A stretch of 64,000 nt of DNA from an uncultured Phycisphaera sp. Its GTDB lineage: Bacteria > Planctomycetota > Phycisphaerae > UBA1845. Both the position numbers and the translations under genes were made by a program. Positions 1 to 64,000 of this stretch are shown piece after piece; positions within the stretch are counted from its first letter, which is position 1; each line of letters starts with the position of its first letter. The stretch covers positions 45,977-109,976 of the forward strand of contig CAZCST010000009.1 in assembly GCA_964501365.1 (NCBI GenBank), given 5' to 3'. The notes under the pieces are model-generated. The model worked only from the letters and a program-made list of their open reading frames with translations, had not been told where the DNA came from and searched no databases.

Positions 1-1247
1 TCAACTTCCTGTTCACGCTGCGGTTCGCTGCGAAGCTTGTCTGCCGAAAGCCGGATGGCTTCATTCCAATGTTTGGTCCGTACGAGCAGGTCGAGTTGCG
101 TCTGCCGGATCGCTGCGTTATCCGGATTTCGGGAAAGAAATTCCGCGAGCATGGCGGAGGCCTCGTCGATGCGATTGATCTCGATGAGCGCCTGGGCAAG
201 ACGGTTCGCAATTTTGGCCGAATCGGGATTGGTCCTGGCCCGGGATCGCAAGTCCTCGATCATCAGATCGGTCTGTCCGGCCTTCTTGCGAATATCCATC
301 AACAAATCGAGCATTGGCTCGTCGTCAGACTGGATGGCGGCGATCGCAGCGGCGGCCTGCTCCGGATGGTTGGCCGCCAGAAGAAGTTTCGCGTAACGAA
401 CCTGAAGTTCCGCGTCGGCCGGCGACTTTTCCACGATGGGCCGCAGCACAACGGCCGCCTCGTCGAAGCGCCCAAGCTTTTCGAGAATATCCGCCTTTGA
501 CTGCTCCATCGATCCGCGGCGCGTCATCAAGAGCGAAGCCAGTTCGCTGCGCGCCGGCGGAGTCGCCTTCGCCGACACGCGTCCGAAGGTTTCATATTGC
601 TCGATTGCGGCGCTGAGATACCCCTCTGCGGCAAGCATTTCCGCAAGATGAAAGTGAACCAGGGCTGCGATCTCGGGGTCGGCGGCGAACTCCGGGCACA
701 CCGTCGCCGTTCGCAGTTCCTTTATCGCTCCCGGACGATCGCCAGCAGCGGCCAGACAGCGCCCAAGAATGTAATGACCGATGACCGACTGTGGATTTCC
801 ATCGATGGCCAGACCGGCGCTGGTCTTGGCGCGTTCAAGATTGCCCGCCTGCCAGTGAAGCATGGCGAGACTGGCATGAATTTCGGGATGGCCCGGGGCA
901 TAACGAAGCGCCCGTTCGAGTTCCAGAGACGCCTCCGTAAATCGTTGCTCGGCGATCAACTTGCGCGAGGCCGCGATTGGTTCGACAGCCCGATCGGGTA
1001 ATGGAGCAAGATCGCCATTGTTTTTTGGCTTTTCAATTTGCGGGGGAACATCAGCAAACTTGAGGAATGCACGGGAGCGGTCCAACTCAGCGGGAACTGT
1101 TGCTCCGCCACCGGCCTTCGACGGCGCATCCGCTTTCGCAGGCGGGGAGGCCGCACAGCTCAGCGCCGAAACCGACAAGCAAAACAATGCCAGGCCAATT
1201 TGCCCCATCCAGGAAGACGAATAGCGAGCGTTTGCATTTTGATTCAC
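1..1247 (-). CDS. TPR-repeat protein, probable lipoprotein; runs off the left edge (partial)
   Basis: Manual translation from GTG 1247 (or ATG 1208): MGQIGLALFCLSVSALSC (lipobox-like), then helical TPR-like units (EASLELERALRYAPGHPEIHASLAMLHWQAGNLERA; IGHYILGRCLAAAGD). I translated to ~590 and confirmed the same frame at the window edge; the track lists no minus-strand ORF for it because no stop lies inside the window. Confidence 0.75.
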   Translation of the reverse strand, partial: MNQNANARYSSSWMGQIGLALFCLSVSALSCAASPPAKADAPSKAGGGATVPAELDRSRAFLKFADVPPQIEKPKNNGDLAPLPDRAVEPIAASRKLIAEQRFTEASLELERALRYAPGHPEIHASLAMLHWQAGNLERAKTSAGLAIDGNPQSVIGHYILGRCLAAAGDRPGAIKELRTATVCPEFAADPEIAALVHFHLAEMLAAEGYLSAAIEQYETFGRVSAKATPPARSELASLLMTRRGSMEQSKADILEKLGRFDEAAVVLRPIVEKSPADAELQVRYAKLLLAANHPEQAAAAIAAIQSDDEPMLDLLMDIRKKAGQTDLMIEDLRSRARTNPDSAKIANRLAQALIEINRIDEASAMLAEFLSRNPDNAAIRQTQLDLLVRTKHWNEAIRLSADKLRSEPQREQEV

Positions 1248-1262
1248 GGATCACCCCCAATC

Positions 1263-1925
1263 TTACTTGGTTGCTGCACGTTTTTTGGATTTTGCGGGGG
1301 CCGATTTCTTGGCGGTGGAAGCCTTCGCAGAACCCAGCGAACCGACCATCAGGCTGAAAGCCTTTCCGTCCGCCGCCGGAATATTGCGCTCAAGGAACGC
1401 CTGGACTTCGGCGCGAGTCGCCGTGGGATGCACCAGATCGGCCCCTCGCAGTGTGCCAAGAACTTGATTCCACACAGGAATCGCGTGCCCTCCGAGACTC
1501 CACAGTACAACGTAGGCAACCGCATATTCATCCATGCCCTTAAGCGTTTCAAGGTATTGCCGGGCCTCGCGCCGACCCAATGATTTGAGCCGTTCCAGGG
1601 AAACACTGTTCTCGCGATCGTAGATGGCATTCAAGGCGTCGAGCAGATTCTGGCTGCGGCGCAGCGATTCGGCGCCGGTGTCTCCCAGCAATTCAGCGAC
1701 CTCGTGAACGTTGGACACACGAATCTCGTTCCAATCGACCACGACGCTCTTGGCCTTGTTGACCTGTCGCTGCGCGCGCTCTGGGCCGTTGTCGCTGCCC
1801 AGGATACCCAGCGCCAGGCAATCAATCGGGTCACCCGGTTCGGGAATTTCTGCCGCGCTTATGCTGTGCTTCACCTTTGCGTATGCTTTCTTCAGGCGGT
1901 CGGCGTGCCGCGTACCGTCTTTCAT
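1263..1925 (-). CDS. HhH-GPD/endonuclease III-fold protein, catalytic residues apparently lost, with K/A-rich tail
   Basis: VDWNEIRVS...L motif and LETLKGMDEYAVAYVVLWSLGGHAIPV resemble the HhH-GPD hairpin region; ATGA overlap with rbfA stop. Confidence 0.6.
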   Translation of the reverse strand: MKDGTRHADRLKKAYAKVKHSISAAEIPEPGDPIDCLALGILGSDNGPERAQRQVNKAKSVVVDWNEIRVSNVHEVAELLGDTGAESLRRSQNLLDALNAIYDRENSVSLERLKSLGRREARQYLETLKGMDEYAVAYVVLWSLGGHAIPVWNQVLGTLRGADLVHPTATRAEVQAFLERNIPAADGKAFSLMVGSLGSAKASTAKKSAPAKSKKRAATK

Positions 1926-2371
1926 GCCACTCCCTCCGCGTCCCCGTCGCCGCCCTCTTCATTGCTCATATTTAAGCCACCGTCGGATTGCTCCGATGGC
2001 TTCCCCTGTGATTCGTACAAATGGGGCTCCCGCAGACGATTCTCGTCCAGCAACGCCATTGTCTCCCGCACCTTCCGGGCGACCTCGTCCAACTCGAATC
2101 GAAGCTCCGGACACTGCCTCATTTCGACCTGCTCGGCCACGAGATGTTGAACGAAGCCGCGCGCATGCTGAAGCGCCGCCAGCGACCTCCGCTCCACGGA
2201 CGCATCGCCAACCACGGTGAAAAAAACCGTGGCGATGGACAAGTCGCCGCTGACGGTCACCCGGCTCACCGTGGTCAGCGGGGCCAGGCGCGGGTCGTTG
2301 ATTTTTCGGGCGATGGCCTCGCTTACAATCATCTTGATCGCCTCGGCCAGCCGCTCCTTTCGAAACCTCAT
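1922..2371 (-). CDS. rbfA: ribosome-binding factor A
   Basis: MRFRKERLAEAIKMIVSEAI..DPRL..TVSRVTVSGDLSIATVF..RQCPELRFELD; position downstream of infB; start taken at ATG 2371. Confidence 0.95.
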   Translation of the reverse strand: MRFRKERLAEAIKMIVSEAIARKINDPRLAPLTTVSRVTVSGDLSIATVFFTVVGDASVERRSLAALQHARGFVQHLVAEQVEMRQCPELRFELDEVARKVRETMALLDENRLREPHLYESQGKPSEQSDGGLNMSNEEGGDGDAEGVA

Positions 2372-2403
2372 CGTTGCACCCCGCAATGCCGGCCAATCTG
2401 CCG

Positions 2404-2685
2404 TCAAAACGTCTCGCACTCGTAATCCAGCAGGGACAGCCCTATCGAACTTCTCAGGGCGTCCACAATCTGATCCAGCACGGACTGAATCCCACGGGCA
2501 CTATTTCCCACCACGGCGAACCCCAGCTTGCATCGCTTGGGTGAATCGCCGTAACCCACTTCGTTTACCGACACGTTGAACTTGTTCTTGATCCGCTCCT
2601 TCGCACTGAGCACCACCTGCCGCTTGTCCTTCAGCGTACGGGCATCATAGATCGCCAGGTCCGCCGTCATCACACCCACGATCAC
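2404..2685 (-). CDS. DUF503 (YlxP-like) protein
   Basis: MIVGVM..LAI..TLKDKRQVV.S.KERIKNKFNVSVNEV signature; usual position between infB and rbfA. Confidence 0.9.
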   Translation of the reverse strand: MIVGVMTADLAIYDARTLKDKRQVVLSAKERIKNKFNVSVNEVGYGDSPKRCKLGFAVVGNSARGIQSVLDQIVDALRSSIGLSLLDYECETF

Positions 2686-3839
2686 GATCCACCCTCGCGG
2701 ATCACCTTCGTCGTAAAGGATCCGTCACAAATATCAATCTTGAAAACCCGGATTTTTCCATCTTTCGTGGCGTAGGGAATCGCTCCGATTCGAGATAATG
2801 AATCCATGATCGTTTGCCTGTCCGCCGTGGGCACATCGTGGAAATTCAGTTCGTTCCACACCAGTTTTTCGTCAAATCCATAACGTTTCGCAGTCGGAAT
2901 GTACCCATGCAATAGCGGCTCCACGGAAAATGACCTGTCGCCGCCCTTGCCCAGACGAGGCAAAAATAACGCCCGCACGCCAGTCGAACGGCCCGCCTGC
3001 ACGCGCACACCACGATACTGCCGTACAAAGTAGGTCTGTTCGCCATCGTCCGCCACGAAGGTATTGTTTGCCTCGTCGGGGAGGAAGTAGTCTTCCTGCA
3101 ACTGTCTACGCTGCGCATCCGAGGCCGAAAGCACTTTCTTACGAAAAAGCACGTAATCCTCATACCCCGGCAGTGCCTGGTCGTTCAGACCAAGATCCGT
3201 CCAGGGAAGAGCAACCTCCACGACGTAATTCCCGTCAGGCATGCGAGGAAACGCGCCGTCGGTACGAATGGAGTTCACTCCCTGAACCAGAAAAATACGC
3301 CCGGACTTTGGCGCCTTGGATTCTTCTATGGCAAAGGCCCGTGCTCCGGTGGGAACCGACGCCACATAAAGTCCCGCGAGCGTACGATTGCTGAGGAGTC
3401 CCCGATCGGATTCCCGTGCAGGCTTGTTGGGCTCGGATTTCGGTTCTCCGGGCGTCGTATCGGTCACACCGCCACCCGCCATGCGGCGCGCCAGCTCTTC
3501 TTCGGACCGGAACATGGGAAGCACGAACTTTTGAGCCACGACCACAATAATGCTGACCAGCAAGGCGAAATAACAGAGTCGGATCACAATCCCAAATGGA
3601 TTGCCATCTTCGCCGGGCTTGGTTTGTCGTTTAGGAATCTTGAGCTTCTTGCGCCATTTGCGCGGGCGCGACTCCTCCGGGCCCTGTGCCGGAACCTCAT
3701 TGAATAGGAAATCGAGGTTGCCGGCCGCGGGATCGGGGACAGCAACCGTCTTCCCGCAGTACGAGCATCGCACCGCCCCGCCCGCGTCTTCGTCACGGGC
3801 ACGAACTGTGTGACCACAATTCGCTTTGAATTCAATCAT
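2682..3839 (-). CDS. hypothetical bitopic membrane protein with N-terminal Zn-ribbon
   Basis: NCGH...CSYCG motif at N-terminus, basic stretch, one TM segment (GIVIRLCYFALLVSIIVVVA), large soluble C-domain; stop overlaps DUF503 GTG. Confidence 0.75.
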   Translation of the reverse strand: MIEFKANCGHTVRARDEDAGGAVRCSYCGKTVAVPDPAAGNLDFLFNEVPAQGPEESRPRKWRKKLKIPKRQTKPGEDGNPFGIVIRLCYFALLVSIIVVVAQKFVLPMFRSEEELARRMAGGGVTDTTPGEPKSEPNKPARESDRGLLSNRTLAGLYVASVPTGARAFAIEESKAPKSGRIFLVQGVNSIRTDGAFPRMPDGNYVVEVALPWTDLGLNDQALPGYEDYVLFRKKVLSASDAQRRQLQEDYFLPDEANNTFVADDGEQTYFVRQYRGVRVQAGRSTGVRALFLPRLGKGGDRSFSVEPLLHGYIPTAKRYGFDEKLVWNELNFHDVPTADRQTIMDSLSRIGAIPYATKDGKIRVFKIDICDGSFTTKVIREGGS

Positions 3840-3850
3840 GGAACATCAGA

Positions 3851-3964
3851 GGAAAGGGTATAGGGTAATAGGGGATAGAGTCAGGAGTTCCGGGACCGAC
3901 GTGTCTTCGTGCGTATGTTGCAGCGCAGACACTTGGCCCCTATTTCCTGTACCCTAAACCCTGT
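3851..3964. repeat. heptamer-repeat palindrome filling the infB to Zn-ribbon-gene spacer
   Basis: left arm AGGGT(A/T)-type units at 7-8 nt period (3851-3886), right arm cccctat-ttcctgt-accctaa-accctgt (3937-3964), inner stem gtgtc/gacac. Confidence 0.7.
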
Positions 3965-6688
3965 CTACAACGACCGCGCGATCTTGATAACCTCATAACT
4001 TTCGATCACGTCTCCCGTATGCACGTCGTCAAACCCTTCAAGCCGGATACCGCACTCCATGCCCGAACGAACTTCCCGCACGTCATCCTTGATATGTCGC
4101 AACGATGCGATCCTGGCTCCTTCGCGCACGACCCGTCCATCGCGAATGACCTTGACGAGGTGACCGCGTTCCAATGGTCCTGCCGTAACCAGACAGCCCG
4201 CGACTGCACCAACCTTGCTGATGCGGAAGACCTGCCGCACCTGAGCAACGGCCCGCGACTCGATCCGTTCCTCGGGCGTAAGCATGCCCGATAGTGCCTT
4301 GCGAACGTCATCCACCACGTCATAAATCACGCGGTAGGGGCGAACGTCCACGCCGTGTTTTTCGGCCATGCGTCGCGCCCCGGCGGAAATGTCCACGCGA
4401 AATGCGACGATGATGCCTTCGCAAGCCGCCGCCAGAAGGATATCGCTGTCATTCACTGCGCCCACCGCCGAATGGCGAATGGTCAGTACGACTTCGTCAG
4501 AGGGCATTTCGCCCAAAGACTGGCGAAGTGCCGCAAGGCTGCCATCTACGTCGGCCTTGAGAATGACATTGAGCTCGGGCAAATCCTCTGTGCCCTTGCG
4601 CTTGAACATTTCTTCCAGAGTCTTGAGCTTGCGGGTGGAAAGTCGGCCCGTTTCGGTGCGGAGCCGTTTGGTGTCGGAAGAAATCGTCTTGGCCCGCTGC
4701 ATGTTCTCAACGCAGTACAGCGTGTCGCCTGCGATCGGCACATCGTCGAGACCCCATACTTCGACTGGTATTCCGGGCGGCGCGGCATCAACGCGATGCC
4801 CGCGGTCATCAACCAATGCACGAATCTTTCCAAAGGCATTGCCGCAAACCACGAAGTCACCCACCCGCAGCGTGCCTTCCTGAACGAGCAATCGCACGAT
4901 CGGGCCTACGCCAGGTCGCATCGCCGCCTCCACCACGGTTCCCATGCCTGGAAGCGTCGGATCGGCCTTAAATTCCATAAGGCTGTTGAGGTCGGCCAGA
5001 TGTTCGACGAGTTCCTGAATTCCCTGCCCGGTGGTCGTCGAAGTAGGAATCACGTCTACTTCGCCGCCCCACTCGCTGGGATTGAGACCCTGCTCGGCAA
5101 GTTGTCCGTAGATTCGAAGTTTGTTTTGATCGCCCAGGTCGATCTTGTTAAGTGCGACGACGATGGGCACCTTGGCCGCCTGTGCGTGGCGGATGGCTTC
5201 GACCGTCTGGGGCATGACCCCGTCATCCGCCGCAACCACCAGCACGACGACGTCGGTCATTTGCGCTCCGCGAGCGCGCATAGCCGCAAACGCCTCGTGA
5301 CCGGGCGTATCCAAAAAGGTCACAGGACCGCGCGGCGTATCAATATGATACGAGCCGATGTGCTGCGTGATTCCGCCGTCTTCGGCGTCGGCCACACTTG
5401 TCTTGCGAATGGCGTCAAGAAGACTCGTCTTGCCATGGTCAACGTGGCCGAGCATGGCCACCACGGGAGGCCGCAATACCAACTGCGTCCGCTCTCGCTT
5501 GGCGAATTCCTCCTTCAGTTCGTCGAGCGAGGTGCGAGCCGGAACAACCTCCAACTCGATGCCGAAGTGCAACGCGAGCAACTGGGCAAGCTCCGGGGGG
5601 ACGACCATGTTGACGTTGGCCATCATCCCGTGTTCGTCGCGCATGACTTTGAATAATTGGATGAAATTCAGCCCCGTGGCCGAGCAAAGCTCCTTGATCC
5701 GGATCGGCTCGTGAACGGTCGCTTTGGTCTTGGCAGGAGCCTGCTGCGCCGGCTGAGTCGATCCCGGACCCGATGCCTTTCGGCGATGGATTCGGCGGCC
5801 TGTCGCGCCTTCGACGCGCTCGCGGCGTTCGATCAAATCACGGTCGCGCCATTCAGAAAGTTTTTCGCCGCTTTCGGCCGCGCGACCCGCAGACCGCCGC
5901 GTATCAAACCGACCCTTGCGTCGAGCCGAGTCCTTGTCGTCGCTCTTTCCCGGCAACGGGGGAGGACCAGGAGGCATTTCACCCACACGCCCCATGGGCG
6001 CTGCACGCCTGCGCGGAGCGGCGTCGTAATCCGGCGCAGAATACCGAACCACACGCGGACCCGTGAGTTTTGCCGCCGCGGGAACGTTTTGTGGTCCGGC
6101 GGGAACCACGGGCTTCTTCGGCGCCGGCGGTTCCTTCGTTGTTTCCACGACTGACGGTTTGCCAGGCGCCGCCGGCTGGTCTTTTCGTGCGACCGGAACG
6201 GGCGCAGAGACCGGACCGGCAGGTTCACTCACTACACGAGGTGGACTCTTCTCTGTAATCAATTTTTCCACGACGGGAGCGGGTGGCGGAGGAGCAACTT
6301 CCGGTACGACTTCGGCAACGGACGCCGTGGACTCCGGAATCGCGTCCTGATCGTGGACTTCGTCTTGCGAATGGGGAGTTTCGTCGAGAACTTCCGTCGC
6401 CACGCCGCCTTCATCATGTCCGGAATCGGAACTCCCGGCGTCGGCTGCCTGGCCGCGCTTCTTGCCAATGCGCACTTTGGCCAGATCAATGGGGTCGGCA
6501 GTCTCCAGCGTGTTCGTGTGCTGCCCCTCGCTGAACCACTCTCGAATCGTGGCGTGCAGACCGGCACTGAGCGTTGACATGTGGTTCTTCACAGCGTCAA
6601 TGCCTTCGGCCTTGCACTTATCGATGATCGTCTTGCTCGAGACGTTGAGTTCTTTCGCGAGGATGTGAACTCGCATTTTGTCTGCCAA
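3965..6688 (-). CDS. infB: translation initiation factor IF-2
   Basis: [32 protein letters not shown] GTPase motifs; N-terminal RVHILAKEL; start TTG 6688 chosen from AGGAGA spacing. Confidence 0.98.
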
Positions 6689-6708
6689 CAGCACTCTCCT
6701 GCAAACCG

Positions 6709-6755
6709 CTCTCCCTTTCAGGGAGAGGTTGAGGGTGAGGATATGGACTCACCCT
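6709..6755. repeat. CTCTCCC/GGGAGAG palindromic element between nusA and infB
   Basis: ctctccc-tttca-gggagag followed by gagggtgagg and a second hairpin agggtgag/ctcaccct. Confidence 0.75.
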
Positions 6756-6761
6756 GATCCT

Positions 6762-8150
6762 CTACGGCAACGGCTCCTCGACGAGGCTCGCCTTGGTCGC
6801 TTCGCCCTGTTCGGCTGTTTCCGTCTTGCGAGCCGCACGCCACTCGGCAGCCAGCCCCGCAATCATCTTCGCTTCCCGTTTGACTCGATCGGCTTCTGTC
6901 ATTCCTGTCGGCTGACCATCAGCATCCACGGCCTGCCCCTCGGCCGCCGCCTTCGCCGCTTCGGCCGCCGCAGCCTTTGCTGCCGCCTTGGCCGCCTCTG
7001 CCTCGGCGGCAAGTCGCGGCGCCGCTTCTGTAGCCACTTCTACAATTTTTGCCGCCAGCACATCCGTCAGACCCAGTTCCGTGACCAGAGTCTCTGTCCC
7101 GACATCCGGCAAATCGCCAAGCGAAACAATTCCGATCGCCAGCAGCTTGTCGAGAAGTACGTCTTCAACGCCCTCGATCTGCTTGAGGACCTTCTCCATG
7201 TCGTCGATGTTCTTGTCGTATTCAGCGGGCGTCAGAATATCGATATCCCAGCCGGTCAGCCGGGCGGCCAGACGCACGTTTTGTCCGCGCTTCCCAATGG
7301 CCAGCGAAAGCTGATCCTCAGCGACGATCACAGTCGCCCGTCCCAGCTCAAAACACAGAAAGGTCTCTTTCACTTCTGCAGGTTTGAGCGCATTGGAAAT
7401 CAAGACCTGCGATGATTCATTCCATCGAACGATGTCGATTTTCTCGCCGCCAAGCTCATCGACGATATTGCGAATGCGACTGCCGCGAACTCCCACGCAT
7501 GCACCCACGGCATCCACTTTGGAGTCGATCGAGGAAACCGCAATCTTCGTGCGATACCCTGCTTCGCGAGCCAGTGCCCGCACCTCGATGATTCGTTCCG
7601 AAACTTCGGGCACTTCCAATTCGAACAGTCGCCGGATGTAATCGGGATGAGTCTGCGTCAGCACAATGCGAACCTGGCTCTGCTCTTCACGAACGTCCAG
7701 AATCATTCCTCGCACCCGTTCGCCAGCCTGGTGGGCCTGACCCGGTATTTGCTCGCTGCGCGGCAGAAAGGCCTCCGTACGGCCAAGATTGACCACCATG
7801 CCGCCGCCCTCAAACCGCGTAACCGTTCCCGTCAAAACCTGGCCGACTCGCTCGGAAAATTCCTCGAAAATGGCATTTCGCTCATCTTCGCGGATCTTTT
7901 GAATCATAACCTGTTTGGCAGTCTGGGCGGCGATACGGCCCAAGGACTTCATATCGATCGGGCTGCCTTGCACCATCGCCGTTACATCGCCCGTCAAACG
8001 ATCAATCGCCACCTGAACGTCTTCGACTTCGTCGTAGGCCTTGCGCGCAGCGGATACCATCGCGGCTTCCAAGTCCTGAAAGACGCTTTCCTTCTCAATG
8101 TTCTTGTCTCGACTGATCGAGTCGATAAATCGGATCAGGTCGGTATTCAT
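6762..8150 (-). CDS. nusA: transcription termination/antitermination factor NusA
   Basis: S1 domain, AREAGYRTKIAV, DAVGACVGVRGSRI, AIGKRGQNVRLAARLTGW KH motifs; true start MNTDL at 8150. Confidence 0.98.
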   Translation of the reverse strand: MNTDLIRFIDSISRDKNIEKESVFQDLEAAMVSAARKAYDEVEDVQVAIDRLTGDVTAMVQGSPIDMKSLGRIAAQTAKQVMIQKIREDERNAIFEEFSERVGQVLTGTVTRFEGGGMVVNLGRTEAFLPRSEQIPGQAHQAGERVRGMILDVREEQSQVRIVLTQTHPDYIRRLFELEVPEVSERIIEVRALAREAGYRTKIAVSSIDSKVDAVGACVGVRGSRIRNIVDELGGEKIDIVRWNESSQVLISNALKPAEVKETFLCFELGRATVIVAEDQLSLAIGKRGQNVRLAARLTGWDIDILTPAEYDKNIDDMEKVLKQIEGVEDVLLDKLLAIGIVSLGDLPDVGTETLVTELGLTDVLAAKIVEVATEAAPRLAAEAEAAKAAAKAAAAEAAKAAAEGQAVDADGQPTGMTEADRVKREAKMIAGLAAEWRAARKTETAEQGEATKASLVEEPLP

Positions 8151-8171
8151 AGCTTCGAGACCATTCCTTAA

Positions 8172-8207
8172 CCCCCTCTCCCCTTGGGAGAGGGATGGGG
8201 TGAGGGC
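8172..8207. repeat. CTCTCCC/GGGAGAG palindromic element upstream of nusA
   Basis: ccctctccc-ctt-gggagaggg-atggggtgagggc. Confidence 0.8.
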
Positions 8208-8242
8208 CAAACCTTCGGCCACGTGAACGCTCACCGGCATCC

Positions 8243-8276
8243 AAAAAAAAACGTGGGCGCAATTTGCGATCCCACG
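8243..8276 (-). terminator. intrinsic terminator (attenuator) in nusA leader
   Basis: minus strand cgtggg-at-cgca-aat-tgcg-cccacg followed by T9. Confidence 0.65.
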
Positions 8277-8511
8277 CGGAAAACCGGCTCTGCCAGCTTT
8301 TACGGGCTGCGATTAGAGCATCAGATTGCTCCACTTAGCGCAGCCGGACCGCCCAGTACGGCGGCACCGCAAGGTCATCACCCGATCACTTCGCACGGGA
8401 ATAACCACCACGTGAGATATTGGCGAATCTCGCCATCGGCCACTCTCGACAAAAACCACCCAGACGGCACCTGCTTCCGCGAACACCGGCAGGAAGCTGC
8501 CGCGAAACACG

Positions 8512-8539
8512 ATTATAGGTACAATGATTACGCTGTCAA
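8512..8539 (-). promoter_or_regulatory. sigma70-type promoter of nusA-infB operon
   Basis: perfect TTGACA (8539-8534) - 16 nt - TATAAT (8517-8512) on minus strand. Confidence 0.8.
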
Positions 8540-8621
8540 CGAAACGTATCGGCAATGAGCTGCAATGTTTACCAACAATTTGGGGGGGATGCTCGAAAGC
8601 CCCTGAGACAGTAGGACTTTA

Positions 8622-9905
8622 ATGCAAATGATTCTCAACATGATCGTGATCGCTTCCGTAGCCCAGCCTGTGGATACGGCTTCCCCATCACTGAAAACGC
8701 AGTTAGAGAGTTATTTCCAATCCGCAAAGGATACCGATCGGACCAAGATTGGTGACTCGATCGTCAAGGGGCATCGGGTCGAGGAGATCGCGGCAGAGCT
8801 TCCCAGCATCAAACTATGGCCGAAGGCTCAAACTCCGGCATTACCTTGGCAGATCACTTTGCCCTCAGGAAGAACTGTGTCGCCGATGGTCAGGGTTCCA
8901 GCTGACTACGATGCTTCCAAGGCCATCCCGTTGATCCTCTCTTTCCCTCCAAAAAGTCAGTCAGAGGACAACATCATCGGGAATCTGATGGCCGAGCCTA
9001 AAATTCAACAGATTTGGGTTGCGATTGACAAGCCTGTCGGCGGATCCTTTCACCAATCCGTTGCGGCCTCGGCGGACCTGCCCGCGCTATTGCGCGAAGT
9101 TCGTCGCAGAATCCATACGGATATCGATCGAACCTACATCATCGGCGAGCAGGCCGGCGCGGATGCGGCGTGGATCGCAGCAATCATGTACCCAAATTCC
9201 TTTGCCGGAATTATCGCGTTCGCTGGCTTCCCACGTGTCCCCTACGCCGAGCAAACCTATCCGTTTCTTCTGCAGAACCTTCGCGGGACTCCGTTTCTAG
9301 CCGCATGGACCGAAGAGCCAAAGGGTATGCCTCCGAACAAAGTGCAGGCCGCGAATGAGGCAATTGCTCACTTCGCCATTGCAGCCGATCTGCCATTTGC
9401 CACCGCTACTCTTGCACCAAGAGATGGCGGCGTAAAGCCGTACCCGGGGCGCATCATCGCGGCAACCATTTCCAAGCCACGCGAGCCACAGTCGCGCGTG
9501 GAATTGTGGTTTCGCTATCTGCCGCAGGGCAACGCGGGATGGCTTCGGGCAACCGAGCTGGCCGGCGAGGTTTGGGATGAAGAGCAGATTTCCATAGAGT
9601 CCACTGCCGTAGCAGATCGAGATGAATTCATTGCCGAGACCATCAAGCAGAAGCTGTTCTATATCAGCGGCCACATCGATGGCCAGACCATCACGGTGGA
9701 GACGAAACGAGTTGGCGGCGTTGAACTGCGACTATCGCCGGCACAGGTCGATTTTTCGCATCCCGTCACCATCGTCATCAATGGCCGGAAACGCGAAATC
9801 ACCTTAGAGCCTTCCACCAAGGACATGCTTGAATCGGCTTACGAAGATTGGGATTTTCAACATCCCGTCTACATGCACAAGACGTTTACGATCAACGCCA
9901 AGTGA
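8622..9905 (+). CDS. exported alpha/beta-hydrolase-fold protein, nucleophile motif degenerate
   Basis: N-terminal signal-like segment; VPADYDASKAIPLIL..DIDRTYIIGEQAGADAAW..YPNSFAGIIAFAG matches esterase/peptidase-fold pattern but GxSxG reads GEQAG. Confidence 0.65.
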   Translation: MQMILNMIVIASVAQPVDTASPSLKTQLESYFQSAKDTDRTKIGDSIVKGHRVEEIAAELPSIKLWPKAQTPALPWQITLPSGRTVSPMVRVPADYDASKAIPLILSFPPKSQSEDNIIGNLMAEPKIQQIWVAIDKPVGGSFHQSVAASADLPALLREVRRRIHTDIDRTYIIGEQAGADAAWIAAIMYPNSFAGIIAFAGFPRVPYAEQTYPFLLQNLRGTPFLAAWTEEPKGMPPNKVQAANEAIAHFAIAADLPFATATLAPRDGGVKPYPGRIIAATISKPREPQSRVELWFRYLPQGNAGWLRATELAGEVWDEEQISIESTAVADRDEFIAETIKQKLFYISGHIDGQTITVETKRVGGVELRLSPAQVDFSHPVTIVINGRKREITLEPSTKDMLESAYEDWDFQHPVYMHKTFTINAK

Positions 9906-9988
9906 CGGCTGGAAGTCGGTAGCGGAGCGGTCCGCAGAGGCGGTGAGCCTGAGCATAACGAATGATCCGGCACGATCTTCGATTCGGA

Positions 9989-10468
9989 TCATTTGCGCGC
10001 GGCTTTGGTTGCTTTCGGAAGGGTGAATTTCAGCCCTGACCACGTCGCATCGACGGCGCAGACCTTGAAATCCACCAACCCGGCAGCCAGAGCAATTTCC
10101 AGAATGTGGCTTTCGGTGATTGCATTTGCGGCCTGCTCCCTGGTCATCGCGCTCTTTTTTTTCCAGATGATCCAGACTCCGCCGCGAGGACAGCACTCAA
10201 AGAAGTGCAGGACTCCCCGACGCAGGTCTGCTTCCGCTTCAACAAACCACAAGGCCAGATCGAGTTCCGGACGATTCCCGCATGCCGATTTCAACGTCGA
10301 GCGGGTGAGCCTTGCGCCCTTTTCGAGTGGTCCGACCGTCTGCTCGAAATCTGCCGGAGCGCCAATGAGTTGAACCAGAAAATCCGGTCCGATTCCCCGC
10401 TTCCTGGGAAGTGGAGTTCCGGAGTAACCCGCAGGGGCAGCCTTGGGTTGGCTTCGTGGCCCCGGCAA
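9989..10468 (-). CDS. DUF3052-like protein
   Basis: AGYSGTPLP.K.GI N-terminus and GLVDFKVCAVDATWSGLKF C-terminus. Confidence 0.75.
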   Translation of the reverse strand: MPGPRSQPKAAPAGYSGTPLPRKRGIGPDFLVQLIGAPADFEQTVGPLEKGARLTRSTLKSACGNRPELDLALWFVEAEADLRRGVLHFFECCPRGGVWIIWKKKSAMTREQAANAITESHILEIALAAGLVDFKVCAVDATWSGLKFTLPKATKAARK

Positions 10469-11707
10469 CTATTCGAATCGCTTTACGATAAGGCAGGCGT
10501 TGTGTCCCCCGAAACCGAATGAGTTGCTCATGGCCACTCTGGTCTTGCGGTCGCGGGCTGTTTTCGGACAGTAGTCCAAGTCGCACCCCTCGCTGGGATG
10601 CTCCAGGTTGATCGTGGGGGGAATGACTGAATTGCGAATTGCATTGATGCAGGCGATCAGTTCCGTCCCGCCGCTGGCGCCCAGCGAATGTCCGACGGCA
10701 CTCTTGGTGCTGCTCACGGTCAGCCTGCGGGCATGGTCGCCAAACACGCTCTTGATGGCGATGGTCTCGGCAATATCGCCAAGCGGCGTCGATGTTCCGT
10801 GGGCGTTGATGTAATCAACGTCCTGCGGGGAAATACCGGCGTCCTTGATGGCCTTGCGCATTGCCTTGGCGGCACCTTCGCCGTTTTCGGAGGGTTGCGT
10901 AATGTGGTCTGCGTCTGACGTCGCGGCAAAGCCGATTACCTCAGCCAGAATCGGCGCTCCGCGCCGCCGGGCGTGTTCAAGTTCCTCAAAGATGAGAGCC
11001 CCCGAGCTCTCCGAAAGCACAAACCCGTCCCGATCGCGGTCGAAAGGTCGCGATGCCCTGGCCGGGTCGTCATTTCGCGTGCTTAGCGCCTTCATGGAGG
11101 CAAAGGCCGCCAGCGCCAGCGGAGTCAGCGCCGCCTCCGACCCGCCGGTGAAAATCACGTCGGCATCGCCGTCGCGAATCTGGCGTAGCGCTTCGCCCAT
11201 GGCGTTGGAAGCCGAAGCACAGGCACTGCTGATGGCAATGCTGTTTCCCTTTGCCCCGTAGGTTATGGAAATGTTCCCGCTGGCCGCATTCACCATCAGC
11301 TTGGGAATCGTAAAAGCCGAAACCTTGCCCGGACCCTTGGCATGAAGCCGCGCGAATTGCTGCTCCAGTTCGTTCATGCCCCCAATGCCCGACCCGAAAA
11401 TGACGGCCATCCGGTCAGGGTCCTCGCTTGCCACTTCCAGCCCTGACTGTTTGACAGCCTCGTCCGTTGCCACCAATGCAAACTGGGCATAACGGTCCAG
11501 TCGCTTGATGATACGGCGGTCGAGGAGTTGTTCGGCATCGAAATTGGGGATTTCGCCGCCGATGGAGACTTCAAATTCGGAGGCGTCAAAAAGCGAAATG
11601 CGCGTAATTCCACTGCGGCCTTCGATGAGTCCGTCCCAGTAGCGGTCCACGGTCAAACCAAACGGAGTGACCGCCCCCATGCCTGTCACGACTACGCGCC
11701 GATTCAC
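10469..11707 (-). CDS. fabF: 3-oxoacyl-ACP synthase II
   Basis: RRVVVTGMG, SSACAS catalytic Cys, INAHGTST, KSAVGHSLGA, SNSFGFGGHN. Confidence 0.97.
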   Translation of the reverse strand: MNRRVVVTGMGAVTPFGLTVDRYWDGLIEGRSGITRISLFDASEFEVSIGGEIPNFDAEQLLDRRIIKRLDRYAQFALVATDEAVKQSGLEVASEDPDRMAVIFGSGIGGMNELEQQFARLHAKGPGKVSAFTIPKLMVNAASGNISITYGAKGNSIAISSACASASNAMGEALRQIRDGDADVIFTGGSEAALTPLALAAFASMKALSTRNDDPARASRPFDRDRDGFVLSESSGALIFEELEHARRRGAPILAEVIGFAATSDADHITQPSENGEGAAKAMRKAIKDAGISPQDVDYINAHGTSTPLGDIAETIAIKSVFGDHARRLTVSSTKSAVGHSLGASGGTELIACINAIRNSVIPPTINLEHPSEGCDLDYCPKTARDRKTRVAMSNSFGFGGHNACLIVKRFE

Positions 11708-11721
11708 AGTGCCCCCGCTCT

Positions 11722-11976
11722 CTAGGACTTCACCGAGAGATGCTGCTTGATGTAGTCGATTGCTTCGCCGACGGTCTTGAGCTTCTCTGCCGCGTCGTCA
11801 GGGATGGTCAGATCGAACTCGTCTTCCAGTTCCATCACCAGTTCGACAGTGTCCAGAGAATCTGCATTCAGATCGTTGACAAACGAGGTGGTACGCTTGA
11901 CTTCCGCTTTATCCACGCTCATCTGCTCGGCGACGATTTGGATTACCTTGGCCTCAATGGCTTCCGGAGTTGTCAC
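11722..11976 (-). CDS. acpP: acyl carrier protein
   Basis: [20 protein letters not shown] phosphopantetheine motif; GTG start at 11976 after GGAGG. Confidence 0.97.
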
Positions 11977-12087
11977 CACGGTTCCTCCCGTTTGAGCAAT
12001 ATTCATGAAATCGCCCGGCTCGCGCCGGACCGAAGTGTGCGGATCGTAGCTTCCAGCCCAAAACCCCGCAACTTGCCGCCCAACCTC

Positions 12088-12127
12088 TTGTCCGCCTATC
12101 TAATTTCTGCTTTCCGCTTTCCGCATT
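12088..12127. repeat. heptamer tandem repeat downstream of fabG
   Basis: taa-tttctgc-tttccgc-tttccgc-atttt; shares ttgtccg..ctaatttctgc with 12870-12893. Confidence 0.6.
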
Positions 12128-12129
12128 TT

Positions 12130-12870
12130 TCACATGTGTAATCCGCCGTCCACGAGCAGCACCTGCCCCGTAACGTAGGAAGCCTTGTCATCTGCCAGAA
12201 ACGCCACTACTTCGGCAACTTCATCCGCCTCGCCCATTCGTCCAAGGGGGATCAACTGTTTCACCCCTTCCTTGAGCTGGTCAGGCAATACCGACGTCAT
12301 GTCGGTTGCGATAAATCCGGGGGCCACCACGTTGCAGGTGACCTTGCGTTTGCCAAGTTCCTTGGCCACAGTCTTAGTAAATCCGATCAGTCCAGCCTTG
12401 CTGGCTGCATAGTTTGCCTGGCCCGGGTTTCCCATGACGCCGGAAACACTCCCGATGTTCACGATTCGTCCATATCGATTCCGGATCATCAGCTTGCTGA
12501 CAGCTCGCGTAAGCCAGAATACGGACCGCAGATTCGTCGTGAGAACGGCATCAAACTGTTCGTCATCCATGGTGAGCAGCAATCCATCCTTCGTGATACC
12601 GGCGTTATTCACCAGGATGTCGATGCGTCCATATTTGGCGCCGATTTCTTCAACCAATGCGTCGATGGCGGCCCGATCACAAACGTCCAGGGCTCTGGGT
12701 TCAATTGCGCCTGACAGCTCCCGCTTCTGCGCTTCGGCGGACAATTCCTGAAGGGCGTCGACGGATCGTGCGCAGGCAATTACTTTTGCTCCGCGCGTCG
12801 CCAGCGCCAGACAAATCGCCCGTCCAATGCCGCGACTCCCACCTGTAACCAGTGCAATTCGATCTCGCAT
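12130..12870 (-). CDS. fabG: 3-oxoacyl-ACP reductase
   Basis: TGGSRGIG, NNAGIT, YAASK, fab operon context. Confidence 0.95.
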   Translation of the reverse strand: MRDRIALVTGGSRGIGRAICLALATRGAKVIACARSVDALQELSAEAQKRELSGAIEPRALDVCDRAAIDALVEEIGAKYGRIDILVNNAGITKDGLLLTMDDEQFDAVLTTNLRSVFWLTRAVSKLMIRNRYGRIVNIGSVSGVMGNPGQANYAASKAGLIGFTKTVAKELGKRKVTCNVVAPGFIATDMTSVLPDQLKEGVKQLIPLGRMGEADEVAEVVAFLADDKASYVTGQVLLVDGGLHM

Positions 12871-12897
12871 TGTCCGTACTTTCTAATTTCTGCGTTG

Positions 12898-13845
12898 TTA
12901 GCTTGTTTTCGCAGCTTGCAGCAATCCGGCCGCAGCCGCTTCCGCAGTATTGATGTTGACGGTATCGAGCGATCGATTGATTTTGCGCATCAACCCCGTC
13001 AGCACGCGGCCGGGGCCAAATTCAACAAAACGATTCGCTCCGTCAGCGATCATTTGCTCTATACACTGCTGCCACATTACAGGTTGCGTGAGTTGACGAA
13101 CGAGTGAGGCCCGGATCGCCGCGGCATCGCCATGATAGTTCGCATTCACATTGGAAATCACAGGAATTTTCGTTGAAGCAATGGATGTGCGGTCCAACAT
13201 GGTTTGCAGCCCTTGCGCGGCGGAAGCCATGATCGCCGAATGGAATGCGCCGGCCACTGCGAGGGGGACCGCACGGCATCCAAATTCCTCGGCCACTGCC
13301 ACGGCTCTTTCACACGCCGCCTTGCTCCCGGCAATGACAATCTGACCGGGACAATTGAAATTGGCCGGCGTCAATACGTCATCGCCGCGCGCCTTTTCGC
13401 AAATGCCCTCGGCCTTGTCTTTGTCTGCGCCGACCAGGGATACCATACCGCTGGGCCGAGCCGTCGCAGCCTCCTGCATCAATTGGCCACGGCGTTGAAC
13501 GAGTTTCAAGCAATCGTCAAAGCCAACCGCGCCCGCAATATGCAGCGCGGTGTACTCGCCAAGACTCAGGCCGCCAGCCCGTTGAAAATCACTCAACGAA
13601 CCCCCGCCTTCGACAAACGCCTGAAAAATAGCCACGCTAGTGACAAAAATGGCCGGCTGTTGAACGTCAGTTTGTTCTAGTTTTTCCGTGGGACCCTCAA
13701 AGCATAGTTTCGCCAGGTCAAAGCCAAGACCCTGATTTGCACGATCGTAGACCGCGCGGGCCATTGCGCTGGCGGCAGCCACGTCGCGGCCCATGCCGAC
13801 CGATTGCGCCCCCTGCCCCGGAAAAATGACCGCCGTATGACCCAT
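12898..13845 (-). CDS. fabD: malonyl-CoA:ACP transacylase
   Basis: FPGQGAQ, GLSLGEY (GxSxG), VAGAFHS, EFGPGRVLTGL. Confidence 0.96.
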   Translation of the reverse strand: MGHTAVIFPGQGAQSVGMGRDVAAASAMARAVYDRANQGLGFDLAKLCFEGPTEKLEQTDVQQPAIFVTSVAIFQAFVEGGGSLSDFQRAGGLSLGEYTALHIAGAVGFDDCLKLVQRRGQLMQEAATARPSGMVSLVGADKDKAEGICEKARGDDVLTPANFNCPGQIVIAGSKAACERAVAVAEEFGCRAVPLAVAGAFHSAIMASAAQGLQTMLDRTSIASTKIPVISNVNANYHGDAAAIRASLVRQLTQPVMWQQCIEQMIADGANRFVEFGPGRVLTGLMRKINRSLDTVNINTAEAAAAGLLQAAKTS

Positions 13846-13878
13846 CGCTTTTGCCTTGTTGCCTCGTTGCCTGGCCGA

Positions 13879-14868
13879 TTAAAGCCGAACGATCATCGAT
13901 CCCCAGGTCAATCCCGCTCCCACTGCGAGCATAAGAATGGCATCGCCCGTCTGAAGCTTCCCATTACGACGAGCCTCATCGAGCGCCATGGGGATCGACG
14001 CGGCAGACGTATTTCCGTATTTCGTGATGTTCAGCGCGATCTTTTCGTGCGGAAGTCCCATGCGTTCGCGCATCGATTCAATGATCCGCAAATTGGATTG
14101 ATGCGGGATCATCAGCTTGATGTCATCAGGCTTGAGCCCCGTCTCCTCCAAGCCGCGATCAATCAACTCCTCCATCTTGATCACGGCGAATTTGAACACT
14201 TCTCGGCCGCGAAGATGCATATAATGCAATTTCTCGTTGATGGTCATGTGCGAGGCCGGCAGCTTCGACCCGCCCGCTGGAATCCAGATGTATTCGGCCT
14301 TGTCGCCGTCGCAACCCAATTCAAAGTGCAAAATTCCCTGTTCAGGATTGTGCGCCTTGCAAAGGACGGCCGCTCCGGCGCCATCGCCGAACAACACAAT
14401 CGTCGAGCGGTCCTCCGTATCCACGCAGCGCGTCAGAGTTTCCGCTCCGATCACCAATACATTCTTGTAAGCGTCGGTGGCCAGCAGCCCGGAAGCGACG
14501 GTCGTGGCATACAAAAACCCTGCACACGCTGCGCCTACATCCAACGCAGGAATGGTTCGTGCACCAATGGCTCGCTGAACGAGGGTCGCGGTGGAGGGGA
14601 AAGGGTAATCGCCGGTCGCAGTGGCCACGACAATGGCGTCGATATCGGCAGGAGTCAGTCCGGCATTTTCGATCGCCTGGCGACCTGCATTCGCTGCCAA
14701 AACAGAGGTCGATTCGTTTTTCGCGGCCCGTCGGCGTTCGTGAATGCCCGTCCGGGTGACGATCCAATCGTCCGAGGTATCGAGGTAATTCGCGAAGTAT
14801 TTGTTGTCGAGGACTTCCTCTGGGACATATGTTCCCGTCCCGGCAATACGAATAGGCAGTCGCTTCAT
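13879..14868 (-). CDS. fabH: 3-oxoacyl-ACP synthase III
   Basis: RTGIHERR, AACAGF, PHQSN, YGNTSAASIP. Confidence 0.96.
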   Translation of the reverse strand: MKRLPIRIAGTGTYVPEEVLDNKYFANYLDTSDDWIVTRTGIHERRRAAKNESTSVLAANAGRQAIENAGLTPADIDAIVVATATGDYPFPSTATLVQRAIGARTIPALDVGAACAGFLYATTVASGLLATDAYKNVLVIGAETLTRCVDTEDRSTIVLFGDGAGAAVLCKAHNPEQGILHFELGCDGDKAEYIWIPAGGSKLPASHMTINEKLHYMHLRGREVFKFAVIKMEELIDRGLEETGLKPDDIKLMIPHQSNLRIIESMRERMGLPHEKIALNITKYGNTSAASIPMALDEARRNGKLQTGDAILMLAVGAGLTWGSMIVRL

Positions 14869-14920
14869 TCCTGATTACCCCGTAGCCTGATTGCCTGCCG
14901 CCTTATTGCCTTTTCGGAAA

Positions 14921-15916
14921 TCAACGCAATCGCGCCAGAATCGCCTCGCTGATGTTTTGCCGGACATGGCGCTGGGCAGCCAGAACGGCGTACTTGATTG
15001 CCACGTCATTGCTGCGGCCGTGGCAAATGACACACACACCATTGATGCCCAGCAACGGAGCGCCGCCATAACGGCTGTAGTCGTGCCGCGCCCAGACCCT
15101 GTCGAGTGCGCTCGTAAACTTCGCTTTCAATTCCGGAGCTTCATCGTTGAATTCGTGCGCAATGGTCTTGAATAATCCCTCGGCCAGCCCCTCGACAAAT
15201 TTCAACACGATGTTGCCCACGAACCCGTCGCAGATGGCCACGTCGCAGTGATCCTCGAAAAGGTCCTTCCCTTCCGCGTTGCCCACGAAATTCACGGTCC
15301 GGTTTGCCTTGAGGAGTTCGGTGGTTTGTTTGATCAGTCCGGTTCCCTTACCGCTCTCTTCGCCGATGGAAACCAGTGCCACGCGCGGATTCTTGATGTT
15401 CAGTACTTTTTCGGCGTAGATCGCACCCATGACCGCATATTCGTAAAGGTGTTGCGGCTTGGCCTGAATGTTGGCGCCCACGTCACAAAGTACAAACGGA
15501 CCGTAAAAAGACGGAATTGTCACAGCAATGCCGGGTCGTGAAACGCACGGTAGCGGCTTCATAAGAAATTGCGCGGCCGCCGCGAAAGCACCGGTATTTC
15601 CGGCGCTAAGGACAGCGTCGGCCTGACCCTCGGCAGCCAGCGCCGCCATTTTCACCAGTGATGAATCTCTTTTGGTCTTGAGGGCTTCGACGGGGGCTTC
15701 GTCCATTCCCACGACTTGCGAGGCATGAACAATGCGGATACGGGATGCATGAGGACCGGGCTTGGCGGCATCGACTTCGCGCCGCACAACGCCTTCATCA
15801 CCCACCAAAACAAGTTGAAGTTCGGAGTCTTCCGCCAGGGCCGACACCGCGCCCCGGACGATCGCCGCCGGCGCGTGATCGCCGCCCATGGCGTCCACCG
15901 CGACACGAATGGCCAT
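14921..15916 (-). CDS. plsX: phosphate acyltransferase PlsX
   Basis: AVDAMGGDHAP, SAGNTGA, DVGAN, CDGFVGNIVLK, YGGAPLLGING; start overlaps rpmF stop (TAATG). Confidence 0.96.
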   Translation of the reverse strand: MAIRVAVDAMGGDHAPAAIVRGAVSALAEDSELQLVLVGDEGVVRREVDAAKPGPHASRIRIVHASQVVGMDEAPVEALKTKRDSSLVKMAALAAEGQADAVLSAGNTGAFAAAAQFLMKPLPCVSRPGIAVTIPSFYGPFVLCDVGANIQAKPQHLYEYAVMGAIYAEKVLNIKNPRVALVSIGEESGKGTGLIKQTTELLKANRTVNFVGNAEGKDLFEDHCDVAICDGFVGNIVLKFVEGLAEGLFKTIAHEFNDEAPELKAKFTSALDRVWARHDYSRYGGAPLLGINGVCVICHGRSNDVAIKYAVLAAQRHVRQNISEAILARLR

Positions 15917-16104
15917 TATGTTGTTTCTTTCTCGCCCATCGGCAGCATGTTCTTTGCACTCGCATAGCCGCAAATCCCGCACGCAGCGTGCGGCAACTTG
16001 GGCTTACTGCATTTTGGACACGCAACCAGGTTCACCGGATGCAGGGCATGATGCGCCCGCTTCGTGCGGGTCCGCGTTTTCGACTTCTTTTTTACTGGGA
16101 GCAT
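15916..16104 (-). CDS. rpmF: 50S ribosomal protein L32 (Zn-binding type)
   Basis: MLPVKKKSKTRTRTKRAH..CPKC...PHAACGICGY. Confidence 0.93.
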   Translation of the reverse strand: MLPVKKKSKTRTRTKRAHHALHPVNLVACPKCSKPKLPHAACGICGYASAKNMLPMGEKETT

Positions 16105-16231
16105 AAAGCACCTTGTTCTGGAATCTTTCTAAAAGGCCTGCCCGCAAGCGGCTTGGGCCGCTCTCCGAAACGGAGGGTTTAAAGCCTGTCTGAATCCTAT
16201 CCGCGCCGTAAGGCAAAGGAACAAACCGAAA

Positions 16232-16260
16232 ACGCTAACCGACGCTCGCAATGCTGTCAA
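16232..16260 (-). promoter_or_regulatory. putative sigma70 promoter of rpmF-plsX-fab operon
   Basis: TTGACA (16260-16255) - 17 nt - TAGCGT (16237-16232). Confidence 0.5.
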
Positions 16261-16397
16261 GCTGGGGCGAACGCGAAGGGCTAAGCCAGCGCTCATTGCG
16301 CGATGGAGGGGCAACCGAAGTGGTACACTGGCATTTTTTCATTACAGTCGTCGAGATTGGACTGCGAATAGGACCATTACGGACTGCTGGATCTTGA

Positions 16398-17216
16398 ATG
16401 CAATACATCGATCCCCACATTCACATGGTCTCGCGGATTACGGACGACTACGTCCGTTTAGCGCGGGCGGGGTGCGTTGCCCTCAGTGAGCCGGCGTTTT
16501 GGGCGGGTTTTGATCGCGGGTCGGCCGCGTCGTTTGCCGACTATTTTCGGCAGCTAACCGAGGTCGAGCCGAAGCGCGCCGCACAGTTCGGCATTCATCA
16601 CATGTCGTGGCTCTGCATCAACGCCAAGGAGGCTGAAAACGTCTCTCTCGCCCGCGAAGTGATCTCGATCATCCCCCAATTCCTGGACCGCCCCGGCGTG
16701 CTGGGCATCGGCGAGATCGGCCTCAACAAGAACACCAAAAACGAAGCCACGATCTTCCTCGATCACATCGAGCTGGCCATGAAAACCGACGAACTGATCC
16801 TCGTTCACACGCCTCACCTCGCGGACAAGTACAAAGGCACGCGAATGATCATCGACATGCTCAAGGCCGACCGCCGTGTAAAGCCGAACCGCGTGCTTAT
16901 CGACCACGTCGAGGAGCACACCATCAAACTCACCCTCGACGCCGGATTCTGGGTCGGCATGACGCTGTATCCGGTTACGAAATGCACGCCCGAACGTGCC
17001 GTGGACATGATCGAGACGTACGGCCCCGACCGCATTATGGCCAACAGTGCCGGCGACTGGGGCCCCAGCAACCCCATGAACGTTCCCGACATGATTCGCA
17101 CGATGCGGGCCCGAGGCCACTCCGAAGCGGCGATCAAAAAAATCGTCTACGACAACCCCTTCCAGTTCTTCAGCCACTCCCGCCGGTTCAACATGCCTGA
17201 GCGACACTCTTCTTGA
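16398..17216 (+). CDS. TatD-family metallohydrolase, EboB-like subfamily
   Basis: YIDPHIHMVSRITDDY, EPAFWAG, IGEIGLN, VHTPH, DHVEE, NSAGDWG. Confidence 0.85.
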   Translation: MQYIDPHIHMVSRITDDYVRLARAGCVALSEPAFWAGFDRGSAASFADYFRQLTEVEPKRAAQFGIHHMSWLCINAKEAENVSLAREVISIIPQFLDRPGVLGIGEIGLNKNTKNEATIFLDHIELAMKTDELILVHTPHLADKYKGTRMIIDMLKADRRVKPNRVLIDHVEEHTIKLTLDAGFWVGMTLYPVTKCTPERAVDMIETYGPDRIMANSAGDWGPSNPMNVPDMIRTMRARGHSEAAIKKIVYDNPFQFFSHSRRFNMPERHSS

Positions 17217-17334
17217 AGCGTAGGTCGCAAGGGCGCGTCCTGAATAGCCCCTTGAAACATGACCCAATTCAAGGCTGTTGCTTGGCCCGGTCGATACGAA
17301 ACATAGTGAACGATTAGCAGTACAGAGAAAGAGT

Positions 17335-17679
17335 ATGTCATCACAGAGCTTACAGGACCCGCCTGCTCAACCCTCTGATGCGAAGGATGCAGAGGTACGG
17401 AAGCCTGCGCGCGAACCAGATCTTGCGCGAATCCTGGAATTAAGCGTACCCGTCTCGGCAATTCTGGCCGATCGATTATTGCCTGTGGAGACGATCCTGC
17501 AGATCAGAGCCGGAACCATTCTCGAATTTGACGTGCCTTTTGGTTCCGACCTCTCGCTGGTGATCGGCAATCGCACGCTGGCACGTGGTCAGGCCGTCAA
17601 AGTCGGCGAGCACTTCGGTTTGCGAATTACGGAAATCGACTCCCTTCGCCAGCGCATCGAAGCCCTGGGGCAGAAATAG
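17335..17679 (+). CDS. FliM/FliN C-terminal (SpoA) domain protein
   Basis: ILELSVPVSAILA..G.ILEFD..L.L.IGNRTLARGQAVKVGEHFGLRITEI. Confidence 0.85.
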   Translation: MSSQSLQDPPAQPSDAKDAEVRKPAREPDLARILELSVPVSAILADRLLPVETILQIRAGTILEFDVPFGSDLSLVIGNRTLARGQAVKVGEHFGLRITEIDSLRQRIEALGQK

Positions 17680-19444
17680 AAAACTTTCGACGACCGGTCC
17701 GCGATTCTTCGGCCTGGATCAACCGATTCAGCGTGGCAAGTTCCTCAAACCTGGCGCATTGCCTTCGTGCCGCGCCCAGGCTCCGGTCGGCCTCAGTTTT
17801 GTCTCCTCGTGATGCAAAATACCGCCATCGCAACAGCGCCGGCGCGGAAAATGATTTGCGGACGGGCAGCTCAGTGTACCACTGACCAATCGTATCCATC
17901 AGACGCTGGACCGCCGGCCTGCCCGGCGCTAACTCCATCAGCAGCAGCCCTTGAAAAAATTGTACGCTCCTGACGACATCAGCACGCCGAGGCGGCGAAA
18001 GCTGGTCCACGCCGGTATACATACGATCCCTGTAGGTCAGGATCCATACAGTATTATCCGCGCAACTCCACCCTTCGCCGGCCAGTGCACTCAGGGGCGT
18101 GTCCGTGGAAATCGGAACGAACTTCAACGCCTCGGGGCCGTAACGATTCTTGCCATAGGCCTTGGGGCGAAACGCCGGAACCACGGTGTCCGAACCAAGA
18201 CACACCGCCACGTCACCCGCATGCGCATGCTGCTTCAGATAACCCATCGCTCCGCGCCAATCGGTCTTGTCCATCCCTCCCAGGCTAGTCCACGATCCTT
18301 GTGCCATGGGAACGACGAACAACAAAAGCAGCCCGGCGAATGCCCCAAGGCGGAGCATGGAATGTTTCGTACCGGCGCGCACCGATTCCAGCGCCTGCGA
18401 AATGCAGGAAATCACGAACACCGCCATCAGCAACAAATATTGCGGCTTGGGAACGGCGTTTCCCAACAATCCGTACACCAGCGCATAAATGAATGGATAC
18501 GGAAGAAAAATCCACCAGAACGCAGAATCTCGCTCTTTTCGGCCCAGGAAGGCAAGCATGAGCCCGGCAATCATCAGGCTTGCCGCCGTCAGCACAAGCC
18601 ATCGCATCCCAGGGAGAGCGGTAAAGAGCGTGCGTGCGGAATATCCGGCAAACAACGCGGTAAAGGATTCATTCAGCAGCGAAAAGAACCGGATGCTCCA
18701 ATCCATCGACGGCGGCCGGATCGCAGTACCCTGAAAACGGATGATGTTGATGAAAAACGGGCAATACACTGCGTACGCCGCAATTGTGAACCATGAAAAC
18801 CGTCGAAAAATCGATGACTCGACGGCCGCCAATTCCGGGCTTTGTTTCGGAATCCGACTTCGCGACAAGACGGCATGCACGCCGATTCCCAAGACGATAA
18901 AGTGCGGATCGGTCCAGCGCGTCATCAACATCGCAAACAAGACAAGCGCGTAGATGACCCAACTCTTGATGTCATTTCTTTCCCTCGCGCGGACGTAGAG
19001 AAGCCCGCTCGCCAGCGCCAGGAAAAACATGAGCGCATACGGACGCGCCTCCTGCGACATGTAGACGTGTAAGGGACAGACGGCCAGCAGTATCGCAGCC
19101 GTCACCCCGGCGACATCGCCCGCCGCACGGCGCACCCAGAATCCCAGCAGCAGTACGGAACCCGCTCCGAAAAGCGTCGCCGGAAAACGAACCCACCAGT
19201 CGCTCTGGCCCAACCCCAGGCGGTACAAGAATGCCCCCAGAAAATTATCAAGCGGAGGCTGACCCTCGATCGCGGCAGACATGACGATATCCGTCGGCGA
19301 GCCGTGATACGTTTCGACGGTGACAATCTCATCCATCGACAGGCTTTCGGCGTCCAGCTGATACAAACGCATCCCCAGCGAAATCATCGTGATGTACACG
19401 AGAATCGTCGGCGTCTTCAAGAATCGTCGCTTGAAATCAGTCAT
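17627..19444 (-). CDS. GT-C fold membrane glycosyltransferase (PMT/GT39-like)
   Basis: RLYQLDAESLSMDE, QPPL, VRFPA..G, SQEARPYAL and many TM helices. Confidence 0.85.
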   Translation of the reverse strand: MTDFKRRFLKTPTILVYITMISLGMRLYQLDAESLSMDEIVTVETYHGSPTDIVMSAAIEGQPPLDNFLGAFLYRLGLGQSDWWVRFPATLFGAGSVLLLGFWVRRAAGDVAGVTAAILLAVCPLHVYMSQEARPYALMFFLALASGLLYVRARERNDIKSWVIYALVLFAMLMTRWTDPHFIVLGIGVHAVLSRSRIPKQSPELAAVESSIFRRFSWFTIAAYAVYCPFFINIIRFQGTAIRPPSMDWSIRFFSLLNESFTALFAGYSARTLFTALPGMRWLVLTAASLMIAGLMLAFLGRKERDSAFWWIFLPYPFIYALVYGLLGNAVPKPQYLLLMAVFVISCISQALESVRAGTKHSMLRLGAFAGLLLLFVVPMAQGSWTSLGGMDKTDWRGAMGYLKQHAHAGDVAVCLGSDTVVPAFRPKAYGKNRYGPEALKFVPISTDTPLSALAGEGWSCADNTVWILTYRDRMYTGVDQLSPPRRADVVRSVQFFQGLLLMELAPGRPAVQRLMDTIGQWYTELPVRKSFSAPALLRWRYFASRGDKTEADRSLGAARRQCARFEELATLNRLIQAEESRTGRRKFSISAPGLRCAGEGSRFP

Positions 19445-19468
19445 AATCGCCGCAATACGCCGACAGTC

Positions 19469-20104
19469 CTATTTGCGACCTCGAATGTAAACGTAGGTCG
19501 TCAGGGATTTGGGAAGGAATTTCGGCGTGTATTCCACAGACTCGATGTTGAATCGCTCGCCCATCAGCGCCAGCACCTGACGCTCGGTCGTCACATGGTA
19601 CTTGCCGATGTTGCACCCCAGGGCGTAGAGCGCCGAGTTCATCAGAATATTCACTCCGGGCACGCCCACCACGTAGCATCCGCCAGGACGCAATACGCGA
19701 TACACTTCGCCGAAGGCCTTTCTTTGCTGTTCGTAAGGCAGTTCTTCGTGAACGCTAATCGCCATCGCAGAGTCATACATCTCGTCCGCGTAGGGCAGGG
19801 ACGTAACCGATCCCTGTCGCAGGTTCATGCGAATGCCGGTCCCCGTGAAGCTCGCCGCAACTTGATTCGCCTGGTCGTGTACATCAAGCCCGTAAATTTC
19901 CTCGAATTTTTGCGCCGCATTGAGAAAGGAAACGCCGCTGCCATATCCAATTTCCAGCAGCCGTGATCCGCCCGGCAGGAGGTCCACGCAGCGCGCAACG
20001 CGCTTGCAGTACAGCCGCCCGACAAAGGGCAGGCGGTAGTACCGGATGGGGTCCGCCTTACTCGTCCAGGCGTATTGCCTGGCGCTCAACATTTGAAGTT
20101 CCAT
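19469..20104 (-). CDS. class I SAM-dependent methyltransferase
   Basis: LLEIGYGSG, YGLD, LPYAD..YD, VLRPGG. Confidence 0.88.
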   Translation of the reverse strand: MELQMLSARQYAWTSKADPIRYYRLPFVGRLYCKRVARCVDLLPGGSRLLEIGYGSGVSFLNAAQKFEEIYGLDVHDQANQVAASFTGTGIRMNLRQGSVTSLPYADEMYDSAMAISVHEELPYEQQRKAFGEVYRVLRPGGCYVVGVPGVNILMNSALYALGCNIGKYHVTTERQVLALMGERFNIESVEYTPKFLPKSLTTYVYIRGRK

Positions 20105-20276
20105 GGGCGTCCTTCGATGGAAAAGAGGAAGTTGAGTCCCTTCCGGATATATCGGACGATGCCTAGGTGCAATTGATTAGACCTTGTCGAGTTATCGGGA
20201 TTTCGATTTATCAGACCTCAGCGCCTGCCGATATTTCCCATGAAACCCGTAAGCGAGGATTCTCGAAGGACCTGGC

Positions 20277-20960
20277 GTGCAATCACTAACCAACCGACAA
20301 ATTGCCCAAATCTTCGAACAAGCGGCCGATTCCTACGACGCACGCAGCAACCCATACACGATGCGCCGCCGCGCCGAAGCACTGGCCGCGCATGCGCATG
20401 GCGTTACGATTGAAGTTGGCGGTGGCACCGCAGCCGTATTAGCGGCCATGCCCGATCGGTCGAATTCGTTCCACTCCGACATCGCCTTTCCCATGTGCCG
20501 CCTGGCCCGCTCCAAAGTCCACCGCCCCACGGCCTGTTTCGATGCCGAACAAATCCCTCTGGCCGACTTATCAGTGAATACGGTCGTTAGCGCAGAGATG
20601 ATCTACTATCTGCGCCGCCCGCAGCGTCTCATGTCCGAGGCCTTTCGAATTTTGCGGCCCGGCGGAAAACTAATTCTCTCGACCACCAATCCCGTGATGA
20701 CCTTGCTGGAACGTGGCCGGTCTATACTTCGAAAACTTGGTTTTCCCGGCATGTTTTTCGACGACGGCTCCCCGCGATTCCCGTCGCTTTCGAAGCTAAC
20801 GGGACAACTGACCGATGCCGGATTCGAGGTGGAATCCACCTGTGGAATCGTGCCCCTTCCCTTCCGATTCTGCCACTGGTTGAACCGGATTCTGGAACGT
20901 ACTCCGCTCCACCGCTTTGGCCTCTTCCTGATCATCACCGCCCGCAAGCCACATCGGTAA
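20277..20960 (+). CDS. class I SAM-dependent methyltransferase
   Basis: TIEVGGGT, DAEQIPL, ILRPGGKLIL; GTG start. Confidence 0.85.
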   Translation: MQSLTNRQIAQIFEQAADSYDARSNPYTMRRRAEALAAHAHGVTIEVGGGTAAVLAAMPDRSNSFHSDIAFPMCRLARSKVHRPTACFDAEQIPLADLSVNTVVSAEMIYYLRRPQRLMSEAFRILRPGGKLILSTTNPVMTLLERGRSILRKLGFPGMFFDDGSPRFPSLSKLTGQLTDAGFEVESTCGIVPLPFRFCHWLNRILERTPLHRFGLFLIITARKPHR

Positions 20961-20983
20961 TCCGAATACGCACCCGGCGAAGC

Positions 20984-21010
20984 CCGCTCCCTTCCAGGGA
21001 GTAGAGGGGG
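20984..21010. repeat. degenerate CTCCC/GGGAG palindromic element
   Basis: ctccc-ttcca-gggag-tagaggggg in intergenic spacer. Confidence 0.45.
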
Positions 21011-21076
21011 CGAAAGCTGGAAATGCCGTCTCATCGTGTGCTTTCGCAAACATCGAGACCAAGTACACTCTCTCTC

Positions 21077-21676
21077 ATGCGTTCCGACATCACCATGATG
21101 CGAGCGGATCAGCTCGACCCGTCCCGTGCCTTGTTGCTGGTCATCGACATGCAGGAGAAGCTCATGCCGCTGATTATCGATCAACAGCGTGTGACCGCGT
21201 CGGCCTGCAAGATGATTCGGGCGGCGAAGATTCTCGAATTGCCCATGATCGCCACCGAGCAATATCCGAGGGGAATTGGCGTGACGATTCCAGCGGTTCG
21301 TGAGGTTTTGGCGGGCTGCCGGGTCCAAACGCTGGAGAAACCGACTTTCAGCGCCTGGGCGGATCCGCACGTCCGCAAGGCGATTCTCGAACTGGACCGC
21401 CCTCAGATCATCATCGTTGGCGTTGAGTCCCACGTCTGCGTACAACAATCATCGCTCGATCTCGCATCGCGCGACTACGACGTGTTTATCTGCGCGGATG
21501 CCGTCGGCTCGCGCGGCCGGATCGATCACGACTGTGCCTTGCAGCGTATGAGACAAAACCGCGCCGTCGTGTCGACAGTTGAGAGCGTGATCTTCGAACT
21601 GTGCCAGAGCAGCGCCGCTCCGCGATTCAAAGCGCTGCTCGAGATCATCAAATCCTCGCCGCCTCCGAAAGACTAG
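21077..21676 (+). CDS. isochorismatase-family hydrolase
   Basis: ALLLVIDMQEKL, TEQYPRGIG, EKPTFSAW, GVESHVCVQQS; start uncertain (21023/21077/21095). Confidence 0.9.
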   Translation: MRSDITMMRADQLDPSRALLLVIDMQEKLMPLIIDQQRVTASACKMIRAAKILELPMIATEQYPRGIGVTIPAVREVLAGCRVQTLEKPTFSAWADPHVRKAILELDRPQIIIVGVESHVCVQQSSLDLASRDYDVFICADAVGSRGRIDHDCALQRMRQNRAVVSTVESVIFELCQSSAAPRFKALLEIIKSSPPPKD

Positions 21677-22392
21677 CTCGGATCGACGAAATCCGCGGCC
21701 TCTTTGCCTAAATAGGAATCAATCGCCGCGTGTGCGAGATAAATGAGCGGTGTGATCAGAATCGCTATCGCCAGCTTGTATCCATAGTTTCCCGCCGCAA
21801 CTCGCAAAAAGTCCTCATTGGTCAGCGAATTTCCCGGAACCTTTAAAATCGTCGGAAGCCGGAACGCGATGAAGAGTACAACCAGCGTATCGATCAACTG
21901 GCTGAACACCGTGCTTCCTGTCGCCCGCAGCCACAAAAACCGGTGACCCGTCCGATGCTTGAGCGCCTGAAAAATTACGACGTCCAGAAACTGCGCAATC
22001 AGGAACGCCACCAGCGACCCGGCAATGATCCACATTGATTGTCCGAAGACTTTGCCGAACACCGCATCGGCCACCGGCGAGCGGTCCCATGCAGGCACAA
22101 GCGTTGCCAGAAATAGAATCACGAACGAATAGCTGATCATGCCCACGGCAAGAAAGGTGAGCCGCCGAACGCCCGCCTGGCCAAAATATTCGTTGATCAA
22201 ATCGGTGGTGATGAAGACAACCGGCCAGGGAATGACGCCGATCGAAAGCACAACACTGGGCAGCCTCAGCAAACCCAAGTCCATTTCAGGAATCGCAAAC
22301 AGCTTTCCGCCGGTCAGCTCGCCGAGCAGGGCGTTGGTAAGGAAGAACCCGCCGAGAACAAAAAAGACCATTTGTTTCCGCGTGATCGGCAT
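21673..22392 (-). CDS. queuosine precursor transporter (YhhQ/VUT family)
   Basis: WPVVFITTDLINEYFG, GSLVAFLIAQFLDV, WLRATGSTVFSQLIDT. Confidence 0.9.
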   Translation of the reverse strand: MPITRKQMVFFVLGGFFLTNALLGELTGGKLFAIPEMDLGLLRLPSVVLSIGVIPWPVVFITTDLINEYFGQAGVRRLTFLAVGMISYSFVILFLATLVPAWDRSPVADAVFGKVFGQSMWIIAGSLVAFLIAQFLDVVIFQALKHRTGHRFLWLRATGSTVFSQLIDTLVVLFIAFRLPTILKVPGNSLTNEDFLRVAAGNYGYKLAIAILITPLIYLAHAAIDSYLGKEAADFVDPS

Positions 22393-22424
22393 GGCCGGTT
22401 TATACCTTGCTTCCGCGAAAATCC

Positions 22425-23027
22425 CTATCCCGTAAACTCTTGGACCGTGGAATTTTGCGCCCGCCACCGATCAATCACCGGCTTCAACTTCACGACGATT
22501 CGCGCTTCGTCGCCAGTGACAAACCTCAGAATCGTCCGATTGATGACGACTCTGGCCCGAGGATGCGTGATGCGCGGCAATAAGCGGGCCGTCTGCTCGT
22601 CTTCGGGTAAATACTGCTCAAACCCGCCGTCGTCGAAATCTCCCGACATCTCAAATGGGTACCGAATCTCCAATTCCCGAGAGGGAAAGCTCACATTTCC
22701 AAAGGGTCCAAAAACCAGTTGAAGGGAATCGTGATTGGCCTGCACCCCCAGCGGCGAAAACCACACGAGAGCAAGCAGATGCCGAAGCGCACGCGCAGCG
22801 CAGACAAATGTCAGGATCACCAGCGGCAATGCCGCAATCGCAATCGCGTAATCGACGATACCATTGGAAACCGCCGTGCGGGCAAAGCTCAGGCGGCTGT
22901 AAATCACGAACACGCCAGCGCCAAGTAACAACGTTGGAACAGCCCAGAGCACCGCCCGCGTCGCCGCCCGTCCCCTGGATAAGGGGATAAAAACCGACAG
23001 AGTGGATGCTGATTGTGTCGAATTCAA
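22425..23027 (-). CDS. hypothetical membrane protein
   Basis: two hydrophobic segments then acidic/soluble domain; co-oriented with flanking genes. Confidence 0.6.
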   Translation of the reverse strand: MNSTQSASTLSVFIPLSRGRAATRAVLWAVPTLLLGAGVFVIYSRLSFARTAVSNGIVDYAIAIAALPLVILTFVCAARALRHLLALVWFSPLGVQANHDSLQLVFGPFGNVSFPSRELEIRYPFEMSGDFDDGGFEQYLPEDEQTARLLPRITHPRARVVINRTILRFVTGDEARIVVKLKPVIDRWRAQNSTVQEFTG

Positions 23028-23067
23028 TTACCCAATTACCACACTTCGCAATCGCCGCATCGCCAGA

Positions 23068-25110
23068 TCAAATCATCACGCGTCGGTTATAGACGATCCA
23101 TTCCAGCAGCAGCAATCCCAACAGCCCCAGCAGGAAATACCGCCATGCAGGTCGATTGATCTCCACCGAGGCGGTCTGAGGCTTGGCCCCTCCCGCTCCA
23201 ACGGTGAGCGATTTTACCGGAGTAACGTTGCTCTCCACAGCATTAAAGAGATTTACCGCAAAGGCGTCCTGCCCTGACGCCGCAGGATCAACACGGTAGA
23301 CGCCAACCTGCCGCGTGCGCCCGTAATGGACCGATTGCTGCTGTCCGGAGCTGACCTGATCGGTGGTTCCATCGGGCCGGGTGATTGTAAGGGTGGTGTC
23401 AGCAGCGGCCAGGAGCGTCAAAGGCTCGCCGGGCAGCACGCTGCGCTTGCCCACCAGTGATTGATTCGACGCGAGAAACTGGACTGCATTTTGCATAAAG
23501 ATCACGAAATCAAGCTTGATCGGCCAGTCGGTGTTGAAACGCGTCGCGCCTTTTTCGTCGCGGATGACGAGGGGGAACGCGCTGATCAAGTATTGACTTG
23601 CGTTACGCGTCAGGTGAACCAAAACCGGAGACGATTCCCCGTCGATGATGGACTTCGCCTCGGGAGGCAGCTTTAGCGAATACCACTCCAGCACATCGAT
23701 CGCATCCACCGCGATATATCGCAGGATCGGGTGCGTTTCATCCCAATCGAACAGGATTTCGTTCTTGATCGGTTCTCCCATGGAGACGCCTTCGATCTGC
23801 GGAACCGCACCCCAGAAAAAATAATTACCCTGCGGAAGCCGGGCCGTGGAATGTCGATCAAGAATCACGACGTCGAAGAGGCTGCGTTTTTCGGCTGCAA
23901 TCTGATTTTCGCCCGCGCCCTCATATTCCGCCCCGCTCATCTTCACCAATTCCATTTCCGGATTGGTCAGCACGTCCTCAAGGAACAGGTTATCCGGCGA
24001 TACCAGCAGCACGCGAAGCCTGCGCGGCGGATCAATTACGCTCCACGCCCGGTCATCGGCTGTCAAAGCATCATCGACCTTGAGCACGACTTCGACCGCC
24101 CCACCACCGCCAAACTCAATCTGGTCGAAGACAACCAGTTGCGTGTCCGCATCTCCGGGCACTTGGGCCCCGCCCTCATCTCCAGAATTGGATCCGTTAT
24201 TTGCGGGTGCAGCGGGGGCAAGGTGCAGCGTTTTTTCGTCCACGCTTCGTCCATCGATGTAAAGGGTCACATCCGCCGTCACCGGTTCGCGGCCAAAATT
24301 CCGCACGCCGGCAGTAACCTCCAGAAAGTTTGGCCGCTCATAATTTCTCCTTGCGGCCATCTGCAGAATCCCCACGTTGTCCGATCGCTCTCCCACTGTC
24401 GTGACTCGCATCTGTGATGGATCAATCTGGCGAAACGGAGTTTTCTCCGAGTCCTCAATCCTCCCGTCGGAAAAGAGAAAAACCGAGGCTGTCGGCGCGG
24501 CCGACATAGGCGCACCCACATCGGCCCCCGGTGCCTCACCCCCGATAATCAGGTTTTGCGAATACGCCTCCGCGAGCGTAATGGCTTCCGTAAGGGACGA
24601 TGTGCTCTGCGTTTGCTCGATTGAATCAATTTTCCGCTTGATCGCTTGCTTGTCCGTATCAAACGAACCCACGACATTTCCGCGATCGGAAAATGCAATC
24701 ACCATGGCCCGCGCGTCGTCGGACATCGCGTCCACGACGTTTTTCGCCTGTTCCTTGGCCTGCTCAAGCCGCGTGACCCCGCCTTTTTCGAGCACCGACA
24801 TGGAGGCCGACTGATCCACGAGGAGGATTAGGGTTCCTTCGTGCTTCTGGGCCGCCTGAAACATGGGCTTGCCCAATGCGATCGCGGCCAGAGTGAGGAC
24901 CAAGAGCTGCAACAACAGCAACAAGCTCTTGCGAAGCCGTTGAAACGGCGCGTTGACCCGAAGGTCTTCAATTGCCTTTTTCCAAAGGAGAGTAGACGGA
25001 ACCAACCGGACGGTTCGCTTGAGCTTGAGGAAGTACAAGGCGACCAGCGGCGGGATGGTCAGCGCTGCGGCCACTGCGATCGTGATGGGATCGAGAAACT
25101 TCACCGCCAA
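23068..25110 (-). CDS. BatA-domain + vWA membrane protein
   Basis: LYFLKLKR...VPSTLLW..LRKSLLLLLQLL (BatA-like), LVDQSASM MIDAS, C-terminal TM anchor. Confidence 0.88.
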   Translation of the reverse strand: MAVKFLDPITIAVAAALTIPPLVALYFLKLKRTVRLVPSTLLWKKAIEDLRVNAPFQRLRKSLLLLLQLLVLTLAAIALGKPMFQAAQKHEGTLILLVDQSASMSVLEKGGVTRLEQAKEQAKNVVDAMSDDARAMVIAFSDRGNVVGSFDTDKQAIKRKIDSIEQTQSTSSLTEAITLAEAYSQNLIIGGEAPGADVGAPMSAAPTASVFLFSDGRIEDSEKTPFRQIDPSQMRVTTVGERSDNVGILQMAARRNYERPNFLEVTAGVRNFGREPVTADVTLYIDGRSVDEKTLHLAPAAPANNGSNSGDEGGAQVPGDADTQLVVFDQIEFGGGGAVEVVLKVDDALTADDRAWSVIDPPRRLRVLLVSPDNLFLEDVLTNPEMELVKMSGAEYEGAGENQIAAEKRSLFDVVILDRHSTARLPQGNYFFWGAVPQIEGVSMGEPIKNEILFDWDETHPILRYIAVDAIDVLEWYSLKLPPEAKSIIDGESSPVLVHLTRNASQYLISAFPLVIRDEKGATRFNTDWPIKLDFVIFMQNAVQFLASNQSLVGKRSVLPGEPLTLLAAADTTLTITRPDGTTDQVSSGQQQSVHYGRTRQVGVYRVDPAASGQDAFAVNLFNAVESNVTPVKSLTVGAGGAKPQTASVEINRPAWRYFLLGLLGLLLLEWIVYNRRVMI

Positions 25111-25282
25111 TCACACTACCCACGATTCTCTGACCGTCAAACTGAGGCCGAGTGACGAGCCGCATGAATCGCTTGGATTTATCACCAGGAACAAAGTGAC
25201 GGGTCTGTGCGACGAGATGCTTCGCATCGCTCAGCATGTCACTGGCGCCCGATTATTGACCCCCCGCCATTCGATATTCAAC

Positions 25283-25314
25283 AAAAAAGGCACCGGCAAG
25301 ATTGCCGGTGCCTT
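25283..25314 (-). terminator. intrinsic terminator of csp gene
   Basis: aaggcaccggcaa-tc-ttgccggtgcctt followed by T-run on minus strand. Confidence 0.85.
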
Positions 25315-25339
25315 CGCGTTAGTCTGATTGCAGACGCGG

Positions 25340-25543
25340 CTACCCGATCACTTTGACCTGCGCCGCCTTCGGTCCTTTCTCGCCCTTGGTCAGTTCGAAC
25401 TGCACCCGAGCGCCTTCCTGGAGACTCCGATACCCATCGGTCTGAATCTCCGTCTGATGGACGAAAACATCGCCCCCATCATCCGACTGGATGAACCCAA
25501 AGCCCTTTGTGTTGTTAAACCACTTGACTGTACCTTCCGGCAT
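25340..25543 (-). CDS. csp: cold-shock protein (CspA family)
   Basis: [15 protein letters not shown] (RNP1), DVFVH (RNP2); start ATG 25543. Confidence 0.96.
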
Positions 25544-25641
25544 GTGACGACCTCTACTTCTTGGCACCCCCGGACCCTGGCCGTTGGAAACAAACACTGC
25601 TCCTACCAAAACCGGCACAGGAACCCGTAGTGCGATTCTGC

Positions 25642-25670
25642 ATTATCGCCCAAATTAAAGCCTAAGTCAA
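25642..25670 (-). promoter_or_regulatory. putative sigma70 promoter of csp
   Basis: TTGACT (25670-25665) - 17 nt - GATAAT (25647-25642); implies ~90-nt 5' UTR. Confidence 0.6.
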
Positions 25671-25828
25671 CGAAAATCCCAAACGGGCATAAACTGCGAA
25701 TCCTGCCGGTAATCCGAGTGGCTGGCACCCCCATTTCCTGTACAGACTTGCCATCCGTTGTTCGCTCCCCAGGCGCGGGCTACACTCCATGCCTTGGGCC
25801 ACTCGTAGTCAAAACCGGAGAAAGCAAA

Positions 25829-26365
25829 ATGACCCCGTCGCCGCTGAATTTGAAGAAATGGATTGAGGAAAACCGCCACTTGCTCCGCCCGCCGGTGGGT
25901 AATCAATACCTGTATAGAGGCACAGATTTCTTCGTTATGGTCGTCGGCGGCCCCAACGCCCGCAACGACTTCCACGTCACCAAGTCTGAGGAATTCTTCT
26001 ATCAGGTCAAGGGCGACATCGTCGTCCGCACCCGCGAGAACGGAAAGATCATTGATCACAAGGTCCGCGAGGGCGACACCTTCTTCACCCCGCCCAACGT
26101 CCCACACTCGCCGCAGCGCCCGCCAGATACCATCGGCATCGTCGTCGAGCGCGTCCGCCCGCCGGACGAGATGGAACACCTTGTGTTTTACTGCGAGAAA
26201 TGCGGCGAGCTGGTGTGCGACATCGAGTTTGCCTGCAAGGATATTGTCGAGCATTTCCGCGAGACGATGGAGGCCTTCTGGAAGGACGACAAACGCCGGG
26301 CCTGCAAAAAGTGCGGCACCAAAGTCCCCAAACCCGGCCCGGTCTCGACGCTGCCGTCGTGTTAA
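25829..26365 (+). CDS. nbaC: 3-hydroxyanthranilate 3,4-dioxygenase
   Basis: LKKWIEENRHLLRPPVGN, VGGPNARNDFH, EEFFYQVKGD, VPHSPQRP, CEKC...CKKC rubredoxin-like site. Confidence 0.93.
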   Translation: MTPSPLNLKKWIEENRHLLRPPVGNQYLYRGTDFFVMVVGGPNARNDFHVTKSEEFFYQVKGDIVVRTRENGKIIDHKVREGDTFFTPPNVPHSPQRPPDTIGIVVERVRPPDEMEHLVFYCEKCGELVCDIEFACKDIVEHFRETMEAFWKDDKRRACKKCGTKVPKPGPVSTLPSC

Positions 26366-27453
26366 CGTATCGCATTCTCGATGCCAACTTCAACCGCTCG
26401 CGAGAGGCGTTGCGGGTGATGGAGGAGTTTGCGCGGTTTGTGCTCGACGATGCAAGCCTTTCGGCAGCTATCAAAGGAGTCCGGCATGATCTCGCCGCAG
26501 CCGTCAAGAAACTGGCCGACTTACCCGCAACATCGCCATATCGCCACATCGCCATATCATCACATAATCTGGTCGCTCACCGGGACATCCTGGGAGATGT
26601 CGGCACAACGATAACAACGCCAACCGAATCAAAGCGAGCGGGCGAAACCGAAGTCCTAACCGCCGCCTGCAAACGTCTCACGGAATCGCTGCGGTGCCTC
26701 GAGGAATACGGGAAGATCATCGACGGTGGGTTCGCCGCGCAAATCGAGCAACTTCGCTACCGCGCCTATGACCTTGAGCGGCGGTTGTTTGCGACGATCG
26801 GTGCGCGGCAGAAATTCGCGGGCGTTCGGCTGTACGTCCTGATGACCGAATCTCTATGCCAGTCCGATTGGTTTGAAACGGCTAGCGCCGCACTCGAAGG
26901 CGGAGCGGACTGCATCCAGCTCCGTGAAAAGAACCTGACAGACAGCGAATTGCTCGACCGCGCCCAACGCCTCGCCCAGCTTTGCCGCGACAAAGAAAAA
27001 ATCTTCATCGTCAACGACCGCCCCGACATCGCGGTCGCGGCCAGCGCCCACGGCGTTCACCTTGGCCAGGACGACCTACCTGTGGCGGCCGCTCGCCGAC
27101 TCCTGCCCGCGCACATGATCGTCGGCCTCAGCACCCACACCATCGAGCAGGTTGATGCCGCCATCGCTCAGGCCCCGGACTGCATCGCCGTCGGCCCCAT
27201 GTTCGCCTCCCCCACCAAGCCCCAGCCTCACATCGCTGGTCCTGCCCTGCTCGCCGAGGCCCGAAAACGCACCGCGCTTCCGCTGGTCGCCATCGGCGGC
27301 ATCGACGAAAGAAATATCTCCACCGTCCTAACCGTCGCTTCCGCGTGCATCTGCGTCTGTCGCGCGGTCATCTCCCAGTCCGACCCCGCCAATGCCGCTC
27401 GCCGCCTTCGCGATAAAATCGAAGCCAATCAAGCCAGGGCCTCCTCACTCTGA
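26359..27453 (+). CDS. thiE: thiamine-phosphate synthase with N-terminal ThiD2-type domain
   Basis: RILDANFNRSREALRVMEE N-domain; IQLREK, FIVNDRPD, GVHLGQDD, STH, PTKP, VAIGGI; start approximate. Confidence 0.92.
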   Translation: MLTYRILDANFNRSREALRVMEEFARFVLDDASLSAAIKGVRHDLAAAVKKLADLPATSPYRHIAISSHNLVAHRDILGDVGTTITTPTESKRAGETEVLTAACKRLTESLRCLEEYGKIIDGGFAAQIEQLRYRAYDLERRLFATIGARQKFAGVRLYVLMTESLCQSDWFETASAALEGGADCIQLREKNLTDSELLDRAQRLAQLCRDKEKIFIVNDRPDIAVAASAHGVHLGQDDLPVAAARRLLPAHMIVGLSTHTIEQVDAAIAQAPDCIAVGPMFASPTKPQPHIAGPALLAEARKRTALPLVAIGGIDERNISTVLTVASACICVCRAVISQSDPANAARRLRDKIEANQARASSL

Positions 27454-27508
27454 GCGCAGCGAAGAATCTCCGGCAGCCAAAGATCCATCGCCCTGCTCAG
27501 GATGACGG
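27444..27508. repeat. CGTC/TGTC-type REP-like palindrome overlapping thiE stop
   Basis: tcactctgagcgcagcgaagaatct ... agatccatcgccctgctcaggatgacg. Confidence 0.75.
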
Positions 27509-27748
27509 GACGTTTTCGCATCCGCGCAAACTGGGGTTCGCGGCTCGACCCGTGATAAGCTGGAAACTCGCAGGGCGGATTATCGACCCGACGCGCCACC
27601 TTCCGAAAAAACACTCGATTCAGCCGCACTGACCCCGCAACGGAAATTGCTCAAACCTTTCTTACAGGCTCTACGCGCCACGCCGATAGAACAAGATACT
27701 CAACTGATGAAACGTTCGCGTTGCGCCTCTTCCGGGCCATCGTTTGCG

Positions 27749-27777
27749 TTGACTCGTCACAGTGTGAGTTCTAAACT
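27749..27777 (+). promoter_or_regulatory. putative sigma70 promoter of yeaG operon
   Basis: TTGACT - 17 nt - TAAACT. Confidence 0.6.
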
Positions 27778-27878
27778 TAGTCAGATAAAATCGTAAAAAC
27801 GAGTTTATCTGCGAAGAAAACGGCTCGGATCGTGCGGAATCGCCAGGACACCCGCCCGTCCGAATCTGCTGGGAATGC

Positions 27879-27978
27879 AGTCATCCTGATCGCAGCGAAG
27901 GATCAGACGTTTTTGATCGAGAATCTTCGCTTCAGATTGACGATCTCCGGAGGATTCCCAGCTCCGCTCAGAATGACA
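27879..27978. repeat. CGTC/TGTC-type REP-like palindrome in yeaG leader
   Basis: gtcatcctgatcgcagcgaaggatc ... gctccgctcagaatgaca. Confidence 0.75.
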
Positions 27979-28020
27979 GCCGCTTGAGGCGCAAATGGGC
28001 GCCCAATGGAGGTTTCGGCG

Positions 28021-30090
28021 ATGGTACGTGCATCCGACATCCTTTCGGTAGTCGATCAACACTTGAACCCCACGCGCTTTCGCGAGCAGCATTGGGAGGG
28101 CTCGTTTGAGGAGTACCTCGATCTGGTCGCGGCCAATCCGCGCATCGCCCGCAATGCCTTCCAGCGCATCTACGACATGATCAAACATTTCGGCGCCGAG
28201 CGCTACAGTTCCATGCGCGAAGATATGATGCGCTACAAGTTTTTCACCGACCCCATCGACAACGGGGCCGACTCCATTTATGGCCTCGACCGCCCGCTCA
28301 TGAACCTGGTGGACTTCTTCAAGTCCGCAGCTCATCAGTATGGAACCGAGCGACGCATTCTCCTGCTGCATGGACCCGTCGGCTCCAGCAAGAGCACCAT
28401 CGCCCGCCTGCTCAAGAAGGGGTTGGAGTATTACTCCAAGCTCGATCAGGGCGCGCTCTATACGTTCTCATGGCACGTTCAGGACGAAAACGGCAAGACG
28501 ATCGTCTATCCGTGTCCGATGCACGAAGAGCCTTTGAAACTGATTCCGCCCGAAGCGCGCCGCTCCGTGCTTGGCAAGATCAACGAAGACCTCGATGAGG
28601 CCTCGCAAATCAGGGTCGAAGGTGCACTTGACCCGTTTTGCCGCCGCATGTTCGACGACCTGCTCATTCGCTACGACGGCGACTGGCGTAAGGTCATGGA
28701 CCACGTCCGCGTCCGCCGCCTGATCCTCAGCGAAAAGGATCGCGTCGGCATTGGCACGTTCCAGCCCAAGGACGAAAAGAATCAGGACTCGACCGAGCTC
28801 ACCGGCGACATCAACTATCGCAAGATCGCCGAGTACGGCACGGATTCCGACCCGCGCGCTTTCAACTTCGACGGCGAGCTCAATATTGCCAACCGCGGCA
28901 TGATCGAATTCATCGAAGTGCTCAAGCTCGACGTGGCCTTCCTTTATGATCTGCTCGGCGCGTCGCAGGAGCACGTGATCAAACCCAAAAAATTCGCCCA
29001 GACGCATATCGATGAGGTCATCATAGGTCACACGAACGAGCCGGAATACAAAAAGCTTCAGAGCAACGAACTCATGGAAGCCTTCCGCGACCGCACCATC
29101 AAGATCGACGTTCCCTACAACATCAAGCTCGACGACGAGATCAAGATTTACGAGCGCGACTTCAACAAGGAGCGCATCCGCGGTATTCACATTGCTCCGC
29201 ATACCATCGAAACGGCGGCCATGTGGGCGGTGATGACCCGCCTCGACGAGCCCAAGAAGGCCGGCCTGACGCTCATGCAAAAGCTCAAGCTGTACAACGG
29301 AAAGAGCATCCCCAACTTCACCGAGGACTCCGTTCGAGAGCTGCACGACGAGGCCCCGCGCGAAGGCATGCAGGGCATCAGCCCGCGATACATTCAGGAC
29401 AAGCTGTCCAACGCTCTCGTTTCCGATCAGGCCATTCAGGAAAAGTGCATCAATCCGTTCATGGTGATGAACGAACTTGAGTCAGGTCTTTCGCACCACA
29501 GCCTGATCACCGACGAGGAAACCAAGAGCACGTACCGCGAGCTCCTGGCCCTGGTCCGCGAGGAATACGAAGACACGCTCAAGTCCGAAGTGCAGCGGGC
29601 CATTTCCGCCGATGAAGACGCCATCACCCGGCTCGCGTCCAACTACATCGAAAACGTCCGCGCCTACACCCAGCACGAAAAGGTGCGCAACAAGTACACC
29701 GGCAAGGACGAGTCGCCCGACGAACGACTGATGCGCTCCATCGAGGAGAAGATTGATATCCCCGAGTCGCGCAAGGACGATTTCCGTCAGGAAATCATGA
29801 ACTACATCGGCGCGCTCTCCCTCGATGGCAAGCGCTTCGAGTACCACACCAACGCCCGGTTGCACAAGGCCCTCGAACTCAAGCTGTTCGAAGACCAGCG
29901 CGACACCATCAAGCTCAAGAACGTGGTCTCCGGCGTCGTCGATGACGAAACCCAGGCCAAGATCGACGTCGTCAAGCAGCGCCTCATCAAATACTTCGGC
30001 TACAACGAAACCAGCGCGACTGACGTCCTCAACTACGTCGCCAGCATCTTCGCAAGAGGTGACACGAAGGAGGAGACAAAGAAGAAGTAA
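28021..30090 (+). CDS. yeaG: PrkA/YeaG family serine protein kinase / AAA+ ATPase
   Basis: [53 protein letters not shown]; GGAGG before ATG 28021. Confidence 0.95.
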
Positions 30091-30158
30091 AAGATTGAAA
30101 TGAGAAGATAGAAGAGTGAAAAAGATTCTATCTTCTCTCTTCTAACTTCTCACTTTCC
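30091..30158. repeat. heptamer-repeat hairpin between yeaG and yeaH
   Basis: tgagaag-atagaag-agtgaaa arm vs ttctatc-ttctctc-ttctaac-ttctcac arm. Confidence 0.8.
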
Positions 30159-30161
30159 ATC

Positions 30162-31262
30162 ATGGGCCTTCAAATCGACAAAGACCACCAACGCTTCCGC
30201 CGGATCGTCAAGGGCAAAATCCGCGACGACCTGCGAAAGTTCCTGACGCGCGGCGAACTGCTCGGCCGCGAAGGCAAGAAGTACATCACCATCCCCGTCA
30301 AGGGCATCGAAATTCCACACTTCCGCTACGGCGATAACTCCGACGGCGGCGTCGGCAAGGGTGACGGCAAGCCCGGCGACCCGGTCAACGGCGACGGTGA
30401 AGGAATGGGCCCCGGCGGCGAACAGGAAGGCCAGCACCTCATGGAAGTCGAGGTCAGCCTCGACGAGCTCGCCGAAATCCTCGGCGAAGAGCTCAAGCTT
30501 CCGCGCATCAAGCCCAAGGGCAAACACCGCATCACCAGCGAACGCGACCGCTACAGCGGCATCCGCCAGTCGGGCCCGGAGTCGCTGCGCCACTTCAAGC
30601 GAACCTTTCGTCGCGCCCTCCGCCGTCAGATCATGTCGGGCCTCTACAACCCCGACTCCCCGCGCATCATCTTTGAGCGACGCGACAAAATGTACCGCAG
30701 TTGGAAGACCACCCTTAGCCCGCAATCCAACGCCGTCATCATTTACATGATGGACGTCTCCGGCTCGATGGGCGATGAGCAGAAAGAGCTCGTCCGTTTG
30801 GAAGCCTTCTGGATCGACGCGTGGCTACGCAAGAATTACCAAGGCATAGAAAGCCGCTACATCGTCCACGATGTCCGCGCCGGCGAAGTCGATCGCGAAA
30901 CCTTTTTCCGCGTCCGCGAGGACGGTGGCACGCGCATCAGCAGCGCCTTTCGCCTCGCCCGCGAACTCATCGAGCACAAATACGCGCCGACCGACTGGAA
31001 CATCTACCTGTTCCACTTCTCCGACGGCGACAATTCCAGCGAGTCCGACAGCCGAGAGTGTTGCACCATGCTCCGCGAACACCTGCTCCCCTCGCTCAAC
31101 ATGTTCGGCTATTGCCAGGTCGCCAGCGCCTACGGCAGCGGAAACTTCGTCAATGTCCTGCACGACAACCTCTCCGACGTTCCGTCCGTGGTCACCAGCC
31201 GCGTCAACACCAAGGACGACATCTACGACAGCATCCGCCTCTTTTTTGCAGCCGGGAGATAG
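30162..31262 (+). CDS. yeaH: DUF444/YeaH family vWA-like protein
   Basis: DHQRFRRIVKGKIR, MMDVSGSM, GGTRISSA, YLFHFSDGDN. Confidence 0.93.
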   Translation: MGLQIDKDHQRFRRIVKGKIRDDLRKFLTRGELLGREGKKYITIPVKGIEIPHFRYGDNSDGGVGKGDGKPGDPVNGDGEGMGPGGEQEGQHLMEVEVSLDELAEILGEELKLPRIKPKGKHRITSERDRYSGIRQSGPESLRHFKRTFRRALRRQIMSGLYNPDSPRIIFERRDKMYRSWKTTLSPQSNAVIIYMMDVSGSMGDEQKELVRLEAFWIDAWLRKNYQGIESRYIVHDVRAGEVDRETFFRVREDGGTRISSAFRLARELIEHKYAPTDWNIYLFHFSDGDNSSESDSRECCTMLREHLLPSLNMFGYCQVASAYGSGNFVNVLHDNLSDVPSVVTSRVNTKDDIYDSIRLFFAAGR

Positions 31263-31271
31263 CCGCCGACC

Positions 31272-32834
31272 ATGATCAGCAAGAATCTCAAACTCCCGGT
31301 GGAAATCGCAAGGCATGCGGAAAGCATCGCCGACCACGCACGACGTGAAGGCCTCGATTTCTACCCGACCATCTTCGAAATGCTCAGCGCCGAGCAGATG
31401 GCCCAGGTCGCGGCCTACGGCGGATTCCCCCAACGCTACCCGCACTGGCGGTTCGGCATGGAGTTCGAACGCCTCAGCAAGCAAAGCCGCTACGGCCTGT
31501 CGCGTATTTACGAAATGGTGATCAACACCAACCCGTGCTACGCCTATCTGCTCGTGGACAACATGATGGTGGACCACAAAACCGTCATCGCCCACGTCTA
31601 CGGCCACTGCGACTTCTTCAAGAACAACACCTGGTTTGGCCACACCGACCGCCGCATGATGGACGAGATGGCCAACCACGCCACGCGCGTCCGACGCTAC
31701 ATCGAAAAGTACGGCTACGAGCGCGTGGAAAGCCTCATCGACACGTGCCTTTCCATTGAGAACCTCATCGACCCGCATTCGGTCTTCATGCGCCGCGAGC
31801 CGCAATATCCTGTTGATCGCAAAATCGAGGAACAGGGCAGCGATACCACCGCGCGCTACCCGGCCAAGGGCTACATGGAGCGATACATTAATCCGCCCTC
31901 GCGCATGGCCAGGGACCGCGAATCGCAGCGCGTCGAAGACGCCAAGGCCAAGGACCGCTACCCCGCACGACCAATGCGCGACGTGATGCTCTTCCTGCTA
32001 CAGAACGCCCCCCTTCGCGACTGGGAGGCCGACATATTGGCCCTCATCCGCGAAGAGGCCTACTACTTTGCCCCCCAGGGCCAGACCAAAATCATGAACG
32101 AAGGCTGGGCCAGCTACTGGCACTCCACGCTCATGACCAACTATATCCTCAGCGACCACGAGCTCATCGACTACTGCGAGCACCACAGCGGCACGCTCGC
32201 CACCTCACCGGGACGACTCAACCCCTACAAAATGGGAATCGAACTCTTCCGGGACATCGAACGCCGCTGGAACACGGGTCGCTATGGCCCCGCCTACGAC
32301 TCCTGCGACGACATGGCCGTCCGCCGCGAATGGGGCAAGGAAAAAATGCCCAAAGGCCGCGTCGTAGGCCGCGCCTCGCCGGGCCGAGAAAAAATCTACC
32401 AGGTCCGCGCCCTTTACAACGACGTAACTTTCCTCGACGAATTCCTCACGCCGGAGTTCGTAGACGAGCAGGACCTCTATCACTACCGCCAGGACCCGGC
32501 CACGGGAAAAATGGTCGTCGTCACCCGCGACTTCGACAAGATCAAGCAGCAGCTACTTTTCATGCTCACCAACCACGCCCAGCCTTATATCTACGTCATG
32601 GACGGCAACTACCGGAACCGCGGCGAGCTCTACCTCGGTCACAGCCACACCGGGGCCGATATCGAAATCAAGTACGGCGTCGAAACGCTCAAGCAGATGC
32701 ACAAGCTCTGGAAGCGCCCGGTTCACCTCGCCGCCCGCATCGACGACGAACCGATCCTCTTCTCCTTCGACGGAGAACAATCCACCCAGCAGCACATCGA
32801 CGACTCCATGACCGCCCCGGCCAATCAATTTTAG
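31272..32834 (+). CDS. spoVR: SpoVR/YcgB family protein
   Basis: YGGFPQRYPHWRFG, IYEMVINTNPCYAYL, AHVYGHCDFFKNN, TKIMNEGWASYWH. Confidence 0.95.
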   Translation: MISKNLKLPVEIARHAESIADHARREGLDFYPTIFEMLSAEQMAQVAAYGGFPQRYPHWRFGMEFERLSKQSRYGLSRIYEMVINTNPCYAYLLVDNMMVDHKTVIAHVYGHCDFFKNNTWFGHTDRRMMDEMANHATRVRRYIEKYGYERVESLIDTCLSIENLIDPHSVFMRREPQYPVDRKIEEQGSDTTARYPAKGYMERYINPPSRMARDRESQRVEDAKAKDRYPARPMRDVMLFLLQNAPLRDWEADILALIREEAYYFAPQGQTKIMNEGWASYWHSTLMTNYILSDHELIDYCEHHSGTLATSPGRLNPYKMGIELFRDIERRWNTGRYGPAYDSCDDMAVRREWGKEKMPKGRVVGRASPGREKIYQVRALYNDVTFLDEFLTPEFVDEQDLYHYRQDPATGKMVVVTRDFDKIKQQLLFMLTNHAQPYIYVMDGNYRNRGELYLGHSHTGADIEIKYGVETLKQMHKLWKRPVHLAARIDDEPILFSFDGEQSTQQHIDDSMTAPANQF

Positions 32835-32968
32835 ATCAGTCGGGTAAGGCGCATCGCCGGTTGATGTACAACCCTCGTCGAGCGACGGCGATCGTACCAA
32901 CGGCGGAAATGTGGACACGGGTTGCATGCCCGGTCATCCAAACGGCAAGCAGGAACGATGATTTGTAG

Positions 32969-35218
32969 CTACTGATCCGGCTTCGGGGCCAATTGTTTCG
33001 AAAGGTCTGCCGGGGTTTGCACGGGAGTCTGGCAACGGAAATTTTCGCAGACATAGGCCGCCGCCTTGCCATTGATGCGCCCTTTGCCGGTGAGCAGGGG
33101 AATTCGCTCGTCGGTAACCTTGTCAGGCGAGAATACGATCACTTTGTTAGGTAGATACACACTCCAGACGGTGCGGAGCAAGGCGTGAGTTAGCTCGTAA
33201 CCGGCGTTCGACTTGGTTCGTGAGTCCTCACCCTCACCCCGGCCCTCTCCCTGGAAGGGAGAGGGGGTCATGTCGCCGACGATGGCGATCTCCTTGACCG
33301 TGTCATGGTAGAAATCGGACGCGCACATCAGGCGCTCGTATGCGCCGGGCGAATCGACGGCCTTCGGGCCAAAGGCGCGGAAAATCGTTTCCGCCTTTTC
33401 ACGGAAGTCCTTGCGTCCCAGCAGGATTGCCAGGCGTTGAAGGTTGAGCGCGTGGACGGAATTGCCTGAGGGAATCGCACTGTCCTGCGGCTGCTTGGAG
33501 CGCACCAGCAATTTTTCCCCGTCGCTGGCCGTGTAAAAGAACGCCCCGTCCCTGTCGTCGAAATAATACCGAATCGTGATGTCCGTGAGCCGCTCGGCCT
33601 CGTCGAGCCAACGGCGCTCGAAGGTGGCCTCGTAAAGATTCAGCAAGCCTTCGATCAGGAACGAATAGTCGCTGAGCGTGGCCGTCAGCCGAGCCTCTCC
33701 CGCACGACAGGTGCGCAGCAACCTTCCGTCTTTCTGCATTCTTGTGAGTATGAAATCGGCAGCCTGCGCAGCTGCTCTTGCGTATTTCGGCTCATCGAGA
33801 ACTGCCGCGCCCTTCGCGAGGCTCGCGATCATCAGCCCGTTCCAGTCGGTGAGAATCTTGTCATCGAGTGCCGGCGGGACGCGCTTGCCTCGCACTGCCC
33901 GCATTTTCTCGCGCCATGTCGACAGCTTTTTCGTGAACTCTTCAGGGTCGATTTTTTCAAGCTTGGCGAATACGTCGGGGGGCTTGGAGACGTGCAGGAT
34001 GTTCTTGGGGCCGGGCGGCGCGTGCCCCATGCGTTCGAACCAGTTGCCGCGATCAGTCACGTCGTAATACTTGCAAAACAGACGGCCGTCGTCCTCGCCG
34101 AGAATCGAAATCACTTCGGGCACGGTCCAGAGGTAGAATTTTCCTTCGAGCTTTTCGCTGTCCGCATCGCGGCTGGAGTAGAAGGCGCCCTCGGGCGAGC
34201 GGAGATCTTCGAGCACATAGTCAAAAATATCCCGCGCAACCGTTGCATATTCCGGCTTTTTCAGCGCGAGAAATCCATCGAGATAGATCGCGCTCACCAT
34301 GGCCTGGTCGTAGAGCATTTTCTCGAAGTGCGGGACGAGCCACTGCGTGTCCGTGCTGTAGCGGCAGATGCCACCGCCGATGTGATCGTAAATCCCGCCC
34401 CGGGCCATGTTATCGAGCGTCACGTCCACGGCCTGGGCCAGCTCGGCTTTTCCGGTTCGCCGATGCACGCGGAGCAAGAGGTCCATGGCCATGCTCGGCG
34501 GGAATTTGTTGCTGCCCCCGCCGCTCATGCCGCCCAAGGACGTGTCAAAGTAGCGGACGAGCGCCGCGGCCGTATCGTTGACCGCCTCCCGCGGAATGAC
34601 CCCCTCGGCGGCCGGCTTGCTTGCCGACCAGCGATTCAGGAAGTCCTGCGCTCCTGAGGCCCCCTTGAGAATTTCATCTCGCTGCTCCCGCCACATGCGG
34701 GCGATTTCCGTGAGCAGAGGAATAAAATGTTCTCTGGGAAAATACGTGCCTGCGTGAAAGGGAACACCCTGGGGCGTCAAGAAAACGCTCATCGGCCAGC
34801 CGCCCCCGCCAGTGGCTGCCTGCGTGTAGGCCATATACAGTTCGTCGATGTCGGGCCGCTCCTCGCGATCCACCTTGATGCTCACAAAGTTCGCGTTGAG
34901 CACGTCGGCCACGTCGTCCTGCTCGAAGCACTCGTGCTCCATGACGTGGCACCAGTGGCAGGCCGCATACCCGATGCTGAGGAAGATGGGCCTGTCCTCT
35001 GCCTTGGCTTTCGCGAATGCGTCTTCGCCCCATTCGTACCAGTCCACGGGATTGTGGGAATGTTGCAGCAGGTACGGACTTGTCGCCTTTGCGAGGCGAT
35101 TTGCCGGACGCTCTTTGGTTTGCATCTGATCCTTCATGCCTGAATCCTCCTGCGCCAGCGCCGGCAACGCGATCAAAACAACGAGAGTGAAATACAATCG
35201 TAAGCGCATGAAGTGCAT
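32969..35218 (-). CDS. YyaL/DUF255 thioredoxin-domain + (alpha/alpha)6 glycosidase-like protein, signal peptide present
   Basis: [73 protein letters not shown]. Confidence 0.93.
33231..33267. repeat. CTCTCCC/GGGAGAG element translated antisense in frame inside the YyaL-family gene
   Basis: ccctcaccccggccctctccc-tggaa-gggagagggg; read as [13 protein letters not shown]. Confidence 0.85.
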
Positions 35219-35527
35219 TGTAGGGGAACCGCGATCGAATGGCCTGCGAAGGGTCTGGATGGGTATGCAAGCGGGAATAAGTGAAATCTGTGGTCATCTT
35301 GTCTGACTTGAATCCCGGTTCGTTTGGAAAAATTCTGTGTTCGCGTTGTGGTTGGTATATGTTCGGGTACTACCTGTAGTGGTTCGAAATCGCCATGCGG
35401 CGGATAGGTGCAAGGCTGGGCGGTATTTGTGCATCACCCTTCATAACATGCGGGGCGCGCGCAGATTTTTGGGGATTTGCGATCAGCGTGGTTTGATGAA
35501 TAGTTGGCCCCATGCGTGCGGAGCGAT

Positions 35528-35927
35528 GGTGCATCACACGGGGATGCACCCTACCCGAATGTGAGAACTTTGGTTCCATCGTTGGAAGCCCGCTGAAGCG
35601 GGCTAAGACGGTGGCAGAGGACCGGTTGGGAAACCAGACCTAAAGGTCTGGCCTAAGCCGCTTCGCGGGCAAGCCCCGTAAACGGGGCTGTTGGATCTCC
35701 TGTCGATCGCGATGCGAGCAGGTCAAGACCAAACCACGCGGATTGGGTTGAATTAGAAATAACGGGATTCCTTCTCCCGGGTTGGATACGGCTCAACCCG
35801 GACCACCCAACCGAACAAATGGTTTTTCCTCCGCCCGCTTCGGGGCGGAGATGGTTATCGCGTCAACAACCACGGGTTCCGCTGCGCTTCACCCGTGGCT
35901 ACACACCTCGGCCCCGCATGGGGCCGA
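35528..35927. repeat. cluster of REP-like hairpins upstream of mutS
   Basis: GTAG-tagged hairpins at 35528-35554 and 35869-35902 (minus strand); 18-nt palindromes at 35587-35604, 35634-35651, 35672-35689; ccgggttg/caacccgg 35777-35801. Confidence 0.8.
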
Positions 35928-36032
35928 ACCGGCGCGAATCCATCAATTGTTGGGTTCGATACTCCTTAGAATTGAAGAGGGACACCTTCGCTGACATTTG
36001 GCCCCAAGCGGCCAGCGGACTACATTGGTTTC

Positions 36033-39017
36033 ATGGCCGCCACGCAAGTTGGGCTCAATCCTCCGCTCGATTCCCTCACGCCGGCCATGCGCCAATATGT
36101 GGAGCAAAAGAAGCGGGTTGGCGACGCAGTTCTGCTCTTTCGCATGGGGGACTTCTACGAAACGTTTTACGACGACGCGGTGCTGTGCTCGAGAGTGCTG
36201 GGGATTGCGCTCACGTCGCGGGACAAGAACTCCGCGAGCCCTGTGCCGCTTGCGGGGATTCCTTACCACGCGCTCGACGGCTACCTGAGCAAGCTGGTGG
36301 CGGCGGGGTACAAGGTCGCGATTTCCGAACAAATGGAGGACCCAAAGCAAGCCAAGGGCGTCGTGCGCCGCGATGTGGTCCGCATCGTCACGCCGGGCAC
36401 GCTTACGGAGGAAACGCTGCTGGCCGACCGCGACGACAACCTGCTGGCTGCGCTGTGTCTTCGCGGCGAGGAAGTGGGATTGGCGATTGTCGAGCTGGCG
36501 TGCGGGCGGCTTGAGACGATTGAATTAGAAAGACAACCAGGCAACGAGGCAAGAAGGCAACAAGGCGAGAGGCCAGCCCTCACCCCTGGCCCCTCTCCCG
36601 AGGGGAGAGGGGGAAAGGCGGACCCCCCTGAGTCCCCCCTTATGAAGGGGGGAGGCGGGGTCGCGCGAGCAGCGGAGGCAGCCAAGGCGGAAGCCTCCGG
36701 CGGCTCACTCCTGCTGGACACGCTGGTGCGGCTGCGTCCGGCGGAGTTGCTGATCGCGGAGGAGGCCGGAGCTGAGACGGAGCGGATTGCACAAGAGCTG
36801 CGAACCCTCTGCGGCACAGCGATCACGCATAGGCCTGTTCACGAGTTTTCGGAGTATCAAGCGCAGCGGACACTGCTGGAACATTTCGGCGTGGCGACGC
36901 TTGCGGGATTTGGATTTGATGAGCCGGACAATTCCCTTGTTGCGGCCGGTGGGATCATTCAATACCTGCAGGAAACGCAGAAGACTGCGCTCGGGCATGT
37001 GTCGGCCATCCGTCGCCGCAACGCGGCCCAAAGCGTGCAAATCGATCACAGCAGTTGGCGGTCGCTGGAGATCGACCGGACGCTGCGCGGGGGCCAGCGC
37101 GAGGGATCGCTGCTCCAGGCCATCGACCGCACCGTCAACGCGGCCGGCGCTCGAATGCTGCGTCATTGGTTGGCGGCCCCACTGACAGATGGGAACGCGA
37201 TACGCGAGCGGCAACAGGCCGTTGGCTTTCTCGTTGAGGAAGGCGCACTGCGCGAGCGAATCCGGCAGCGACTGAAGCACCTGGCCGATGTGGAGCGTAT
37301 CGCGGGGCGCGTCGCGCTGGGGCGGGCCTCACCTCGCGACCTTGAATCGCTGGGGCGGACGTTGGCGGCGTTGCCGGGATTGCTCGATTGCGAGCGGGCC
37401 AATGAAATTCTATTTCTCCATCAGATTAAAAAGACGCTCGGCGACAAGTGTGGTGAGCCGGCCAACGGCCCGCTTGCCGGCCCCTGGGATTTGGATTCGC
37501 CCTCACCCCGGCCCTCTCCCGAGGGGAGAGGGGGAAAAGCGGACCCCCCTGCGCCCCTCCTTGGCAAGGGGGGAGGCGGAGTCGCGGAACTTGCTTCGCT
37601 GCTTGGCTCGGCCATCCGCGAAAATCCTGCCGGCAACCTGCGCGAGGGAGGCTTCATCGCCGACGGGTATCATGCAGAACTCGACCGGCTGCGGGCCATC
37701 TCGCACGACGGACAGACGTGGCTGGCGGAGTATCAACGCAGGGAGATCGAACGCACGGGGATCGCCCACCTCAAGGCGGGATACAACCGCGTGTTCGGCT
37801 ACTACCTGGAAGTGCCACACTCTGGCACTGCGAAGGTTCCGGTGGATTACATTCGCAAACAGACGGTGAAGAACGCGGAACGCTATATCACCGAAACACT
37901 GAAGAACCACGAGCACGAAGTTCTCACCGCACAGGACCGGGCGAATCAACTGGAATTCGAGCTTTTCGAGGAGCTGCGAAAGAAGGTGGCGGCGTGGCTT
38001 GTTCCGCTGGGTCGAGTCGCGGAAGCGATCGCGCGGCTGGACTGTGCGGCCGCTCTGGCCGAGTTCGCGGAGGAGCGGCGCTGCGTCCGGCCGGAAATCG
38101 TGGACGACGGACGGCTGGAAATCATCGACGGGCGGCACCCCGTGCTCGATCAGGCCATTGGAGATGCGTTCGTGCCCAACGACACATGCATGATCGATGA
38201 TGCGCGCGTCTTTGTGATCACGGGTCCGAACATGGCGGGTAAGAGCACCTACATCCGGCAGGTCGCGTTGCTGACTATTTTGGCCCAAATCGGGGCGTTC
38301 GTGCCGGCACGGCGAATGACGTTTTCGCTGGTGGATCGAATCTTCGCGCGAGTCGGATCGTCGGACGAAATCATGCGGGGACAATCGACGTTTATGGTCG
38401 AAATGGTGGAAGCGGCGAACATTTTGCACAACGCCACGCGGAATTCGCTGGTAATCCTCGATGAACTGGGCCGCGGGACGAGCACGTTTGACGGGCTGTC
38501 GCTGGCCTGGGCGGTGACGGAGCATCTGGCGGAAAAGACGGCGTGTCGGACCCTGATCGCGACGCATTATCACGAGTTGATTGAACTGGGCGCGATGCTG
38601 AAGGGCGTTAGAAACTTCAATGTCGCGGTACGAGAAAATCGCGCCAAGACTGAAGATAGAAGAGTGAAGAGTGAAGGCGAATCGACCACTGCCGAGTCGT
38701 CCATCGCATTCCTGCATAAGATTGTTGAGGGTGGGGCGAACCAGAGTTTTGGCATCCACGTTGCGCGGCTGGCCGGAGTACCACGCAGTGTCGTCGATCG
38801 AAGCCGGGAAGTATTGGACCAGCTTCAGCGGCGGCTGGCGGGGACTGCGCATTCGCCCGCGGTGAGCGCGGTAAAGTCGAAGGACGTGGACCAGTTGGCC
38901 TTGTTCCGGGAGCCAGGGGAGGAATTGATGGAGGCGTTAAGGGAGTTGGATCCCGATCGCCTCACGCCTCTGGAGGCGCTCACGCGACTCAAAGATTTGA
39001 AAGATCGGTTTGGGTAG
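36033..39017 (+). CDS. mutS: DNA mismatch repair protein MutS with three repeat-derived insertions
   Basis: TPAMRQY, FRMGDFYETF, LAGIPYH, ITGPNMAGKSTYIRQ, GQSTFMVEM, LDELGRGTSTFDG, ATHYHEL, SFGIHVARLAGVP. Confidence 0.98.
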   Translation: MAATQVGLNPPLDSLTPAMRQYVEQKKRVGDAVLLFRMGDFYETFYDDAVLCSRVLGIALTSRDKNSASPVPLAGIPYHALDGYLSKLVAAGYKVAISEQMEDPKQAKGVVRRDVVRIVTPGTLTEETLLADRDDNLLAALCLRGEEVGLAIVELACGRLETIELERQPGNEARRQQGERPALTPGPSPEGRGGKADPPESPLMKGGGGVARAAEAAKAEASGGSLLLDTLVRLRPAELLIAEEAGAETERIAQELRTLCGTAITHRPVHEFSEYQAQRTLLEHFGVATLAGFGFDEPDNSLVAAGGIIQYLQETQKTALGHVSAIRRRNAAQSVQIDHSSWRSLEIDRTLRGGQREGSLLQAIDRTVNAAGARMLRHWLAAPLTDGNAIRERQQAVGFLVEEGALRERIRQRLKHLADVERIAGRVALGRASPRDLESLGRTLAALPGLLDCERANEILFLHQIKKTLGDKCGEPANGPLAGPWDLDSPSPRPSPEGRGGKADPPAPLLGKGGGGVAELASLLGSAIRENPAGNLREGGFIADGYHAELDRLRAISHDGQTWLAEYQRREIERTGIAHLKAGYNRVFGYYLEVPHSGTAKVPVDYIRKQTVKNAERYITETLKNHEHEVLTAQDRANQLEFELFEELRKKVAAWLVPLGRVAEAIARLDCAAALAEFAEERRCVRPEIVDDGRLEIIDGRHPVLDQAIGDAFVPNDTCMIDDARVFVITGPNMAGKSTYIRQVALLTILAQIGAFVPARRMTFSLVDRIFARVGSSDEIMRGQSTFMVEMVEAANILHNATRNSLVILDELGRGTSTFDGLSLAWAVTEHLAEKTACRTLIATHYHELIELGAMLKGVRNFNVAVRENRAKTEDRRVKSEGESTTAESSIAFLHKIVEGGANQSFGIHVARLAGVPRSVVDRSREVLDQLQRRLAGTAHSPAVSAVKSKDVDQLALFREPGEELMEALRELDPDRLTPLEALTRLKDLKDRFG
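36576..36666 (+). repeat. double-hairpin palindromic element, copy 1, in frame in mutS
   Basis: ccctctccc-ga-ggggagaggg plus ccccctt/aaggggg hairpin; preceded by octamer array 36534-36572. Confidence 0.88.
37499..37586 (+). repeat. double-hairpin palindromic element, copy 2, in frame in mutS
   Basis: near-identical to 36576-36666 (tctcccgaggggagagggggaaa.gcggacccccctg...aaggggggaggcgg.gtcgcg). Confidence 0.88.
38647..38676 (+). repeat. heptamer array in frame in MutS ATPase domain
   Basis: tgaagat-agaagag-tgaagag-tgaag; 17-nt identity with 30104-30120 and 16-nt identity with 41888-41903. Confidence 0.8.
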
Positions 39018-39036
39018 TTTTCGTTGGCCGATTTGT

Positions 39037-39130
39037 TGCACCCCTTCAGGGTGCAGGTTCTGGTGTATCCGTATTCCGGGGGTATCGCTTCGCTCAACCC
39101 CCGGCTACTTTATTAGACCCCTTCGGGGTC
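39037..39130. repeat. composite GTAG-type REP downstream of mutS
   Basis: tgcacccc/gggtgca hairpin, ccgggggt/acccccgg-ctac hairpin, gacccc-ttcg-gggtc hairpin; same layout as 35831-35927. Confidence 0.8.
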
Positions 39131-39152
39131 AAGAGATTCCATACGAATGGAG

Positions 39153-39240
39153 TTTCAAAGATACAAGGCTCAAGAGTTTAAGAGATCAAGGGTTCAAGAG
39201 TCTAAGAGTTCGAGAGTTCAAGCGTCCAAGGGTTTGGGGG
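39153..39240. repeat. degenerate octamer tandem array (TTCAAGAG consensus, ~10 units) upstream of cmk
   Basis: ctcaagag-tttaagag-atcaaggg-ttcaagag-tctaagag-ttcgagag-ttcaagcg-tccaaggg. Confidence 0.85.
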
Positions 39241-39280
39241 TTCAGGTGACCTGTGGCGGAAAAATCCCTATCATCATTCC

Positions 39281-39937
39281 ATGATCGTGACGATCGACGG
39301 GCCTGCCGGGTCTGGAAAATCGACTGCCGCACGCAAGCTGGCCGCCCGGCTGCAAATCCCCTACCTCGATACTGGGGCCATGTATCGGGCGATCGCCTAC
39401 GAATGTCTGCGGCGCGGCGTGGACCTTGGCAACGCAGGGACTGTCGAGGCGGTGGCGAAGGGGCTCAAGCTGGACATTGATTGCGGGCCCACGCACACCC
39501 GCATCCGCGTGAACGGAAGCGACGTGAGCGAAGCCATTCGCACGATGGAAGTCAGCAGCGCGACTTCACGTATCGCCAAGATGCCCGGCGTTCGCAAACT
39601 CCTCGTCGAGCAGCAGCGGCAGATCGGCGCCAAACTCCAATCCTTTGTTACAGAGGGTCGCGATCAAGGCAGCGTGGTCTTCCCGCAAGCGGACGTGAAG
39701 TTTGTCCTGGAAGCCTCGCTCGAACGGCGGGCCAGACGGCGACTGGAAGAAATGATCGGCGACGGAGAGGCCGTCACCCTGAACGCAGTCCAGGACAACC
39801 TTGCACAGCGCGACGCCGTGGACGCCCGCCAATGGGAGCCTCTGCTTTCGGATCGGGCGGCGATTATTCTCGATACGAGCAGCCTGACGATCCACGAGGT
39901 CGTGGACCGGCTGGTTGAGCACGTCCGAGAGAAGTGA
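39281..39937 (+). CDS. cmk: cytidylate kinase
   Basis: IVTIDGPAGSGKST, YLDTGAMYRA, EGRDQGSVVFP. Confidence 0.95.
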   Translation: MIVTIDGPAGSGKSTAARKLAARLQIPYLDTGAMYRAIAYECLRRGVDLGNAGTVEAVAKGLKLDIDCGPTHTRIRVNGSDVSEAIRTMEVSSATSRIAKMPGVRKLLVEQQRQIGAKLQSFVTEGRDQGSVVFPQADVKFVLEASLERRARRRLEEMIGDGEAVTLNAVQDNLAQRDAVDARQWEPLLSDRAAIILDTSSLTIHEVVDRLVEHVREK

Positions 39938-40027
39938 CGCAACCATTACGCTGGAAAACGCCATTTCGGACTGCAATCATGCGGTGGCAAATGGGTACAA
40001 ATTCCTGGCCGTATGCGTAATCTGCAT

Positions 40028-40055
40028 TTGACGATTGATTCGTAAAGACTAGATT
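40028..40055 (+). promoter_or_regulatory. possible sigma70 promoter of the secretion locus
   Basis: TTGACG - 16 nt - TAGATT. Confidence 0.35.
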
Positions 40056-40107
40056 GAAATCGAGTCGGGTTCCGAGTGTCCGGCCGAGGCAATTTCCGGG
40101 TTCAGCG

Positions 40108-41313
40108 ATGCCCAGTTTCAGCTATAAGGCAGTGGGTCAGGGAGGCAAGCACGTCACCGGCGTGCTGACGGCCGAAAACTATTCGGTCGCGCTGCGCCAA
40201 CTGGATGAGCTATCGCTTTTTCCGGTCCACGTCCGCGAAGGCAACGAACAGGGAACTGTGCCCTTTAGCGGTGGCCGACGACGCAAGGTCAAGAGTTCGC
40301 ACCTCACGACGTTTTACAGCCAGCTGGCCGACCTGCTGAAGGCGGGCGTGCCCATGATGCGCTCGCTGGACGTGCTGGGGAAGCAGTCGTCCACCGGCTC
40401 GCTCATGATGACGGTGCGCGAGCTTCGCGAAGATATTTCCGGCGGTATGGCGCTCGGCGAGGCGATGGCCAAATATCCACATGCGTTTTCACCGTTGCAC
40501 GCCTCCATGGTTCGTGCCGGCGAGCAAGGCGGATTTCTGGAGGATGTACTCACGCGCATCGCGATCTTCTCGGAACGACAGGACGAGCTTCGCAACAAGC
40601 TGCTGGGCGCGATGATTTATCCGATCATCCTGGTGGTGATCGCCACACTGATCCTGGTCATGCTCATGGTGGTTGTGGTTCCCAAGCTCGGAGACCACCT
40701 GCGGCCTGAAACCTTCAACTTCATGACCCACATTGTGTTTGGCGTGAGCCATGCACTGCGAGATCATTACATCGGGATTCTGATCGGCGTTTTCGTCGTG
40801 GTGGCGGCGGTGAGCTCATGGCTCAAGACCGCGGCGGGCAAGCGCATGTGGGACATGTACAAACTCCGGGGTCCGGTCCTGGGCAAGGTCTTCACCATGG
40901 TGGCGATCTGCCGCTTCTGCCGAATTCTCGGAACCATGCTGCACAACGGCGTGCCCATTTTGCAGGCGCTGCGCATTTCCAAGGACTCGGCGGGAAGTGA
41001 GATTCTGGCAGCCACGATTGAAAAGTCGGCAGAGAGCGTCAGGAAAGGGGCCGCGCTTTCGACGCCCCTGGGCGAGTCGGGACTGTTTCCCCAAACGATT
41101 CTCGACATGATCGCCGTCGCCGAAGAGAGCAACAATCTCGAAACGGTGCTGGTGCAGATTGCCGAGACGAACGAAATGCGCACGGCCCGGTCCATCGACC
41201 TGGCGGTGAGAATTCTGGAGCCGGTGTTGCTGTTTTTCATGGCGGGGATTGTGTTCTGCATCGCCGTGGCCTTGCTGCTGCCCATCCTTACAATGGGCAC
41301 AGGGGTACAATAG
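40108..41313 (+). CDS. gspF: type II secretion inner-membrane platform protein GspF/PilC
   Basis: QLADLLKAGVP, MVRAGEQGGFLEDVL.RIA, MIYP, MLHNGVPILQAL, MIAVAEES, RILEP. Confidence 0.95.
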   Translation: MPSFSYKAVGQGGKHVTGVLTAENYSVALRQLDELSLFPVHVREGNEQGTVPFSGGRRRKVKSSHLTTFYSQLADLLKAGVPMMRSLDVLGKQSSTGSLMMTVRELREDISGGMALGEAMAKYPHAFSPLHASMVRAGEQGGFLEDVLTRIAIFSERQDELRNKLLGAMIYPIILVVIATLILVMLMVVVVPKLGDHLRPETFNFMTHIVFGVSHALRDHYIGILIGVFVVVAAVSSWLKTAAGKRMWDMYKLRGPVLGKVFTMVAICRFCRILGTMLHNGVPILQALRISKDSAGSEILAATIEKSAESVRKGAALSTPLGESGLFPQTILDMIAVAEESNNLETVLVQIAETNEMRTARSIDLAVRILEPVLLFFMAGIVFCIAVALLLPILTMGTGVQ

Positions 41314-41315
41314 GA

Positions 41316-41385
41316 TTGAGGAATGGCGGATGCGGAATGATGAATGAATTTTCGATTTGAGAATATCGATTGTCGATTTGAAACG
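41316..41385. repeat. two heptamer arrays between gspF and gspG
   Basis: gaggaat-ggcggat-gcggaat-gatgaat then tttcgat..tatcgat-tgtcgat. Confidence 0.65.
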
Positions 41386-41422
41386 GCGAAACAAACACAG
41401 GATTGAACGCGGGAGAAATGCG

Positions 41423-41887
41423 ATGCAAAGGAAAATGATTCGAAGGCGATCGGGTTTTACATTGATCGAAGTGTTGCTGGTGGCAGGCATTCTGGCCGTA
41501 CTGGCGGCCTTTGCGATCCCCAGCCTGCTTGGAACTGCCAAGAAAACGCAAATCAAGCTGGCAATGGCGGCGATCGGACGCAACGGACCCATCGCAAAGG
41601 GCCTAACGCAATATAAATTCGCCATGGGTAAATATCCGGACACCGACGAGGGCCTGGCGGCGCTTTACAAGCCCAAGGAGTATCACAAGGAAGATGAGCG
41701 CTACGATGGTCCGTACATGGAGGGCACGCTTGAAGAGCTTCGGGACCCCTGGGGTCAACCCTTTGAGTACCGTTCACCGGGCGAAATGAACGAAAGCGAA
41801 TATGACCTTTGGAGCCGCGGCCCGGATCAAAAGGACGACGGCGGCAAGGAAGGCAGTGACGACGTGAAGAACTGGCGGGAGAAATAG
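41423..41887 (+). CDS. gspG: major pseudopilin GspG
   Basis: RRRSG|FTLIEVLLV, GKYP..DEGLAAL, DPWGQPFEYRSPGE..YDLWSRGPD..DD. Confidence 0.95.
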   Translation: MQRKMIRRRSGFTLIEVLLVAGILAVLAAFAIPSLLGTAKKTQIKLAMAAIGRNGPIAKGLTQYKFAMGKYPDTDEGLAALYKPKEYHKEDERYDGPYMEGTLEELRDPWGQPFEYRSPGEMNESEYDLWSRGPDQKDDGGKEGSDDVKNWREK

Positions 41888-41970
41888 AGACTGAAGATAG
41901 AAGTGAGAAGTGAGAAGATAGAAAGAGAGTTCTAAAGTCCGGTTTCAGTTTCCCTTTTCAATCTTCTCAC
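41888..41970. repeat. heptamer-repeat palindrome between gspG and next pseudopilin
   Basis: agaagtg-agaagtg-agaagat-agaaaga arm; tcttctcac right arm. Confidence 0.75.
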
Positions 41971-41997
41971 ATGGGGCTTCGATGGCGCGGGGTGGTC

Positions 41998-42831
41998 ATG
42001 AACAGGAAAACCGTACAGCCCGCTCGCGCATATACGCTGATCGAAATTGTGCTGGTGATCGGACTGCTCCTGCTCATCAGCGCGATCGCATTGCCCAACT
42101 TTTTCAATCAATTTGAGCGCGAACAACTTCCCACGTCGGCCGAGCAGTTGCGGGCACTCATTATTCTGACCCGGGCCAACGCCGCGCTGGACTCCAAGCG
42201 CTATCGCATCCGGTTCCCGCGCAAGGAGGAACTCGACGACCTGGGCACACGTCAGCAGCCCATGGTCGAACGTGAAGACGACCCGATGGAGCGCCCGGAT
42301 GAGTTTCTGCCCGTACGAGCCAGCTGGGCCGTCGGTCAGACGTTGCTGAGTAATGTTCGATGCGCCGAAATCCGCCTCGGGCGACCCTTGATTGTCGACC
42401 TGAAACTGCGGCGAGAATCGGCCACCACGCAACTCGACGAGGCCCTTGAATCGCGCAACCAAAGCGAAAAGTTCGAGCGCGAGCTCCCTCCGATTTACAT
42501 CGAACCCGACGGCACGAGCGACTGGGCGACACTGGTCCTGACTCAGGCAGCGGAGGAAGTGCCGATCAACGAACTGTGGAACCAAAAGGGTATTGATGTC
42601 ATCGTCGATGGGCTCAGCGGGCTGGTCTGGCTCCAGCGCCCCTTCTACGACGAAGAACTTGACTTGTTTGAGGAGAAGAACTGGCCGGCGGTACTCCGCA
42701 AGGATTTCCTTACGCCGAGGAAGCTCACCGAACGCGACATTCTCGAACTGCGCCAGGTTCCTGCGGAAATGCAAGGCAGGAAGACCACGGCCGCCAAGGA
42801 ACTGGAGCAGGAGGAAGGCGCAAAGCCATGA
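41998..42831 (+). CDS. minor pseudopilin, GspH-like position
   Basis: PARA|YTLIEIVLVIGLLLLISAIALP type III signal; position after gspG. Confidence 0.85.
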   Translation: MNRKTVQPARAYTLIEIVLVIGLLLLISAIALPNFFNQFEREQLPTSAEQLRALIILTRANAALDSKRYRIRFPRKEELDDLGTRQQPMVEREDDPMERPDEFLPVRASWAVGQTLLSNVRCAEIRLGRPLIVDLKLRRESATTQLDEALESRNQSEKFERELPPIYIEPDGTSDWATLVLTQAAEEVPINELWNQKGIDVIVDGLSGLVWLQRPFYDEELDLFEEKNWPAVLRKDFLTPRKLTERDILELRQVPAEMQGRKTTAAKELEQEEGAKP

Positions 42832-43631
42832 CTCGAAGTTCAAAGTTCAAAGTTCAAAGTTCAAAAAAGGCACGGGGGGTGTGTTTGCTCCGCGGTGCTT
42901 TTGAATTTCGCACTTTGAACTTTGACGCTCAGGTCCGCAGGGCGTACGTCATGCTGGAGACCGTGATCGCCACCGGCCTGCTCATCATTGGACTGGGCGT
43001 CATCGGCGCGCAGCTTCAGGATTCCAACAAGGCGGTTCATACCATGCGGCTCAAGACGCAGGCTGTCATGCTCGCCGAAACGCAACTCGCCATGATGGAC
43101 CTGGGGCTGGTCGAGCTCGACTCGGTGGACGAGGTTCAGGATGGCGACTTCGGCTCGCGCTATCCGGACTGGGGCTGGCGGCTGATCACTGAGCCGACGG
43201 CCATCGAGGGCTTGTTCCGCATCACCATCCAGGTGCAATACATCTATCGCAACGAACCATATCGCGAAGACTCCTTTGACCATGAGCACGCAGACACTCT
43301 GTTCAGCGCGGTGGCATTTCGTCAGCCTCCCAAGCCGCTTGATCTGGCGACGGATTTTGGATTAAACGAGGAAGAACTGACGGACTTCACCGACAAAGTC
43401 GGAGAGGCCCAGATTCCCTGCTTTGAAGGCGGCGTGTTCGATCCCACTTGCCTTGCCGGAATCGATATTGAGCAGTTGTTCAAAACCCTGCCCGCACTGC
43501 AAAAGCTGGGAATCAACCTCGGCGATCTCGCCTCCATCATCCCTCCGGACTTGTTGAAACAACTCGAGGACAGCGGCCTGATGGACAAGGCGCAGGGGGC
43601 CGCCGACGGACAGACGGAGCCGGAGCAATGA
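42828..43631 (+). CDS. minor pseudopilin, GspI-like, with repeat-derived leader
   Basis: VRRA|YVMLETVIATGLLIIGLGVI; AVMLAETQLA, GDFG.RYPDWGWRL; ATGA overlap with upstream stop. Confidence 0.85.
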   Translation: MTRSSKFKVQSSKKARGVCLLRGAFEFRTLNFDAQVRRAYVMLETVIATGLLIIGLGVIGAQLQDSNKAVHTMRLKTQAVMLAETQLAMMDLGLVELDSVDEVQDGDFGSRYPDWGWRLITEPTAIEGLFRITIQVQYIYRNEPYREDSFDHEHADTLFSAVAFRQPPKPLDLATDFGLNEEELTDFTDKVGEAQIPCFEGGVFDPTCLAGIDIEQLFKTLPALQKLGINLGDLASIIPPDLLKQLEDSGLMDKAQGAADGQTEPEQ

Positions 43632-44617
43632 TGGCCGCGAAACGCCACATCATGACTCGCCGACGGGGGCTTTCGTTGCTGGAAGTCGTGCTTTCGCTGT
43701 CCATCCTCGTGCTGCTGTCGGCGATGACATACTGGTTCTATTCGTCGGCAATTCGCACGCGCGAGCGGGATGTCCAACTGGCCGACAAGATCCGCCTCGC
43801 ACGCGTGCTTCTCGACCGCATGGCCCACGAAATCCGTCAGGCCACCATTCATACCGCTGATGGAGGCGTGGGAATCGACGGCGACAAGGAGAGCATTCGC
43901 ATATCAAGCCTTCGCGTGCCGGGGCGCGAAATCGCGGATACGCGGTTTGAACGCACCGAGGAACCGTCGGCCGAGTATGACCTGGTGACCGTGGAATATC
44001 ACATTGCCCGACACCCGGACGTGCTTGACCCGGAGCAGGGGTATGAATATCCGCTGGGCCTTGCGCGCGTCGAACAGCGTATTCCCCGGCCGGAACAACC
44101 CGGCGTGCCGCCCGCCGACGAACTCATTCAACAGGACGAAACGGGGAAAATCACTCTGAACCAGGCTGCCATGGATTCGATGCTTGGCGGATCCACAACC
44201 GACAAGAAGGAAAACCTGGAGACCGAGGTCAACTGGCAGGAATTGTATTCGCAGGAAATCCGCTATCTGCGATTCTGCTACTATGACGGCAAATCGTGGT
44301 GGGATGACTGGCACATCAACGGCGAAAACCCGCTGCCGCAACTGATCCTGGCCACGATCGGATTCGAGGCTCATCCGCCCTGCGGCGAGGAATTCGGGCA
44401 GGACGAATACAACATCGAGTTTTGCACCTGCCTCAACCGCGATCCGCCCGATTGTCGCCCGCTGCACTCTGACCAGATATCCATGACGATCCGCGTCACC
44501 CACGCCGATCCGCTCTTCCGCTCGCGCGTCTCGCGCGAGGGGCAAAACATGGCCGAACAGGCGGCTTCGGGCAAGGACAAAGAATCCGACAAGAGCGGCA
44601 CCGGGAGCGGAAAATGA
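43628..44617 (+). CDS. minor pseudopilin, GspJ-like
   Basis: RRRG|LSLLEVVLSLSILVLL; C-terminal YLRFCYYDGKSWWDDW..LPQ typical of GspJ. Confidence 0.85.
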   Translation: MMAAKRHIMTRRRGLSLLEVVLSLSILVLLSAMTYWFYSSAIRTRERDVQLADKIRLARVLLDRMAHEIRQATIHTADGGVGIDGDKESIRISSLRVPGREIADTRFERTEEPSAEYDLVTVEYHIARHPDVLDPEQGYEYPLGLARVEQRIPRPEQPGVPPADELIQQDETGKITLNQAAMDSMLGGSTTDKKENLETEVNWQELYSQEIRYLRFCYYDGKSWWDDWHINGENPLPQLILATIGFEAHPPCGEEFGQDEYNIEFCTCLNRDPPDCRPLHSDQISMTIRVTHADPLFRSRVSREGQNMAEQAASGKDKESDKSGTGSGK

Positions 44618-46665
44618 GAGAAGTTCAAGAACTGCGACAAGACCAGCGCCGCGGCGTCATTCTGCCGGTGGTGCTGTTTGTGCTGGTGCTGATCGGGCTG
44701 CTGGCGGCGATGTATTCATTCCGCGTGAACTCCGATCTTTCCGCCACGCAGGCCGTGGCGATGCGGATGCAGACGCGACTGGCCGCCGAAGCCGGTATTG
44801 AATATGTCCGCATGGTGCTGCGAACCTCGCGGTTCGACCGGAATGTCTGGTACAACAATCCCGACATTTTCAACCGCATCATTGTCACCGCCCACGGCCA
44901 CGATGCGAAGACCGCCGGCACCAATCAGGAATTTGATGACAACAGCGTGTTCCGCTTCAGCATCGTGGCCGACGATCCCACCGACGACAAGGATTACGTC
45001 CGCTTCGGCATCACCGACGAGGCATCGAAGCTGAATCTGAACGCGGCCACCGAAGCCCAGCTGCTCACGCTGGTGACGGCGGCGCTGGGCGAGAATACGG
45101 AAGTCGAGCCCCAGCAAATCGTGGATGCGATTCTCGACTGGCGGGACGATGACACGCTACCACGAGGGGAGGCCGGAGACACCGAACGCACCTATTACAG
45201 TGCGTTACCCAAGCCATACCGGGTGAAGAACGGTCCCTTCGATACCGTGGAGGAGCTGCTCCTGGTGAAGGGCGTCACGCCGGCGATCTTGTATGGAGAG
45301 GATTTTGATCGCAATGGCCTGCTTACTCAAAACGAAAAGGACGGCGATCGATCCTTCCCGGACGACAATCAGGACGACGTACTCAATCGCGGCCTGTATG
45401 CGTACCTCACTGTATTGTCAAAGGAAAACAACGTCGCAAATGACAACCGTCCGCGCATCTATCTCGCCGGCGAAGAAGCAGCTACGCGAACTGGATTGAC
45501 GGCCATCTTTCCCGACGAGCCAAACGTTGTGGATTACATCTTACAAAACGCAAAAGCGCCATCGGGCCAGGGCGGCGACGGCGGCACAGGCCACGGCGGA
45601 AAACAAGGCCAGCAAGGTCAAGGCAGCCAAGGCGGACAGCAGGATCAGCCTGGCCATGGAGGCCAACCTGGCGGGCAACAGGGCGATGTGGGATCGCAAA
45701 CCGGACAGCAAGGTAACCCGGGAGGCCTGCAGGGCGGCACACAACCAACTGGAGGTCAAGGCGGCGCATCCGGTGGGAGCGGAGCAGGCAGCGGCTCGAA
45801 GCCGGGAAAACCAAAGGGCACAAACAAAGACAAGCAACCGCCGACAGGCGGTACGACCCCGCCGCAGGGTCAGGGCGGCTCACGCGGGCAGGCCGGAACC
45901 AAAAACCCACGAGGTTCCTCGCCTCCGCAAGGCGGTTTGCAAGGCGGAGAGCCGCAACAAGGGGGACAAGGACAAGAATCGGGACAGCCCACAGATGCAG
46001 GCCAGCCACAAGGTCAGCAGCAAGGATCACAGCCACAGCAACAGGGAGCAGGCGATGAGAATCAAGGCCCCAAGACCTCTCCCGACGGGGACGACGGCGG
46101 AGGAGCCGGTGACGGCGGCAGCGGGCAACCATCCGGCAATCCTCCGATCACCAGCCCGGCCTCGCTGATGCTTCCCCGAAAGGATGCGCAGGGAAATCCG
46201 ACGGCCAGCGCACTAACCCTTGAGCATTTGGCGGTCCTCATGGATAAGACCACCATGCACAAGCCCGAGGAGCGCACGATACCGGGCCTGATCAATGTCA
46301 ATACGGCCCCACCGGCGGTTCTCGCGTGCCTTGAAGGCATCGGGGAAGAGCACATTCAGAAAATCATGGCCAAGCGCGACACGCTTGACGCTGCAACGCT
46401 GTCGACCACGGCCTGGCTGGTGACCGAGAACGTGATGGACCTGGTGACCTATGAAAAATTGGCGCCCTCCATTACGGCGAGGGGGCAACAGTTTACAATT
46501 GAGTCGGTGGGGTACGCCGACTATATGGGGATGGTGACCCGGCTGCAGGTGGTGGTGGATATGAACGGACCGATCGCCCAGACCGTTTACTACCGTGATA
46601 TCAGCAATCTGGGCGGAACCTACCCCATTCGGGAATCGGACAAGGAAAAAATTCGTGGCCACTAA
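44614..46665 (+). CDS. gspK: GspK-like pseudopilin with large Gly/Gln-rich insertion
   Basis: QRRG|VILPVVL (no E5), DEASKLNLN, DAILDWRD, NGPFDTVEELLLVKGV, INVNTAP. Confidence 0.9.
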   Translation: MREVQELRQDQRRGVILPVVLFVLVLIGLLAAMYSFRVNSDLSATQAVAMRMQTRLAAEAGIEYVRMVLRTSRFDRNVWYNNPDIFNRIIVTAHGHDAKTAGTNQEFDDNSVFRFSIVADDPTDDKDYVRFGITDEASKLNLNAATEAQLLTLVTAALGENTEVEPQQIVDAILDWRDDDTLPRGEAGDTERTYYSALPKPYRVKNGPFDTVEELLLVKGVTPAILYGEDFDRNGLLTQNEKDGDRSFPDDNQDDVLNRGLYAYLTVLSKENNVANDNRPRIYLAGEEAATRTGLTAIFPDEPNVVDYILQNAKAPSGQGGDGGTGHGGKQGQQGQGSQGGQQDQPGHGGQPGGQQGDVGSQTGQQGNPGGLQGGTQPTGGQGGASGGSGAGSGSKPGKPKGTNKDKQPPTGGTTPPQGQGGSRGQAGTKNPRGSSPPQGGLQGGEPQQGGQGQESGQPTDAGQPQGQQQGSQPQQQGAGDENQGPKTSPDGDDGGGAGDGGSGQPSGNPPITSPASLMLPRKDAQGNPTASALTLEHLAVLMDKTTMHKPEERTIPGLINVNTAPPAVLACLEGIGEEHIQKIMAKRDTLDAATLSTTAWLVTENVMDLVTYEKLAPSITARGQQFTIESVGYADYMGMVTRLQVVVDMNGPIAQTVYYRDISNLGGTYPIRESDKEKIRGH

Positions 46666-48247
46666 AGCACGATCAGGAAAAATCGTATCCATCGACTGGG
46701 ATGCCCGCAGCGTCCGGATCGTTCACGCCTCGATTGGCAAGCGCGGCGCGAAAATCGACCGATTGCTTTCGGCGGAGATTCCGGCAGATGTTCACCCCAG
46801 CGATCCCGCACTGATGGGTGCGCACATTCGCCGCGTGCTGGATCAGGAGCGCATCAAGACGCGTGTGGCAGCCGTGGATATTCCGCGCGATCAGGCGATC
46901 CTGAAGGCCCTCACGCTGCCGTCGGCGAGGGTGGACGACCTTCCCGGCATGGTCGGAATTCAAATTGCGCGCGAACTTCCGTTCCCCATTTCGGAGGCGG
47001 TCATCGATTTCGTATCGACGGGCCCGGCCGCCGAGGATTCCGCGGGGGTGCTGGTGGCCGCTGCGCGAAGCGAAGTATTGGCGCATTACCAGTCCGTGTT
47101 CGAACATGCCGGACTGAAGCTCGAGCGCGTAGGACTCCGCCCGTACGCCAACCAGGTGGCCGTTGCCGAGCTGCTCAAGCACGCCGTGCCCGAGCACGTC
47201 TTGTTTATCGACGTAGGGCCGGTATTGACCGAGATCGACGTACTGCGACAGGGCGTGCTTGCCTTCTCGCGAGCGGCGTCCGTGGTGATTCCAAAATCCT
47301 CACCGACTCAGAAGCAATCGGGCGGGCTCAGACTGACGCTTCCCTCTGACGACTCGCTCAATATGAACGAAGGCGGCATGATCGGGACCGGCACCGGGTC
47401 TGACTCCATCATCCAGACTCTGGTCGTCGAAGTGATGCGTTCGATCGAAGCCTATCGAAGCACCGACGCCGGCGCCGGCATCGATCATGTGGTCATCGGC
47501 GGCGACCTGGGCGTGGAAGAGGCGCTGGCCGAGGCGCTGCAAAAGAAACTCAATGTCACCACGCAGCTATACAATCCCGCCACGGCGTTTGGTTGGGAAC
47601 CGGACGAAGGAGCGGCCGCGGCCGCCTTTGCGTCGGCACTGGGACTGGTCCTGAGTCATGCCTCCGGAAGCTCGCTGCATTTCGACTTTCTCCACCCCAA
47701 GCGGACCGAATCGCAGACTCGCCGCCGTCTGAAAATGGCGCCGGCCGCAGCGGCCATTCTGGTTCTGTTCGTCAGCGCTGCCGGAATCGTCATCGCCCAG
47801 TCGACCAAATCCGACCGCGAGGATCTCGCCCGAATCCAACAGAGCATTCGCGAACTCGAAGAGAAAAAAGATGATTACAAGAAGTTCCAGGATGTCATGG
47901 AGCAGATCCGGCAGTTCGACAGCCGGCAACTCGTATGGGTCGATGTCCTGCACGACGTGATGAAGTCCATGCCGTCCAACGAAGAATGGCTGATCACCAG
48001 CATCGACATGAATCAAAAAGAGCGACGAATCGTATTCAAGACAAAGTCGAAGAATCGGGACATGCCCAACAGCGTGGTCAAGGCGCTCGAGGCATTCCGT
48101 CGGGAAGGAAAGGAAAAACCGCGATTCGACGCCCAGGCAGGCGCGCAATCAGAAAAACGCGGGGAAAAATATCCGTTTCAGCAGGACCTGCGGATCACGG
48201 TGCTGGAGGATGAAACGCCGGCGAAGAAGAGCACAAAAGGAACATGA
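46655..48247 (+). CDS. PilM-like actin-fold domain fused to TM + PilN-like domain (GspL equivalent)
   Basis: VSIDWDARSVRIV, ARELPFPISEAVIDF, IDHVVIGGD; then FDFLHPKR, TM, WVDVLHDVMKSMP..WLITSI; GTG 46655 overlaps gspK end. Confidence 0.8.
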   Translation: MATKARSGKIVSIDWDARSVRIVHASIGKRGAKIDRLLSAEIPADVHPSDPALMGAHIRRVLDQERIKTRVAAVDIPRDQAILKALTLPSARVDDLPGMVGIQIARELPFPISEAVIDFVSTGPAAEDSAGVLVAAARSEVLAHYQSVFEHAGLKLERVGLRPYANQVAVAELLKHAVPEHVLFIDVGPVLTEIDVLRQGVLAFSRAASVVIPKSSPTQKQSGGLRLTLPSDDSLNMNEGGMIGTGTGSDSIIQTLVVEVMRSIEAYRSTDAGAGIDHVVIGGDLGVEEALAEALQKKLNVTTQLYNPATAFGWEPDEGAAAAAFASALGLVLSHASGSSLHFDFLHPKRTESQTRRRLKMAPAAAAILVLFVSAAGIVIAQSTKSDREDLARIQQSIRELEEKKDDYKKFQDVMEQIRQFDSRQLVWVDVLHDVMKSMPSNEEWLITSIDMNQKERRIVFKTKSKNRDMPNSVVKALEAFRREGKEKPRFDAQAGAQSEKRGEKYPFQQDLRITVLEDETPAKKSTKGT

Positions 48248-48262
48248 GTTTCAGGGAGTCTT

Positions 48263-48373
48263 TGTCATGCAGCGCGAAGCGAAGCATGGTTACGCCGGAC
48301 GCTTCGCGGCTCGCAGAGTGACAGGCCGGAGCTCCGGATAACAACCATGACCCTCTCCCCTGATGGGAGAGGG
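48263..48373. repeat. TGTC-type palindrome plus CTCTCCC/GGGAGAG hairpin in intergenic spacer
   Basis: tgtcatgcagcgcgaagc...gcttcgcggctcgcagagtgaca (48263-48323); ccctctccc-ctgat-gggagaggg (48351-48373). Confidence 0.7.
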
Positions 48374-48381
48374 AGTTGATT

Positions 48382-50046
48382 ATGAATCGACGAACAAAAA
48401 TTCTGGCAATTGGATTCGGAGCGGTGGTCGCCTATGTGGCCATCTCGCAGCTGGTCTATCCGAATTGGATCAAACCTCTCTTTACGCTCGATCAGCAAAT
48501 CGCGGAAAAAAATGGCGAGCTCGAGAAGCTCGAAAAACTGCAAAAGGCCTTCGACGACGCCCGTGTCGAATATCGTGACTACGTCGCCCGCATTGGCTCG
48601 TTTGATCCGGGGCAGGTCGAAACGGCCATCCGCGATCGCCTCAACGCCCTGATCGAAAAATACAAACTCGAAAACGCAGGCGTCGCCCCCTCGCGGCCCG
48701 TCGAAGACCGCAAGACCGGCCTGATCACCTCAACCATTACGATCACCGGAACCGGTCCGCTCGAATCGGCCATCGGATTCATGAAAGAGATCGCGGAGCT
48801 TCCGCAGCTGGTCCGGCTGGGAAACCCGGCGATCTCGCCATCCGGGTCGGGAAAGAAGGCCGAGGAACAGGACCTCGTGAATGTGCGACTTCCCATCGAA
48901 GTGCTTGTGTTGCCCAGGAACAAAACTGTCGGCGCAATCGATCCCGCAACTCTGCCAAAGAGCGAGGCTTTTGTCCGGCATGACTCCACGCGGGACTATG
49001 CCGACATCTGGAATCGCAAGCCTTTCATTCCGTATGTTGTATATCCACCACTGAAGGTGGATGTCCAAAAAATAGTGAATGTCGAGGTCGGCAAGCCAGC
49101 TACGATTCAGGCCACGGCCTCCGGCGGCAATGGTGAGTACAAGTTTTCCTGGGCGCCTTCGGACGGACTGACGGAGCCCAATCAGGCGAAAACAGTGGTT
49201 GATTCCTCTGCTCCGCGCACGCAAACCTACACCGTGACCGTGACGGATACCATCAAGGATCACCAGCCGGTTACAGCAACAGTGGCGGTGACGATCCGCG
49301 AGCCTCAACCCGTGGCGAAGGTCGAGCCCGCTCCACCCCCTCCTCCTCCGCCGCCACCACAGCCTGTGCAAGCTGCGACCTGGCCTGACGCGAAGTTCAT
49401 GCAAATCGTCATGACCCTGATGCGCAGCTCCGGCACCAACCGCACCAATGAACTGATGGTCTATAACACGCGAACCAAGGATACGACCTATCACAAAGTA
49501 ACCGAGGAATTTGACGGCGGACGGCTCCTTTTTGTGCATCAAACCGGTGCTGTGGTGGGTAGAAACAAGAAATACTACGTGTACCCGTTGGGCACTACGT
49601 TGGGCGACTGTATGGAATACCAAACCGCGGCGGACTATCCGGAACTGAAGGCCGCCGCGGAACGGGCGATTGCGATGGAAACCGCGCAGGCCGAGGCGAA
49701 AAAGAAAGTCCCGCCGGTCGCCGCCCCGCCGCCTGCAAAGCAACCTGTCGTTCCGCAGCCCGTGGAAGATTCGCACGGCGGAGAAAACACGGCTCCCGCA
49801 GGAGCCAGTGGCCCGGTGGAAAATGTTGCAGATGGGTCAGGTCCGGTTGTACCTGCTGTGAATGCGGATTCAGGAGTTACCGAGCTGATGGGACCGCCCA
49901 GTCCGTCGCCGCAACCTGCACCGCCCACGACACAACAAGACATGCAGTCGCAACCGGCGCCGAAACCACAGGAACCCACGGGGACACCGCCAACACCAGG
50001 CTCGCGCCCCCGCCAGCCCAAGGGCAAGAAACCGGGTCGAGTGTAG
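48382..50046 (+). CDS. GspM/PilO-like + Ig-like + GspC/PilP-like fusion with Pro-rich tail
   Basis: N-terminal TM and coiled coil; TITITGTGPLESAIGFMKEI (PilO-like); IWNRKPF; ASGGNGEYKFSW..TYTVTVTD (Ig/PKD-like); beta-rich C-domain. Confidence 0.6.
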   Translation: MNRRTKILAIGFGAVVAYVAISQLVYPNWIKPLFTLDQQIAEKNGELEKLEKLQKAFDDARVEYRDYVARIGSFDPGQVETAIRDRLNALIEKYKLENAGVAPSRPVEDRKTGLITSTITITGTGPLESAIGFMKEIAELPQLVRLGNPAISPSGSGKKAEEQDLVNVRLPIEVLVLPRNKTVGAIDPATLPKSEAFVRHDSTRDYADIWNRKPFIPYVVYPPLKVDVQKIVNVEVGKPATIQATASGGNGEYKFSWAPSDGLTEPNQAKTVVDSSAPRTQTYTVTVTDTIKDHQPVTATVAVTIREPQPVAKVEPAPPPPPPPPPQPVQAATWPDAKFMQIVMTLMRSSGTNRTNELMVYNTRTKDTTYHKVTEEFDGGRLLFVHQTGAVVGRNKKYYVYPLGTTLGDCMEYQTAADYPELKAAAERAIAMETAQAEAKKKVPPVAAPPPAKQPVVPQPVEDSHGGENTAPAGASGPVENVADGSGPVVPAVNADSGVTELMGPPSPSPQPAPPTTQQDMQSQPAPKPQEPTGTPPTPGSRPRQPKGKKPGRV

Positions 50047-50147
50047 TCGGCGCAGTACCGGGCATTGTGGCAAAACGAACCCCCTGCGGCGAAGTTGGCG
50101 CCGCGCAGAAGTGTGACATATTTCGCTTGAACCAGCGGAGAACTGAT

Positions 50148-53100
50148 ATGACCGTGGCATCCATCGTACGCAATCGAACTTGTTGGGCACTGTTGGCGCT
50201 GACCTGTGTTCTGGGGATTGCCTCCCCCACCCTGGCCCAGACTCAAACGCAGCCTCCCCCCCGGCGCACTCCGCCCAAGACGCAGCCCAAGCCCAAGCCG
50301 GCGCCCGCCGGTCAGCCGGCCAATCCGCAGCCGGCGCAACCTGAGCAACCCAGGACACAGACTGGCGAGCCCGTCGCCGAGCCACCACCCCAGCAGCCCG
50401 CCGGCGATTCGGGCCAGCCCAGCGATGCGGTGATTCGCGACGAAAACGGCCGCGTGCGCATTGACCCCGAAGTGCAACGCAAAATTGACGAAATGCTGAA
50501 GCAGGATGAGTCGGCGCACAAGGCCGCAGAGGGTCAGCCTAACGCCCCCACGCCCAATCCCGCTGCGCCAGGCATGCCCCAGCCAAATCCAAACCCAAAT
50601 CCCGCGGCGCCCGCCGGGACTGTGCCAAATCCGATTCCCGGGGGGGCACAAGCTCCACCCGTAACGCCTCCGGGCAGCCCGACACCTGAGGCCGCAAAGA
50701 CTCCGGCCCAGCGCGCTGCCGAACGACGCGCACGAGCCAGAGGGGGCGCAGACGGAGCTGCGGGCAATCCTCCGGGCGGACAGCCCAACGCCGGGCAACC
50801 CTCTGTTGGTCAGCCGGCCGGGAACCAACCGGCTCCGTACATTCCGCAACCCATTGAGGCCGCGGCGCCAGTCGAACCACCCGGCGAATCAACCGTGCTT
50901 CAGATCGAACCCGAGCCCGAGGTCGATCCCACCCCCCTCGAAGAACGGCGTTTCAAGTTCCGCATCAAGAACGGGACGTATGAGCAGCTCATCAAGGGAT
51001 TTGCCCACCAGACCGGCCTTGGGGTCCTCGGCGAGACGCCCAAGGAGGGCACAGTCACCTTTGAGCCGAACGAGGATCTCAGCTTCCGTGAGGCGCTTAG
51101 CCGCGTTCGCATGTTGCTGTTCAATTACAAGCCGCACGAGCCGTACTGGATGTTTTACGAAGGAACGCACTTACAAGTCATCCGCGTCACGGACTTTTAT
51201 CGAATTCTGCCCACGGATCGAATGTTCCGGTCGCTGGAGGAATTGGATCAGGCAAATCTTTCGGATGACGAAATTGTCCTGGTGATTTACACCCCCAAGA
51301 GCGGCTCGATCTCGGAACTCCGGCAGGTCCGCGACTTCCTGCCCGATTACGTCCGCGTGACCCCGCTCGAAGACGGCAATAGCGTTTCCATCTTCGCGCT
51401 GGTCTCAGACATCAAGAAGTACAGGTTGCTGACGAAAATCTTCGATCCCAAGGGCGCCAACGACCCTCGCGTCACAGAGCGCTTCGACGTTCACAACATC
51501 ACGGCCACGCAGGCCGTCGATCGCCTCCGCCAGCTTGCCGATCTGGACAATGCCCGCGCCGGGACAGCACCAGCTGCACGAGGCCCTCGCGGAGCCACCC
51601 CGCGTGAACCGAGTGCGATTGACCAGATGGCCGATCCGCTGGTCGTCATGATTCCTGACGACTCCCAGAACTACATTCTTGTACGGGGCATGCCCAACAA
51701 GATTGAAGAGATCCGCAAGCTGCTGCCGTTCGTGGACATCAGCCTCGCCCAGGAACCCTACACTCCCGTGGTCATCAAGGTGCATAACGCGGACGCAGGC
51801 GACCTGGTCAGCGCGATTCAGCAAGTGCTGTCGGCTTCCGCCGGGCCGCTGCCTGGCGGTGTTGCTGCACCGGCACCCGCCCCTTCGCCGCGTCGCAACA
51901 AGAAACCTGCTGCCGGCGGCCCCAGTCCTGCGGTTCCGGTCTCAGCTGACTCGATCACCCTTTTCCCTCATCCTACGCAAAACGCGTTGCTGGTGATGGC
52001 GGACGAGGCGGGCGTCAGGAAGGTTCAGGAACTGGTCAACCTTTTTGACGTCAAAGCCAACATTGGTCCGCTTCGCATTCAACTGGAAGTCGCCGATGCG
52101 TCAGAGGTTGTATCAACGGTAACGCAGGTGCTTGGCGGAGGAGGAGGCGCCGCCCCCGGAGTGAAGGGCGCAGCCGCAGCAGCTCCGGAGAGTTTTCAAC
52201 TCGTCCCCGATCCGTCCGGGAGCTCCATCTGGTACAGCGGAAACGAGAGCGATCTGGAAAGGGTGCAATCACTGGTGAAGGCACTGGATGTGGCCGGCAA
52301 TTCGCCAACGCTGCACATCGTGAAGCTGGTTTACCAGCAGCCTTCTTTCGTGGCCGACATTCTGCGGCAGTTTGACGGGGTCGCACCACAGGCGGCAGAA
52401 CCTGCCCCGGCCGGACAAAAGCCAAAGACTCGACGGGCAACGTCCAAGGGGCATTCCGCATCTAAGTTCACGCCTGACGACCAGCAAAAGAAACTTTACA
52501 TTCTTTGCAACACGGATGACTTTAACCGTTATCAGGACATCATCGCCAAGCTTGATCAGCCCGAAATCGAAAAAGACACCTTCATTCGCATTCCGGTGAA
52601 GCACATTGATTCGGCCACGGCCGTGGGCAAGCTGGGTGACATCATGCCCAACACGCCGGTGAATCAGGACGTACGCACCATCGCCGTGGACGGCTTCATT
52701 CTCCTGGTTGGTGCATCGCCCTCCGACGTGGCCGTCATCAAGGAGGTGCTCGCGGAGATCGATAAGCCCTCCACTATTGAGACGCGAACGTTTGTCATCA
52801 AGCATGCCGACCCGGCGGACATCAAGACGGCCATCGAAACGCTTGTGGGCACAGGCTCGTCGGAAGGCCGCAGCAGCGGCGGATCACGGCGACGCCCGCG
52901 TTCCATCGCCTCGCCTGCTCAGGCGGGCGAAGGCGGTCCCAAGCAGGGTGCCGCCTCCGCGCCCAGCACCGATGCAACGGTTTCGGATGACATGACCATT
53001 TTCCAGATTGGAAATCAACTGATCGTGAAGGCAACGCCGGCCGTCCTTGACCAAGTTGCCGCAGTCGTTCAGCAGTTTGACGTTGAAGGCTCGGGTACGG

Positions 53101-56100
53101 ACATGCGGGTCTATTCCGACTTCCCGCCCAATTCCGACATCATCGGGATTTCCGAAACGCTGACTTCTGTCTTCGTCGGTGGAGCGAAGGCGCCGCGCGG
53201 CGCCAGGGGCGCAGCCGCGGTAGGCGGGGGCGGCGCCGAAGGACCGCGATTCATCCCGCAGCCCGCCACGAACCGGCTCGTCATCATGGCCGAGCCATCG
53301 CAATACGGCGAGATCGAAAGATTGCTGAATATTCTTCGCGTTGAGGCGGGCAAAACCGAGCCTTCCATCGTCGAATTCATTCCCGTCGAATACGCCGATC
53401 CCACGGCCTTGGCGGAAGAGATTCGCCCGCTACTGGATATGAAAATTCGCGGACTCGTGGATTCCGGCGAAATTGCTGAGCCTGCGGCAGAAAGCACAAC
53501 TCCGACCGCTGTGCCGCGTCCCAATCGGGCCAAGAAGCTGCAACAAGGCGGCTCAGGGAGCGAGAAATATCACATTGGCGCTGACGCGCACAATGAACGA
53601 ATCGTCATCGCCGCCCCGCAGCGCATCGTGGACGAGGCCAAGCAGCTCATCAAGCAATTCGACGTGCCCGCGAAGGGGGCGAAGATCGTCTTCAAGCAAG
53701 TGACCCTCGATAACGCGTCCCCGGCGGACATGGTCAAGTCCATCAAGGAAATGATCGGCAACCGTTCAGCAACCGCCGCCCCCAGACGCGCAGCCGGCGG
53801 TAAGCCCGGCGCGCCGGGGGCAGCTCCCGCTGCGTCACCGCTGGAGGGTCTTGGCGGCGAAGGACTGGTTGTAACCGAGGCTCCCGGCGGAGGAGCCGTG
53901 CTGCTCAAGGGTACGCAGGCCGAAGTCGATCAGGCCGAGGACTGGATCCACCAGCTTGATTCCATGTCGTCGCGCGGACTCAAGATCAAGCTATACAAGA
54001 TCACCGGTACGGACACGGAAAAACTCTTCGATCTGATCGTGAGCGTGGTGGACGTTGGCGGTGGCGGACACGCTCCCGCGGCCGGTGCGACACCACGTCG
54101 CGGCGCACCGACGAACGGCAGCAAATCCAGTTCATCAGTTGACGACGAGGAATTCTCCACCAGTCGCACCCATTCGGGCCAGGACCTGTATCTCCATGCT
54201 GATCTGATCAGCGACACTCTTCTGGTGGCGAGCAAGCCATCCAAACTGCAGCAGATCGACGATCTTGTGATGCAGTTTACGACAGACAAGACCATCGCGG
54301 GCGCCATCAAGGACACGGATGTACCCAGTTTCCGTTATACGCTGGAATTTGCCGACGCCACCGATGCAAAATGGGATTTGGAGGACTTGATCGATGCAGT
54401 TTGGGAAGGAAAGGAAAAGCCCAAGATCGAGAAGTTCAAGGACATGCTTATTGTCAAATACCCTGACGAAAGCCGGTTCGATGAAATTCGCAAGATGATC
54501 AAGGATCTCGACAAGCCCAGCGAAAAGGAATCCAAACTGGTCAAGGTTTCCAAGGTGCCTCCGGCGGGATTGAGTCCTCGCGATACAGCCATTTGGATCA
54601 AGCAAAACCACCCGGATTGGGACATTGAGATTGAAGATGCCGGAATCGACCAGGAGCAACCAACTTATGGCGTGGAACAACTCAAGCCGATTGATGGCCC
54701 AAAAACGGAATCCCTGAATAAGGCCAAGCCGGCCGCCAGAGGTCGTGTCGATGCCATCACTCCTGGCAGGTTGCCGCTGCCGTTTCAGCGAACCGTCGAT
54801 GCGATCCTGTTCAGCGTTCTAGCGCAAACGCCCCCCGACGAGGAACAACCCGAACCAGGTCAGGAGGAAGTCCAACCCCAGGAGGAACCGGAAATCCAGC
54901 AACCTGTCGCTCAACCTGTTCCTAGAGATTTTGGTGACCGATTGATTCGCCAGGCCGTGACGCCAATATTGCCCCAGTCTCAGGCGCAAAATCCAAAGGA
55001 TTCGGGATCCAAGACAACATCCAAGGACGCAAAAAAGTCATCCAACAAAGGCAAAAAAGCTCGCATTATCTACAACAACAACGATGGTGTGTATTGGATC
55101 GAGAGCGATAAGGACAGCGTCGATGATATTGAGAATTCGCTCGATGATCTGGACAAGGAACTCAAGGACATTGTCGTCGCTCCGGACATCCGCATCTATC
55201 GCGTGCGATACATCGACGTTTATTCTGCGCAGGAGATCATCGAAGAGATGTTCAACGCCACGAAGGCGATGCAACAACAAGTCCAGCAGCAACAGGCACA
55301 ACAGAACGCAATGATGCGTGCCCAGCAGCAACAGCAACTCCAACAGCAGAGATTGCAGCAACAGCAAGGCCAACAGGGACGTGGACAAGAGGGTAAGGAC
55401 GCCGGAAAAAATGGACAGCAGACTCCGCAGCAACTGGCGGCTGCGCAACAGATGGCCCAGCAAATGCAGGTTCCTCAGTTGCCAACCCCTGCTGTCCGCG
55501 TCTATCCCAACCCCAGAGACCGTTCGCTAATCCTGCGCGCGGAGTCCAGCCAATATCCGCACATACTCGAATTGCTGGCCACCATCGACCAGCCCAAGCC
55601 CATCGACAGCAAGACGCGCACCTATCCGCTCAAGCGGGTCAGCGCCACCGAAATGGAGCAGATGCTGCGCGAAACCCTGCGGCTGGATGAGGCGGGCAGT
55701 AAGTCGCGCGCCAACTCCGGCCAGCGAAACCCCAACGTTCCCGGTGGCGGTGCGCAATCCGCGACCGGCCCCGGCGGACAGCTCCCCGAGACCATCCTTC
55801 AGGAAAGTGCGACGAAGAGCCTGCTGGGCGTGGACCCGCAGGACATCACGATCTTTTCCAGCGAGACCGCCAATACCATCATGGCCGTCGCCCCCCCCGC
55901 CGCGCTCGACTACATCGGCAAGCTCATCGAGCAGTTCGAAAGCGGCGACATCCCTGAGCGGCTCACCCGCTTCTATGCGGTTCAACATGCCTCCGTGACC
56001 GACGTTGCCCAGCAATTGGAAGACTATTTCGCGGCCAAGCATCCGCGAACCAGCGGTGGCGGCGGCGGACGCTCGTCCCGCAAGGGCAGCCCTGAAGGCG

Positions 56101-58097
56101 CTTCGCCCGCCGCAGCCTCCCATGAAGGGGGCGGACTCAACGCACCCAGCTTCATCCCCTATGAGCGCCTCAACCAACTCACGGTCCACGGGACACAGGA
56201 GCAGATCACCGAGGTCGAGGAGGTACTGACGCGGCTGGATGTGCCCAGTGAGGAAGACACCTGGCAGGACGTCGCCCTTGCCCATGCCGATGCCAAGCTG
56301 GTCGCTGATACGCTGACCGAGATGTTCGGCGGCGGTGGAGCGGGTGCAGGATCAACCGGCCCCGGCAAACCCGGTCGCCCGGCGGGAGCAGCGTCCGGCG
56401 GCAACGGCGCGAAGTTCATCGGCGAGTCCGGCGGGCGCATCATCTTCTATAGCGCCCCCAAGGCCCGACAGCCGGAAATTCTCGCGACCATCGCCAAGCT
56501 GGAGGAAAAGTCCAAACAAACGTCGCAGCCGCGGGTCATCGAACTCAAGAATGCCACTCCCAGCCAGGTGGCCGAGGCCATCGAGAAGGCTTATGACGTT
56601 CGCCGCACCGGCGCGCAGGGAGGCGCCGCCCCCAAGACCGCACGGTTCACCGTCACAGGGCACGATCCCTCGCATCGCCTCTTCGTAGTGGCCGATGACG
56701 AAATGTTCGCGCAAATCAGCTCGCTGATTACCACGCTGGATCAGCCCGGAAGCAGCAATATCGGCATCGAATTTCGCATTTACCCGCTCCAGTACGCCAG
56801 CGCCAAGGCCGTCCACAGCCAGTTGACCAAGCTGATGACCGACTACATTCAGCGGCTGGGGCCCAACGCACCAAAAATGGAAGCCTTCAGCGTGCAGCCC
56901 GACGAAACCGCCAACGCACTTGTCGTGCTGGGCACGCCGTCAGTCTTCGGTTTCATCGAGGAGAATCTCCGCAAGATCGACACACCGGGTAGCAAGGCTT
57001 CCATGCCGGAAGTGCATGTTGTGAATTTGAAGAACGCGGATCCGGATGCCGTGACGCGAGCACTCACCGAAATCTTCGTGCGTAACGCGGCCAAGTCCGC
57101 CGACGGCGATGCGCCGATTTCGATTTCGGCCGCCAGCGGCTCAAAAGCCGTCATGATCCGGGCCAACGCCGTGGACTTTGCCCGCATCCAGACGGCGATC
57201 AACGAACTCGACACCGATGAGATCGCAACCGGCGGCGAGGTTCGCGTCGTGACAATGCAGTACGGCGACGCATCGGAAATCAAGACGGCTCTCGAGTCGT
57301 ATCTGCAAAAGCCGGCCGGCACGGGAGCGCGAAGCGCCCAGCTTGTCGGTGATGTGCGACTGGCCGTCATGCCGCAGACCAACGCCATCATGATCAGCGG
57401 CGACAAGGACACGCTCGATCGCCTGGAAAGCATCGCCAAAGGCATGGACATCGCCGGTGAGAAAGGCAGCGTTCCGCAGATCATCACATTGAAGTTCGCC
57501 AGCGCCTCGATGATTCTCCCACAGCTCAAGGAAATGTTCAGTGATCCCAAATACGGTGGCGGCCGGAAAGGCTACACGGCCCCGGTCATCGTCGCTGACG
57601 AAGGCTCCAATGCCCTGATCGTCCGCGCGGGTCAGCAGGAACTGACCTCGATCCAGGGGATCGTTTCGGCGCTCGACACCGAAGACAAGGTCGACAAGTC
57701 GGCCCCGCGCATCATCCAGGTGGCGTTGGGGATCAACCTCCAGGACCTTGCCGACGACACGGAAGATACGATTAACGAAACGGCCAAAGCACGGCTGGCC
57801 AATACCAAGGGCGTCCCTGTCCCTGCGATCAAGGCAATAGCCAACCTGCGAACAAATACCATCACGCTTGCGGGCAGTGCGATGCTCTTCGACGAAGCCG
57901 AAGCCTTCATCAAGGCCCAGGAAAAGATGGGTCCTGCGGGCGGGAAGACGACCGTTGTCATCGGCCCCAAGAACATCGCCACGGAGGATTTGCAGCGGTT
58001 GATCGACCAACTGACGCAAAAGCAATCCAGCGGCGGAAGTCATCGCGGCGGTTCGTCCAGCGGCAGCGCACCGCGCCCGCCGCGGACCAACCGTTAG
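50148..58097 (+). CDS. giant exported protein of secretin N0 + ~23 secretin N (NolW-like) repeats, no secretin barrel
   Basis: signal peptide (SPTLA|QTQ); N0-like FKFRIKNGTYEQLIKGFAHQTGL..GTVTF; repeated hxLxxAxAxxhxxxL...xNxLhh.g....h..h..hh..LD units; ends without beta-barrel motifs. Confidence 0.85.
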   Translation: MTVASIVRNRTCWALLALTCVLGIASPTLAQTQTQPPPRRTPPKTQPKPKPAPAGQPANPQPAQPEQPRTQTGEPVAEPPPQQPAGDSGQPSDAVIRDENGRVRIDPEVQRKIDEMLKQDESAHKAAEGQPNAPTPNPAAPGMPQPNPNPNPAAPAGTVPNPIPGGAQAPPVTPPGSPTPEAAKTPAQRAAERRARARGGADGAAGNPPGGQPNAGQPSVGQPAGNQPAPYIPQPIEAAAPVEPPGESTVLQIEPEPEVDPTPLEERRFKFRIKNGTYEQLIKGFAHQTGLGVLGETPKEGTVTFEPNEDLSFREALSRVRMLLFNYKPHEPYWMFYEGTHLQVIRVTDFYRILPTDRMFRSLEELDQANLSDDEIVLVIYTPKSGSISELRQVRDFLPDYVRVTPLEDGNSVSIFALVSDIKKYRLLTKIFDPKGANDPRVTERFDVHNITATQAVDRLRQLADLDNARAGTAPAARGPRGATPREPSAIDQMADPLVVMIPDDSQNYILVRGMPNKIEEIRKLLPFVDISLAQEPYTPVVIKVHNADAGDLVSAIQQVLSASAGPLPGGVAAPAPAPSPRRNKKPAAGGPSPAVPVSADSITLFPHPTQNALLVMADEAGVRKVQELVNLFDVKANIGPLRIQLEVADASEVVSTVTQVLGGGGGAAPGVKGAAAAAPESFQLVPDPSGSSIWYSGNESDLERVQSLVKALDVAGNSPTLHIVKLVYQQPSFVADILRQFDGVAPQAAEPAPAGQKPKTRRATSKGHSASKFTPDDQQKKLYILCNTDDFNRYQDIIAKLDQPEIEKDTFIRIPVKHIDSATAVGKLGDIMPNTPVNQDVRTIAVDGFILLVGASPSDVAVIKEVLAEIDKPSTIETRTFVIKHADPADIKTAIETLVGTGSSEGRSSGGSRRRPRSIASPAQAGEGGPKQGAASAPSTDATVSDDMTIFQIGNQLIVKATPAVLDQVAAVVQQFDVEGSGTDMRVYSDFPPNSDIIGISETLTSVFVGGAKAPRGARGAAAVGGGGAEGPRFIPQPATNRLVIMAEPSQYGEIERLLNILRVEAGKTEPSIVEFIPVEYADPTALAEEIRPLLDMKIRGLVDSGEIAEPAAESTTPTAVPRPNRAKKLQQGGSGSEKYHIGADAHNERIVIAAPQRIVDEAKQLIKQFDVPAKGAKIVFKQVTLDNASPADMVKSIKEMIGNRSATAAPRRAAGGKPGAPGAAPAASPLEGLGGEGLVVTEAPGGGAVLLKGTQAEVDQAEDWIHQLDSMSSRGLKIKLYKITGTDTEKLFDLIVSVVDVGGGGHAPAAGATPRRGAPTNGSKSSSSVDDEEFSTSRTHSGQDLYLHADLISDTLLVASKPSKLQQIDDLVMQFTTDKTIAGAIKDTDVPSFRYTLEFADATDAKWDLEDLIDAVWEGKEKPKIEKFKDMLIVKYPDESRFDEIRKMIKDLDKPSEKESKLVKVSKVPPAGLSPRDTAIWIKQNHPDWDIEIEDAGIDQEQPTYGVEQLKPIDGPKTESLNKAKPAARGRVDAITPGRLPLPFQRTVDAILFSVLAQTPPDEEQPEPGQEEVQPQEEPEIQQPVAQPVPRDFGDRLIRQAVTPILPQSQAQNPKDSGSKTTSKDAKKSSNKGKKARIIYNNNDGVYWIESDKDSVDDIENSLDDLDKELKDIVVAPDIRIYRVRYIDVYSAQEIIEEMFNATKAMQQQVQQQQAQQNAMMRAQQQQQLQQQRLQQQQGQQGRGQEGKDAGKNGQQTPQQLAAAQQMAQQMQVPQLPTPAVRVYPNPRDRSLILRAESSQYPHILELLATIDQPKPIDSKTRTYPLKRVSATEMEQMLRETLRLDEAGSKSRANSGQRNPNVPGGGAQSATGPGGQLPETILQESATKSLLGVDPQDITIFSSETANTIMAVAPPAALDYIGKLIEQFESGDIPERLTRFYAVQHASVTDVAQQLEDYFAAKHPRTSGGGGGRSSRKGSPEGASPAAASHEGGGLNAPSFIPYERLNQLTVHGTQEQITEVEEVLTRLDVPSEEDTWQDVALAHADAKLVADTLTEMFGGGGAGAGSTGPGKPGRPAGAASGGNGAKFIGESGGRIIFYSAPKARQPEILATIAKLEEKSKQTSQPRVIELKNATPSQVAEAIEKAYDVRRTGAQGGAAPKTARFTVTGHDPSHRLFVVADDEMFAQISSLITTLDQPGSSNIGIEFRIYPLQYASAKAVHSQLTKLMTDYIQRLGPNAPKMEAFSVQPDETANALVVLGTPSVFGFIEENLRKIDTPGSKASMPEVHVVNLKNADPDAVTRALTEIFVRNAAKSADGDAPISISAASGSKAVMIRANAVDFARIQTAINELDTDEIATGGEVRVVTMQYGDASEIKTALESYLQKPAGTGARSAQLVGDVRLAVMPQTNAIMISGDKDTLDRLESIAKGMDIAGEKGSVPQIITLKFASASMILPQLKEMFSDPKYGGGRKGYTAPVIVADEGSNALIVRAGQQELTSIQGIVSALDTEDKVDKSAPRIIQVALGINLQDLADDTEDTINETAKARLANTKGVPVPAIKAIANLRTNTITLAGSAMLFDEAEAFIKAQEKMGPAGGKTTVVIGPKNIATEDLQRLIDQLTQKQSSGGSHRGGSSSGSAPRPPRTNR

Positions 58098-58271
58098 GAA
58101 GAGTTCACAGGCATTGCCGGAATGCGTTCCTCCCGGGGAGGAGGACCGGCAAAGTGCGCGCGAAGGCGGCGGGTTTCTTCGTTGCGTAGCTCGACAGGCG
58201 GAGTTATCGTATCACCCCAGTTGGCTCCCCTGGCATCGTAATTGCGGTAACGATCTCACGAGGCGAAGATT

Positions 58272-61200
58272 ATGAACACAAATCAACGTCGGATCGGAAA
58301 GAGTCTGCCCCTTTGGAACCTATTGGCGCTTGCTGTCGTCGCCTGTTGTTCGACGTTCCTGTCGAGCGTTGTTTCTGCGCAGGACAGACCTCGGCGCGCT
58401 CCTGCAATTCCGCCTTCGGCACAACCCAATCCTGAGCAGGTTGCCCAGCCGCAAGTGGATCAGCAGGAACAACCCGTCAGGCCCGCGCAGCGACGCCAGG
58501 TTCCGCGCCAGACACCGGGACTGGAGCCCGGCGCACCCAACCAACCCAACCAGCCCGCGCCGCCGGTAGACCGGGTCTCCGAGATGTTGAAGCAGGTCGA
58601 TCCAGCGATTATCGCCCGGCTGGCCGGGGCCGATGTCACGGTCGAAATTGTCGGCGGGCAAATCATCCTTCACGGACCCGAAGAGGCCGTCAAAACTCTC
58701 GAACTCCTCATTCGGGGCCTCGATGTCGAGCAGGAGCACGAGCGGCCCGTCGTGCAGGTGGTCACGGTCTACGAACGCGATGCAAACGAAATCGCCCGCT
58801 CGCTGGAGGCGGCGCTCAAGCAGGTCATTCACAGGCCCAATCAGACTCCTGAACAGCAGGTCAAGATCACAGCGCTGGCGTGGAATATTCTCCTGGTGTC
58901 CGCAATGCCAGAGGATATCAACTTTGTGATTGACACCATCGAGCAGGTGGATTCCATTCCCGACCCGCTGGGCGGCAAGATCGAGCTCATGCGTTTTCAA
59001 GTGAAGTACCGCAAGGCCAGCGATGTGTCGAAAGAGCTTGAAAAGATCGTCACCCAGATTCGCCAGGCCGGTGGTGCGAACAAGGACAAGACCAAACTTC
59101 AATTCATTCCCAACAACGCGAACAACACCATCACCGTGACGGCCCGCGAAACCGAGCGCGAAAAAATCCAGGCGCTCATCGACCAGATCGACGTGGAGCC
59201 CGTGCCCGGCTACGGCGAAATCAAACTCACGGTTTTCCCGCTCATGCATTCGAAGTCCAATGAACTTGCCAAAGTGATTCAGGATTTGCTCAAGTCACCG
59301 TCTGGGGCGGGCGGCGCTTCGGGAGGTTCCGGAGGCAGCCGGGATTCGCTGGAGGAAACACTGTATCGTCTGATCATCAGCAAGGCCGCGCCCGATGGGC
59401 AGATTACCGATTTGCCGCCCATCGACCTGCAAAAGCCCCTGAAGATCACTTCGGACGAAGGAACCAACAGCCTGATCATTGCGACGCCCGAAGAGAATGT
59501 GTCGCCCATGGCTGAGTTGATCCGTCTGCTCGACGGCGTGCCGCTGGGAGCGGACGTGGCCGTGCGCCTCTTCCCGCTTCGTTTCGCCACCGCCGAGTCT
59601 CTCGCCGACACACTCAAGAAGATGTTTGATGAAGGAAAGAAACTGCCGGAGGATCCAGGTGGCAGCGCCAAGGATGCCGTTCCATCGGAATTGCGCGGCA
59701 AGGCCCTCGTCTATAATGTCGGGATCGTCGCCGATGCCCGGACCAACACCCTGGTCGTTTCCGGTCGCCCCGAGCAGCTCTCTCTGGTCGACGAAGTTGT
59801 TGCCAAGCTCGATCAGCCGTCCACGGCATTGAAATTCCCGCTCCGGCTCATCCCGCTGGAGTTTTCCGACGCGACAGCCCTCGGCGAAACGATCACCACG
59901 CTGTTCAAACAACGCTTCGACGCCGCCCAGTCCTCCGGCGCCGACAAGACGGCTCTCGAACGTGAACGCCTCTTCCTGAGCACTGATCTGCGAAGCAATT
60001 CGCTCATCGTTTCCGCTTCCGAAGAGAACTACAACGAAATTATGGGCATCGTAAAGCAGCTCGACACCAAGCCGGCCAAACTCTTCGATCAAATTCGCAT
60101 CGTCCCGCTGCAGCGTCTGTCAGCCACCGACATGCAGAAGAAGATCGAGGAACTCTGGAAGCGCAAAGCCGAACTCCGCCGCAAGGCCGAACTGATCGAG
60201 GACCTGCCCGTAATCGCCGTGGACACGCGCAGCAATTCGCTCATCGTCGCGTCAAGCATTGAGGATTTCGATGAAATCCAGCGGCTCGTCCGGGCCCTTG
60301 AGAATCAGCCGCTCATCGAGGACACCACGCTCTACAAACTCGAGTTCGCCGACGCCACCGCCCTGGCCTCCATGCTCGATGAACTCTTCAAGGGCATCGC
60401 CGGGCAATCCGAGAACATCAAGGCCCCCACGATCCTCGCCGAGCCGCGCAGCAACGCCCTGGTCGTCGCGGGCACGCGCGACATGATCGAACGCGTCGCG
60501 GAGGTCGTGAAGCGCCTCGACGTGCAGGCCGGTCCGCTCACCTCGATCTTCCGCGTCTATCCGTTGAAGAACGGCTCGGCGGCACAGCTCGCCCCGCGCA
60601 TCCAGGAACTCTTCGACGCCCAGAAGGGCGCCGGCGGTGAGGCCGCCAAGACCCCCGTGGTCGTCATGGCCGAGGAAACCTCCAACAGCCTCGTGGTCAG
60701 CGCCTCGCGCGACATTCATGCGGAAATCGGCGGGCTGATCGAGCTTCTCGACAAGCCTTCGACGATCGCCCGACATTTCCGGATTTTCCCGCTGAAATTT
60801 GCCAAGGCCTCCACCATTTCCGAAAAACTGGAGAGCTTGTTCAAGTCGCAGGCGGAGGGAAGTTCCGGTCGTGCCGACGCCCTCGGCGTGCAGGCCGACG
60901 AGCGATCCAATTCACTCGTGGTCTGGGCATCACCCACTCAAATGACGAACATCGCTGAAATTATTGACAAGCTCGACACCGTTTCGCCGATCCGCGAACA
61001 GATGGTCAAGGTGATTCAGCTTCGTCAGGCTCTGGCCACCGATTTCGCCAAGCTGCTCGAGGACACGCTTGTCGGGCAGGGTGACGCAAAGGACGAAGAG
61101 GCCGTCATTGTTTCCTTCCTCGAAAAAAATCCCGATGGCCGCGAAATTGTCCGAAAACTTCTGCGCCAGGATATCAAAATCAAGCCCGACCCGCGCACCA

Positions 61201-62915
61201 ATTCGCTCATGGTAATGGCCCCGGCCGACAGCATGGCCATGCTCGAATCCATGATTCGCGACTTTGACCGCATTCGACCCATCACCTCGGAAATCCGGCT
61301 CTTCCCGCTGATCAACTCCGATGCCAAGACGATGGTCGATCAACTCGAGCAGCTTTTCCAGACCAAGGGTGGAACCGGCGGCGCGGAGGGCGAAGCCAAG
61401 AGTGAACTCGTCTTTGGCGCCGCTCTCACCCAGAAGGACCAGGAGCAACTCGCCAGCGTTGGCCAGGAACTGCGTTTCGCCGCTGACACGCGGACAAACA
61501 CACTGATCGCAGCCGGCGCCCCCGTCTACCTGACCATGGTTGAAGACTTGGTTCGGTTCCTTGATTCGCAGCAGGCCGAAGACCGCGTCTCCACGGTGTA
61601 TTCGCCCAAATATCTGCCGGCGACCGACTTGCAAAAGGCCATCAAGGGCTTCGTCGATCAGGAAATCGCCGTCCTGGGCGAGGGCGACACAGAGGAATCG
61701 CGCGTCCGCCGCCAGGAACGACAGGTATCTGTCGAGAGTCTTGGCGACGTGGAAAAAGGCAGCAGCAGCCTTCTGGTGGGAACCAGCTCGCGTTCCTATC
61801 AAAAGACGATGGACATGATCCAGTCGCTGGATCGCGCCGAACCCCAGGTGATGATCTCCGTGCTCATCGCCGAAGTTTCTCTCACGGATGACATTGACCT
61901 CGGCGTGGAAATTGCAGGACAGGAATTGGACTTCACGAGGAATGCCGTCGTCGGGCCCAATGGAGTCATCGAAGGCAGTGATTTTGATACTGTAGCGGGA
62001 ACCGTTCTCGGTGCCGCCGGAAACGGACTTGGGTTTAACTTCACGGTCACCGGTGAAGACTTCAGCTTCCTGCTCCACGCGCTCCAGACCGATAGCCGCC
62101 TCGAAGTTCTCTCCCGCCCGGTGCTCATGGTCCGTAACGGCGAGGAGGGCAAAATCACCATCGCCGAGGAAGTTCCCATCGTGTCGAGTTCGCAAATCAC
62201 GGACTCTGGACAGATCAACGTCACCCCGGGCCGTGAGGAGGTCGGCATCATCCTCACCGCCACGCCCCACATCAGCCCCGATGGCTACGTCACCATCGAG
62301 CTGAGCCAGGAGATTTCCAACATCGGCGCAAACGTGCAGCTCTCTTCGGACCTCAGCCAGCCGATCTTCAACAAGCGCGAAGTGCAGACCAACATCACCG
62401 TCCGCGACGGCGAGACGGCCATCGTGGGAGGTCTGATTCAGTCCAATGATTCCCATAGCGAAACGAAGGTGCCTTTCCTAGGGGATATTCCCGGCCTGGG
62501 CGCTCTCTTCCGCACGACCACTGGCAAGAACAGCAAGACGGAACTTCTTGTGGTGCTCACCGTCGACGTGCTTCGCACTGACCAGGACGTCAAGCAGATG
62601 TCCATCGAGCAGCGCGACAAGTTCATCCTTCCGGACTCCATCCGCCAGAGTCCTCTGATGGAAGGCCTGCGCATCAAGCCCGAGGAATGCGGACTGGGCC
62701 CCCAGAATCGAGATCATGTTGACCGCAAACCGGTTCCCGCGGCCACCTCACCAGCGATCCTGCCAGACGATCGCAAGGGAGTGCAGCAGGAGTACGGTCC
62801 CAAGCCCAAGATTTACGGACCGCCGATCAACCGGGGAAATTCCACCAGCACGACCTCGACGGGCGTCTACGGGCCTCGCATTGCCCGTAACGGCGCTTCA
62901 TCGGATTCAAACTGA
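58272..62915 (+). CDS. gspD: secretin GspD with 12 complete N repeats plus one partial, and C-terminal barrel
   Basis: signal peptide; EPQVMISVLIAEV, LEVLSRPVLMVRNGEEG.I, EVGIILTATPHI, VGGLI, KVPFLGDIPGLGALFR. Confidence 0.95.
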   Translation: MNTNQRRIGKSLPLWNLLALAVVACCSTFLSSVVSAQDRPRRAPAIPPSAQPNPEQVAQPQVDQQEQPVRPAQRRQVPRQTPGLEPGAPNQPNQPAPPVDRVSEMLKQVDPAIIARLAGADVTVEIVGGQIILHGPEEAVKTLELLIRGLDVEQEHERPVVQVVTVYERDANEIARSLEAALKQVIHRPNQTPEQQVKITALAWNILLVSAMPEDINFVIDTIEQVDSIPDPLGGKIELMRFQVKYRKASDVSKELEKIVTQIRQAGGANKDKTKLQFIPNNANNTITVTARETEREKIQALIDQIDVEPVPGYGEIKLTVFPLMHSKSNELAKVIQDLLKSPSGAGGASGGSGGSRDSLEETLYRLIISKAAPDGQITDLPPIDLQKPLKITSDEGTNSLIIATPEENVSPMAELIRLLDGVPLGADVAVRLFPLRFATAESLADTLKKMFDEGKKLPEDPGGSAKDAVPSELRGKALVYNVGIVADARTNTLVVSGRPEQLSLVDEVVAKLDQPSTALKFPLRLIPLEFSDATALGETITTLFKQRFDAAQSSGADKTALERERLFLSTDLRSNSLIVSASEENYNEIMGIVKQLDTKPAKLFDQIRIVPLQRLSATDMQKKIEELWKRKAELRRKAELIEDLPVIAVDTRSNSLIVASSIEDFDEIQRLVRALENQPLIEDTTLYKLEFADATALASMLDELFKGIAGQSENIKAPTILAEPRSNALVVAGTRDMIERVAEVVKRLDVQAGPLTSIFRVYPLKNGSAAQLAPRIQELFDAQKGAGGEAAKTPVVVMAEETSNSLVVSASRDIHAEIGGLIELLDKPSTIARHFRIFPLKFAKASTISEKLESLFKSQAEGSSGRADALGVQADERSNSLVVWASPTQMTNIAEIIDKLDTVSPIREQMVKVIQLRQALATDFAKLLEDTLVGQGDAKDEEAVIVSFLEKNPDGREIVRKLLRQDIKIKPDPRTNSLMVMAPADSMAMLESMIRDFDRIRPITSEIRLFPLINSDAKTMVDQLEQLFQTKGGTGGAEGEAKSELVFGAALTQKDQEQLASVGQELRFAADTRTNTLIAAGAPVYLTMVEDLVRFLDSQQAEDRVSTVYSPKYLPATDLQKAIKGFVDQEIAVLGEGDTEESRVRRQERQVSVESLGDVEKGSSSLLVGTSSRSYQKTMDMIQSLDRAEPQVMISVLIAEVSLTDDIDLGVEIAGQELDFTRNAVVGPNGVIEGSDFDTVAGTVLGAAGNGLGFNFTVTGEDFSFLLHALQTDSRLEVLSRPVLMVRNGEEGKITIAEEVPIVSSSQITDSGQINVTPGREEVGIILTATPHISPDGYVTIELSQEISNIGANVQLSSDLSQPIFNKREVQTNITVRDGETAIVGGLIQSNDSHSETKVPFLGDIPGLGALFRTTTGKNSKTELLVVLTVDVLRTDQDVKQMSIEQRDKFILPDSIRQSPLMEGLRIKPEECGLGPQNRDHVDRKPVPAATSPAILPDDRKGVQQEYGPKPKIYGPPINRGNSTSTTSTGVYGPRIARNGASSDSN

Positions 62916-63505
62916 TGGCCGGCCGCGCTTGGTTTGCTCGCAGGTTTCCGCGCATTGTCGCTGCATCAACCAGCGCGGCACTGGGATTGTCCCTGGCCGG
63001 CTGTCAATTGTTTCATCGTGAAAAAGCGCCTGCACCGCCCCCCCCACACCAATTTCGGCCTTCAAGCACACCCCGCGCGCCGCGGTCGGCGGAAACGGTG
63101 CGGGTTCAGAGCGTCATCTGCCTGTTCGATCAGAAGCCCTGGATCAGCGCGGACATGGCCGGCGACCGGGATCCCGAGGGCGTTCAATACCGTATTTTTC
63201 TCAACGCAGGTGGAGATCGAGGCGTTCCTCGCGACGGAACCATTCACGTTGAGATGTACCGCATGGGACGCGACGAAAAAGGCGAGCAAACCCGGGTGCT
63301 GGTCAGCGACTGGCATTATCCAACGTCTCAGTTTACCCGTGTGTCGGCCAACCTGCTGGGAATCGGCTACCACGTGCAGCTTCGGTGGGCCAAGAAAGAT
63401 GTCGCCGGAAGCGAAGTCGAAATTGTCACGCAATTTGAGGACGAAAGCGGAAACATCACGCGCGGGGCCACCAAACGACTCCGGGTCCCGAAATACTCCT
63501 CGTAA
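62915..63505 (+). CDS. lipoprotein, candidate pilotin/secretin accessory
   Basis: lipobox LSLAG|C with Gln at +2; TGATG coupling to gspD; beta-rich body. Confidence 0.7.
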   Translation: MAGRAWFARRFPRIVAASTSAALGLSLAGCQLFHREKAPAPPPPHQFRPSSTPRAPRSAETVRVQSVICLFDQKPWISADMAGDRDPEGVQYRIFLNAGGDRGVPRDGTIHVEMYRMGRDEKGEQTRVLVSDWHYPTSQFTRVSANLLGIGYHVQLRWAKKDVAGSEVEIVTQFEDESGNITRGATKRLRVPKYSS

Positions 63506-63641
63506 CCCCCTCCGGGCGGATCGCCTATCCAGTCCAGTCCTGGTGTTCCTCTTGCAACATCGGCCCGGCAGTGGGGCAGGAGCGGCGGCACGCTGTTTCG
63601 TGCCCTTCGCCGTCAACAAACCGTTCTATAGAATCGTGTGA

Positions 63642-64000
63642 ATGCTCGAGCGCCTCGATGAAACCATAGTGGCCATATCCTCGGCGCCTGGACGGGGTAC
63701 GGTGGGCATCGTTCGCCTGAGTGGTCCCAGAGCCTATGAGCTTCTTCGCTTAATTGCCCCCAACGCCGGAGAATTCACGCCCCCGGCCCGTGTGCGCGAC
63801 GAAGTGGTCATGGAGGGAGCGGCCTTTCCCGCCGTGTTGTATCTATTCCGCGCCCCCCACAGCTACACCCGTCAGGACCTTGTGGAGATCCATACCGTCG
63901 GCGCTCCGCCGATCCTGCAAATGATTTGTGAAAAGCTCGTTTCATTGGGCGCGATTCCGGCTCAACCCGGCGAGTTCACCGCCCGGGCCTATTTTAACGG
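63642..64000 (+). CDS. mnmE: tRNA modification GTPase MnmE (partial, runs off right edge)
   Basis: manual translation MLERLDETIVAISSAPGRGTVGIVRLSGP..FRAPHSYTRQDLVEIHTVG..AQPGEFTARAYFNG. Confidence 0.93.
   Translation, partial: MLERLDETIVAISSAPGRGTVGIVRLSGPRAYELLRLIAPNAGEFTPPARVRDEVVMEGAAFPAVLYLFRAPHSYTRQDLVEIHTVGAPPILQMICEKLVSLGAIPAQPGEFTARAYFN

Follow-up and report, generated by a model that had tools for sequence, protein, structure and literature searches.

Period-7 and period-8 repeat arrays at operon junctions of a Phycisphaerae genome and their likeness to the inverted arms of S23p genes

Repeat arrays in the 64-kb window

The window, the whole 64-kb stretch of Phycisphaerae (Planctomycetota) DNA analyzed here, contains fab, nusA-infB, and pseudopilin operons that carry short tandem arrays of 7- or 8-nt units. 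About 15 arrays were seen by eye. The members of the class are as follows.

3851..3964, minus strand: hairpin in the infB-orf385 spacer, with the infB stop at 3965 and the orf385 start at 3839; arms of degenerate heptamers, the 5' arm with TAGGGTA-like units and the 3' arm with their complement; fold z -4.0
6724..6763, minus strand: short inverted pair AGAGGTTGAGGGTGAG / CTCACCCTGATCCTCT in the nusA-infB spacer, adjoining a CCCTCTCCC-type palindrome; z -1.6; weak class member
12101..12127, minus strand: solo array (AAAGCGG) x3-4 in the fabG-acpP spacer, directly past the fabG stop
12871..12897, minus strand: short degenerate array AGAAATT/AGAAAGT filling the fabD-fabG spacer; weak class member
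13846..13878, minus strand: solo octamer array (AGGCAACN) x3 filling the fabH-fabD spacer and stopping 3 nt short of the fabD ATG; unstructured, z 0.25
14869..14920, minus strand: degenerate octamer array (AGGCAATN) of ~5 units filling the plsX-fabH spacer; z -0.5
23028..23067, minus strand: octamer array GGCGATKN / GGTAATTG filling the spacer that separates orf200 from the BatA/VWA gene
26532..26563, plus strand: octamer array (ATCGCCAY) x3.4, an in-frame 11-residue insert in a ThiD2 loop
30091..30158, plus strand: hairpin filling the prkA-DUF444 spacer; GAAGATA-type 5' arm, 3' arm abutting the ATG at 30162; z -4.0
36534..36572, plus strand: octamer array (AGGCAACN) x4.6 in the MutS domain I-II linker, in frame
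38647..38676, plus strand: heptamer array (GAAGATA/GAAGAGT) x4 in a MutS domain V loop, in frame
39153..39244, plus strand: solo octamer array (TCAAGAGT/TCAAGGGT) of ~11 units in the mutS-cmk spacer; unstructured, z 0.9
41316..41385, plus strand: two degenerate heptamer arrays side by side, (GGAATGN) x4 followed by (TCGATTK) x5, beginning directly past the gspF stop
41888..41970, plus strand: hairpin filling the gspG-pseudopilin spacer, flush with the TAG (41885-41887) and the ATG (41971); GAAGTGA/GAAGATA 5' arm; z -1.3
42833..42926, plus strand: hairpin (TTCAAAG) x4.3 + (CTTTGAA) x3.7 directly past an ATGA stop/start overlap (42828-42831), possibly in frame in a pseudopilin leader; z -6.1

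All eleven arrays listed in the original prediction were recovered in place, and four spacer-filling arrays (12871-12897, 13846-13878, 14869-14920, and 23028-23067) were added. Our own periodicity scan of the window yielded 5 arrays of period 7 compared with 0.38 in dinucleotide shuffles, and 5 of period 8 compared with 0.65. Two independent scans gave the same five plus five against ~0.4-0.7 each in shuffles, a clear excess over the shuffled-sequence null, and neither contained an array of period 4, 5, 10, 11, or 13. The excess was also present in 80 related loci, where strict counts over 1.19 Mb from 80 related genomes were 39 for period 7, 14 for period 8, and 0-1 for periods 5, 10, 11, and 13. 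At least ten unrelated repeat units occur in the window, and none of its elements had a match in Rfam.

An array was found in 12 of the 24 co-directional gene spacers of the window and in 0 of the 8 divergent or convergent ones, which together provide 2.2 kb of array-free sequence. Several arrays span the entire distance from stop to start (e.g. 30091-30161 and 41888-41970), as expected from the earlier claim that they lie exactly at gene junctions. Without exception, the arrays lay either in spacers between co-directional genes or in permissive loops of proteins. Occasional reading in frame had also been predicted and was seen twice in MutS (36534-36572 and 38647-38676) and in ThiD2 (26532-26563); the 42833-42926 array is probably in frame as well, as part of the leader of the ORF whose start lies in the ATGA overlap at 42828. 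In the conserved operon of related loci 38 of 41 arrays were intergenic, and arrays in related loci had the purine-rich strand in the sense direction in 28 cases versus 4 (p = 2e-5).

Individual sites varied among relatives. At the prkA-DUF444 junction, a diverged hairpin was present in L162/163, an empty 30-nt spacer in L164/165, and other repeats in L161. By alignment, the ThiD2 loop of L164 is free of inserts, and that of L162 carries one of 40 residues that differs from the window's. In L001, the closest relative, the mutS-cmk spacer is empty (~40 nt), and the MutS domain V loop holds other heptamers, AATCGGC and CAATCGA. The gspG-pseudopilin junction had other units or was empty, and GAATGNC arrays at the gspF stop were also found in L004, L007, and L019.

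Inverted arms and shared strings

Inverted arms were confirmed at 3851-3964, 30091-30155, 41897-41983, and 42833-42925, and a fifth pair, absent from the original list, was found at 6724-6763. The inverted arms proposed for many arrays were borne out at these sites. Three of the five pairs folded well as RNA: 42826-42935 (z = -6.1), 30085-30165 (z = -4.0), and, on the minus strand, 3836-3968 (z = -4.0). The other two were marginal and folded no better than shuffles (z -1.3 for 41882-41975; z -1.6 for 6692-6765, minus strand), and solo arrays had no structure as RNA (z about 0). Hairpins make up about a third of the window copies. No U-tail or T-run followed any array hairpin.

The 17-mer GAAGATAGAAGAGTGAA occurs exactly at both 30104 and 38652, and the 16-mer AGACTGAAGATAGAAG, which takes in the non-repeat edge AGACT, at 38647 and 41888. 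Three copies had been said to share such matches; the sharing is pairwise, and no one string is common to all three. The 38647..38676 array resembles a 5' arm on its own, from the family to which the hairpins at 30091 and 41888 belong. Because exact 16-17-mers recur at separate sites, they argue for copying over local slippage. Copying is further supported by the different units that the MutS domain V loop holds in the window and in L001.

Arrays flanking S23p genes

A link of such arrays to 23S_rRNA_IVP/four-helix-bundle genes had been put forward in the original prediction. It holds in metagenomes, in Phycisphaerae, and for each of the 16 annotated plasmid genes: the association between PF05635 (S23p) genes and inverted period-7/8 arrays is real and strong. 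The full form of the class is a purine-rich 7/8-nt arm, a PF05635 four-helix-bundle gene, and the reverse-complement arm. Purine-rich 7/8-mers lie upstream of the gene and their reverse complement downstream, as in L074, where (GGGCAGT)n precedes and (ACTGCCC)n follows a PF05635 gene (138 bits). S23p genes of five or more phyla had arms of period 7/8.

Among 80 metagenomic loci, an array lay within 250 nt of the S23p gene in 48 and on both sides in 21. Array density within 350 nt of the gene was 0.63/kb (period 7) and 0.83/kb (period 8), compared with 0.12/kb and 0.07/kb farther away. Of the spacers adjacent to S23p genes 31/99 held an array versus 13/100 other spacers of the same loci (odds ratio 3.05, p = 0.002). 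In 42 of 76 loci the arm-to-arm stem scored 30 or more, versus 21 of 150 mismatched pairs, and 40 of the 42 high-scoring stems had a purine-rich 5' arm. Flanking arrays were present at 4/4 Phycisphaerae-type S23p loci, and three Phycisphaerae genes that were looked up all had arms. All 16 annotated plasmid S23p genes of cultured bacteria were likewise armed; one of 16 annotated S23p genes sits within Azospirillum 23S rRNA.

The repeat unit co-varied with the S23p protein clade (Spearman -0.32, permutation p <= 0.0005), being common to 56% of protein pairs at 65-80% identity versus 2-4% below 55%. S23p genes were co-oriented with their neighbors in a ratio of 61:6 upstream and 50:9 downstream. 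Filled and empty sites could be compared at the aconitase/LOG junction, which carries either the whole cassette or a plain ATGA overlap: the two genes overlap in L178-L186 and enclose arm, S23p gene, and arm in L168, L083, and L102. Judged from this comparison of loci, one arm-S23p-arm cassette is shown to be an insertion into the ATGA-overlapping pair.

Discussion

We hold with about even confidence that the window arrays belong, as ORF-less members, to a widespread class of palindromic, IVS-like insertions at operon junctions. They are called ORF-less because the window has no S23p gene, and their stems are best read, by analogy, as resembling the RNase III-cut IVS of Coxiella. Spread or renewal of the copies would take place in DNA, through copy-and-paste or gene conversion among arrays, and only copies that land in a tolerant loop or where a stop meets a start would survive. 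In the operon transcript, a paired copy may form a 20-40 bp stem that keeps the start region of the next gene masked until it is opened by the ribosome arriving from upstream. By analogy with the Coxiella IVS, the stem could also be an RNase III substrate. Solo arrays would be kept in the orientation that places the purine-rich, AGG-containing strand in the mRNA and may serve as a leader for the next gene. The pentameric S23p protein may recognize its own 7/8-nt unit; for the window arrays it would be encoded elsewhere in the genome or have been lost.

Several observations count against this reading. Neither the window nor the close relatives examined had an S23p gene or a relic of one; with no PF05635 gene in the 64 kb, the predicted absence of the system from the window was upheld. 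ORF-less arrays outnumbered S23p genes ~50:1 in 1.19 Mb of related loci. In S23p-bearing loci, arrays lying over 400 nt away from the S23p gene had its unit in 1 of 22 cases. Window units matched S23p-arm units only weakly better than chance (mean distance 1.5 versus 1.83 for random words, p about 0.03). The view of the arrays as footprints of a mobile or repeat-generating system is supported in part, by the one S23p cassette insertion and by the signs of copying, and the window arrays are putative footprints of that system. Mismatches in the 42 S23p arm stems were 81 G:U and 93 A:C; since G:U is not in excess over A:C, they give no sign of pairing maintained in sense RNA. ORF-less hairpins of related loci had no clear purine-first polarity (4 versus 2, 3 neutral). 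In L090, the upstream arm has period 8 and the downstream arm period 7, a poor fit to a simple continuous duplex.

Alternatively, the arrays could be ordinary long-unit microsatellites made in place by polymerase slippage favoring 7-8 nt, an idea attributed to Mrazek and colleagues (2007) as quoted in PMC4692102, with S23p genes as small, selfish occupants of those permissive spacers. The 13% of spacers away from S23p genes that also hold arrays agree with this, as do the high diversity of units per genome, the nearby arrays without S23p-arm units, and stems free of G:U excess. Copy number also differs among close relatives and within arms, and strain-to-strain variation was reported in Coxiella (PMC4990558). 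Slippage does not, however, produce inverted arms, and it leaves unexplained the exact 16-17-mers at distant sites with their non-repeat edge, the one unit kept around S23p proteins 54-77% identical, and the entire arm-gene-arm unit inside an ATGA overlap. Its products should be best tolerated in the divergent and convergent spacers, which are array-free. We regard it as unlikely.

Rather less probable are host regulatory sites, at which a single-strand RNA-binding protein (ribosomal protein S1, cold-shock, or CsrA-like) would bind the repeat units within the downstream gene's leader; an RNA-binding regulatory role was proposed for the Beggiatoaceae TAACTGA repeats (PMC4679880). Unstructured solo arrays, positions immediately upstream of start codons, and the 28 versus 4 bias toward purine-rich mRNA would suit such sites, and a GAATGNC array directly follows the gspF stop in four genomes with GspF ~70% identical to that of the window. 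Yet ten or more unrelated units per 64 kb are too many for one regulator, the third of copies that are hairpins would mask their sites, some copies lie within coding sequence, and the junction is empty in many relatives.

Structure-forming DNA (G-quadruplex or cruciform) acting on replication or transcription, a role examined for the Xanthomonas GGGAATC repeats (PMC4692102), is very improbable: a few units have G-runs (TAGGGTA at 3851, GGGCAGT in L074) and arm complementarity is symmetrical between strands, as a DNA-level feature predicts, but most window units lack a G-run (GAAGATA, TTCAAAG, AGGCAAC, GGAATGN) and solo arrays are strongly oriented relative to transcription. Intrinsic terminators or attenuators are hardly credible, for despite the stable intergenic stems a terminator scan picked up no array hairpin, the T-run is missing, and the fab, nusA-infB, and pseudopilin operons are expected to be co-expressed.

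Comparison with known systems

Heptamer repeats are already known in other genomes, and STRR heptamers of Calothrix/Nostoc, which PMC4692102 cites, were reportedly described by Mazel et al. in 1990. No description of a general link between heptamer repeats and S23p genes was found in the literature. The heptameric simple-sequence repeats Xanthomonas GGGAATC and Nostoc GGGGAYT resemble the window arrays in being tandem, degenerate, dispersed, ~90% intergenic, and mostly between co-oriented ORFs, and Xanthomonas has 70-75 convergent (inverted) heptamer pairs per genome (PMC4692102). The window differs in phylum, in its many unrelated units instead of one dominant, and in octamers as common as heptamers; S23p has 0 occurrences in PMC4692102.

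The TAACTGA direct repeats of Beggiatoaceae, some Cyanobacteria, and Bacteroidetes, which have no known transfer mechanism, are also heptamers in 2-6 or more copies, placed a few nucleotides upstream of starts and rarely inside ORFs (PMC4679880). Unlike the window arrays, they have a single unit, inverted pairs are nearly absent (one case), and no gene association was reported (PMC4679880).

REP/REPIN elements with RAYT (Y1) transposases share with the S23p class a small gene between inverted copies of a clade-specific repeat and a large majority of ORF-less copies in extragenic spacers. In L188, REP hairpins and a Y1_Tnp gene occupy the junction that holds the S23p cassette in L168. The S23p class differs in having tandem 7/8-mers instead of a single palindrome and a four-helix-bundle protein without known catalytic activity; the 64-kb window has no Y1_Tnp gene.

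Avd, the accessory protein of diversity-generating retroelements (DGRs), has the same fold as S23p, and the L074 gene also matches Pfam bAvd (PF22296) at 28 bits, below the cut-off. Xanthomonas S23p is a homopentamer according to Lin et al. (2006), as cited in PMC4990558, and PDB 2GSC has five chains. The arrays are, in contrast, not DGR repeats, and no reverse transcriptase or template/variable repeat was noticed, without a dedicated search, beside the S23p genes examined.

The closest form is the S23p-bearing 23S rRNA IVS of Coxiella burnetii and Leptospira, in which terminal inverted repeats likewise form a stem around a PF05635 gene (PMC4990558). The Coxiella stem was shown experimentally to be cut by RNase III, and the stretch from the cut site to the S23p start contains purine-rich tandem heptamers (GACAGAT x3-4, strain-variable in number; PMC4990558). 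In the Azospirillum 23S rRNA copy, the S23p gene is flanked by inverted, heptamer-like arms. Unlike the rRNA IVS, the window elements lie in mRNA operons, are ORF-less and often single arms, and their RNase III processing is putative. The classical 23S rRNA intervening sequence can be seen as one placement of the arm-S23p-arm cassette, many more copies of which lie in protein-coding operon junctions, and the shared architecture ties together two long-unexplained features of bacterial genomes, operon-junction repeat arrays and S23p genes.

Short tandem arrays in the window

All period-7 and period-8 arrays of the original prediction were recovered by Tandem Repeats Finder, with the positions and sequences described for them. 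An independent match/mismatch scan, also run at a stricter threshold, counted five arrays of period 7 and five of period 8, above the 0.38 and 0.65, respectively, expected from dinucleotide shuffles. Arrays of periods 4, 5, 10, 11, and 13 were absent from the window. Once the spacers were read by eye, the total rose to about 15 elements, including the following.

Additional elements from by-eye reading of the spacers
12871-12897, degenerate array filling a spacer
13846-13878, degenerate array filling a spacer
14869-14920, degenerate array filling a spacer
23028-23067, degenerate array filling a spacer
6724-6763, inverted pair

The units of the window arrays (TAGGGTA, AGGCAACN, GAAGATA, TTCAAAG, TCAAGAGT, GGAATGN, ATCGCCAY, and AAAGCGG) are 7-8 nt long and follow one another contiguously, head to tail. 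Many arrays had been thought to consist of two inverted arms. This held for five elements, in which the paired arms are separated by loops of 8-60 nt; the other arrays are single. As RNA, three of the five inverted pairs folded far better than shuffles (z = -4.0, -6.1, and -4.0), two folded no better (z = -1.3 and -1.6), and the solo arrays were unstructured. The exact matches noticed between copies were real: the 17-mer GAAGATAGAAGAGTGAA occurs at 30104 and 38652, and the 16-mer AGACTGAAGATAGAAG, which includes the non-repeat edge AGACT, at 38647 and 41888.

Gene context of the arrays

Gene context of the window arrays, from Pfam
nusA-infB-...-rbfA, minus strand
plsX-fabH-fabD-fabG-acpP-fabF, minus strand
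thiD2/thiE
prkA-DUF444-spoVR
mutS, cmk
gspF-gspG-pseudopilin-gspK-pilM cluster

The window belongs to a Phycisphaerae (Planctomycetota) chromosome; the best matches of its GspF were in Phycisphaerae MAGs (90% and 78% identity, then 53-71%). Placement at gene junctions was confirmed, arrays being present in 12 of 24 co-directional spacers versus none of the eight divergent or convergent ones (2.2 kb in total). In the fab operon, four of the five junctions carry an array. The element at 30091-30161 takes up the whole prkA/DUF444 spacer, beginning directly after the prkA stop and reaching the DUF444 ATG, and that at 41888-41970 is the whole spacer from the gspG TAG to the following ATG.

In-frame reading was likewise observed, for four arrays. 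Two are in MutS, one in the domain I/II linker and one in a domain V loop, and one is in a loop of ThiD2, where one relative is insert-free and another has a different 40-residue repeat insert. The fourth is probably in the leader of a pseudopilin ORF that starts at an ATGA overlap (42828). A second repeat family, the palindrome CCCTCTCCC-N3-5-GGGAGAGGG, was found at 6707-6729, 8174-8194, 20983-21008, 33243-33265, 36591-36611, 37512-37532, and 48351-48373. Two copies are in frame in MutS with about 18 further shared bases each (36591-36629 and 37512-37550), and each encodes PSPEGRGGKADPP; with two arrays and two palindromes, MutS thus has four repeat-derived inserts.

The long divergent and leader regions at 35219-36032 and 39018-39150 are full of GC-rich REP-like hairpins, e.g. 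GCACCCCTTCAGGGTGC and GACCCCTTCGGGGTC. No 7/8-mer arrays were found within these two regions, and the two kinds of element seem to occupy different niches. A GCGAAGCGAAGAATCTC-type repeat is present in the thiE/prkA leader of the window (27454-27470 and 27915-27935) and at the start of the prkA/DUF444 spacer of the related locus L161 (1647-1680).

Intrinsic terminators, which have a G+C-rich stem and a U-run, were considered and rejected: no window hairpin has a terminator tail, and the hairpins are absent from seven terminator-like sites in 28000-44000. Rfam gave no match and no rRNA in the window, and the elements lie between protein genes, not in helix 25 or 45 of 23S rRNA.

Two stretches assigned as spacers, 20105-20605 and 21449-21672, resemble coding sequence. 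An alternative plus-strand ORF (20277-20960) overlaps the chosen one; gene calls there are uncertain, and a pseudogene may be present. The pseudopilin/pilM cluster is followed by two giant ORFs, 50067-58097 (2676 residues) and 58272-62915 (1547 residues).

Turnover of arrays in related genomes

Strict arrays were counted in 1.19 Mb around the orthologous operon in 80 genomes. There were 39 arrays of period 7 and 14 of period 8, compared with 0-1 at periods 5, 10, 11, and 13. In the conserved plus-strand operon, 38 of 41 arrays were intergenic, and the purine-rich strand was the sense strand in 28 versus 4 (p = 2e-5). For ORF-less hairpins of related loci, i.e. those without an enclosed gene of the family described below, purine-first polarity was seen in 4 versus 2 with 3 neutral, too few to say.

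Orthologous junctions give a picture of array turnover (L numbers denote the loci compared). At gspF/gspG, GAATGNC arrays directly follow the stop codon in the window, L004, L007, and L019; a CAATTAC/GGTAATT hairpin is present in L009 and L023, and many other relatives are empty. The gspG/pseudopilin junction holds GAAGTGA in the window, nine copies of AGGCAACN in L002, GAAACGCC/GAGGCGT in L004, and an ATTGCCA hairpin in L006, L007, and L009; in the remaining relatives it is empty or has GC-rich REP-like palindromes. The mutS/cmk spacer is about 40 nt long and empty in the closest relative, L001, versus 263 nt with an eleven-unit array in the window. The same MutS loop holds AATCGGC and CAATCGA heptamers in L001 versus GAAGATA in the window. 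At prkA/DUF444, L162 and L163 have a diverged hairpin of GAAGNGN units; in L164 and L165 the spacer is empty and 30 nt long, and it includes a Shine-Dalgarno-like sequence. L161 was rejected as the closest relative: its DUF444 is 97% identical, yet its gene order differs and this junction holds 380 nt of other repeats.

Arrays flank S23p genes

In locus L074, a 135-residue ORF is enclosed by a GGGAAGT/GGGCAGT array of about 11 units and an ACTGCCC array of about 15 units. The ORF scored 138 bits on the Pfam family 23S_rRNA_IVP (PF05635), the four-helix-bundle intervening-sequence protein, here S23p. The association of such arrays with S23p genes, as originally suggested, was verified in 80 metagenomic loci around homologues of the L074 protein, in Phycisphaerae, and on plasmids.

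Within 350 nt of the S23p gene of the metagenomic loci, arrays of periods 7 and 8 occurred at 0.63 and 0.83 per kb, versus 0.12 and 0.07 farther off, and other periods were practically absent. An array lay within 250 nt of the gene in 48 of the 80 loci, on both sides in 21. Stem scores between the two flanks were 30 or higher in 42 of 76 loci versus 21 of 150 mismatched flank pairs, and the upstream arm was purine-rich in 40 of the 42 stem-forming loci. In a stricter control within the same loci, an array was present in 31 of 99 spacers adjacent to S23p genes and in 13 of 100 spacers not adjacent to one (odds ratio 3.05, p = 0.002); the latter count means that arrays are common elsewhere in these genomes too.

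The order of the cassette is constant: after the host stop codon, purine-rich units extend to the ribosome-binding region; the ORF with its stop comes next, then the reverse-complement units and the next host start. The S23p gene is co-oriented with its upstream (61:6) and downstream (50:9) neighbors. All three S23p genes looked up in Phycisphaerae MAGs have such arms. In a plasmid collection, homologues were found in 34 records, mostly Nostocales, and flanking 7/8-mers at all 16 annotated genes inspected.

Examples of repeat units flanking S23p genes
Nostoc edaphicum: upstream TAGGGAG x9, downstream TCCCTAC x5
Nostoc sp. C052: upstream GGGAACA, downstream TGTTCCC
Calothrix brevissima: upstream GGGTGTA, downstream TACACCC
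Geminocystis: upstream AAGGGAA, downstream TTTTCCC
Gemmatirosa: upstream GGCAGGAG, downstream CTCCTGCC
Riemerella: upstream AAGGTTCA (octamers), downstream complementary octamers

Rfam placed none of 20 checked metagenomic S23p loci in rRNA and gave no match of any kind in them. The Azospirillum lipoferum copy is inside 23S rRNA (Rfam LSU, 514 bits) and has arms of GAGGACG-type heptamers, so that the classical intervening sequence (IVS) is built alike. Cassettes with heptamer arrays lie between cas6 and cas4 in Pseudanabaena galeata pPg_01 (L191) and Anabaena sp. 90 pANA02 (L192); in the former, the arrays (AAAAGCT x16 and AAAAGCC x10) are direct, not inverted. A statistical association of '23S rRNA IVP' with CRISPR loci has been reported (PMC10910872), and these cassettes may be the reason for its place among the CRISPR-associated genes of that study.

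Several layouts depart from this order. In L090, the arm periods differ within one cassette, being 8 upstream and 7 downstream. In L093 (2959-3450) and L091 (1138-1787), the same purine-rich units stand on both sides of the S23p ORF and the complementary arm comes after them, as though the gene lay inside the 5' arm of a pre-existing hairpin. Upstream of the L074 S23p gene (3773-4571), ORFs of 169 and 60 residues lie between direct arrays of GGCAGTG and GGGCAGT. From its sequence, the 169-residue ORF was guessed to be PIN-like, in which case the pair would look like a toxin-antitoxin system. In L169, a nucleotidyltransferase gene (PF01909) lies downstream of the S23p cassette. Arrays may delimit other small cassettes. 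Many S23p homologues were on contigs of 0.5-2 kb, which fits assemblies breaking at the flanking arrays.

Insertion of a cassette at the aconitase/LOG junction

Comparison of filled and empty sites identified one whole S23p cassette as an insertion. In L168, L083, and L102, the cassette separates an aconitase gene from a gene of the LOG family. Nine loci share this gene order but have no cassette: their aconitase and LOG genes overlap by ATGA, and their LOG proteins are 79-92% identical to the one in L168. Where the cassette is present, the aconitase frame reads on into the 5' arm, and the LOG gene starts with its ATG after the 3' arm. MITEs combine terminal inverted repeats with a target-site duplication; in the one comparison made (L168 versus L178-L184), the termini of the cassette are inverted (AAGGGACAAAGG ... 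CCTTTGTGCCTT), with no clear duplication of the target. The empty junction of L184 (2490-2504) reads TACAAAGGGTAAATGA and contains ACAAAGG, nearly one AAAGGCAC unit of the filled sites, which could be an insertion microhomology or array seed.

L187 has a period-10 array at this junction. L188 (1404-2500) has a RAYT-like Y1_Tnp gene (163 residues) and an ORF of 94 residues there, surrounded by three to four REP-like hairpins (CCCCNCCATAGTGATGGNGGGGCTAACC). With these various occupants, the junction is a safe site that has been used repeatedly.

Repeat unit and protein clade

Among 48 loci, the distance between repeat units fell with rising S23p identity (Spearman -0.32, permutation p <= 0.0005). 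Units differing at no more than one position were shared by 56% of pairs at 65-80% identity versus 2-4% below 55%. Nine S23p proteins with 54-77% mutual identity all had AAAGGCAC, and ten others had AAGGGTTC or a closely similar unit. At this level of protein divergence, DNA evolving neutrally would have become random; the unit is therefore either under constraint or being renewed continually from a common source.

Relation of the window arrays to S23p

The window arrays had been regarded as footprints of a mobile or repeat-generating system. This interpretation is partly supported. The gene association stands for an S23p-type system; its causal link to the ORF-less copies of the window we infer. 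Several results argue against a simple S23p origin. No S23p gene or relic was detected in the window by tblastn or an HMM of 24 S23p proteins; tblastn gave weak, inconsistent matches at 42699-42860 and 35850-35948 (E >= 0.01), and the HMM none. The 1.19 Mb of related loci contained one S23p gene versus more than 50 arrays. Arrays far from an S23p gene shared its unit in 1 of 22 cases, a test of low power because the genomes hold many units. Compared with random words, the units of the window came only marginally nearer to those of S23p arms (p = 0.03 when orientation was kept the same, 0.10 when either was allowed). The unequal arm periods of L090 and the stem mismatches described below also weigh against a simple origin.

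Proposed mechanism

The paired window elements are predicted to form 20-40 bp stems in operon transcripts, which would be RNase III-type substrates, such cleavage being known from Coxiella. The next start codon after paired elements has no Shine-Dalgarno sequence. Because the 3' arm covers the region just 5' of this start, an upstream ribosome finishing its gene would open the stem and make the downstream start accessible, and translational coupling of the original ATGA-type junction would be preserved. Solo arrays would survive in the orientation that gives an AGG-rich leader.

Mismatches in 42 arm stems comprised 81 G:U and 93 A:C, with no sense-strand signal; arm complementarity thus seems to be upheld in the DNA itself rather than through selection on sense RNA. 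Spread or renewal may occur by copying or gene conversion among arrays. S23p might read its own repeat unit, the most interesting and least tested of these proposals.

Beyond the observed architecture, period restriction, gene association, co-variation of unit and clade, position and orientation biases, shared strings, and one insertion, we would put forward a broader reading as possible but doubtful. The S23p pentamer would co-evolve with the 7/8-nt arrays around its gene as a protein-repeat pair, as RAYT does with REP; the protein would read its own unit, and the cassette would colonise stop/start junctions, rRNA helices, and cas operons. The cyanobacterial STRR, the Xanthomonas GGGAATC repeats, and the window arrays would be its ORF-less progeny.

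To our knowledge, the dispersed heptamers of cyanobacteria, Xanthomonas, and Beggiatoa have stood for decades without a source or function, unexplained since 1990. We also know of no role for the S23p/IVP family, which has thousands of members and is homologous to Avd. The present data connect these repeats with this family in at least five phyla and make the classical rRNA intervening sequence a special case of a cassette that lives mostly in mRNA operons. This cross-phylum link is the main interest and is directly testable, with experiments possible in the tractable Nostoc PCC 7120 and Xanthomonas campestris. If the protein-repeat pair is real, a very large protein family, related to Avd of DGRs, would gain a function. 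In practice, the arrays break metagenome assemblies, are read in frame by gene callers, and introduce disordered inserts into essential proteins, MutS among them.

Comparison with known repeat classes

The window arrays share with the STRR-like class of heptamer/octamer simple repeats tandem 7-nt (also 8-nt) units above chance and a dispersed, mainly intergenic position between co-oriented genes. No window unit equals STRR1-3, GGGAATC, GGGGAYT, or TAACTGA. Of these repeats, the STRR heptamers of heterocystous cyanobacteria were known still earlier than the others. GGGAATC in Xanthomonas, with 70-75 convergent pairs per genome, and GGGGAYT in Nostoc prefer spacers between co-oriented ORFs and were described with no S23p link (PMC4692102). 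TAACTGA repeats lie just 5' of start codons in Beggiatoaceae, Cyanobacteria, and Bacteroidetes (PMC4679880).

With the S23p IVS cassette, the inverted pairs of the window share complementary, stem-forming arms, but they have no PF05635 ORF between them. According to PMC4990558, RNase III cleaves, in vitro, the 28-bp stem formed by the terminal inverted repeats of the Coxiella burnetii S23p IVS; three to four tandem GACAGAT heptamers, strain-variable in number, separate the cleavage site from the start of S23p, and the S23p of Xanthomonas forms a homopentameric toroid. Heptamers have thus been noted in one IVS, that of Coxiella (PMC4990558). A literature search reaching a minority of subscription journals found no paper linking S23p genes generally with inverted 7/8-mer arrays; priority is not claimed.

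Unlike in REP/REPIN-RAYT systems, no PF01797 (Y1 transposase) was found among about 40 larger window ORFs scanned with Pfam, and the gene enclosed by 7/8-mer arrays elsewhere is PF05635. CRISPR arrays, with 23-50-nt repeats and unique spacers, are unlike the contiguous 7-8-nt units of the window. The window extends the known heptamer repeats to a new phylum and to octamers, and shows many units in one genome and copies read in frame.

Follow-up and report, generated by a model that had tools for sequence, protein, structure and literature searches.

Intrastrand triplex motifs that are rich in G/C and known as BoxC, PIT or TM_ECO have been described by Bachellier et al. in the 1990s, Hoyne et al. 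2000 and Holder et al. 2015 (PMC4666352). In E. coli K-12 these motifs are reported to be always intergenic, their loci are reported to be hypervariable between relatives, and the TM_ECO pattern, 5'-CCCTCNCCC-N3-6-GGGNGAGGG-N3-GGGNGAGGG, is reported in its strict form for proteobacteria, with G/C-rich variants for cyanobacteria (PMC4666352). Intergenic location is a reported property of the E. coli copies and lies outside the sequence definition of the motif. To our knowledge the motifs have no transposase association, and we know of no RAYT or other transposase for this family. Rickettsia palindromic elements (RPEs; Ogata et al. 2000) are small repeats of ~100-150 nt lying in frame in unrelated housekeeping genes (summarised in PMC10969869). 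In-frame gene fusions are also known for MITEs and some REP-like elements (PMC3184786, PMC10969869).

In the 64-kb stretch of planctomycete DNA analysed here (the window), mutS carries three in-frame inserts, two of which share a palindromic unit. The core of this palindrome is, by its sequence, the known BoxC/PIT/TM_ECO G/C-rich intrastrand triplex motif: hairpin 1 together with its CCCTCACCCC leader, when read on the opposite strand, corresponds to the published motif. The earlier note had assigned the palindrome to an unrelated and unnamed repeat family, which does not hold since its core matches the published pattern (PMC4666352). The window copies are 0-1 stem positions away from E. coli K-12 copies and, similarly, are multi-copy and dispersed, often with a second G/C-block element alongside, at hypervariable loci. 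They differ from the described motifs in that three of the four copies lie in frame within genes, where they would be translated; one essential-type repair gene holds two of these. Further differences are the planctomycete host and the linkage of the motif with one particular second hairpin and with 7-8-nt arrays.

The analogy to RPEs drawn earlier is justified as regards the effect, an in-frame and fold-compatible insertion: in both cases, small repeats with open frames are found in unrelated protein genes and encode peptides compatible with the fold. The elements themselves are different, with G/C-rich triplex and hairpin blocks here versus AT-rich palindromes in another phylum. Moreover, the window unit is modular, its motif, hairpin and arrays also occurring apart. 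REP/REPINs and MITEs are likewise short, G/C-rich, hairpin-forming and dispersed. The GTAG/CGTC head tetranucleotide of REP/REPINs is absent from the window elements, which start with GCCCTCACCCC, and the MITE hallmarks, terminal inverted repeats and target-site duplication, were not seen at insert 1, the sole clean junction.

MutS and its three inserts

The open reading frame at 36033..39017 (+ strand) encodes a MutS of 994 aa which hosts all three inserts. It matches E. coli MutS with E = 1e-186, and its closest relatives, among homologs gathered by two half-length protein searches, are planctomycete. All five Pfam domains (MutS_I-V) were found, as were the features of bacterial MutS1: domains I-V, the Phe-X-Glu mismatch motif, Walker A/B and the C-terminal clamp-binding QLxLF. 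In agreement with the earlier note, the reading frame is kept and the motifs GDFYE (position 39), GPNMAGKST (731), DELGRGTS (810), THYHEL (844) and QLALF (954) are all intact. Apart from the inserts, the gene is under strong purifying selection, with a dN/dS of 0.077 against L001, the closest relative. This value (0.08) shows a mutS that, judging from its codons, has been functional over the long term. Given this ratio and the intact motifs, there is no sign of the impairment of MutS considered previously, and its proposed link to the spread of repeats is speculative.

As had been supposed, the insertion sites are loops: they coincide with loops in the E. coli protein, and their length varies among MutS homologs. 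Mapping on structure places the inserts between secondary-structure elements, where they are predicted to be disordered (pLDDT < 50), and the peptides that they encode are rich in Pro, Gly, Ser, Arg and Glu. The data argue that ~115 additional residues, spread over three loops, are tolerated by MutS. Rfam searches at gathering and permissive thresholds gave chance-level matches only, with no known RNA family, intron or ribozyme explaining the inserts. Their removal as intein or intron was rejected, no feature being in its favour.

Insert 1 (36526..36693, + strand; 168 nt, 56 codons) lies in the connector domain, in place of E. coli loop residues 159-167. The alignment to relatives proposed earlier defined its limits, which were set at the DNA level with L001 and L002, both without the insert. 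The presence of the insert was upheld and its former limits (~36531-36705) were replaced. No target duplication or microhomology was found at the junctions against these two empty sites, a comparison whose power is limited by ~25% divergence. In 123 of the 127 homologs compared, this loop has a length of 18 aa, versus 75 aa in the window MutS, which rules out an ancient conserved loop, and the insert is without counterpart in any relative compared. It is composed of an octamer array, a triplex motif, a second hairpin (hairpin 2) and an Ala/Glu-rich tail, with pLDDT < 50 over residues 167-223. A GspK-like protein has a match to a 16-mer of the tail in its G/Q-rich low-complexity linker (at 45621); this match was judged coincidental.

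The octamer array (AGGCAACN-type; 36530..36570, + strand) occupies the 5' side of insert 1 (TRF period 8, 4.6 copies, called by TRF at 36530-36566). The triplex motif is located on the minus strand at 36576..36611, where it reads CCCTCTCCC-CTC-GGGAGAGGGG-CCA-GGGGTGAGGG, and is read in the protein frame as LTPGPSPEGRG. It fits the TM_ECO pattern when loop 2 is allowed 5 nt or the stems are taken as 10 nt. Hairpin 2 (36618..36666, + strand), GGACCCCCCT..TCCCCCCTT-ATG-AAGGGGGGA-GGCGGGGTC, is predicted in both DNA and RNA folds, and its order of C-block, C-block, G-block and G-block is common to cyanobacterial and spirochaete copies. The two hairpins 3' of the octamer array have a predicted DNA fold of -31.3 kcal/mol (z = -3.2).

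Insert 2 (37446..37586, + strand) replaces E. coli loop residues 379-388 in core domain III. The spacer here is 98 aa long versus a median of 51 in homologs, with pLDDT < 50 over residues 472-515. Within it, a triplex-motif composite extends over 37499-37586. Its motif (37499..37533, minus strand) is an exact TM_ECO type B, CCCTCTCCC-CTC-GGGAGAGGG-CCG-GGGTGAGGG-C, read in the protein frame as PSPRPSPEGRG, with loop 1 as the sole difference from E. coli K-12 TM no. 1. The unit common to inserts 1 and 2, its leader GCCCTCACCCC included, extends over 36576-36665 and 37499-37586, a length of 88-90 nt in which indels occur at three positions. Within it, a 75-nt stretch (37512-37586 versus 36591-36665) shows 89% identity. 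The earlier description of two copies of a ~90-bp palindrome is therefore correct for the shared unit, but 'palindrome' suits the first copy better: hairpin 2 of insert 2 (37541..37583, + strand), 89% identical to copy 1, is decayed and its fold is no better than shuffles (z = -0.3). The composite of ~85 nt, a triplex motif followed by a C6/G6 hairpin with the C-rich strand as coding strand, has counterparts in cyanobacteria and a spirochaete with which it aligns.

Insert 3 (38640..38700, + strand) falls within the ATPase domain, where E. coli MutS has its EH-G-D turn (~748-751); the spacer here measures 24 aa versus a median of 6 in homologs. It carries an AAGAGTG-type heptamer array at 38646-38677 (TRF period 7, 4.4 copies, 83% matches, called by TRF at 38646-38676) and, as judged by a fold check, is non-palindromic.

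Motifs and arrays within and beyond the window

Four copies of the triplex motif were found in the 64 kb, on both strands, with conserved stems and differences mostly in the loops. The TM_ECO pattern is exact at 8174-8206, 33231-33265 and 37500-37532; only the insert 1 copy (36577-36611) needs the relaxation indicated above. The motif pattern matched four times in the window and the hairpin-1 21-mer six times, while neither matched in any of 100 shuffles, which excludes chance. The computed folds cover Watson-Crick pairing, and formation of an intrastrand triplex by the G-rich strand of the window motif is putative here.

One copy (8174..8206, + strand) is taken as non-coding: it lies 24 nt upstream of where nusA probably starts (ATG 8150, minus strand), the long ORF having its NusA_N domain from residue 34 onwards. 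The third coding copy (33231..33265, minus strand) lies in frame in a DsbH/YyaL-like gene (32969-35218, minus strand; Pfam Thioredox_DsbH) that adjoins mutS. It agrees with TM no. 12 of E. coli K-12 at 34 of 35 positions, and the L001 ortholog of this gene has a different insert of 49 aa at the same site. The motif is stop-free in five of six frames and was found in frame at at least 12 loci in Pfam-supported proteins of other phyla, including HsdM, CarB, MoeA, a MiaB-like enzyme, ABC ATPases and RM methylases. A repeat array is also carried in frame by a ThiD2-ThiE gene. MutS is not a special target, since the DsbH-like gene, ThiD2-ThiE and proteins of other phyla carry in-frame repeats too.

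Intergenic DNA of the window holds further arrays like those in inserts 1 and 3, with matches that score higher than all shuffles. The octamer array matches 13851-13874 on the opposite strand at 23/24 positions, with a bit score exceeding that of each of 100 shuffles; 13851-13874 is part of a dispersed array of the insert 1 type (13848..13876, minus strand) adjoining the start of an acyltransferase gene. The insert 3 array has an exact 17-mer in common with heptamer arrays of the PrkA-DUF444 spacer (30079..30155; 17-mer at 30104-30120) and an exact 16-mer in common with an array 3' of the T2SS-G gene (41888..41928; 16-mer at 41888-41903), both intergenic. By their sequence, the insert 1 and insert 3 arrays are copied from a dispersed set that is otherwise intergenic. 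With array and motif DNA recurring in the window and flanking codons resuming the MutS alignment exactly, the three inserts are indeed repeat-derived and in frame. Cyanobacterial heptamer arrays (STRR), studied by Mazel et al. 1990 and Elhai et al. 2008, reportedly have small dispersed repeats nested in them. They resemble the present elements as intergenic tandem heptamers and very small hairpin repeats that are mutually nested and sometimes within genes, but their unit sequences are unlike those of the window arrays, and the likeness serves as a lead.

Origin of the inserts

At sites 2 and 3, the relatives L001, L002, L041 and L042 carry different arrays and repeats; these sites are hypervariable within the clade and expanded in the immediate clade only. 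Ancient conserved loops are ruled out there at the sequence level by the differing repeat DNA among relatives. The same four close relatives differ from one another in DNA at the motif-bearing MutS and DsbH-like sites.

Taken together, the data lead us to favour, with a probability of about two in three, lineage-specific in-frame insertion of small dispersed, otherwise intergenic repeats, kept as passengers, as the source of the three MutS inserts. Most likely, the inserts are selfish or neutral repeats retained only in permissive, disordered loops, and we infer that they are tolerated passengers and not functional additions. Because no target duplication, terminal inverted repeats or transposase association were seen, the repeats would arrive by non-classical copying instead of classical transposition. 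Templated insertion at non-B DNA, associated with repair or replication, is a possible route; a trans-acting enzyme may be an alternative one. Selection would purge frame-breaking copies and those in structured parts, and the surviving copies would have lengths in multiples of three and lie in permissive loops.

Only 921 nt separate two of the window's four motifs, both of which lie in one gene. This counts against the explanation above and hints at a local process, for example intragenic copying, over independent hits. One composite would then have entered mutS and given rise to the second copy by intragenic ectopic gene conversion or template switching, which we consider possible but rather improbable. 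It would account for the proximity of the copies and for their relationship, the two mutS copies being nearest each other (89% over 75-90 nt, spacer and hairpin 2 included). Hairpin 2 with its spacer had no further copy in the window beyond mutS, nor in the scanned collections; the spacer GGAAARGCGGACCCCCC had no copy outside the window in the scanned genome and metagenome collections (metagenome scan, two unrelated loci only). However, the flanks of the two copies share nothing past the composite, and 11% divergence with indels indicates that any copying was not recent. The triplex motif within the composite is clearly a member of a dispersed family, and the view is limited to 64 kb, so further copies may well exist in the genome.

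A functional role of the inserts, as an on/off mutator switch of mutS through unstable DNA or as loops modulating the interaction with MutL or the clamp, is very unlikely. Triplex-motif loci are hypervariable in E. coli (PMC4666352) and in the window clade, and gain or loss of one 7- or 8-nt unit, not a multiple of three, would produce a frameshift. The mutS gene of the closest relative, L001, contains a premature TAG, but this stop is away from any repeat. The arrays are imperfect, insert 3 having only two identical adjacent units, and slippage should therefore be rare. Across insert 3, the organism's two independent assemblies show no difference. The dN/dS value points to long-term function, and the presence of the same repeats in unrelated housekeeping genes fits indiscriminate insertion.

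The earlier concern about assembly was answered in part. A Logan assembly made independently (L043) agrees with window 37506-42863 at 100% identity, which corroborates insert 3 and most of insert 2 together with its 3' junction; the 5' junction of insert 2, like insert 1, is uncorroborated. An exact look-up of the window MutS found no record, an N-terminal mutS fragment of the same organism, sought to confirm insert 1, was not found, and insert 1 is supported by one assembly only. Repeat-induced misjoins that put intergenic repeat DNA into mutS are nevertheless highly improbable: short-read contigs of the organism do break exactly at these repeats, L043 running from within the insert 2 motif to a heptamer array, and one assembly underlies insert 1 and the insert 2 5' junction, but all three inserts are stop-free and in frame between codons that resume the MutS alignment, L043 agrees where it overlaps, and independently assembled relatives also hold inserts at sites 2 and 3.

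Implications for repeats in proteins

BoxC/PIT/triplex motifs have been known for ~30 years and described as intergenic; here they lie in frame within genes and would be translated. With the inserts taken as dispersed repeats kept as passengers, a widespread intergenic repeat may end up in proteins as floppy loops that leave the protein unbroken. In-frame motifs, found in a repair enzyme and in many proteins across phyla, would contribute to differences in protein length, as RPEs do in Rickettsia. For annotation and assembly, Pro/Gly-rich 'PSPxGRG/GEG' loops and contig breaks are to be expected at motif sites. Insertions in conserved genes also allow exact empty-site comparisons, which are rare for intergenic copies, and the insertion mechanism thereby becomes testable.

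A bolder and doubtful proposal is that the ~85-nt composite is a discrete, still mobile element of at least three phyla (Planctomycetota, Cyanobacteria and Spirochaetota), possibly phage-borne, that routinely writes Pro/Gly-rich loops. If true, this mobile composite would correspond, on a pan-bacterial scale, to the palindromic elements of Rickettsia, and clean coding junctions such as those of insert 1 could reveal its copying mechanism.

Repeat content and state of the mutS gene

The mutS ORF (36033-39017, plus strand) encodes 994 aa in which all five MutS Pfam domains were found; E. coli MutS matches it with an E-value of about 1e-186, and its nearest relatives are from Planctomycetota/Phycisphaerae metagenome-assembled genomes (≤86% identity). 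As the earlier note had described, three in-frame inserts are made of repeats. Insert 1 carries an array of period 8 (36530-36566), insert 3 an array of period 7 (38646-38676), and inserts 1 and 2 share a 75-nt direct repeat (36591-36665 and 37512-37586, 89% identity). Including a shared leader, GCCCTCACCCC, the repeated unit measures 88-90 nt (36576-36665 and 37499-37586). Its description as two copies of a ~90-bp palindrome was correct for copy 1, which folded as single-stranded DNA into two hairpins (-31.3 kcal/mol, z = -3.2), and only partly for copy 2, where hairpin 1 is retained and hairpin 2 has decayed (z = -0.3). RNA folding of both copies agreed with DNA folding. No palindromic character was found upon folding of insert 3.

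Nothing in the sequence suggests the impairment of MutS that had been considered possible. The mismatch-binding motif, Walker A, Walker B, THYHEL and the clamp-binding QLALF were each found, in line with the earlier reading of intact catalytic motifs, and dN/dS is 0.077 against the mutS of L001, the closest relative (913 codons, inserts left out). The L001 gene itself is interrupted at codon 244 by an in-frame TAG (L001 5977-5979; TCC, Ser301, in the window), away from any repeat, and is therefore called as two genes. This could reflect a real pseudogene in a mutator lineage or a sequencing error.

The palindromic unit as a triplex motif

Hairpin 1 with the start of hairpin 2, scanned against a single genome of each species, gave 36 loci in Chloroflexota, Cyanobacteria, Armatimonadota, Spirochaetota, Gemmatimonadota and Proteobacteria, all with the stereotyped block CCCTCACCCC, 2-3 nt, CCCTCTCCC, loop, GGGAGAGGG. 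TM_ECO, formerly BoxC and PIT, is a G/C-rich intrastrand triplex motif of pattern CCCTCNCCC-N3-6-GGGNGAGGG-N3-GGGNGAGGG (Holder et al. 2015, PMC4666352). The minus strand of 37500-37532 reads CCCTCTCCC-CTC-GGGAGAGGG-CCG-GGGTGAGGG, exactly the ‘type B’ layout, and 33231-33265 shares 34 of 35 positions with E. coli K-12 copy no. 12. On that strand the window copies fit the BoxC/PIT/TM_ECO motif, so the idea of a family of its own is not supported. The TM_ECO pattern occurs four times in the window and never in 100 shuffles. The motif is present in 262 proteobacterial genomes, and cyanobacteria are rich in G/C-rich variants; it forms a triplex solely as an isolated single strand, has neither promoter nor terminator activity, shows no link to transposons, phages or plasmids, and lies at loci unusually variable among strains (PMC4666352). 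Hairpin 2 follows the same logic (block order C6, C6, G6, G-rich). The ~85-nt composite of motif and hairpin 2 can be aligned over its whole length: both window copies, one spirochaete locus and three orthologous ABC-ATPase genes of cyanobacteria share 46 invariant columns, at a mean column identity of 73%.

MutS is not a special case among repeat-carrying proteins. A fourth motif (33231-33265, minus strand) lies in frame in the adjoining DsbH/YyaL-like thioredoxin-domain gene (ORF 32969-35218); the corresponding site of the L001 ortholog holds a different insert, of 49 aa. Another (8174-8206) precedes the probable nusA start (ATG 8150, minus strand) by 24 nt; with a start at the upstream ATG 8240, it would be read in frame within an N-terminal extension of 30 codons. 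Elsewhere, the motif is in frame at no fewer than 12 loci (of the 36 in other phyla plus one metagenome locus), in proteins whose Pfam domains flank or enclose it; among these are HsdM, CarB, MoeA, a MiaB-like enzyme, ABC ATPases, Eco57I/MmeI-type methylases, GH2, a PMT-type glycosyltransferase and a STAND NTPase. One type I restriction-modification HsdM (L040, metagenome contig OMKS01041481.1, ORF 4-1788, minus strand) has three separate motif-derived in-frame inserts, PSPGLRPPSPNGRWAGGEG, PSPGLRPPSPSGRGAGGEG and GPHPACGHPLPGGEG...GRGDGGEG. In the cyanobacteria Spirulina, Tildeniella and Leptolyngbya, orthologous double ABC-ATPases have the composite in frame, each in the same linker (SPLPGGEGTGGIPPAPLRKGGG; L010 6306-6365, L019 516-575, L030 2324-2386), so that coding copies can be passed on over long periods. 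A stop occurs in just one of the six motif frames (GGG-TGA-GGG), which explains why proteins tolerate it; the five open frames encode Pro/Ser/Leu/Gly/Arg/Glu-rich peptides.

The TM_ECO pattern was also common, with >120 loci among the matches listed, on viral or proviral IMG/VR contigs (L045-L164), in contrast to the E. coli study, which found no phage association (PMC4666352), although IMG/VR proviruses may carry host flanks. There, for 33 of 147 copies among the matches listed, the reading frame stays open over 100 codons or more in both directions, as judged by open frame alone.

Insert sites in relatives and dispersed arrays

We compared the DNA of four relatives, L001 (syntenic, 75% nt identity), L002, L041 and L042. 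Insert 1 (connector domain, E. coli MutS residues 159-167) is missing in L001 and L002, and alignment to these set its limits at 36526-36693 (168 nt), with no target duplication. The loop is 75 aa in the window and 18 aa in 123 of 127 homologs. P0212, the sole other MutS of the 127 with an insertion here (44-aa spacer vs 18), has a sequence that is not of triplex-motif type. At site 2 (core domain, residues 379-388) the spacer is 98 aa against a homolog median of 51, expansion being limited to the closest clade (67-89 aa); at site 3 (ATPase domain, EH-G-D turn, ~748-751) it is 24 aa against 6 (closest clade, 18-58 aa). DNA at both sites is unlike in each relative: at site 2, L001 has AGATCGA heptamers and ATCGCCAA octamers, L002 and L041 have AAATCACC-type octamers, and the L042 DNA is free of repeats; at site 3, L001 has TCGAAAA heptamers, and L002 and L041 have long composite repeats. 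Sites 2 and 3 are older hot spots with content turnover. The triplex-motif peptide was found in none of ~240 retrieved MutS homologs, so that insert 1 and both composites are particular to the window's lineage. An AlphaFold2 model (mean pLDDT 67) places all inserts between secondary-structure elements, with pLDDT <50 at residues 167-223, 472-515 and 846-904.

The arrays in the inserts are copies of dispersed arrays rather than the outcome of local slippage. Insert 1 octamers match 13851-13874 on the opposite strand (23/24), and the heptamers of insert 3 recur without mismatch over 17 nt at 30104-30120 and over 16 nt at 41888-41903. These matches are all intergenic and score above all 100 shuffles. 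Arrays of related purine-rich 7-8-nt units occupy the PrkA-DUF444 spacer (30079-30155), the mutS-cmk spacer (39150-39244), the spacer after T2SS-G (41888-41928) and that of a divergent gene pair (42832-42925). The mutS-cmk spacer, packed with such arrays, is 263 nt in the window and about 45 nt in L001. In a ThiD2-ThiE fusion (ORF 26200-27453), the ThiD2 domain, which spans 137 aa against a 123-position profile, contains an in-frame ACATCGCC/ATATCGCC octamer array (26526-26560); MutS site 2 of L001 holds the same unit type. A T2SS GspK-like protein (ORF 44614-46665) has a ~230-aa Gly/Gln/Pro-rich low-complexity region (about 45586-46294) made of CAAGGN-like short repeats.

Origin and meaning of the inserts

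The best-supported explanation is that dispersed small repeats, the BoxC/triplex composite and the 7-8-nt arrays, were copied into three loops of mutS, where they would persist because they are stop-free, multiples of three in length and placed in disordered, length-tolerant loops. The clean insert 1 junction shows no target duplication, and neither terminal inverted repeats nor a transposase link were seen. We therefore infer that templated copying during repair or replication, or the action of some other enzyme, is more likely than classical transposition. It is plausible that the second mutS composite was made from the first, each being the other's best match in the window and the scanned collections. 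That the inserts act as an instability switch for mutS is a weakly supported alternative. An assembly artefact is unlikely: frames are intact and the MutS alignment continues seamlessly, which argues against a misjoin, and Logan contigs of the same organism from SRR13076500 and SRR13076528 are 100% identical to 37506-42863 and 39078-41103, respectively. The former begins within the insert 2 motif and finishes in a heptamer array, so that contigs assembled from short reads end at such repeats; it nevertheless takes in insert 2 for the most part, with its 3′ junction, as well as insert 3 and the arrays of the spacers. Neither insert 1 nor the 5′ junction of insert 2 has a second source.

Small repeats are known to enter genes in frame as Rickettsia palindromic elements, with the same outcome, and as some MITEs (PMC10969869, PMC3184786). 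The triplex motif family is likewise already known. In E. coli K-12 the motif is always intergenic (PMC4666352), whereas it lies in frame in the window mutS and DsbH/YyaL-like genes; in the literature searched, we found no description of in-frame translated BoxC/triplex motifs. The chief use of coding triplex motifs may be as a handle on the mode of motif spread.

Follow-up and report, generated by a model that had tools for sequence, protein, structure and literature searches.

A type II secretion operon of Phycisphaerae encodes a giant secretin in two adjacent genes divided within one N domain

The operon and its two secretin genes

We analyzed a 64,000-nucleotide stretch of DNA (hereafter, the window) from an uncultured-type member of the Phycisphaerae (Planctomycetota), in which the outer-membrane channel encoded by a type II secretion operon is spread over two proteins. 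The corresponding genes, ORF-A and ORF-B, lie at the end of a gspF-G-(H/I/J-like)-K-L/M-like operon, in which they are accompanied by the following genes:

40054..41313, + strand: gspF-like inner-membrane platform gene, the operon's first gene in the window (Pfam T2SSF, E 4.8e-52)
41357..41887, + strand: gspG-like major pseudopilin (Pfam T2SSG, E 3.5e-22, and N_methyl)
41971..44617, + strand: three small ORFs in the minor-pseudopilin position (41971-42831, 42828-43631 and 43628-44617)
44614..46665, + strand: gspK-like minor pseudopilin (Pfam T2SSK_1st, E 3.7e-14, and T2SSK)
46595..48247, + strand: PilM/GspL-like assembly-platform protein (Pfam PilM_2, E 1.7e-26)
48376..50046, + strand: bitopic protein upstream of ORF-A (from sequence)
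62915..63505, + strand: 196-aa lipoprotein with lipobox LSLAGC, its start overlapping the ORF-B stop (from sequence)

The operon contains no gspE, and a GspE-type Walker A motif was not found anywhere in the window. Among the three small ORFs, which form a block also present in loci L001 and L061, only the third matched Pfam N_methyl (E 4.9e-4), and the first two are minor pseudopilin candidates assigned by position. The bitopic gene, kept upstream of ORF-A in 54 loci, encodes a TM helix at the N-terminus and a conserved domain at the C-terminus, with a coiled coil, an Ig/PKD-like module and a Pro linker between them. A profile of the C-terminal domain produced one match in the PDB, the GspC HR domain (7oio, E 0.42), a weak hint that the protein might be a GspM/GspC-type partner of the N0 domain. 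The lipoprotein is a candidate pilotin or accessory protein; in L061, a homologous lipoprotein (LIGC; BLASTP E 6e-10) is encoded 3' of an unsplit giant secretin.

ORF-A starts at 50067 (GTG) or 50145 (ATG, MTVASIV...) and ends at 58097, yielding 2650 aa from the ATG, and ORF-B (58272-62915) encodes 1547 aa. Repeats were counted using an HMM trained on the repeats of the window itself, with AlphaFold2 (AF2) for the divergent domain, giving the following layout:

50145..50237, + strand: ORF-A signal peptide, aa 1-31, MTVASIVRNRTCWALLALTCVLGIASPTLAQ
50238..50945, + strand: ORF-A Pro/Gln/Ala-rich low-complexity linker with one conserved short helix inside, RIDPEVQRKIDEMLKQ
50964..51185, + strand: ORF-A N0 domain, aa ~274-347 (AF2 fold and Foldseek)
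51273..51440, + strand: ORF-A divergent N1-like β-α-β-β-α domain, aa ~377-432 (AF2, model residues 113-168)
51474..54521, + strand: ORF-A, 11 secretin N repeats, aa 444-1459 (own HMM, i-E 2e-9 to 8e-21; Pfam Secretin_N)
54522..55187, + strand: ORF-A central acidic/Pro-rich linker of ~220 aa, with a weak half repeat at aa ~1640-1672
55188..57932, + strand: ORF-A, 10 secretin N repeats, aa 1682-2596 (own HMM, i-E 1e-12 to 3e-22)
57933..58025, + strand: ORF-A terminal half N domain, β1-α1, TTVVIGPKNIATEDLQRLIDQLTQ (HMM positions 3-37 only)
58026..58097, + strand: ORF-A basic Ser/Gly/Arg tail and stop codon (charge comparison)
58098..58271, + strand: ORF-A/ORF-B intergenic spacer, 174 nt
58272..58562, + strand: ORF-B signal peptide (aa 1-36) and Pro/Gln linker (sequence, hydropathy)
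58563..58742, + strand: ORF-B conserved helix and half N domain, β2-β3-α2, ADVTVEIVGGQIILHGPEEAVKTLELLIRGLD (Pfam Secretin_N profile positions 26-66)
58752..61841, + strand: ORF-B, 12 secretin N repeats, aa 161-1190 (own HMM, i-E 3e-15 to 1e-22; Pfam)
62079..62573, + strand: ORF-B secretin β-barrel, aa 1270-1434 (PF00263, E 3.5e-45)

An earlier sequence-only reading had described ORF-A as a protein of ~2650 aa with a signal peptide, a Pro/Gln linker and no barrel, a description that sequence, Pfam and hydropathy uphold. In the Pfam searches, Secretin_N matched both proteins (E 2.9e-150 over 14 stretches of ORF-A; E 2.3e-128 over 11 stretches of ORF-B), and PF00263 matched ORF-B only. The absence of a membrane anchor, on which that reading depended, was likewise borne out: hydropathy analysis revealed no hydrophobic segment in ORF-A besides the signal peptide, which is among the only two 19-residue windows with a Kyte-Doolittle mean >1.6. 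Its estimate of about 23 N repeats agrees with our count of 22-23 N domains plus the terminal half, 21 of them solid repeats (11 + 10). The N0-like domain that it had placed at ~50947-51120 adopts a β-α-β-β-α-β-β fold in the AF2 model (block pLDDT 78-88), with XcpQ and GspD N0-N1-N2 as the best PDB matches in Foldseek (E 7e-10 to 1e-8); the Pfam scan it had proposed detected no N0 in the window protein, but PF21305 (gspD_N0) matched an unsplit relative faintly. The adjacent N1-like domain is strongly conserved in alignment A1.

For ORF-B, the sequence, our HMM, Pfam and TIGR02517 together bear out the proposed architecture of a separate signal peptide, no N0, 12 N repeats and a barrel. The match to TIGR02517 (GspD) scored 571.8 bits and extended through profile position 600 of 600, and the best PDB sequence matches were the 15-mer GspD structures 5wq7 and 6hcg (E 2e-42). 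Our HMM also registered a partial repeat at aa 67-154, and a low-complexity C-terminal tail extends to 62915. No consensus promoter or terminator was found in the spacer, which contains a second in-frame stop at 58248-58250.

Conservation and the divided N domain

We surveyed 58 species-level Phycisphaerae loci, scoring adjacency where the sequence sufficed, and found the pair kept and adjacent in about 40 species-level genomes. In line with the linkage anticipated by the sequence-only reading, all loci with enough sequence encompass an N0-bearing, barrel-less ORF, a stop, and then an N0-less repeat ORF within <=300 nt. The first ORF spans 2450-3320 aa with 19-28 repeats, the second carries a steady number of about 12-13, and the barrel was present in the second ORF in 11/11 loci whose DNA reaches that region. 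The signal peptide of ORF-B is conserved, and the ORF-A tail is basic in 33/33 species compared (net charge +3 to +20). The relative frame of the two genes is not conserved, as they occupy different frames in L003, and a few loci have extra breaks inside ORF-A (L002/L056 and L058 are frameshifted, and L011 has an in-frame TAG). The repeats are old, with a mean identity of 19% among themselves, compared with 53% over 2684 columns for same-position repeats between species.

About 70 of the best 150 relatives are unsplit, combining N0, 30-57 repeats and a barrel. Sister-lineage Phycisphaerae have the same operon with a single giant secretin, 3000-5532 aa long and containing 30-57 N domains; for one 4756-aa secretin, the gene order is gspE-F-G-...-K-pilM-like-x-secretin-lipoprotein. 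ORF-A and ORF-B together are collinear with these proteins. The C-terminus of ORF-A and residues ~125-131 of ORF-B map side by side in three unsplit proteins, and in the unsplit P0064, P0098 and P0138, β1-α1, a short Gly/Arg loop and β2-β3-α2 make up an ordinary whole domain.

The gene break falls inside one N domain, about 13 domains before the barrel: ORF-A ends with β1-α1, and ORF-B starts with β2-β3-α2. Placed end to end, the two halves align with positions 1-66 of 69 in the Pfam Secretin_N profile, and a hybrid profile of the halves matched the repeat profile over columns 1-81 of 82 (hhalign probability 97.1%, E 7e-11). In 37 loci the A motif is located 7-73 aa from the ORF-A C-terminus, in about 37 the second ORF carries the B motif at its N-terminus, and both motifs are as conserved as the neighboring whole repeats. 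The break lies in the α1-β2 loop, the same loop in which all insertions of >=5 aa in 34 repeats fall. A single-sequence AF2 model of the fused junction gave a pLDDT of 39.6 and was uninformative. Judged from sequence, these complementary, conserved halves suggest a concrete mechanism by which the two chains could dock.

Relation to known secretins

Canonical GspD is a single chain of about 650 aa with the layout N0-N1-N2-N3-barrel. ORF-B shares the GspD-type barrel (PulD, XcpQ, EpsD; PF00263 + PF03958; TIGR02517), and ORF-A, like GspD and XcpQ, has N0 followed by N domains, in an operon with gspF, G, K and L/M-like genes; unlike in GspD, about 36 N domains are distributed over two chains, N0 and barrel are apart, and one N domain is shared. 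Barrel-less proteins with the secretin N or ring-building fold that form periplasmic rings include the N0-like lipoprotein DotD of Legionella and the T3SS proteins SctJ and SctD. Each of them consists of one to three domains with a lipid or TM-helix anchor, whereas ORF-A is a soluble chain of about 23 domains that ends in a half domain.

A further likeness is to the single-chain giants encoded in other Phycisphaerae MAGs, such as MFP4104932.1 (4756 aa), which share the operon order, the N0 module, tens of N domains, the barrel and the downstream lipoprotein, and are collinear with A+B, but consist of one polypeptide in which the junction-equivalent domain is intact, with its short Gly/Arg loop. 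They are named 'secretin N-terminal domain-containing protein' or 'type II secretion system protein D' in databases and are apparently undescribed in the searchable literature. Thermus thermophilus PilQ, a 757-aa chain with six N rings (N0-N5) that spans a wide periplasm, is likewise lengthened by extra β-α-β-β-α rings (PMC5745081), but the system described here has about six times as many domains, on two chains rather than one.

The nearest precedent for a split secretin is the mitochondrial T2SS-derived system, in which a barrel-bearing GspD is accompanied by separate Secretin_N proteins, GspDN1-3, with GspDN2 equivalent to the C-terminal half and GspDN3 to the N-terminal half of a single N domain, and with a GspD-GspDN1 interaction reported from yeast two-hybrid assays (Horvathova et al. 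2021, PMC8134430). The division into a barrel protein and N-domain proteins is common to both, but the mitochondrial case is eukaryotic, involves small single-N-domain proteins and no N0-bearing giant, has unlinked genes, and is an independent split. The novelty raised by the sequence-only reading is therefore qualified: a two-gene giant secretin was not found described in the searchable literature, but a secretin split as such has this precedent.

A probable single channel from two chains

The most likely reading of the locus is fission of a giant secretin whose chains come together again in trans as a single channel of about 36 rings, and we consider it fairly probable that ORF-A and ORF-B are products of such a GspD-type fission and work as one channel. 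That the two genes belong to one system, as had been proposed from the sequence, is indicated by their adjacency, their collinearity with the single-chain giants and the shared split N domain. The dedicated 'extender' of that proposal gives way, however, to ORF-A as the N-terminal two thirds of a giant secretin, now a separate gene.

In this lineage the gene is cut in the α1-β2 loop, leaving N0, about 23 N domains and the β1-α1 half in ORF-A, and the β2-β3-α2 half, 12 N domains and the barrel in ORF-B, which has gained its own signal peptide. We infer physical A-B assembly, ring formation and conduit length along the following lines. Sec would export both chains, and ORF-B would multimerize in the outer membrane, presumably as a 15-mer given its closest solved relatives, perhaps assisted by the downstream lipoprotein. 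The orphan half of each ORF-A chain would then complete that of one ORF-B chain, and the resulting hybrid ring would hold the two homo-oligomers in register at a 1:1 ratio. The N rings would stack into an unbroken periplasmic conduit, about 36 rings in all, with its N0 end docked on the inner-membrane platform via the GspL/M-like proteins and, possibly, the GspC-HR-like domain of the upstream ORF, and the GspG pseudopilus would act through it. At roughly 3-4 nm per ring, the figure for solved secretins, the length of such a stack would be on the order of 100-150 nm.

Several observations were counted against this one-channel model. Secretin N domains in isolation are usually monomers or associate weakly, and even intact secretins often have disordered N0-N2 rings, so a barrel-less chain may not close rings alone. 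The N0-partner match is weak, the operon lacks gspE, and no partner was found for the basic tail of ORF-A. The enlarged periplasm that the sequence-only reading took as its premise, and its invagination, are documented for Planctomycetia, but internal membranes and invaginations appear to be absent in Phycisphaerae according to a 2025 review (PMC12673574), which puts in question the room for a ~100 nm stack.

Fission could also have produced a different arrangement, in which the ~23 ORF-A domains are flexible beads-on-a-string tethers or a spacer, linking the inner-membrane platform to ORF-B or setting the inter-membrane distance, and the 12 rings of ORF-B are the only true channel. ORF-A lacks the barrel that nucleates multimerization in known secretins, it contains long disordered loops in addition to the central linker, and its variable repeat number (19-28, or 52 in P0036), set beside the 12-13 of ORF-B, is what an adjustable spacer predicts. 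We nevertheless regard this arrangement as unlikely: the same domains belong to a single secretin chain in unsplit relatives, the individual conservation of the repeats across species argues for specific ring contacts, and the conserved junction of half domains implies that ORF-A is in 1:1 register with ORF-B.

The halves are conserved like whole domains while N-terminal identity drops to ~31-35%, the genes are adjacent in every locus with enough DNA, and ORF-B has no N0 of its own with which to reach the platform, all of which makes it quite improbable that ORF-A is independent of ORF-B, for instance as a periplasmic ring of its own or a scaffold belonging to the inner-membrane platform, with the halves as tolerated fission remnants, even though barrel-less proteins of the same fold exist elsewhere (DotD, SctJ, SctD) and the charge of the ORF-B linker is not complementary to the basic ORF-A tail. 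There is minimal chance that the split is artefactual or marks a decaying pseudogene, created by a sequencing or assembly stop or frameshift in one giant gene. The extra ORF-A breaks in a few loci would fit such an origin, but ORFs of 2400-3300 aa stay intact across species, and the explanation is effectively refuted by the ORF-A stop, the spacer and the fresh ORF-B signal peptide, which recur across about 40 independent assemblies and always at this domain boundary, and by the two in-frame stops that separate ORF-A from ORF-B in the window.

Architecture of the two proteins and their operon

The genes and regions considered here are the following:

upstream of ORF-A, + strand: gspF, gspG, three small ORFs (one with an N-methylation motif), gspK, a PilM/GspL-like gene and a gene for a 556-aa bitopic protein
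50145–58097, + strand: ORF-A, the large barrel-less gene (ATG start, 2650 aa)
54522–55187: central linker of ORF-A (aa 1460–1681), about 220 aa, acidic/Pro-rich, with a weak second-half repeat
58272–62915, + strand: ORF-B, the barrel-bearing gene (1547 aa)
62915–63505: lipoprotein gene (196 aa, lipobox LSLAGC), its start overlapping the ORF-B stop codon

Pfam profiles detect Secretin_N domains in both proteins (E 2.9e-150 in ORF-A, E 2.3e-128 in ORF-B) and the PF00263 barrel in ORF-B (aa 1270–1434, 154 bits, cutoff 27.5) with no such match in ORF-A, in agreement with the sequence-only reading of this locus as a giant secretin spread over two genes. That reading described the large protein as barrel-less, and we found neither a barrel nor a membrane anchor in it: phmmer with the ORF-B barrel gave no match in ORF-A or its orthologues, and hydropathy analysis identified no membrane segment in ORF-A besides the signal peptide. 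An HMM built iteratively from the window's own repeats counts 21 solid copies in ORF-A (aa 444–1459 and 1682–2596) and 12 in ORF-B (aa 161–1190), along with two partial copies, one at the extreme C-terminus of ORF-A, matching only the first half of the repeat model, and the other at the mature N-terminus of ORF-B, matching only the second half. When the central linker of ORF-A is treated as one complete repeat interrupted by a long insertion, only its second half scores, and weakly. The order of elements in ORF-A is thus signal peptide, Pro/Gln linker, N0 (the platform-contacting N-terminal domain), 22–23 N domains, half domain and basic tail, so that the earlier count was correct to within one domain.

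The NCBIfam GspD profile TIGR02517 matches ORF-B at 571.8 bits (cutoff 351), with the alignment reaching the profile end, and PDB GspD structures match it at E 2e-42, the closest solved relatives being 15-mers; secretins as a family form homo-multimeric rings of 12–16 subunits. ORF-A also exceeds the cutoff, at 405 bits, but this score is only the sum of its N repeats, the best stretch of which covers profile positions 125–289. Judged by its domain content, ORF-A by itself is not a secretin, and because it passes the “equivalog” cutoff by repeat summation alone, automated annotation may call it a complete one, so that pipelines can mislabel such barrel-less proteins. GspD is a single polypeptide, whereas here a stop codon and a 174-nt spacer separate two ORFs, each with its own signal peptide. 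Since ORF-B lacks N0 and ORF-A lacks a barrel, membership in the GspD/secretin family applies only to the two together.

Pfam and PDB sequence searches with the region before the first ORF-A repeat returned no match, so the identification of N0 rests on a structure model. This region is the most conserved stretch of the ORF-A protein family. An AlphaFold2 model built with ten homologues (mean pLDDT 70.6; 78–88 in the N0 part) contains a beta-alpha-beta-beta-alpha-beta-beta domain (aa ~274–347), two short helices and a divergent beta-alpha-beta-beta-alpha domain (aa ~377–432), followed by the regular repeats. The best Foldseek matches in the PDB are XcpQ N0-N1-N2 (5mp2, 4e9j), ETEC GspD N0-N2 (3ezj) and PulD (6hcg), with E values from 7e-10 to 1e-8. 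On the strength of this model, the N0 domain expected of a GspD is supplied by ORF-A only; none was found in ORF-B.

Elsewhere in the disordered N-terminus of ORF-A, a conserved short helix, RIDPEVQRKIDEMLKQ (window ~50500–50560, aa ~120–140), resembles DRVSEMLKQVDP, the helix preceding the ORF-B half domain (58563–58620, aa ~98–117), and the two may represent a putative shared docking element.

Of the type II gene set, GspF, GspG, GspK and a PilM/GspL-like protein are present, and GspD is present as two genes. The C-terminal domain conserved in the 556-aa protein, searched as a profile, had a single PDB match, to the GspC HR domain; its E value of 0.42 is not significant, and the match is a weak hint of GspC. 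No prepilin peptidase was seen. Neither is gspE found in the 64-kb window, in which gspF is preceded by cmk and mutS (39281–41313), so the ATPase gene must lie at another site in the genome; in L061, a homologous locus in another genome (343–3270), gspE is the first gene of the orthologous operon. The 196-aa lipoprotein belongs to no Pfam family, but it has a homologue (E 6e-10) encoded after the unsplit giant secretin of L061, and we consider it a candidate pilotin or accessory protein.

The junction within one N domain

Every ORF-A orthologue ends with the motif GP.GG..T.II.V.N...DEIQRLIDQLTQ, which corresponds to beta1-alpha1 of an N domain, followed by a Ser/Gly/Arg tail of 8–73 aa with a net charge of +3 to +20 (58026–58094 in the window). 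All ORF-B orthologues begin with a signal peptide, a linker and a conserved helix, and continue with GA(D/E)V.VE.VGDQ.IL.G.E.....LE.LI..LD, that is, beta2-beta3-alpha2. When the two halves from the window are joined, they match Pfam Secretin_N over positions 1–66 of 69 (24.7 bits); the ORF-B half alone matches positions 26–66, and the ORF-A half alone has no match. When the joined halves of 31 species are made into a profile, it covers columns 1–81 of 82 in the whole-repeat profile (hhalign probability 97.1%, E 7e-11). The single-sequence AF2 model of the fused ORF-A tail and ORF-B head was of too low confidence to be informative (pLDDT 39.6). Both half domains are as conserved as the adjacent whole domains, demonstrating, at the level of the alignments, that the halves are under selection.

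In three unsplit relatives (P0064, P0098 and P0138), the homologous beta1-alpha1 runs through a short Gly/Arg loop into the remainder of an ordinary domain, and among the 34 window repeats, the alpha1-beta2 loop holds all insertions of at least 5 residues. As far as these comparisons indicate, the gene break is located at the one position of the fold that tolerates interruption, the alpha1-beta2 loop.

Two explanations of how the chains might be connected can be dismissed. Fusion of ORF-A and ORF-B by readthrough or frameshifting is incompatible with the two in-frame stops that lie between them here, and with the different frames they occupy in L003, another homologous locus. Electrostatic pairing of the ORF-A tail with an acidic ORF-B linker does not fit the charges: every tail is basic, but the linker carries a negative charge in 15 species and a positive one in 15.

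Conservation, single-chain relatives and repeat age

A search with the N0 module retrieved only fragments, all from Phycisphaerae and Planctomycetota MAGs. Surveying one genome per GTDB species with an N0-module profile yielded 58 loci, all in Phycisphaerae-type MAGs, which we scanned with our repeat, barrel and N0 models. Wherever enough DNA was available, and apart from the exceptions described below, the N0-bearing ORF is barrel-less (2450–3320 aa, 19–28 repeats) and is followed within 300 nt of its stop by a second ORF with repeats and no N0, consistent with the adjacency anticipated by the sequence-only reading. At each of the 11 loci whose sequence extends to the barrel region, the second ORF encodes a barrel. 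The number of repeats in ORF-A varies, with ORF-B maintaining ~12–13 in all species. The arrangement is kept in about 40 species, demonstrating conservation of a two-gene form with separate export signals.

One exception is CP070827.1 (L001/L037), a complete MAG chromosome of ~3.99 Mb. Its ORF-A homologue is cut short at ~470 aa, with a DUF772 transposase gene as neighbour and no secretin gene downstream, and the system of this genome appears to be disrupted. Additional breaks within ORF-A homologues occur at three loci, an in-frame TAG in L011 (~14072), which, by analogy with the window protein, is taken to lie in a Gln-rich loop, and frameshifts in L002/L056 (~8900–9000) and L058 (~14960–15080). 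These could be either sequencing errors or further fissions.

With the last 969 residues of ORF-A as query, a search of 1.8 billion representative proteins gave 1773 matches, 406 of these below 1e-30. Among the best 150 of the 1773, about half are barrel-less and end like ORF-A, and ~70 are single chains of 3000–5532 aa with a homologous N0 module, 30–57 repeats and a C-terminal barrel. The named unsplit relatives come from Phycisphaerae MAGs and bear generic protein names only. One unsplit secretin of 4756 aa resides in an operon of the same order, with gspE first and a homologous lipoprotein gene after it. In three unsplit proteins, BLASTP maps the ORF-A C-terminus and ORF-B residues ~125–131 to adjacent sites. 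Taken at the level of homology, these matches establish a common origin of the two-gene form and the single-chain giant secretins. In a neighbor-joining tree of the N0 module, the unsplit forms group together, but the rooting is uncertain, and therefore, we do not claim a single fission event. In three proteins from Phycisphaerae MAGs (P0061, P0080 and P0118), a single reading frame spans both the A-like and the B-like part, and the basic A tail is separated from the B half domain by a hydrophobic stretch that resembles a relic signal peptide; these genes appear either to have re-fused secondarily or to contain an internal start. The ORF-A-type “extension” chain can be twice as long as in the window: P0036 (NCBI MAG, 109-kb contig), among the best 150 matches, is barrel-less, has 52 N repeats in 5437 aa and shows the same half-domain end.

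A recent origin of the repeats by tandem duplication is excluded by the lack of any DNA-level tandem repeat among them and by their mean pairwise identity of 19%. One orthologue, 53% identical to ORF-A, aligns collinearly with it across 2684 columns, indicating that individual repeats are positionally conserved. The N repeats are, by these measures, old.

A possible trans-envelope conduit

These observations point to a model in which the orphan halves of ORF-A and ORF-B reconstitute one N domain in trans, which would couple an ORF-A oligomer 1:1 to an ORF-B oligomer. The N domains would stack as rings, as in solved secretins, with N0 docked on the inner-membrane platform and the GspG pseudopilus working through the tube. 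Rings in solved secretins are roughly 3–4 nm high, and by analogy, ~36 rings might span on the order of 100–150 nm. We know of no robust self-assembly of isolated N domains. Altogether, we rate as slightly below an even chance that these proteins form a trans-envelope type II conduit of ~36 rings (up to ~57 in unsplit forms) with a length on the order of 100 nm or more, built in one large clade from two chains that a split N domain, complemented in trans, holds together non-covalently.

To our knowledge, all characterised secretins have between two and six periplasmic rings, encoded in the chain that carries the barrel. The largest one that we could document, Thermus PilQ, has six N rings (PMC5745081), compared with ~36 N domains here. 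Should the model hold, the conduit would be several times longer than any characterised secretin, and it would imply either a very wide, so far unrecognised periplasm in Phycisphaerae or a new geometry of secretin N-domain assemblies. According to a 2025 review, which makes no mention of secretion systems, internal membranes are apparently absent in Phycisphaerae (PMC12673574). Full-text literature, with few subscription journals covered, yielded no account of Planctomycetota secretins that are giant or split.

The one precedent we know of for a split secretin is provided by mitochondrial GspD and GspDN1-3, where two of the small proteins are half domains (PMC8134430). As in the present case, an N0-less barrel protein is accompanied by a separate N-only protein, with half domains at the break, but the analogy is architectural only: the organisms and the break points differ, and the Phycisphaerae split is therefore not homologous to the mitochondrial event.

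A family with 30–57 rings would suggest that the periplasmic vestibule of secretins is extensible almost without limit, raising the question of how the pseudopilus piston, substrate loading and gating could operate over such a distance. The two-gene form offers a natural experiment that separates ring stacking from barrel-driven multimerisation, and its conserved split-domain junction is perhaps a reusable protein-protein coupling module. More broadly, the family points to an unknown envelope architecture in these abundant, uncultured bacteria.

Elsewhere in the window, and unrelated to the secretin genes, positions 28006–32834 encode a PrkA kinase, DUF444 and SpoVR triad, a conserved stress module of the yeaG-yeaH-ycgB type.
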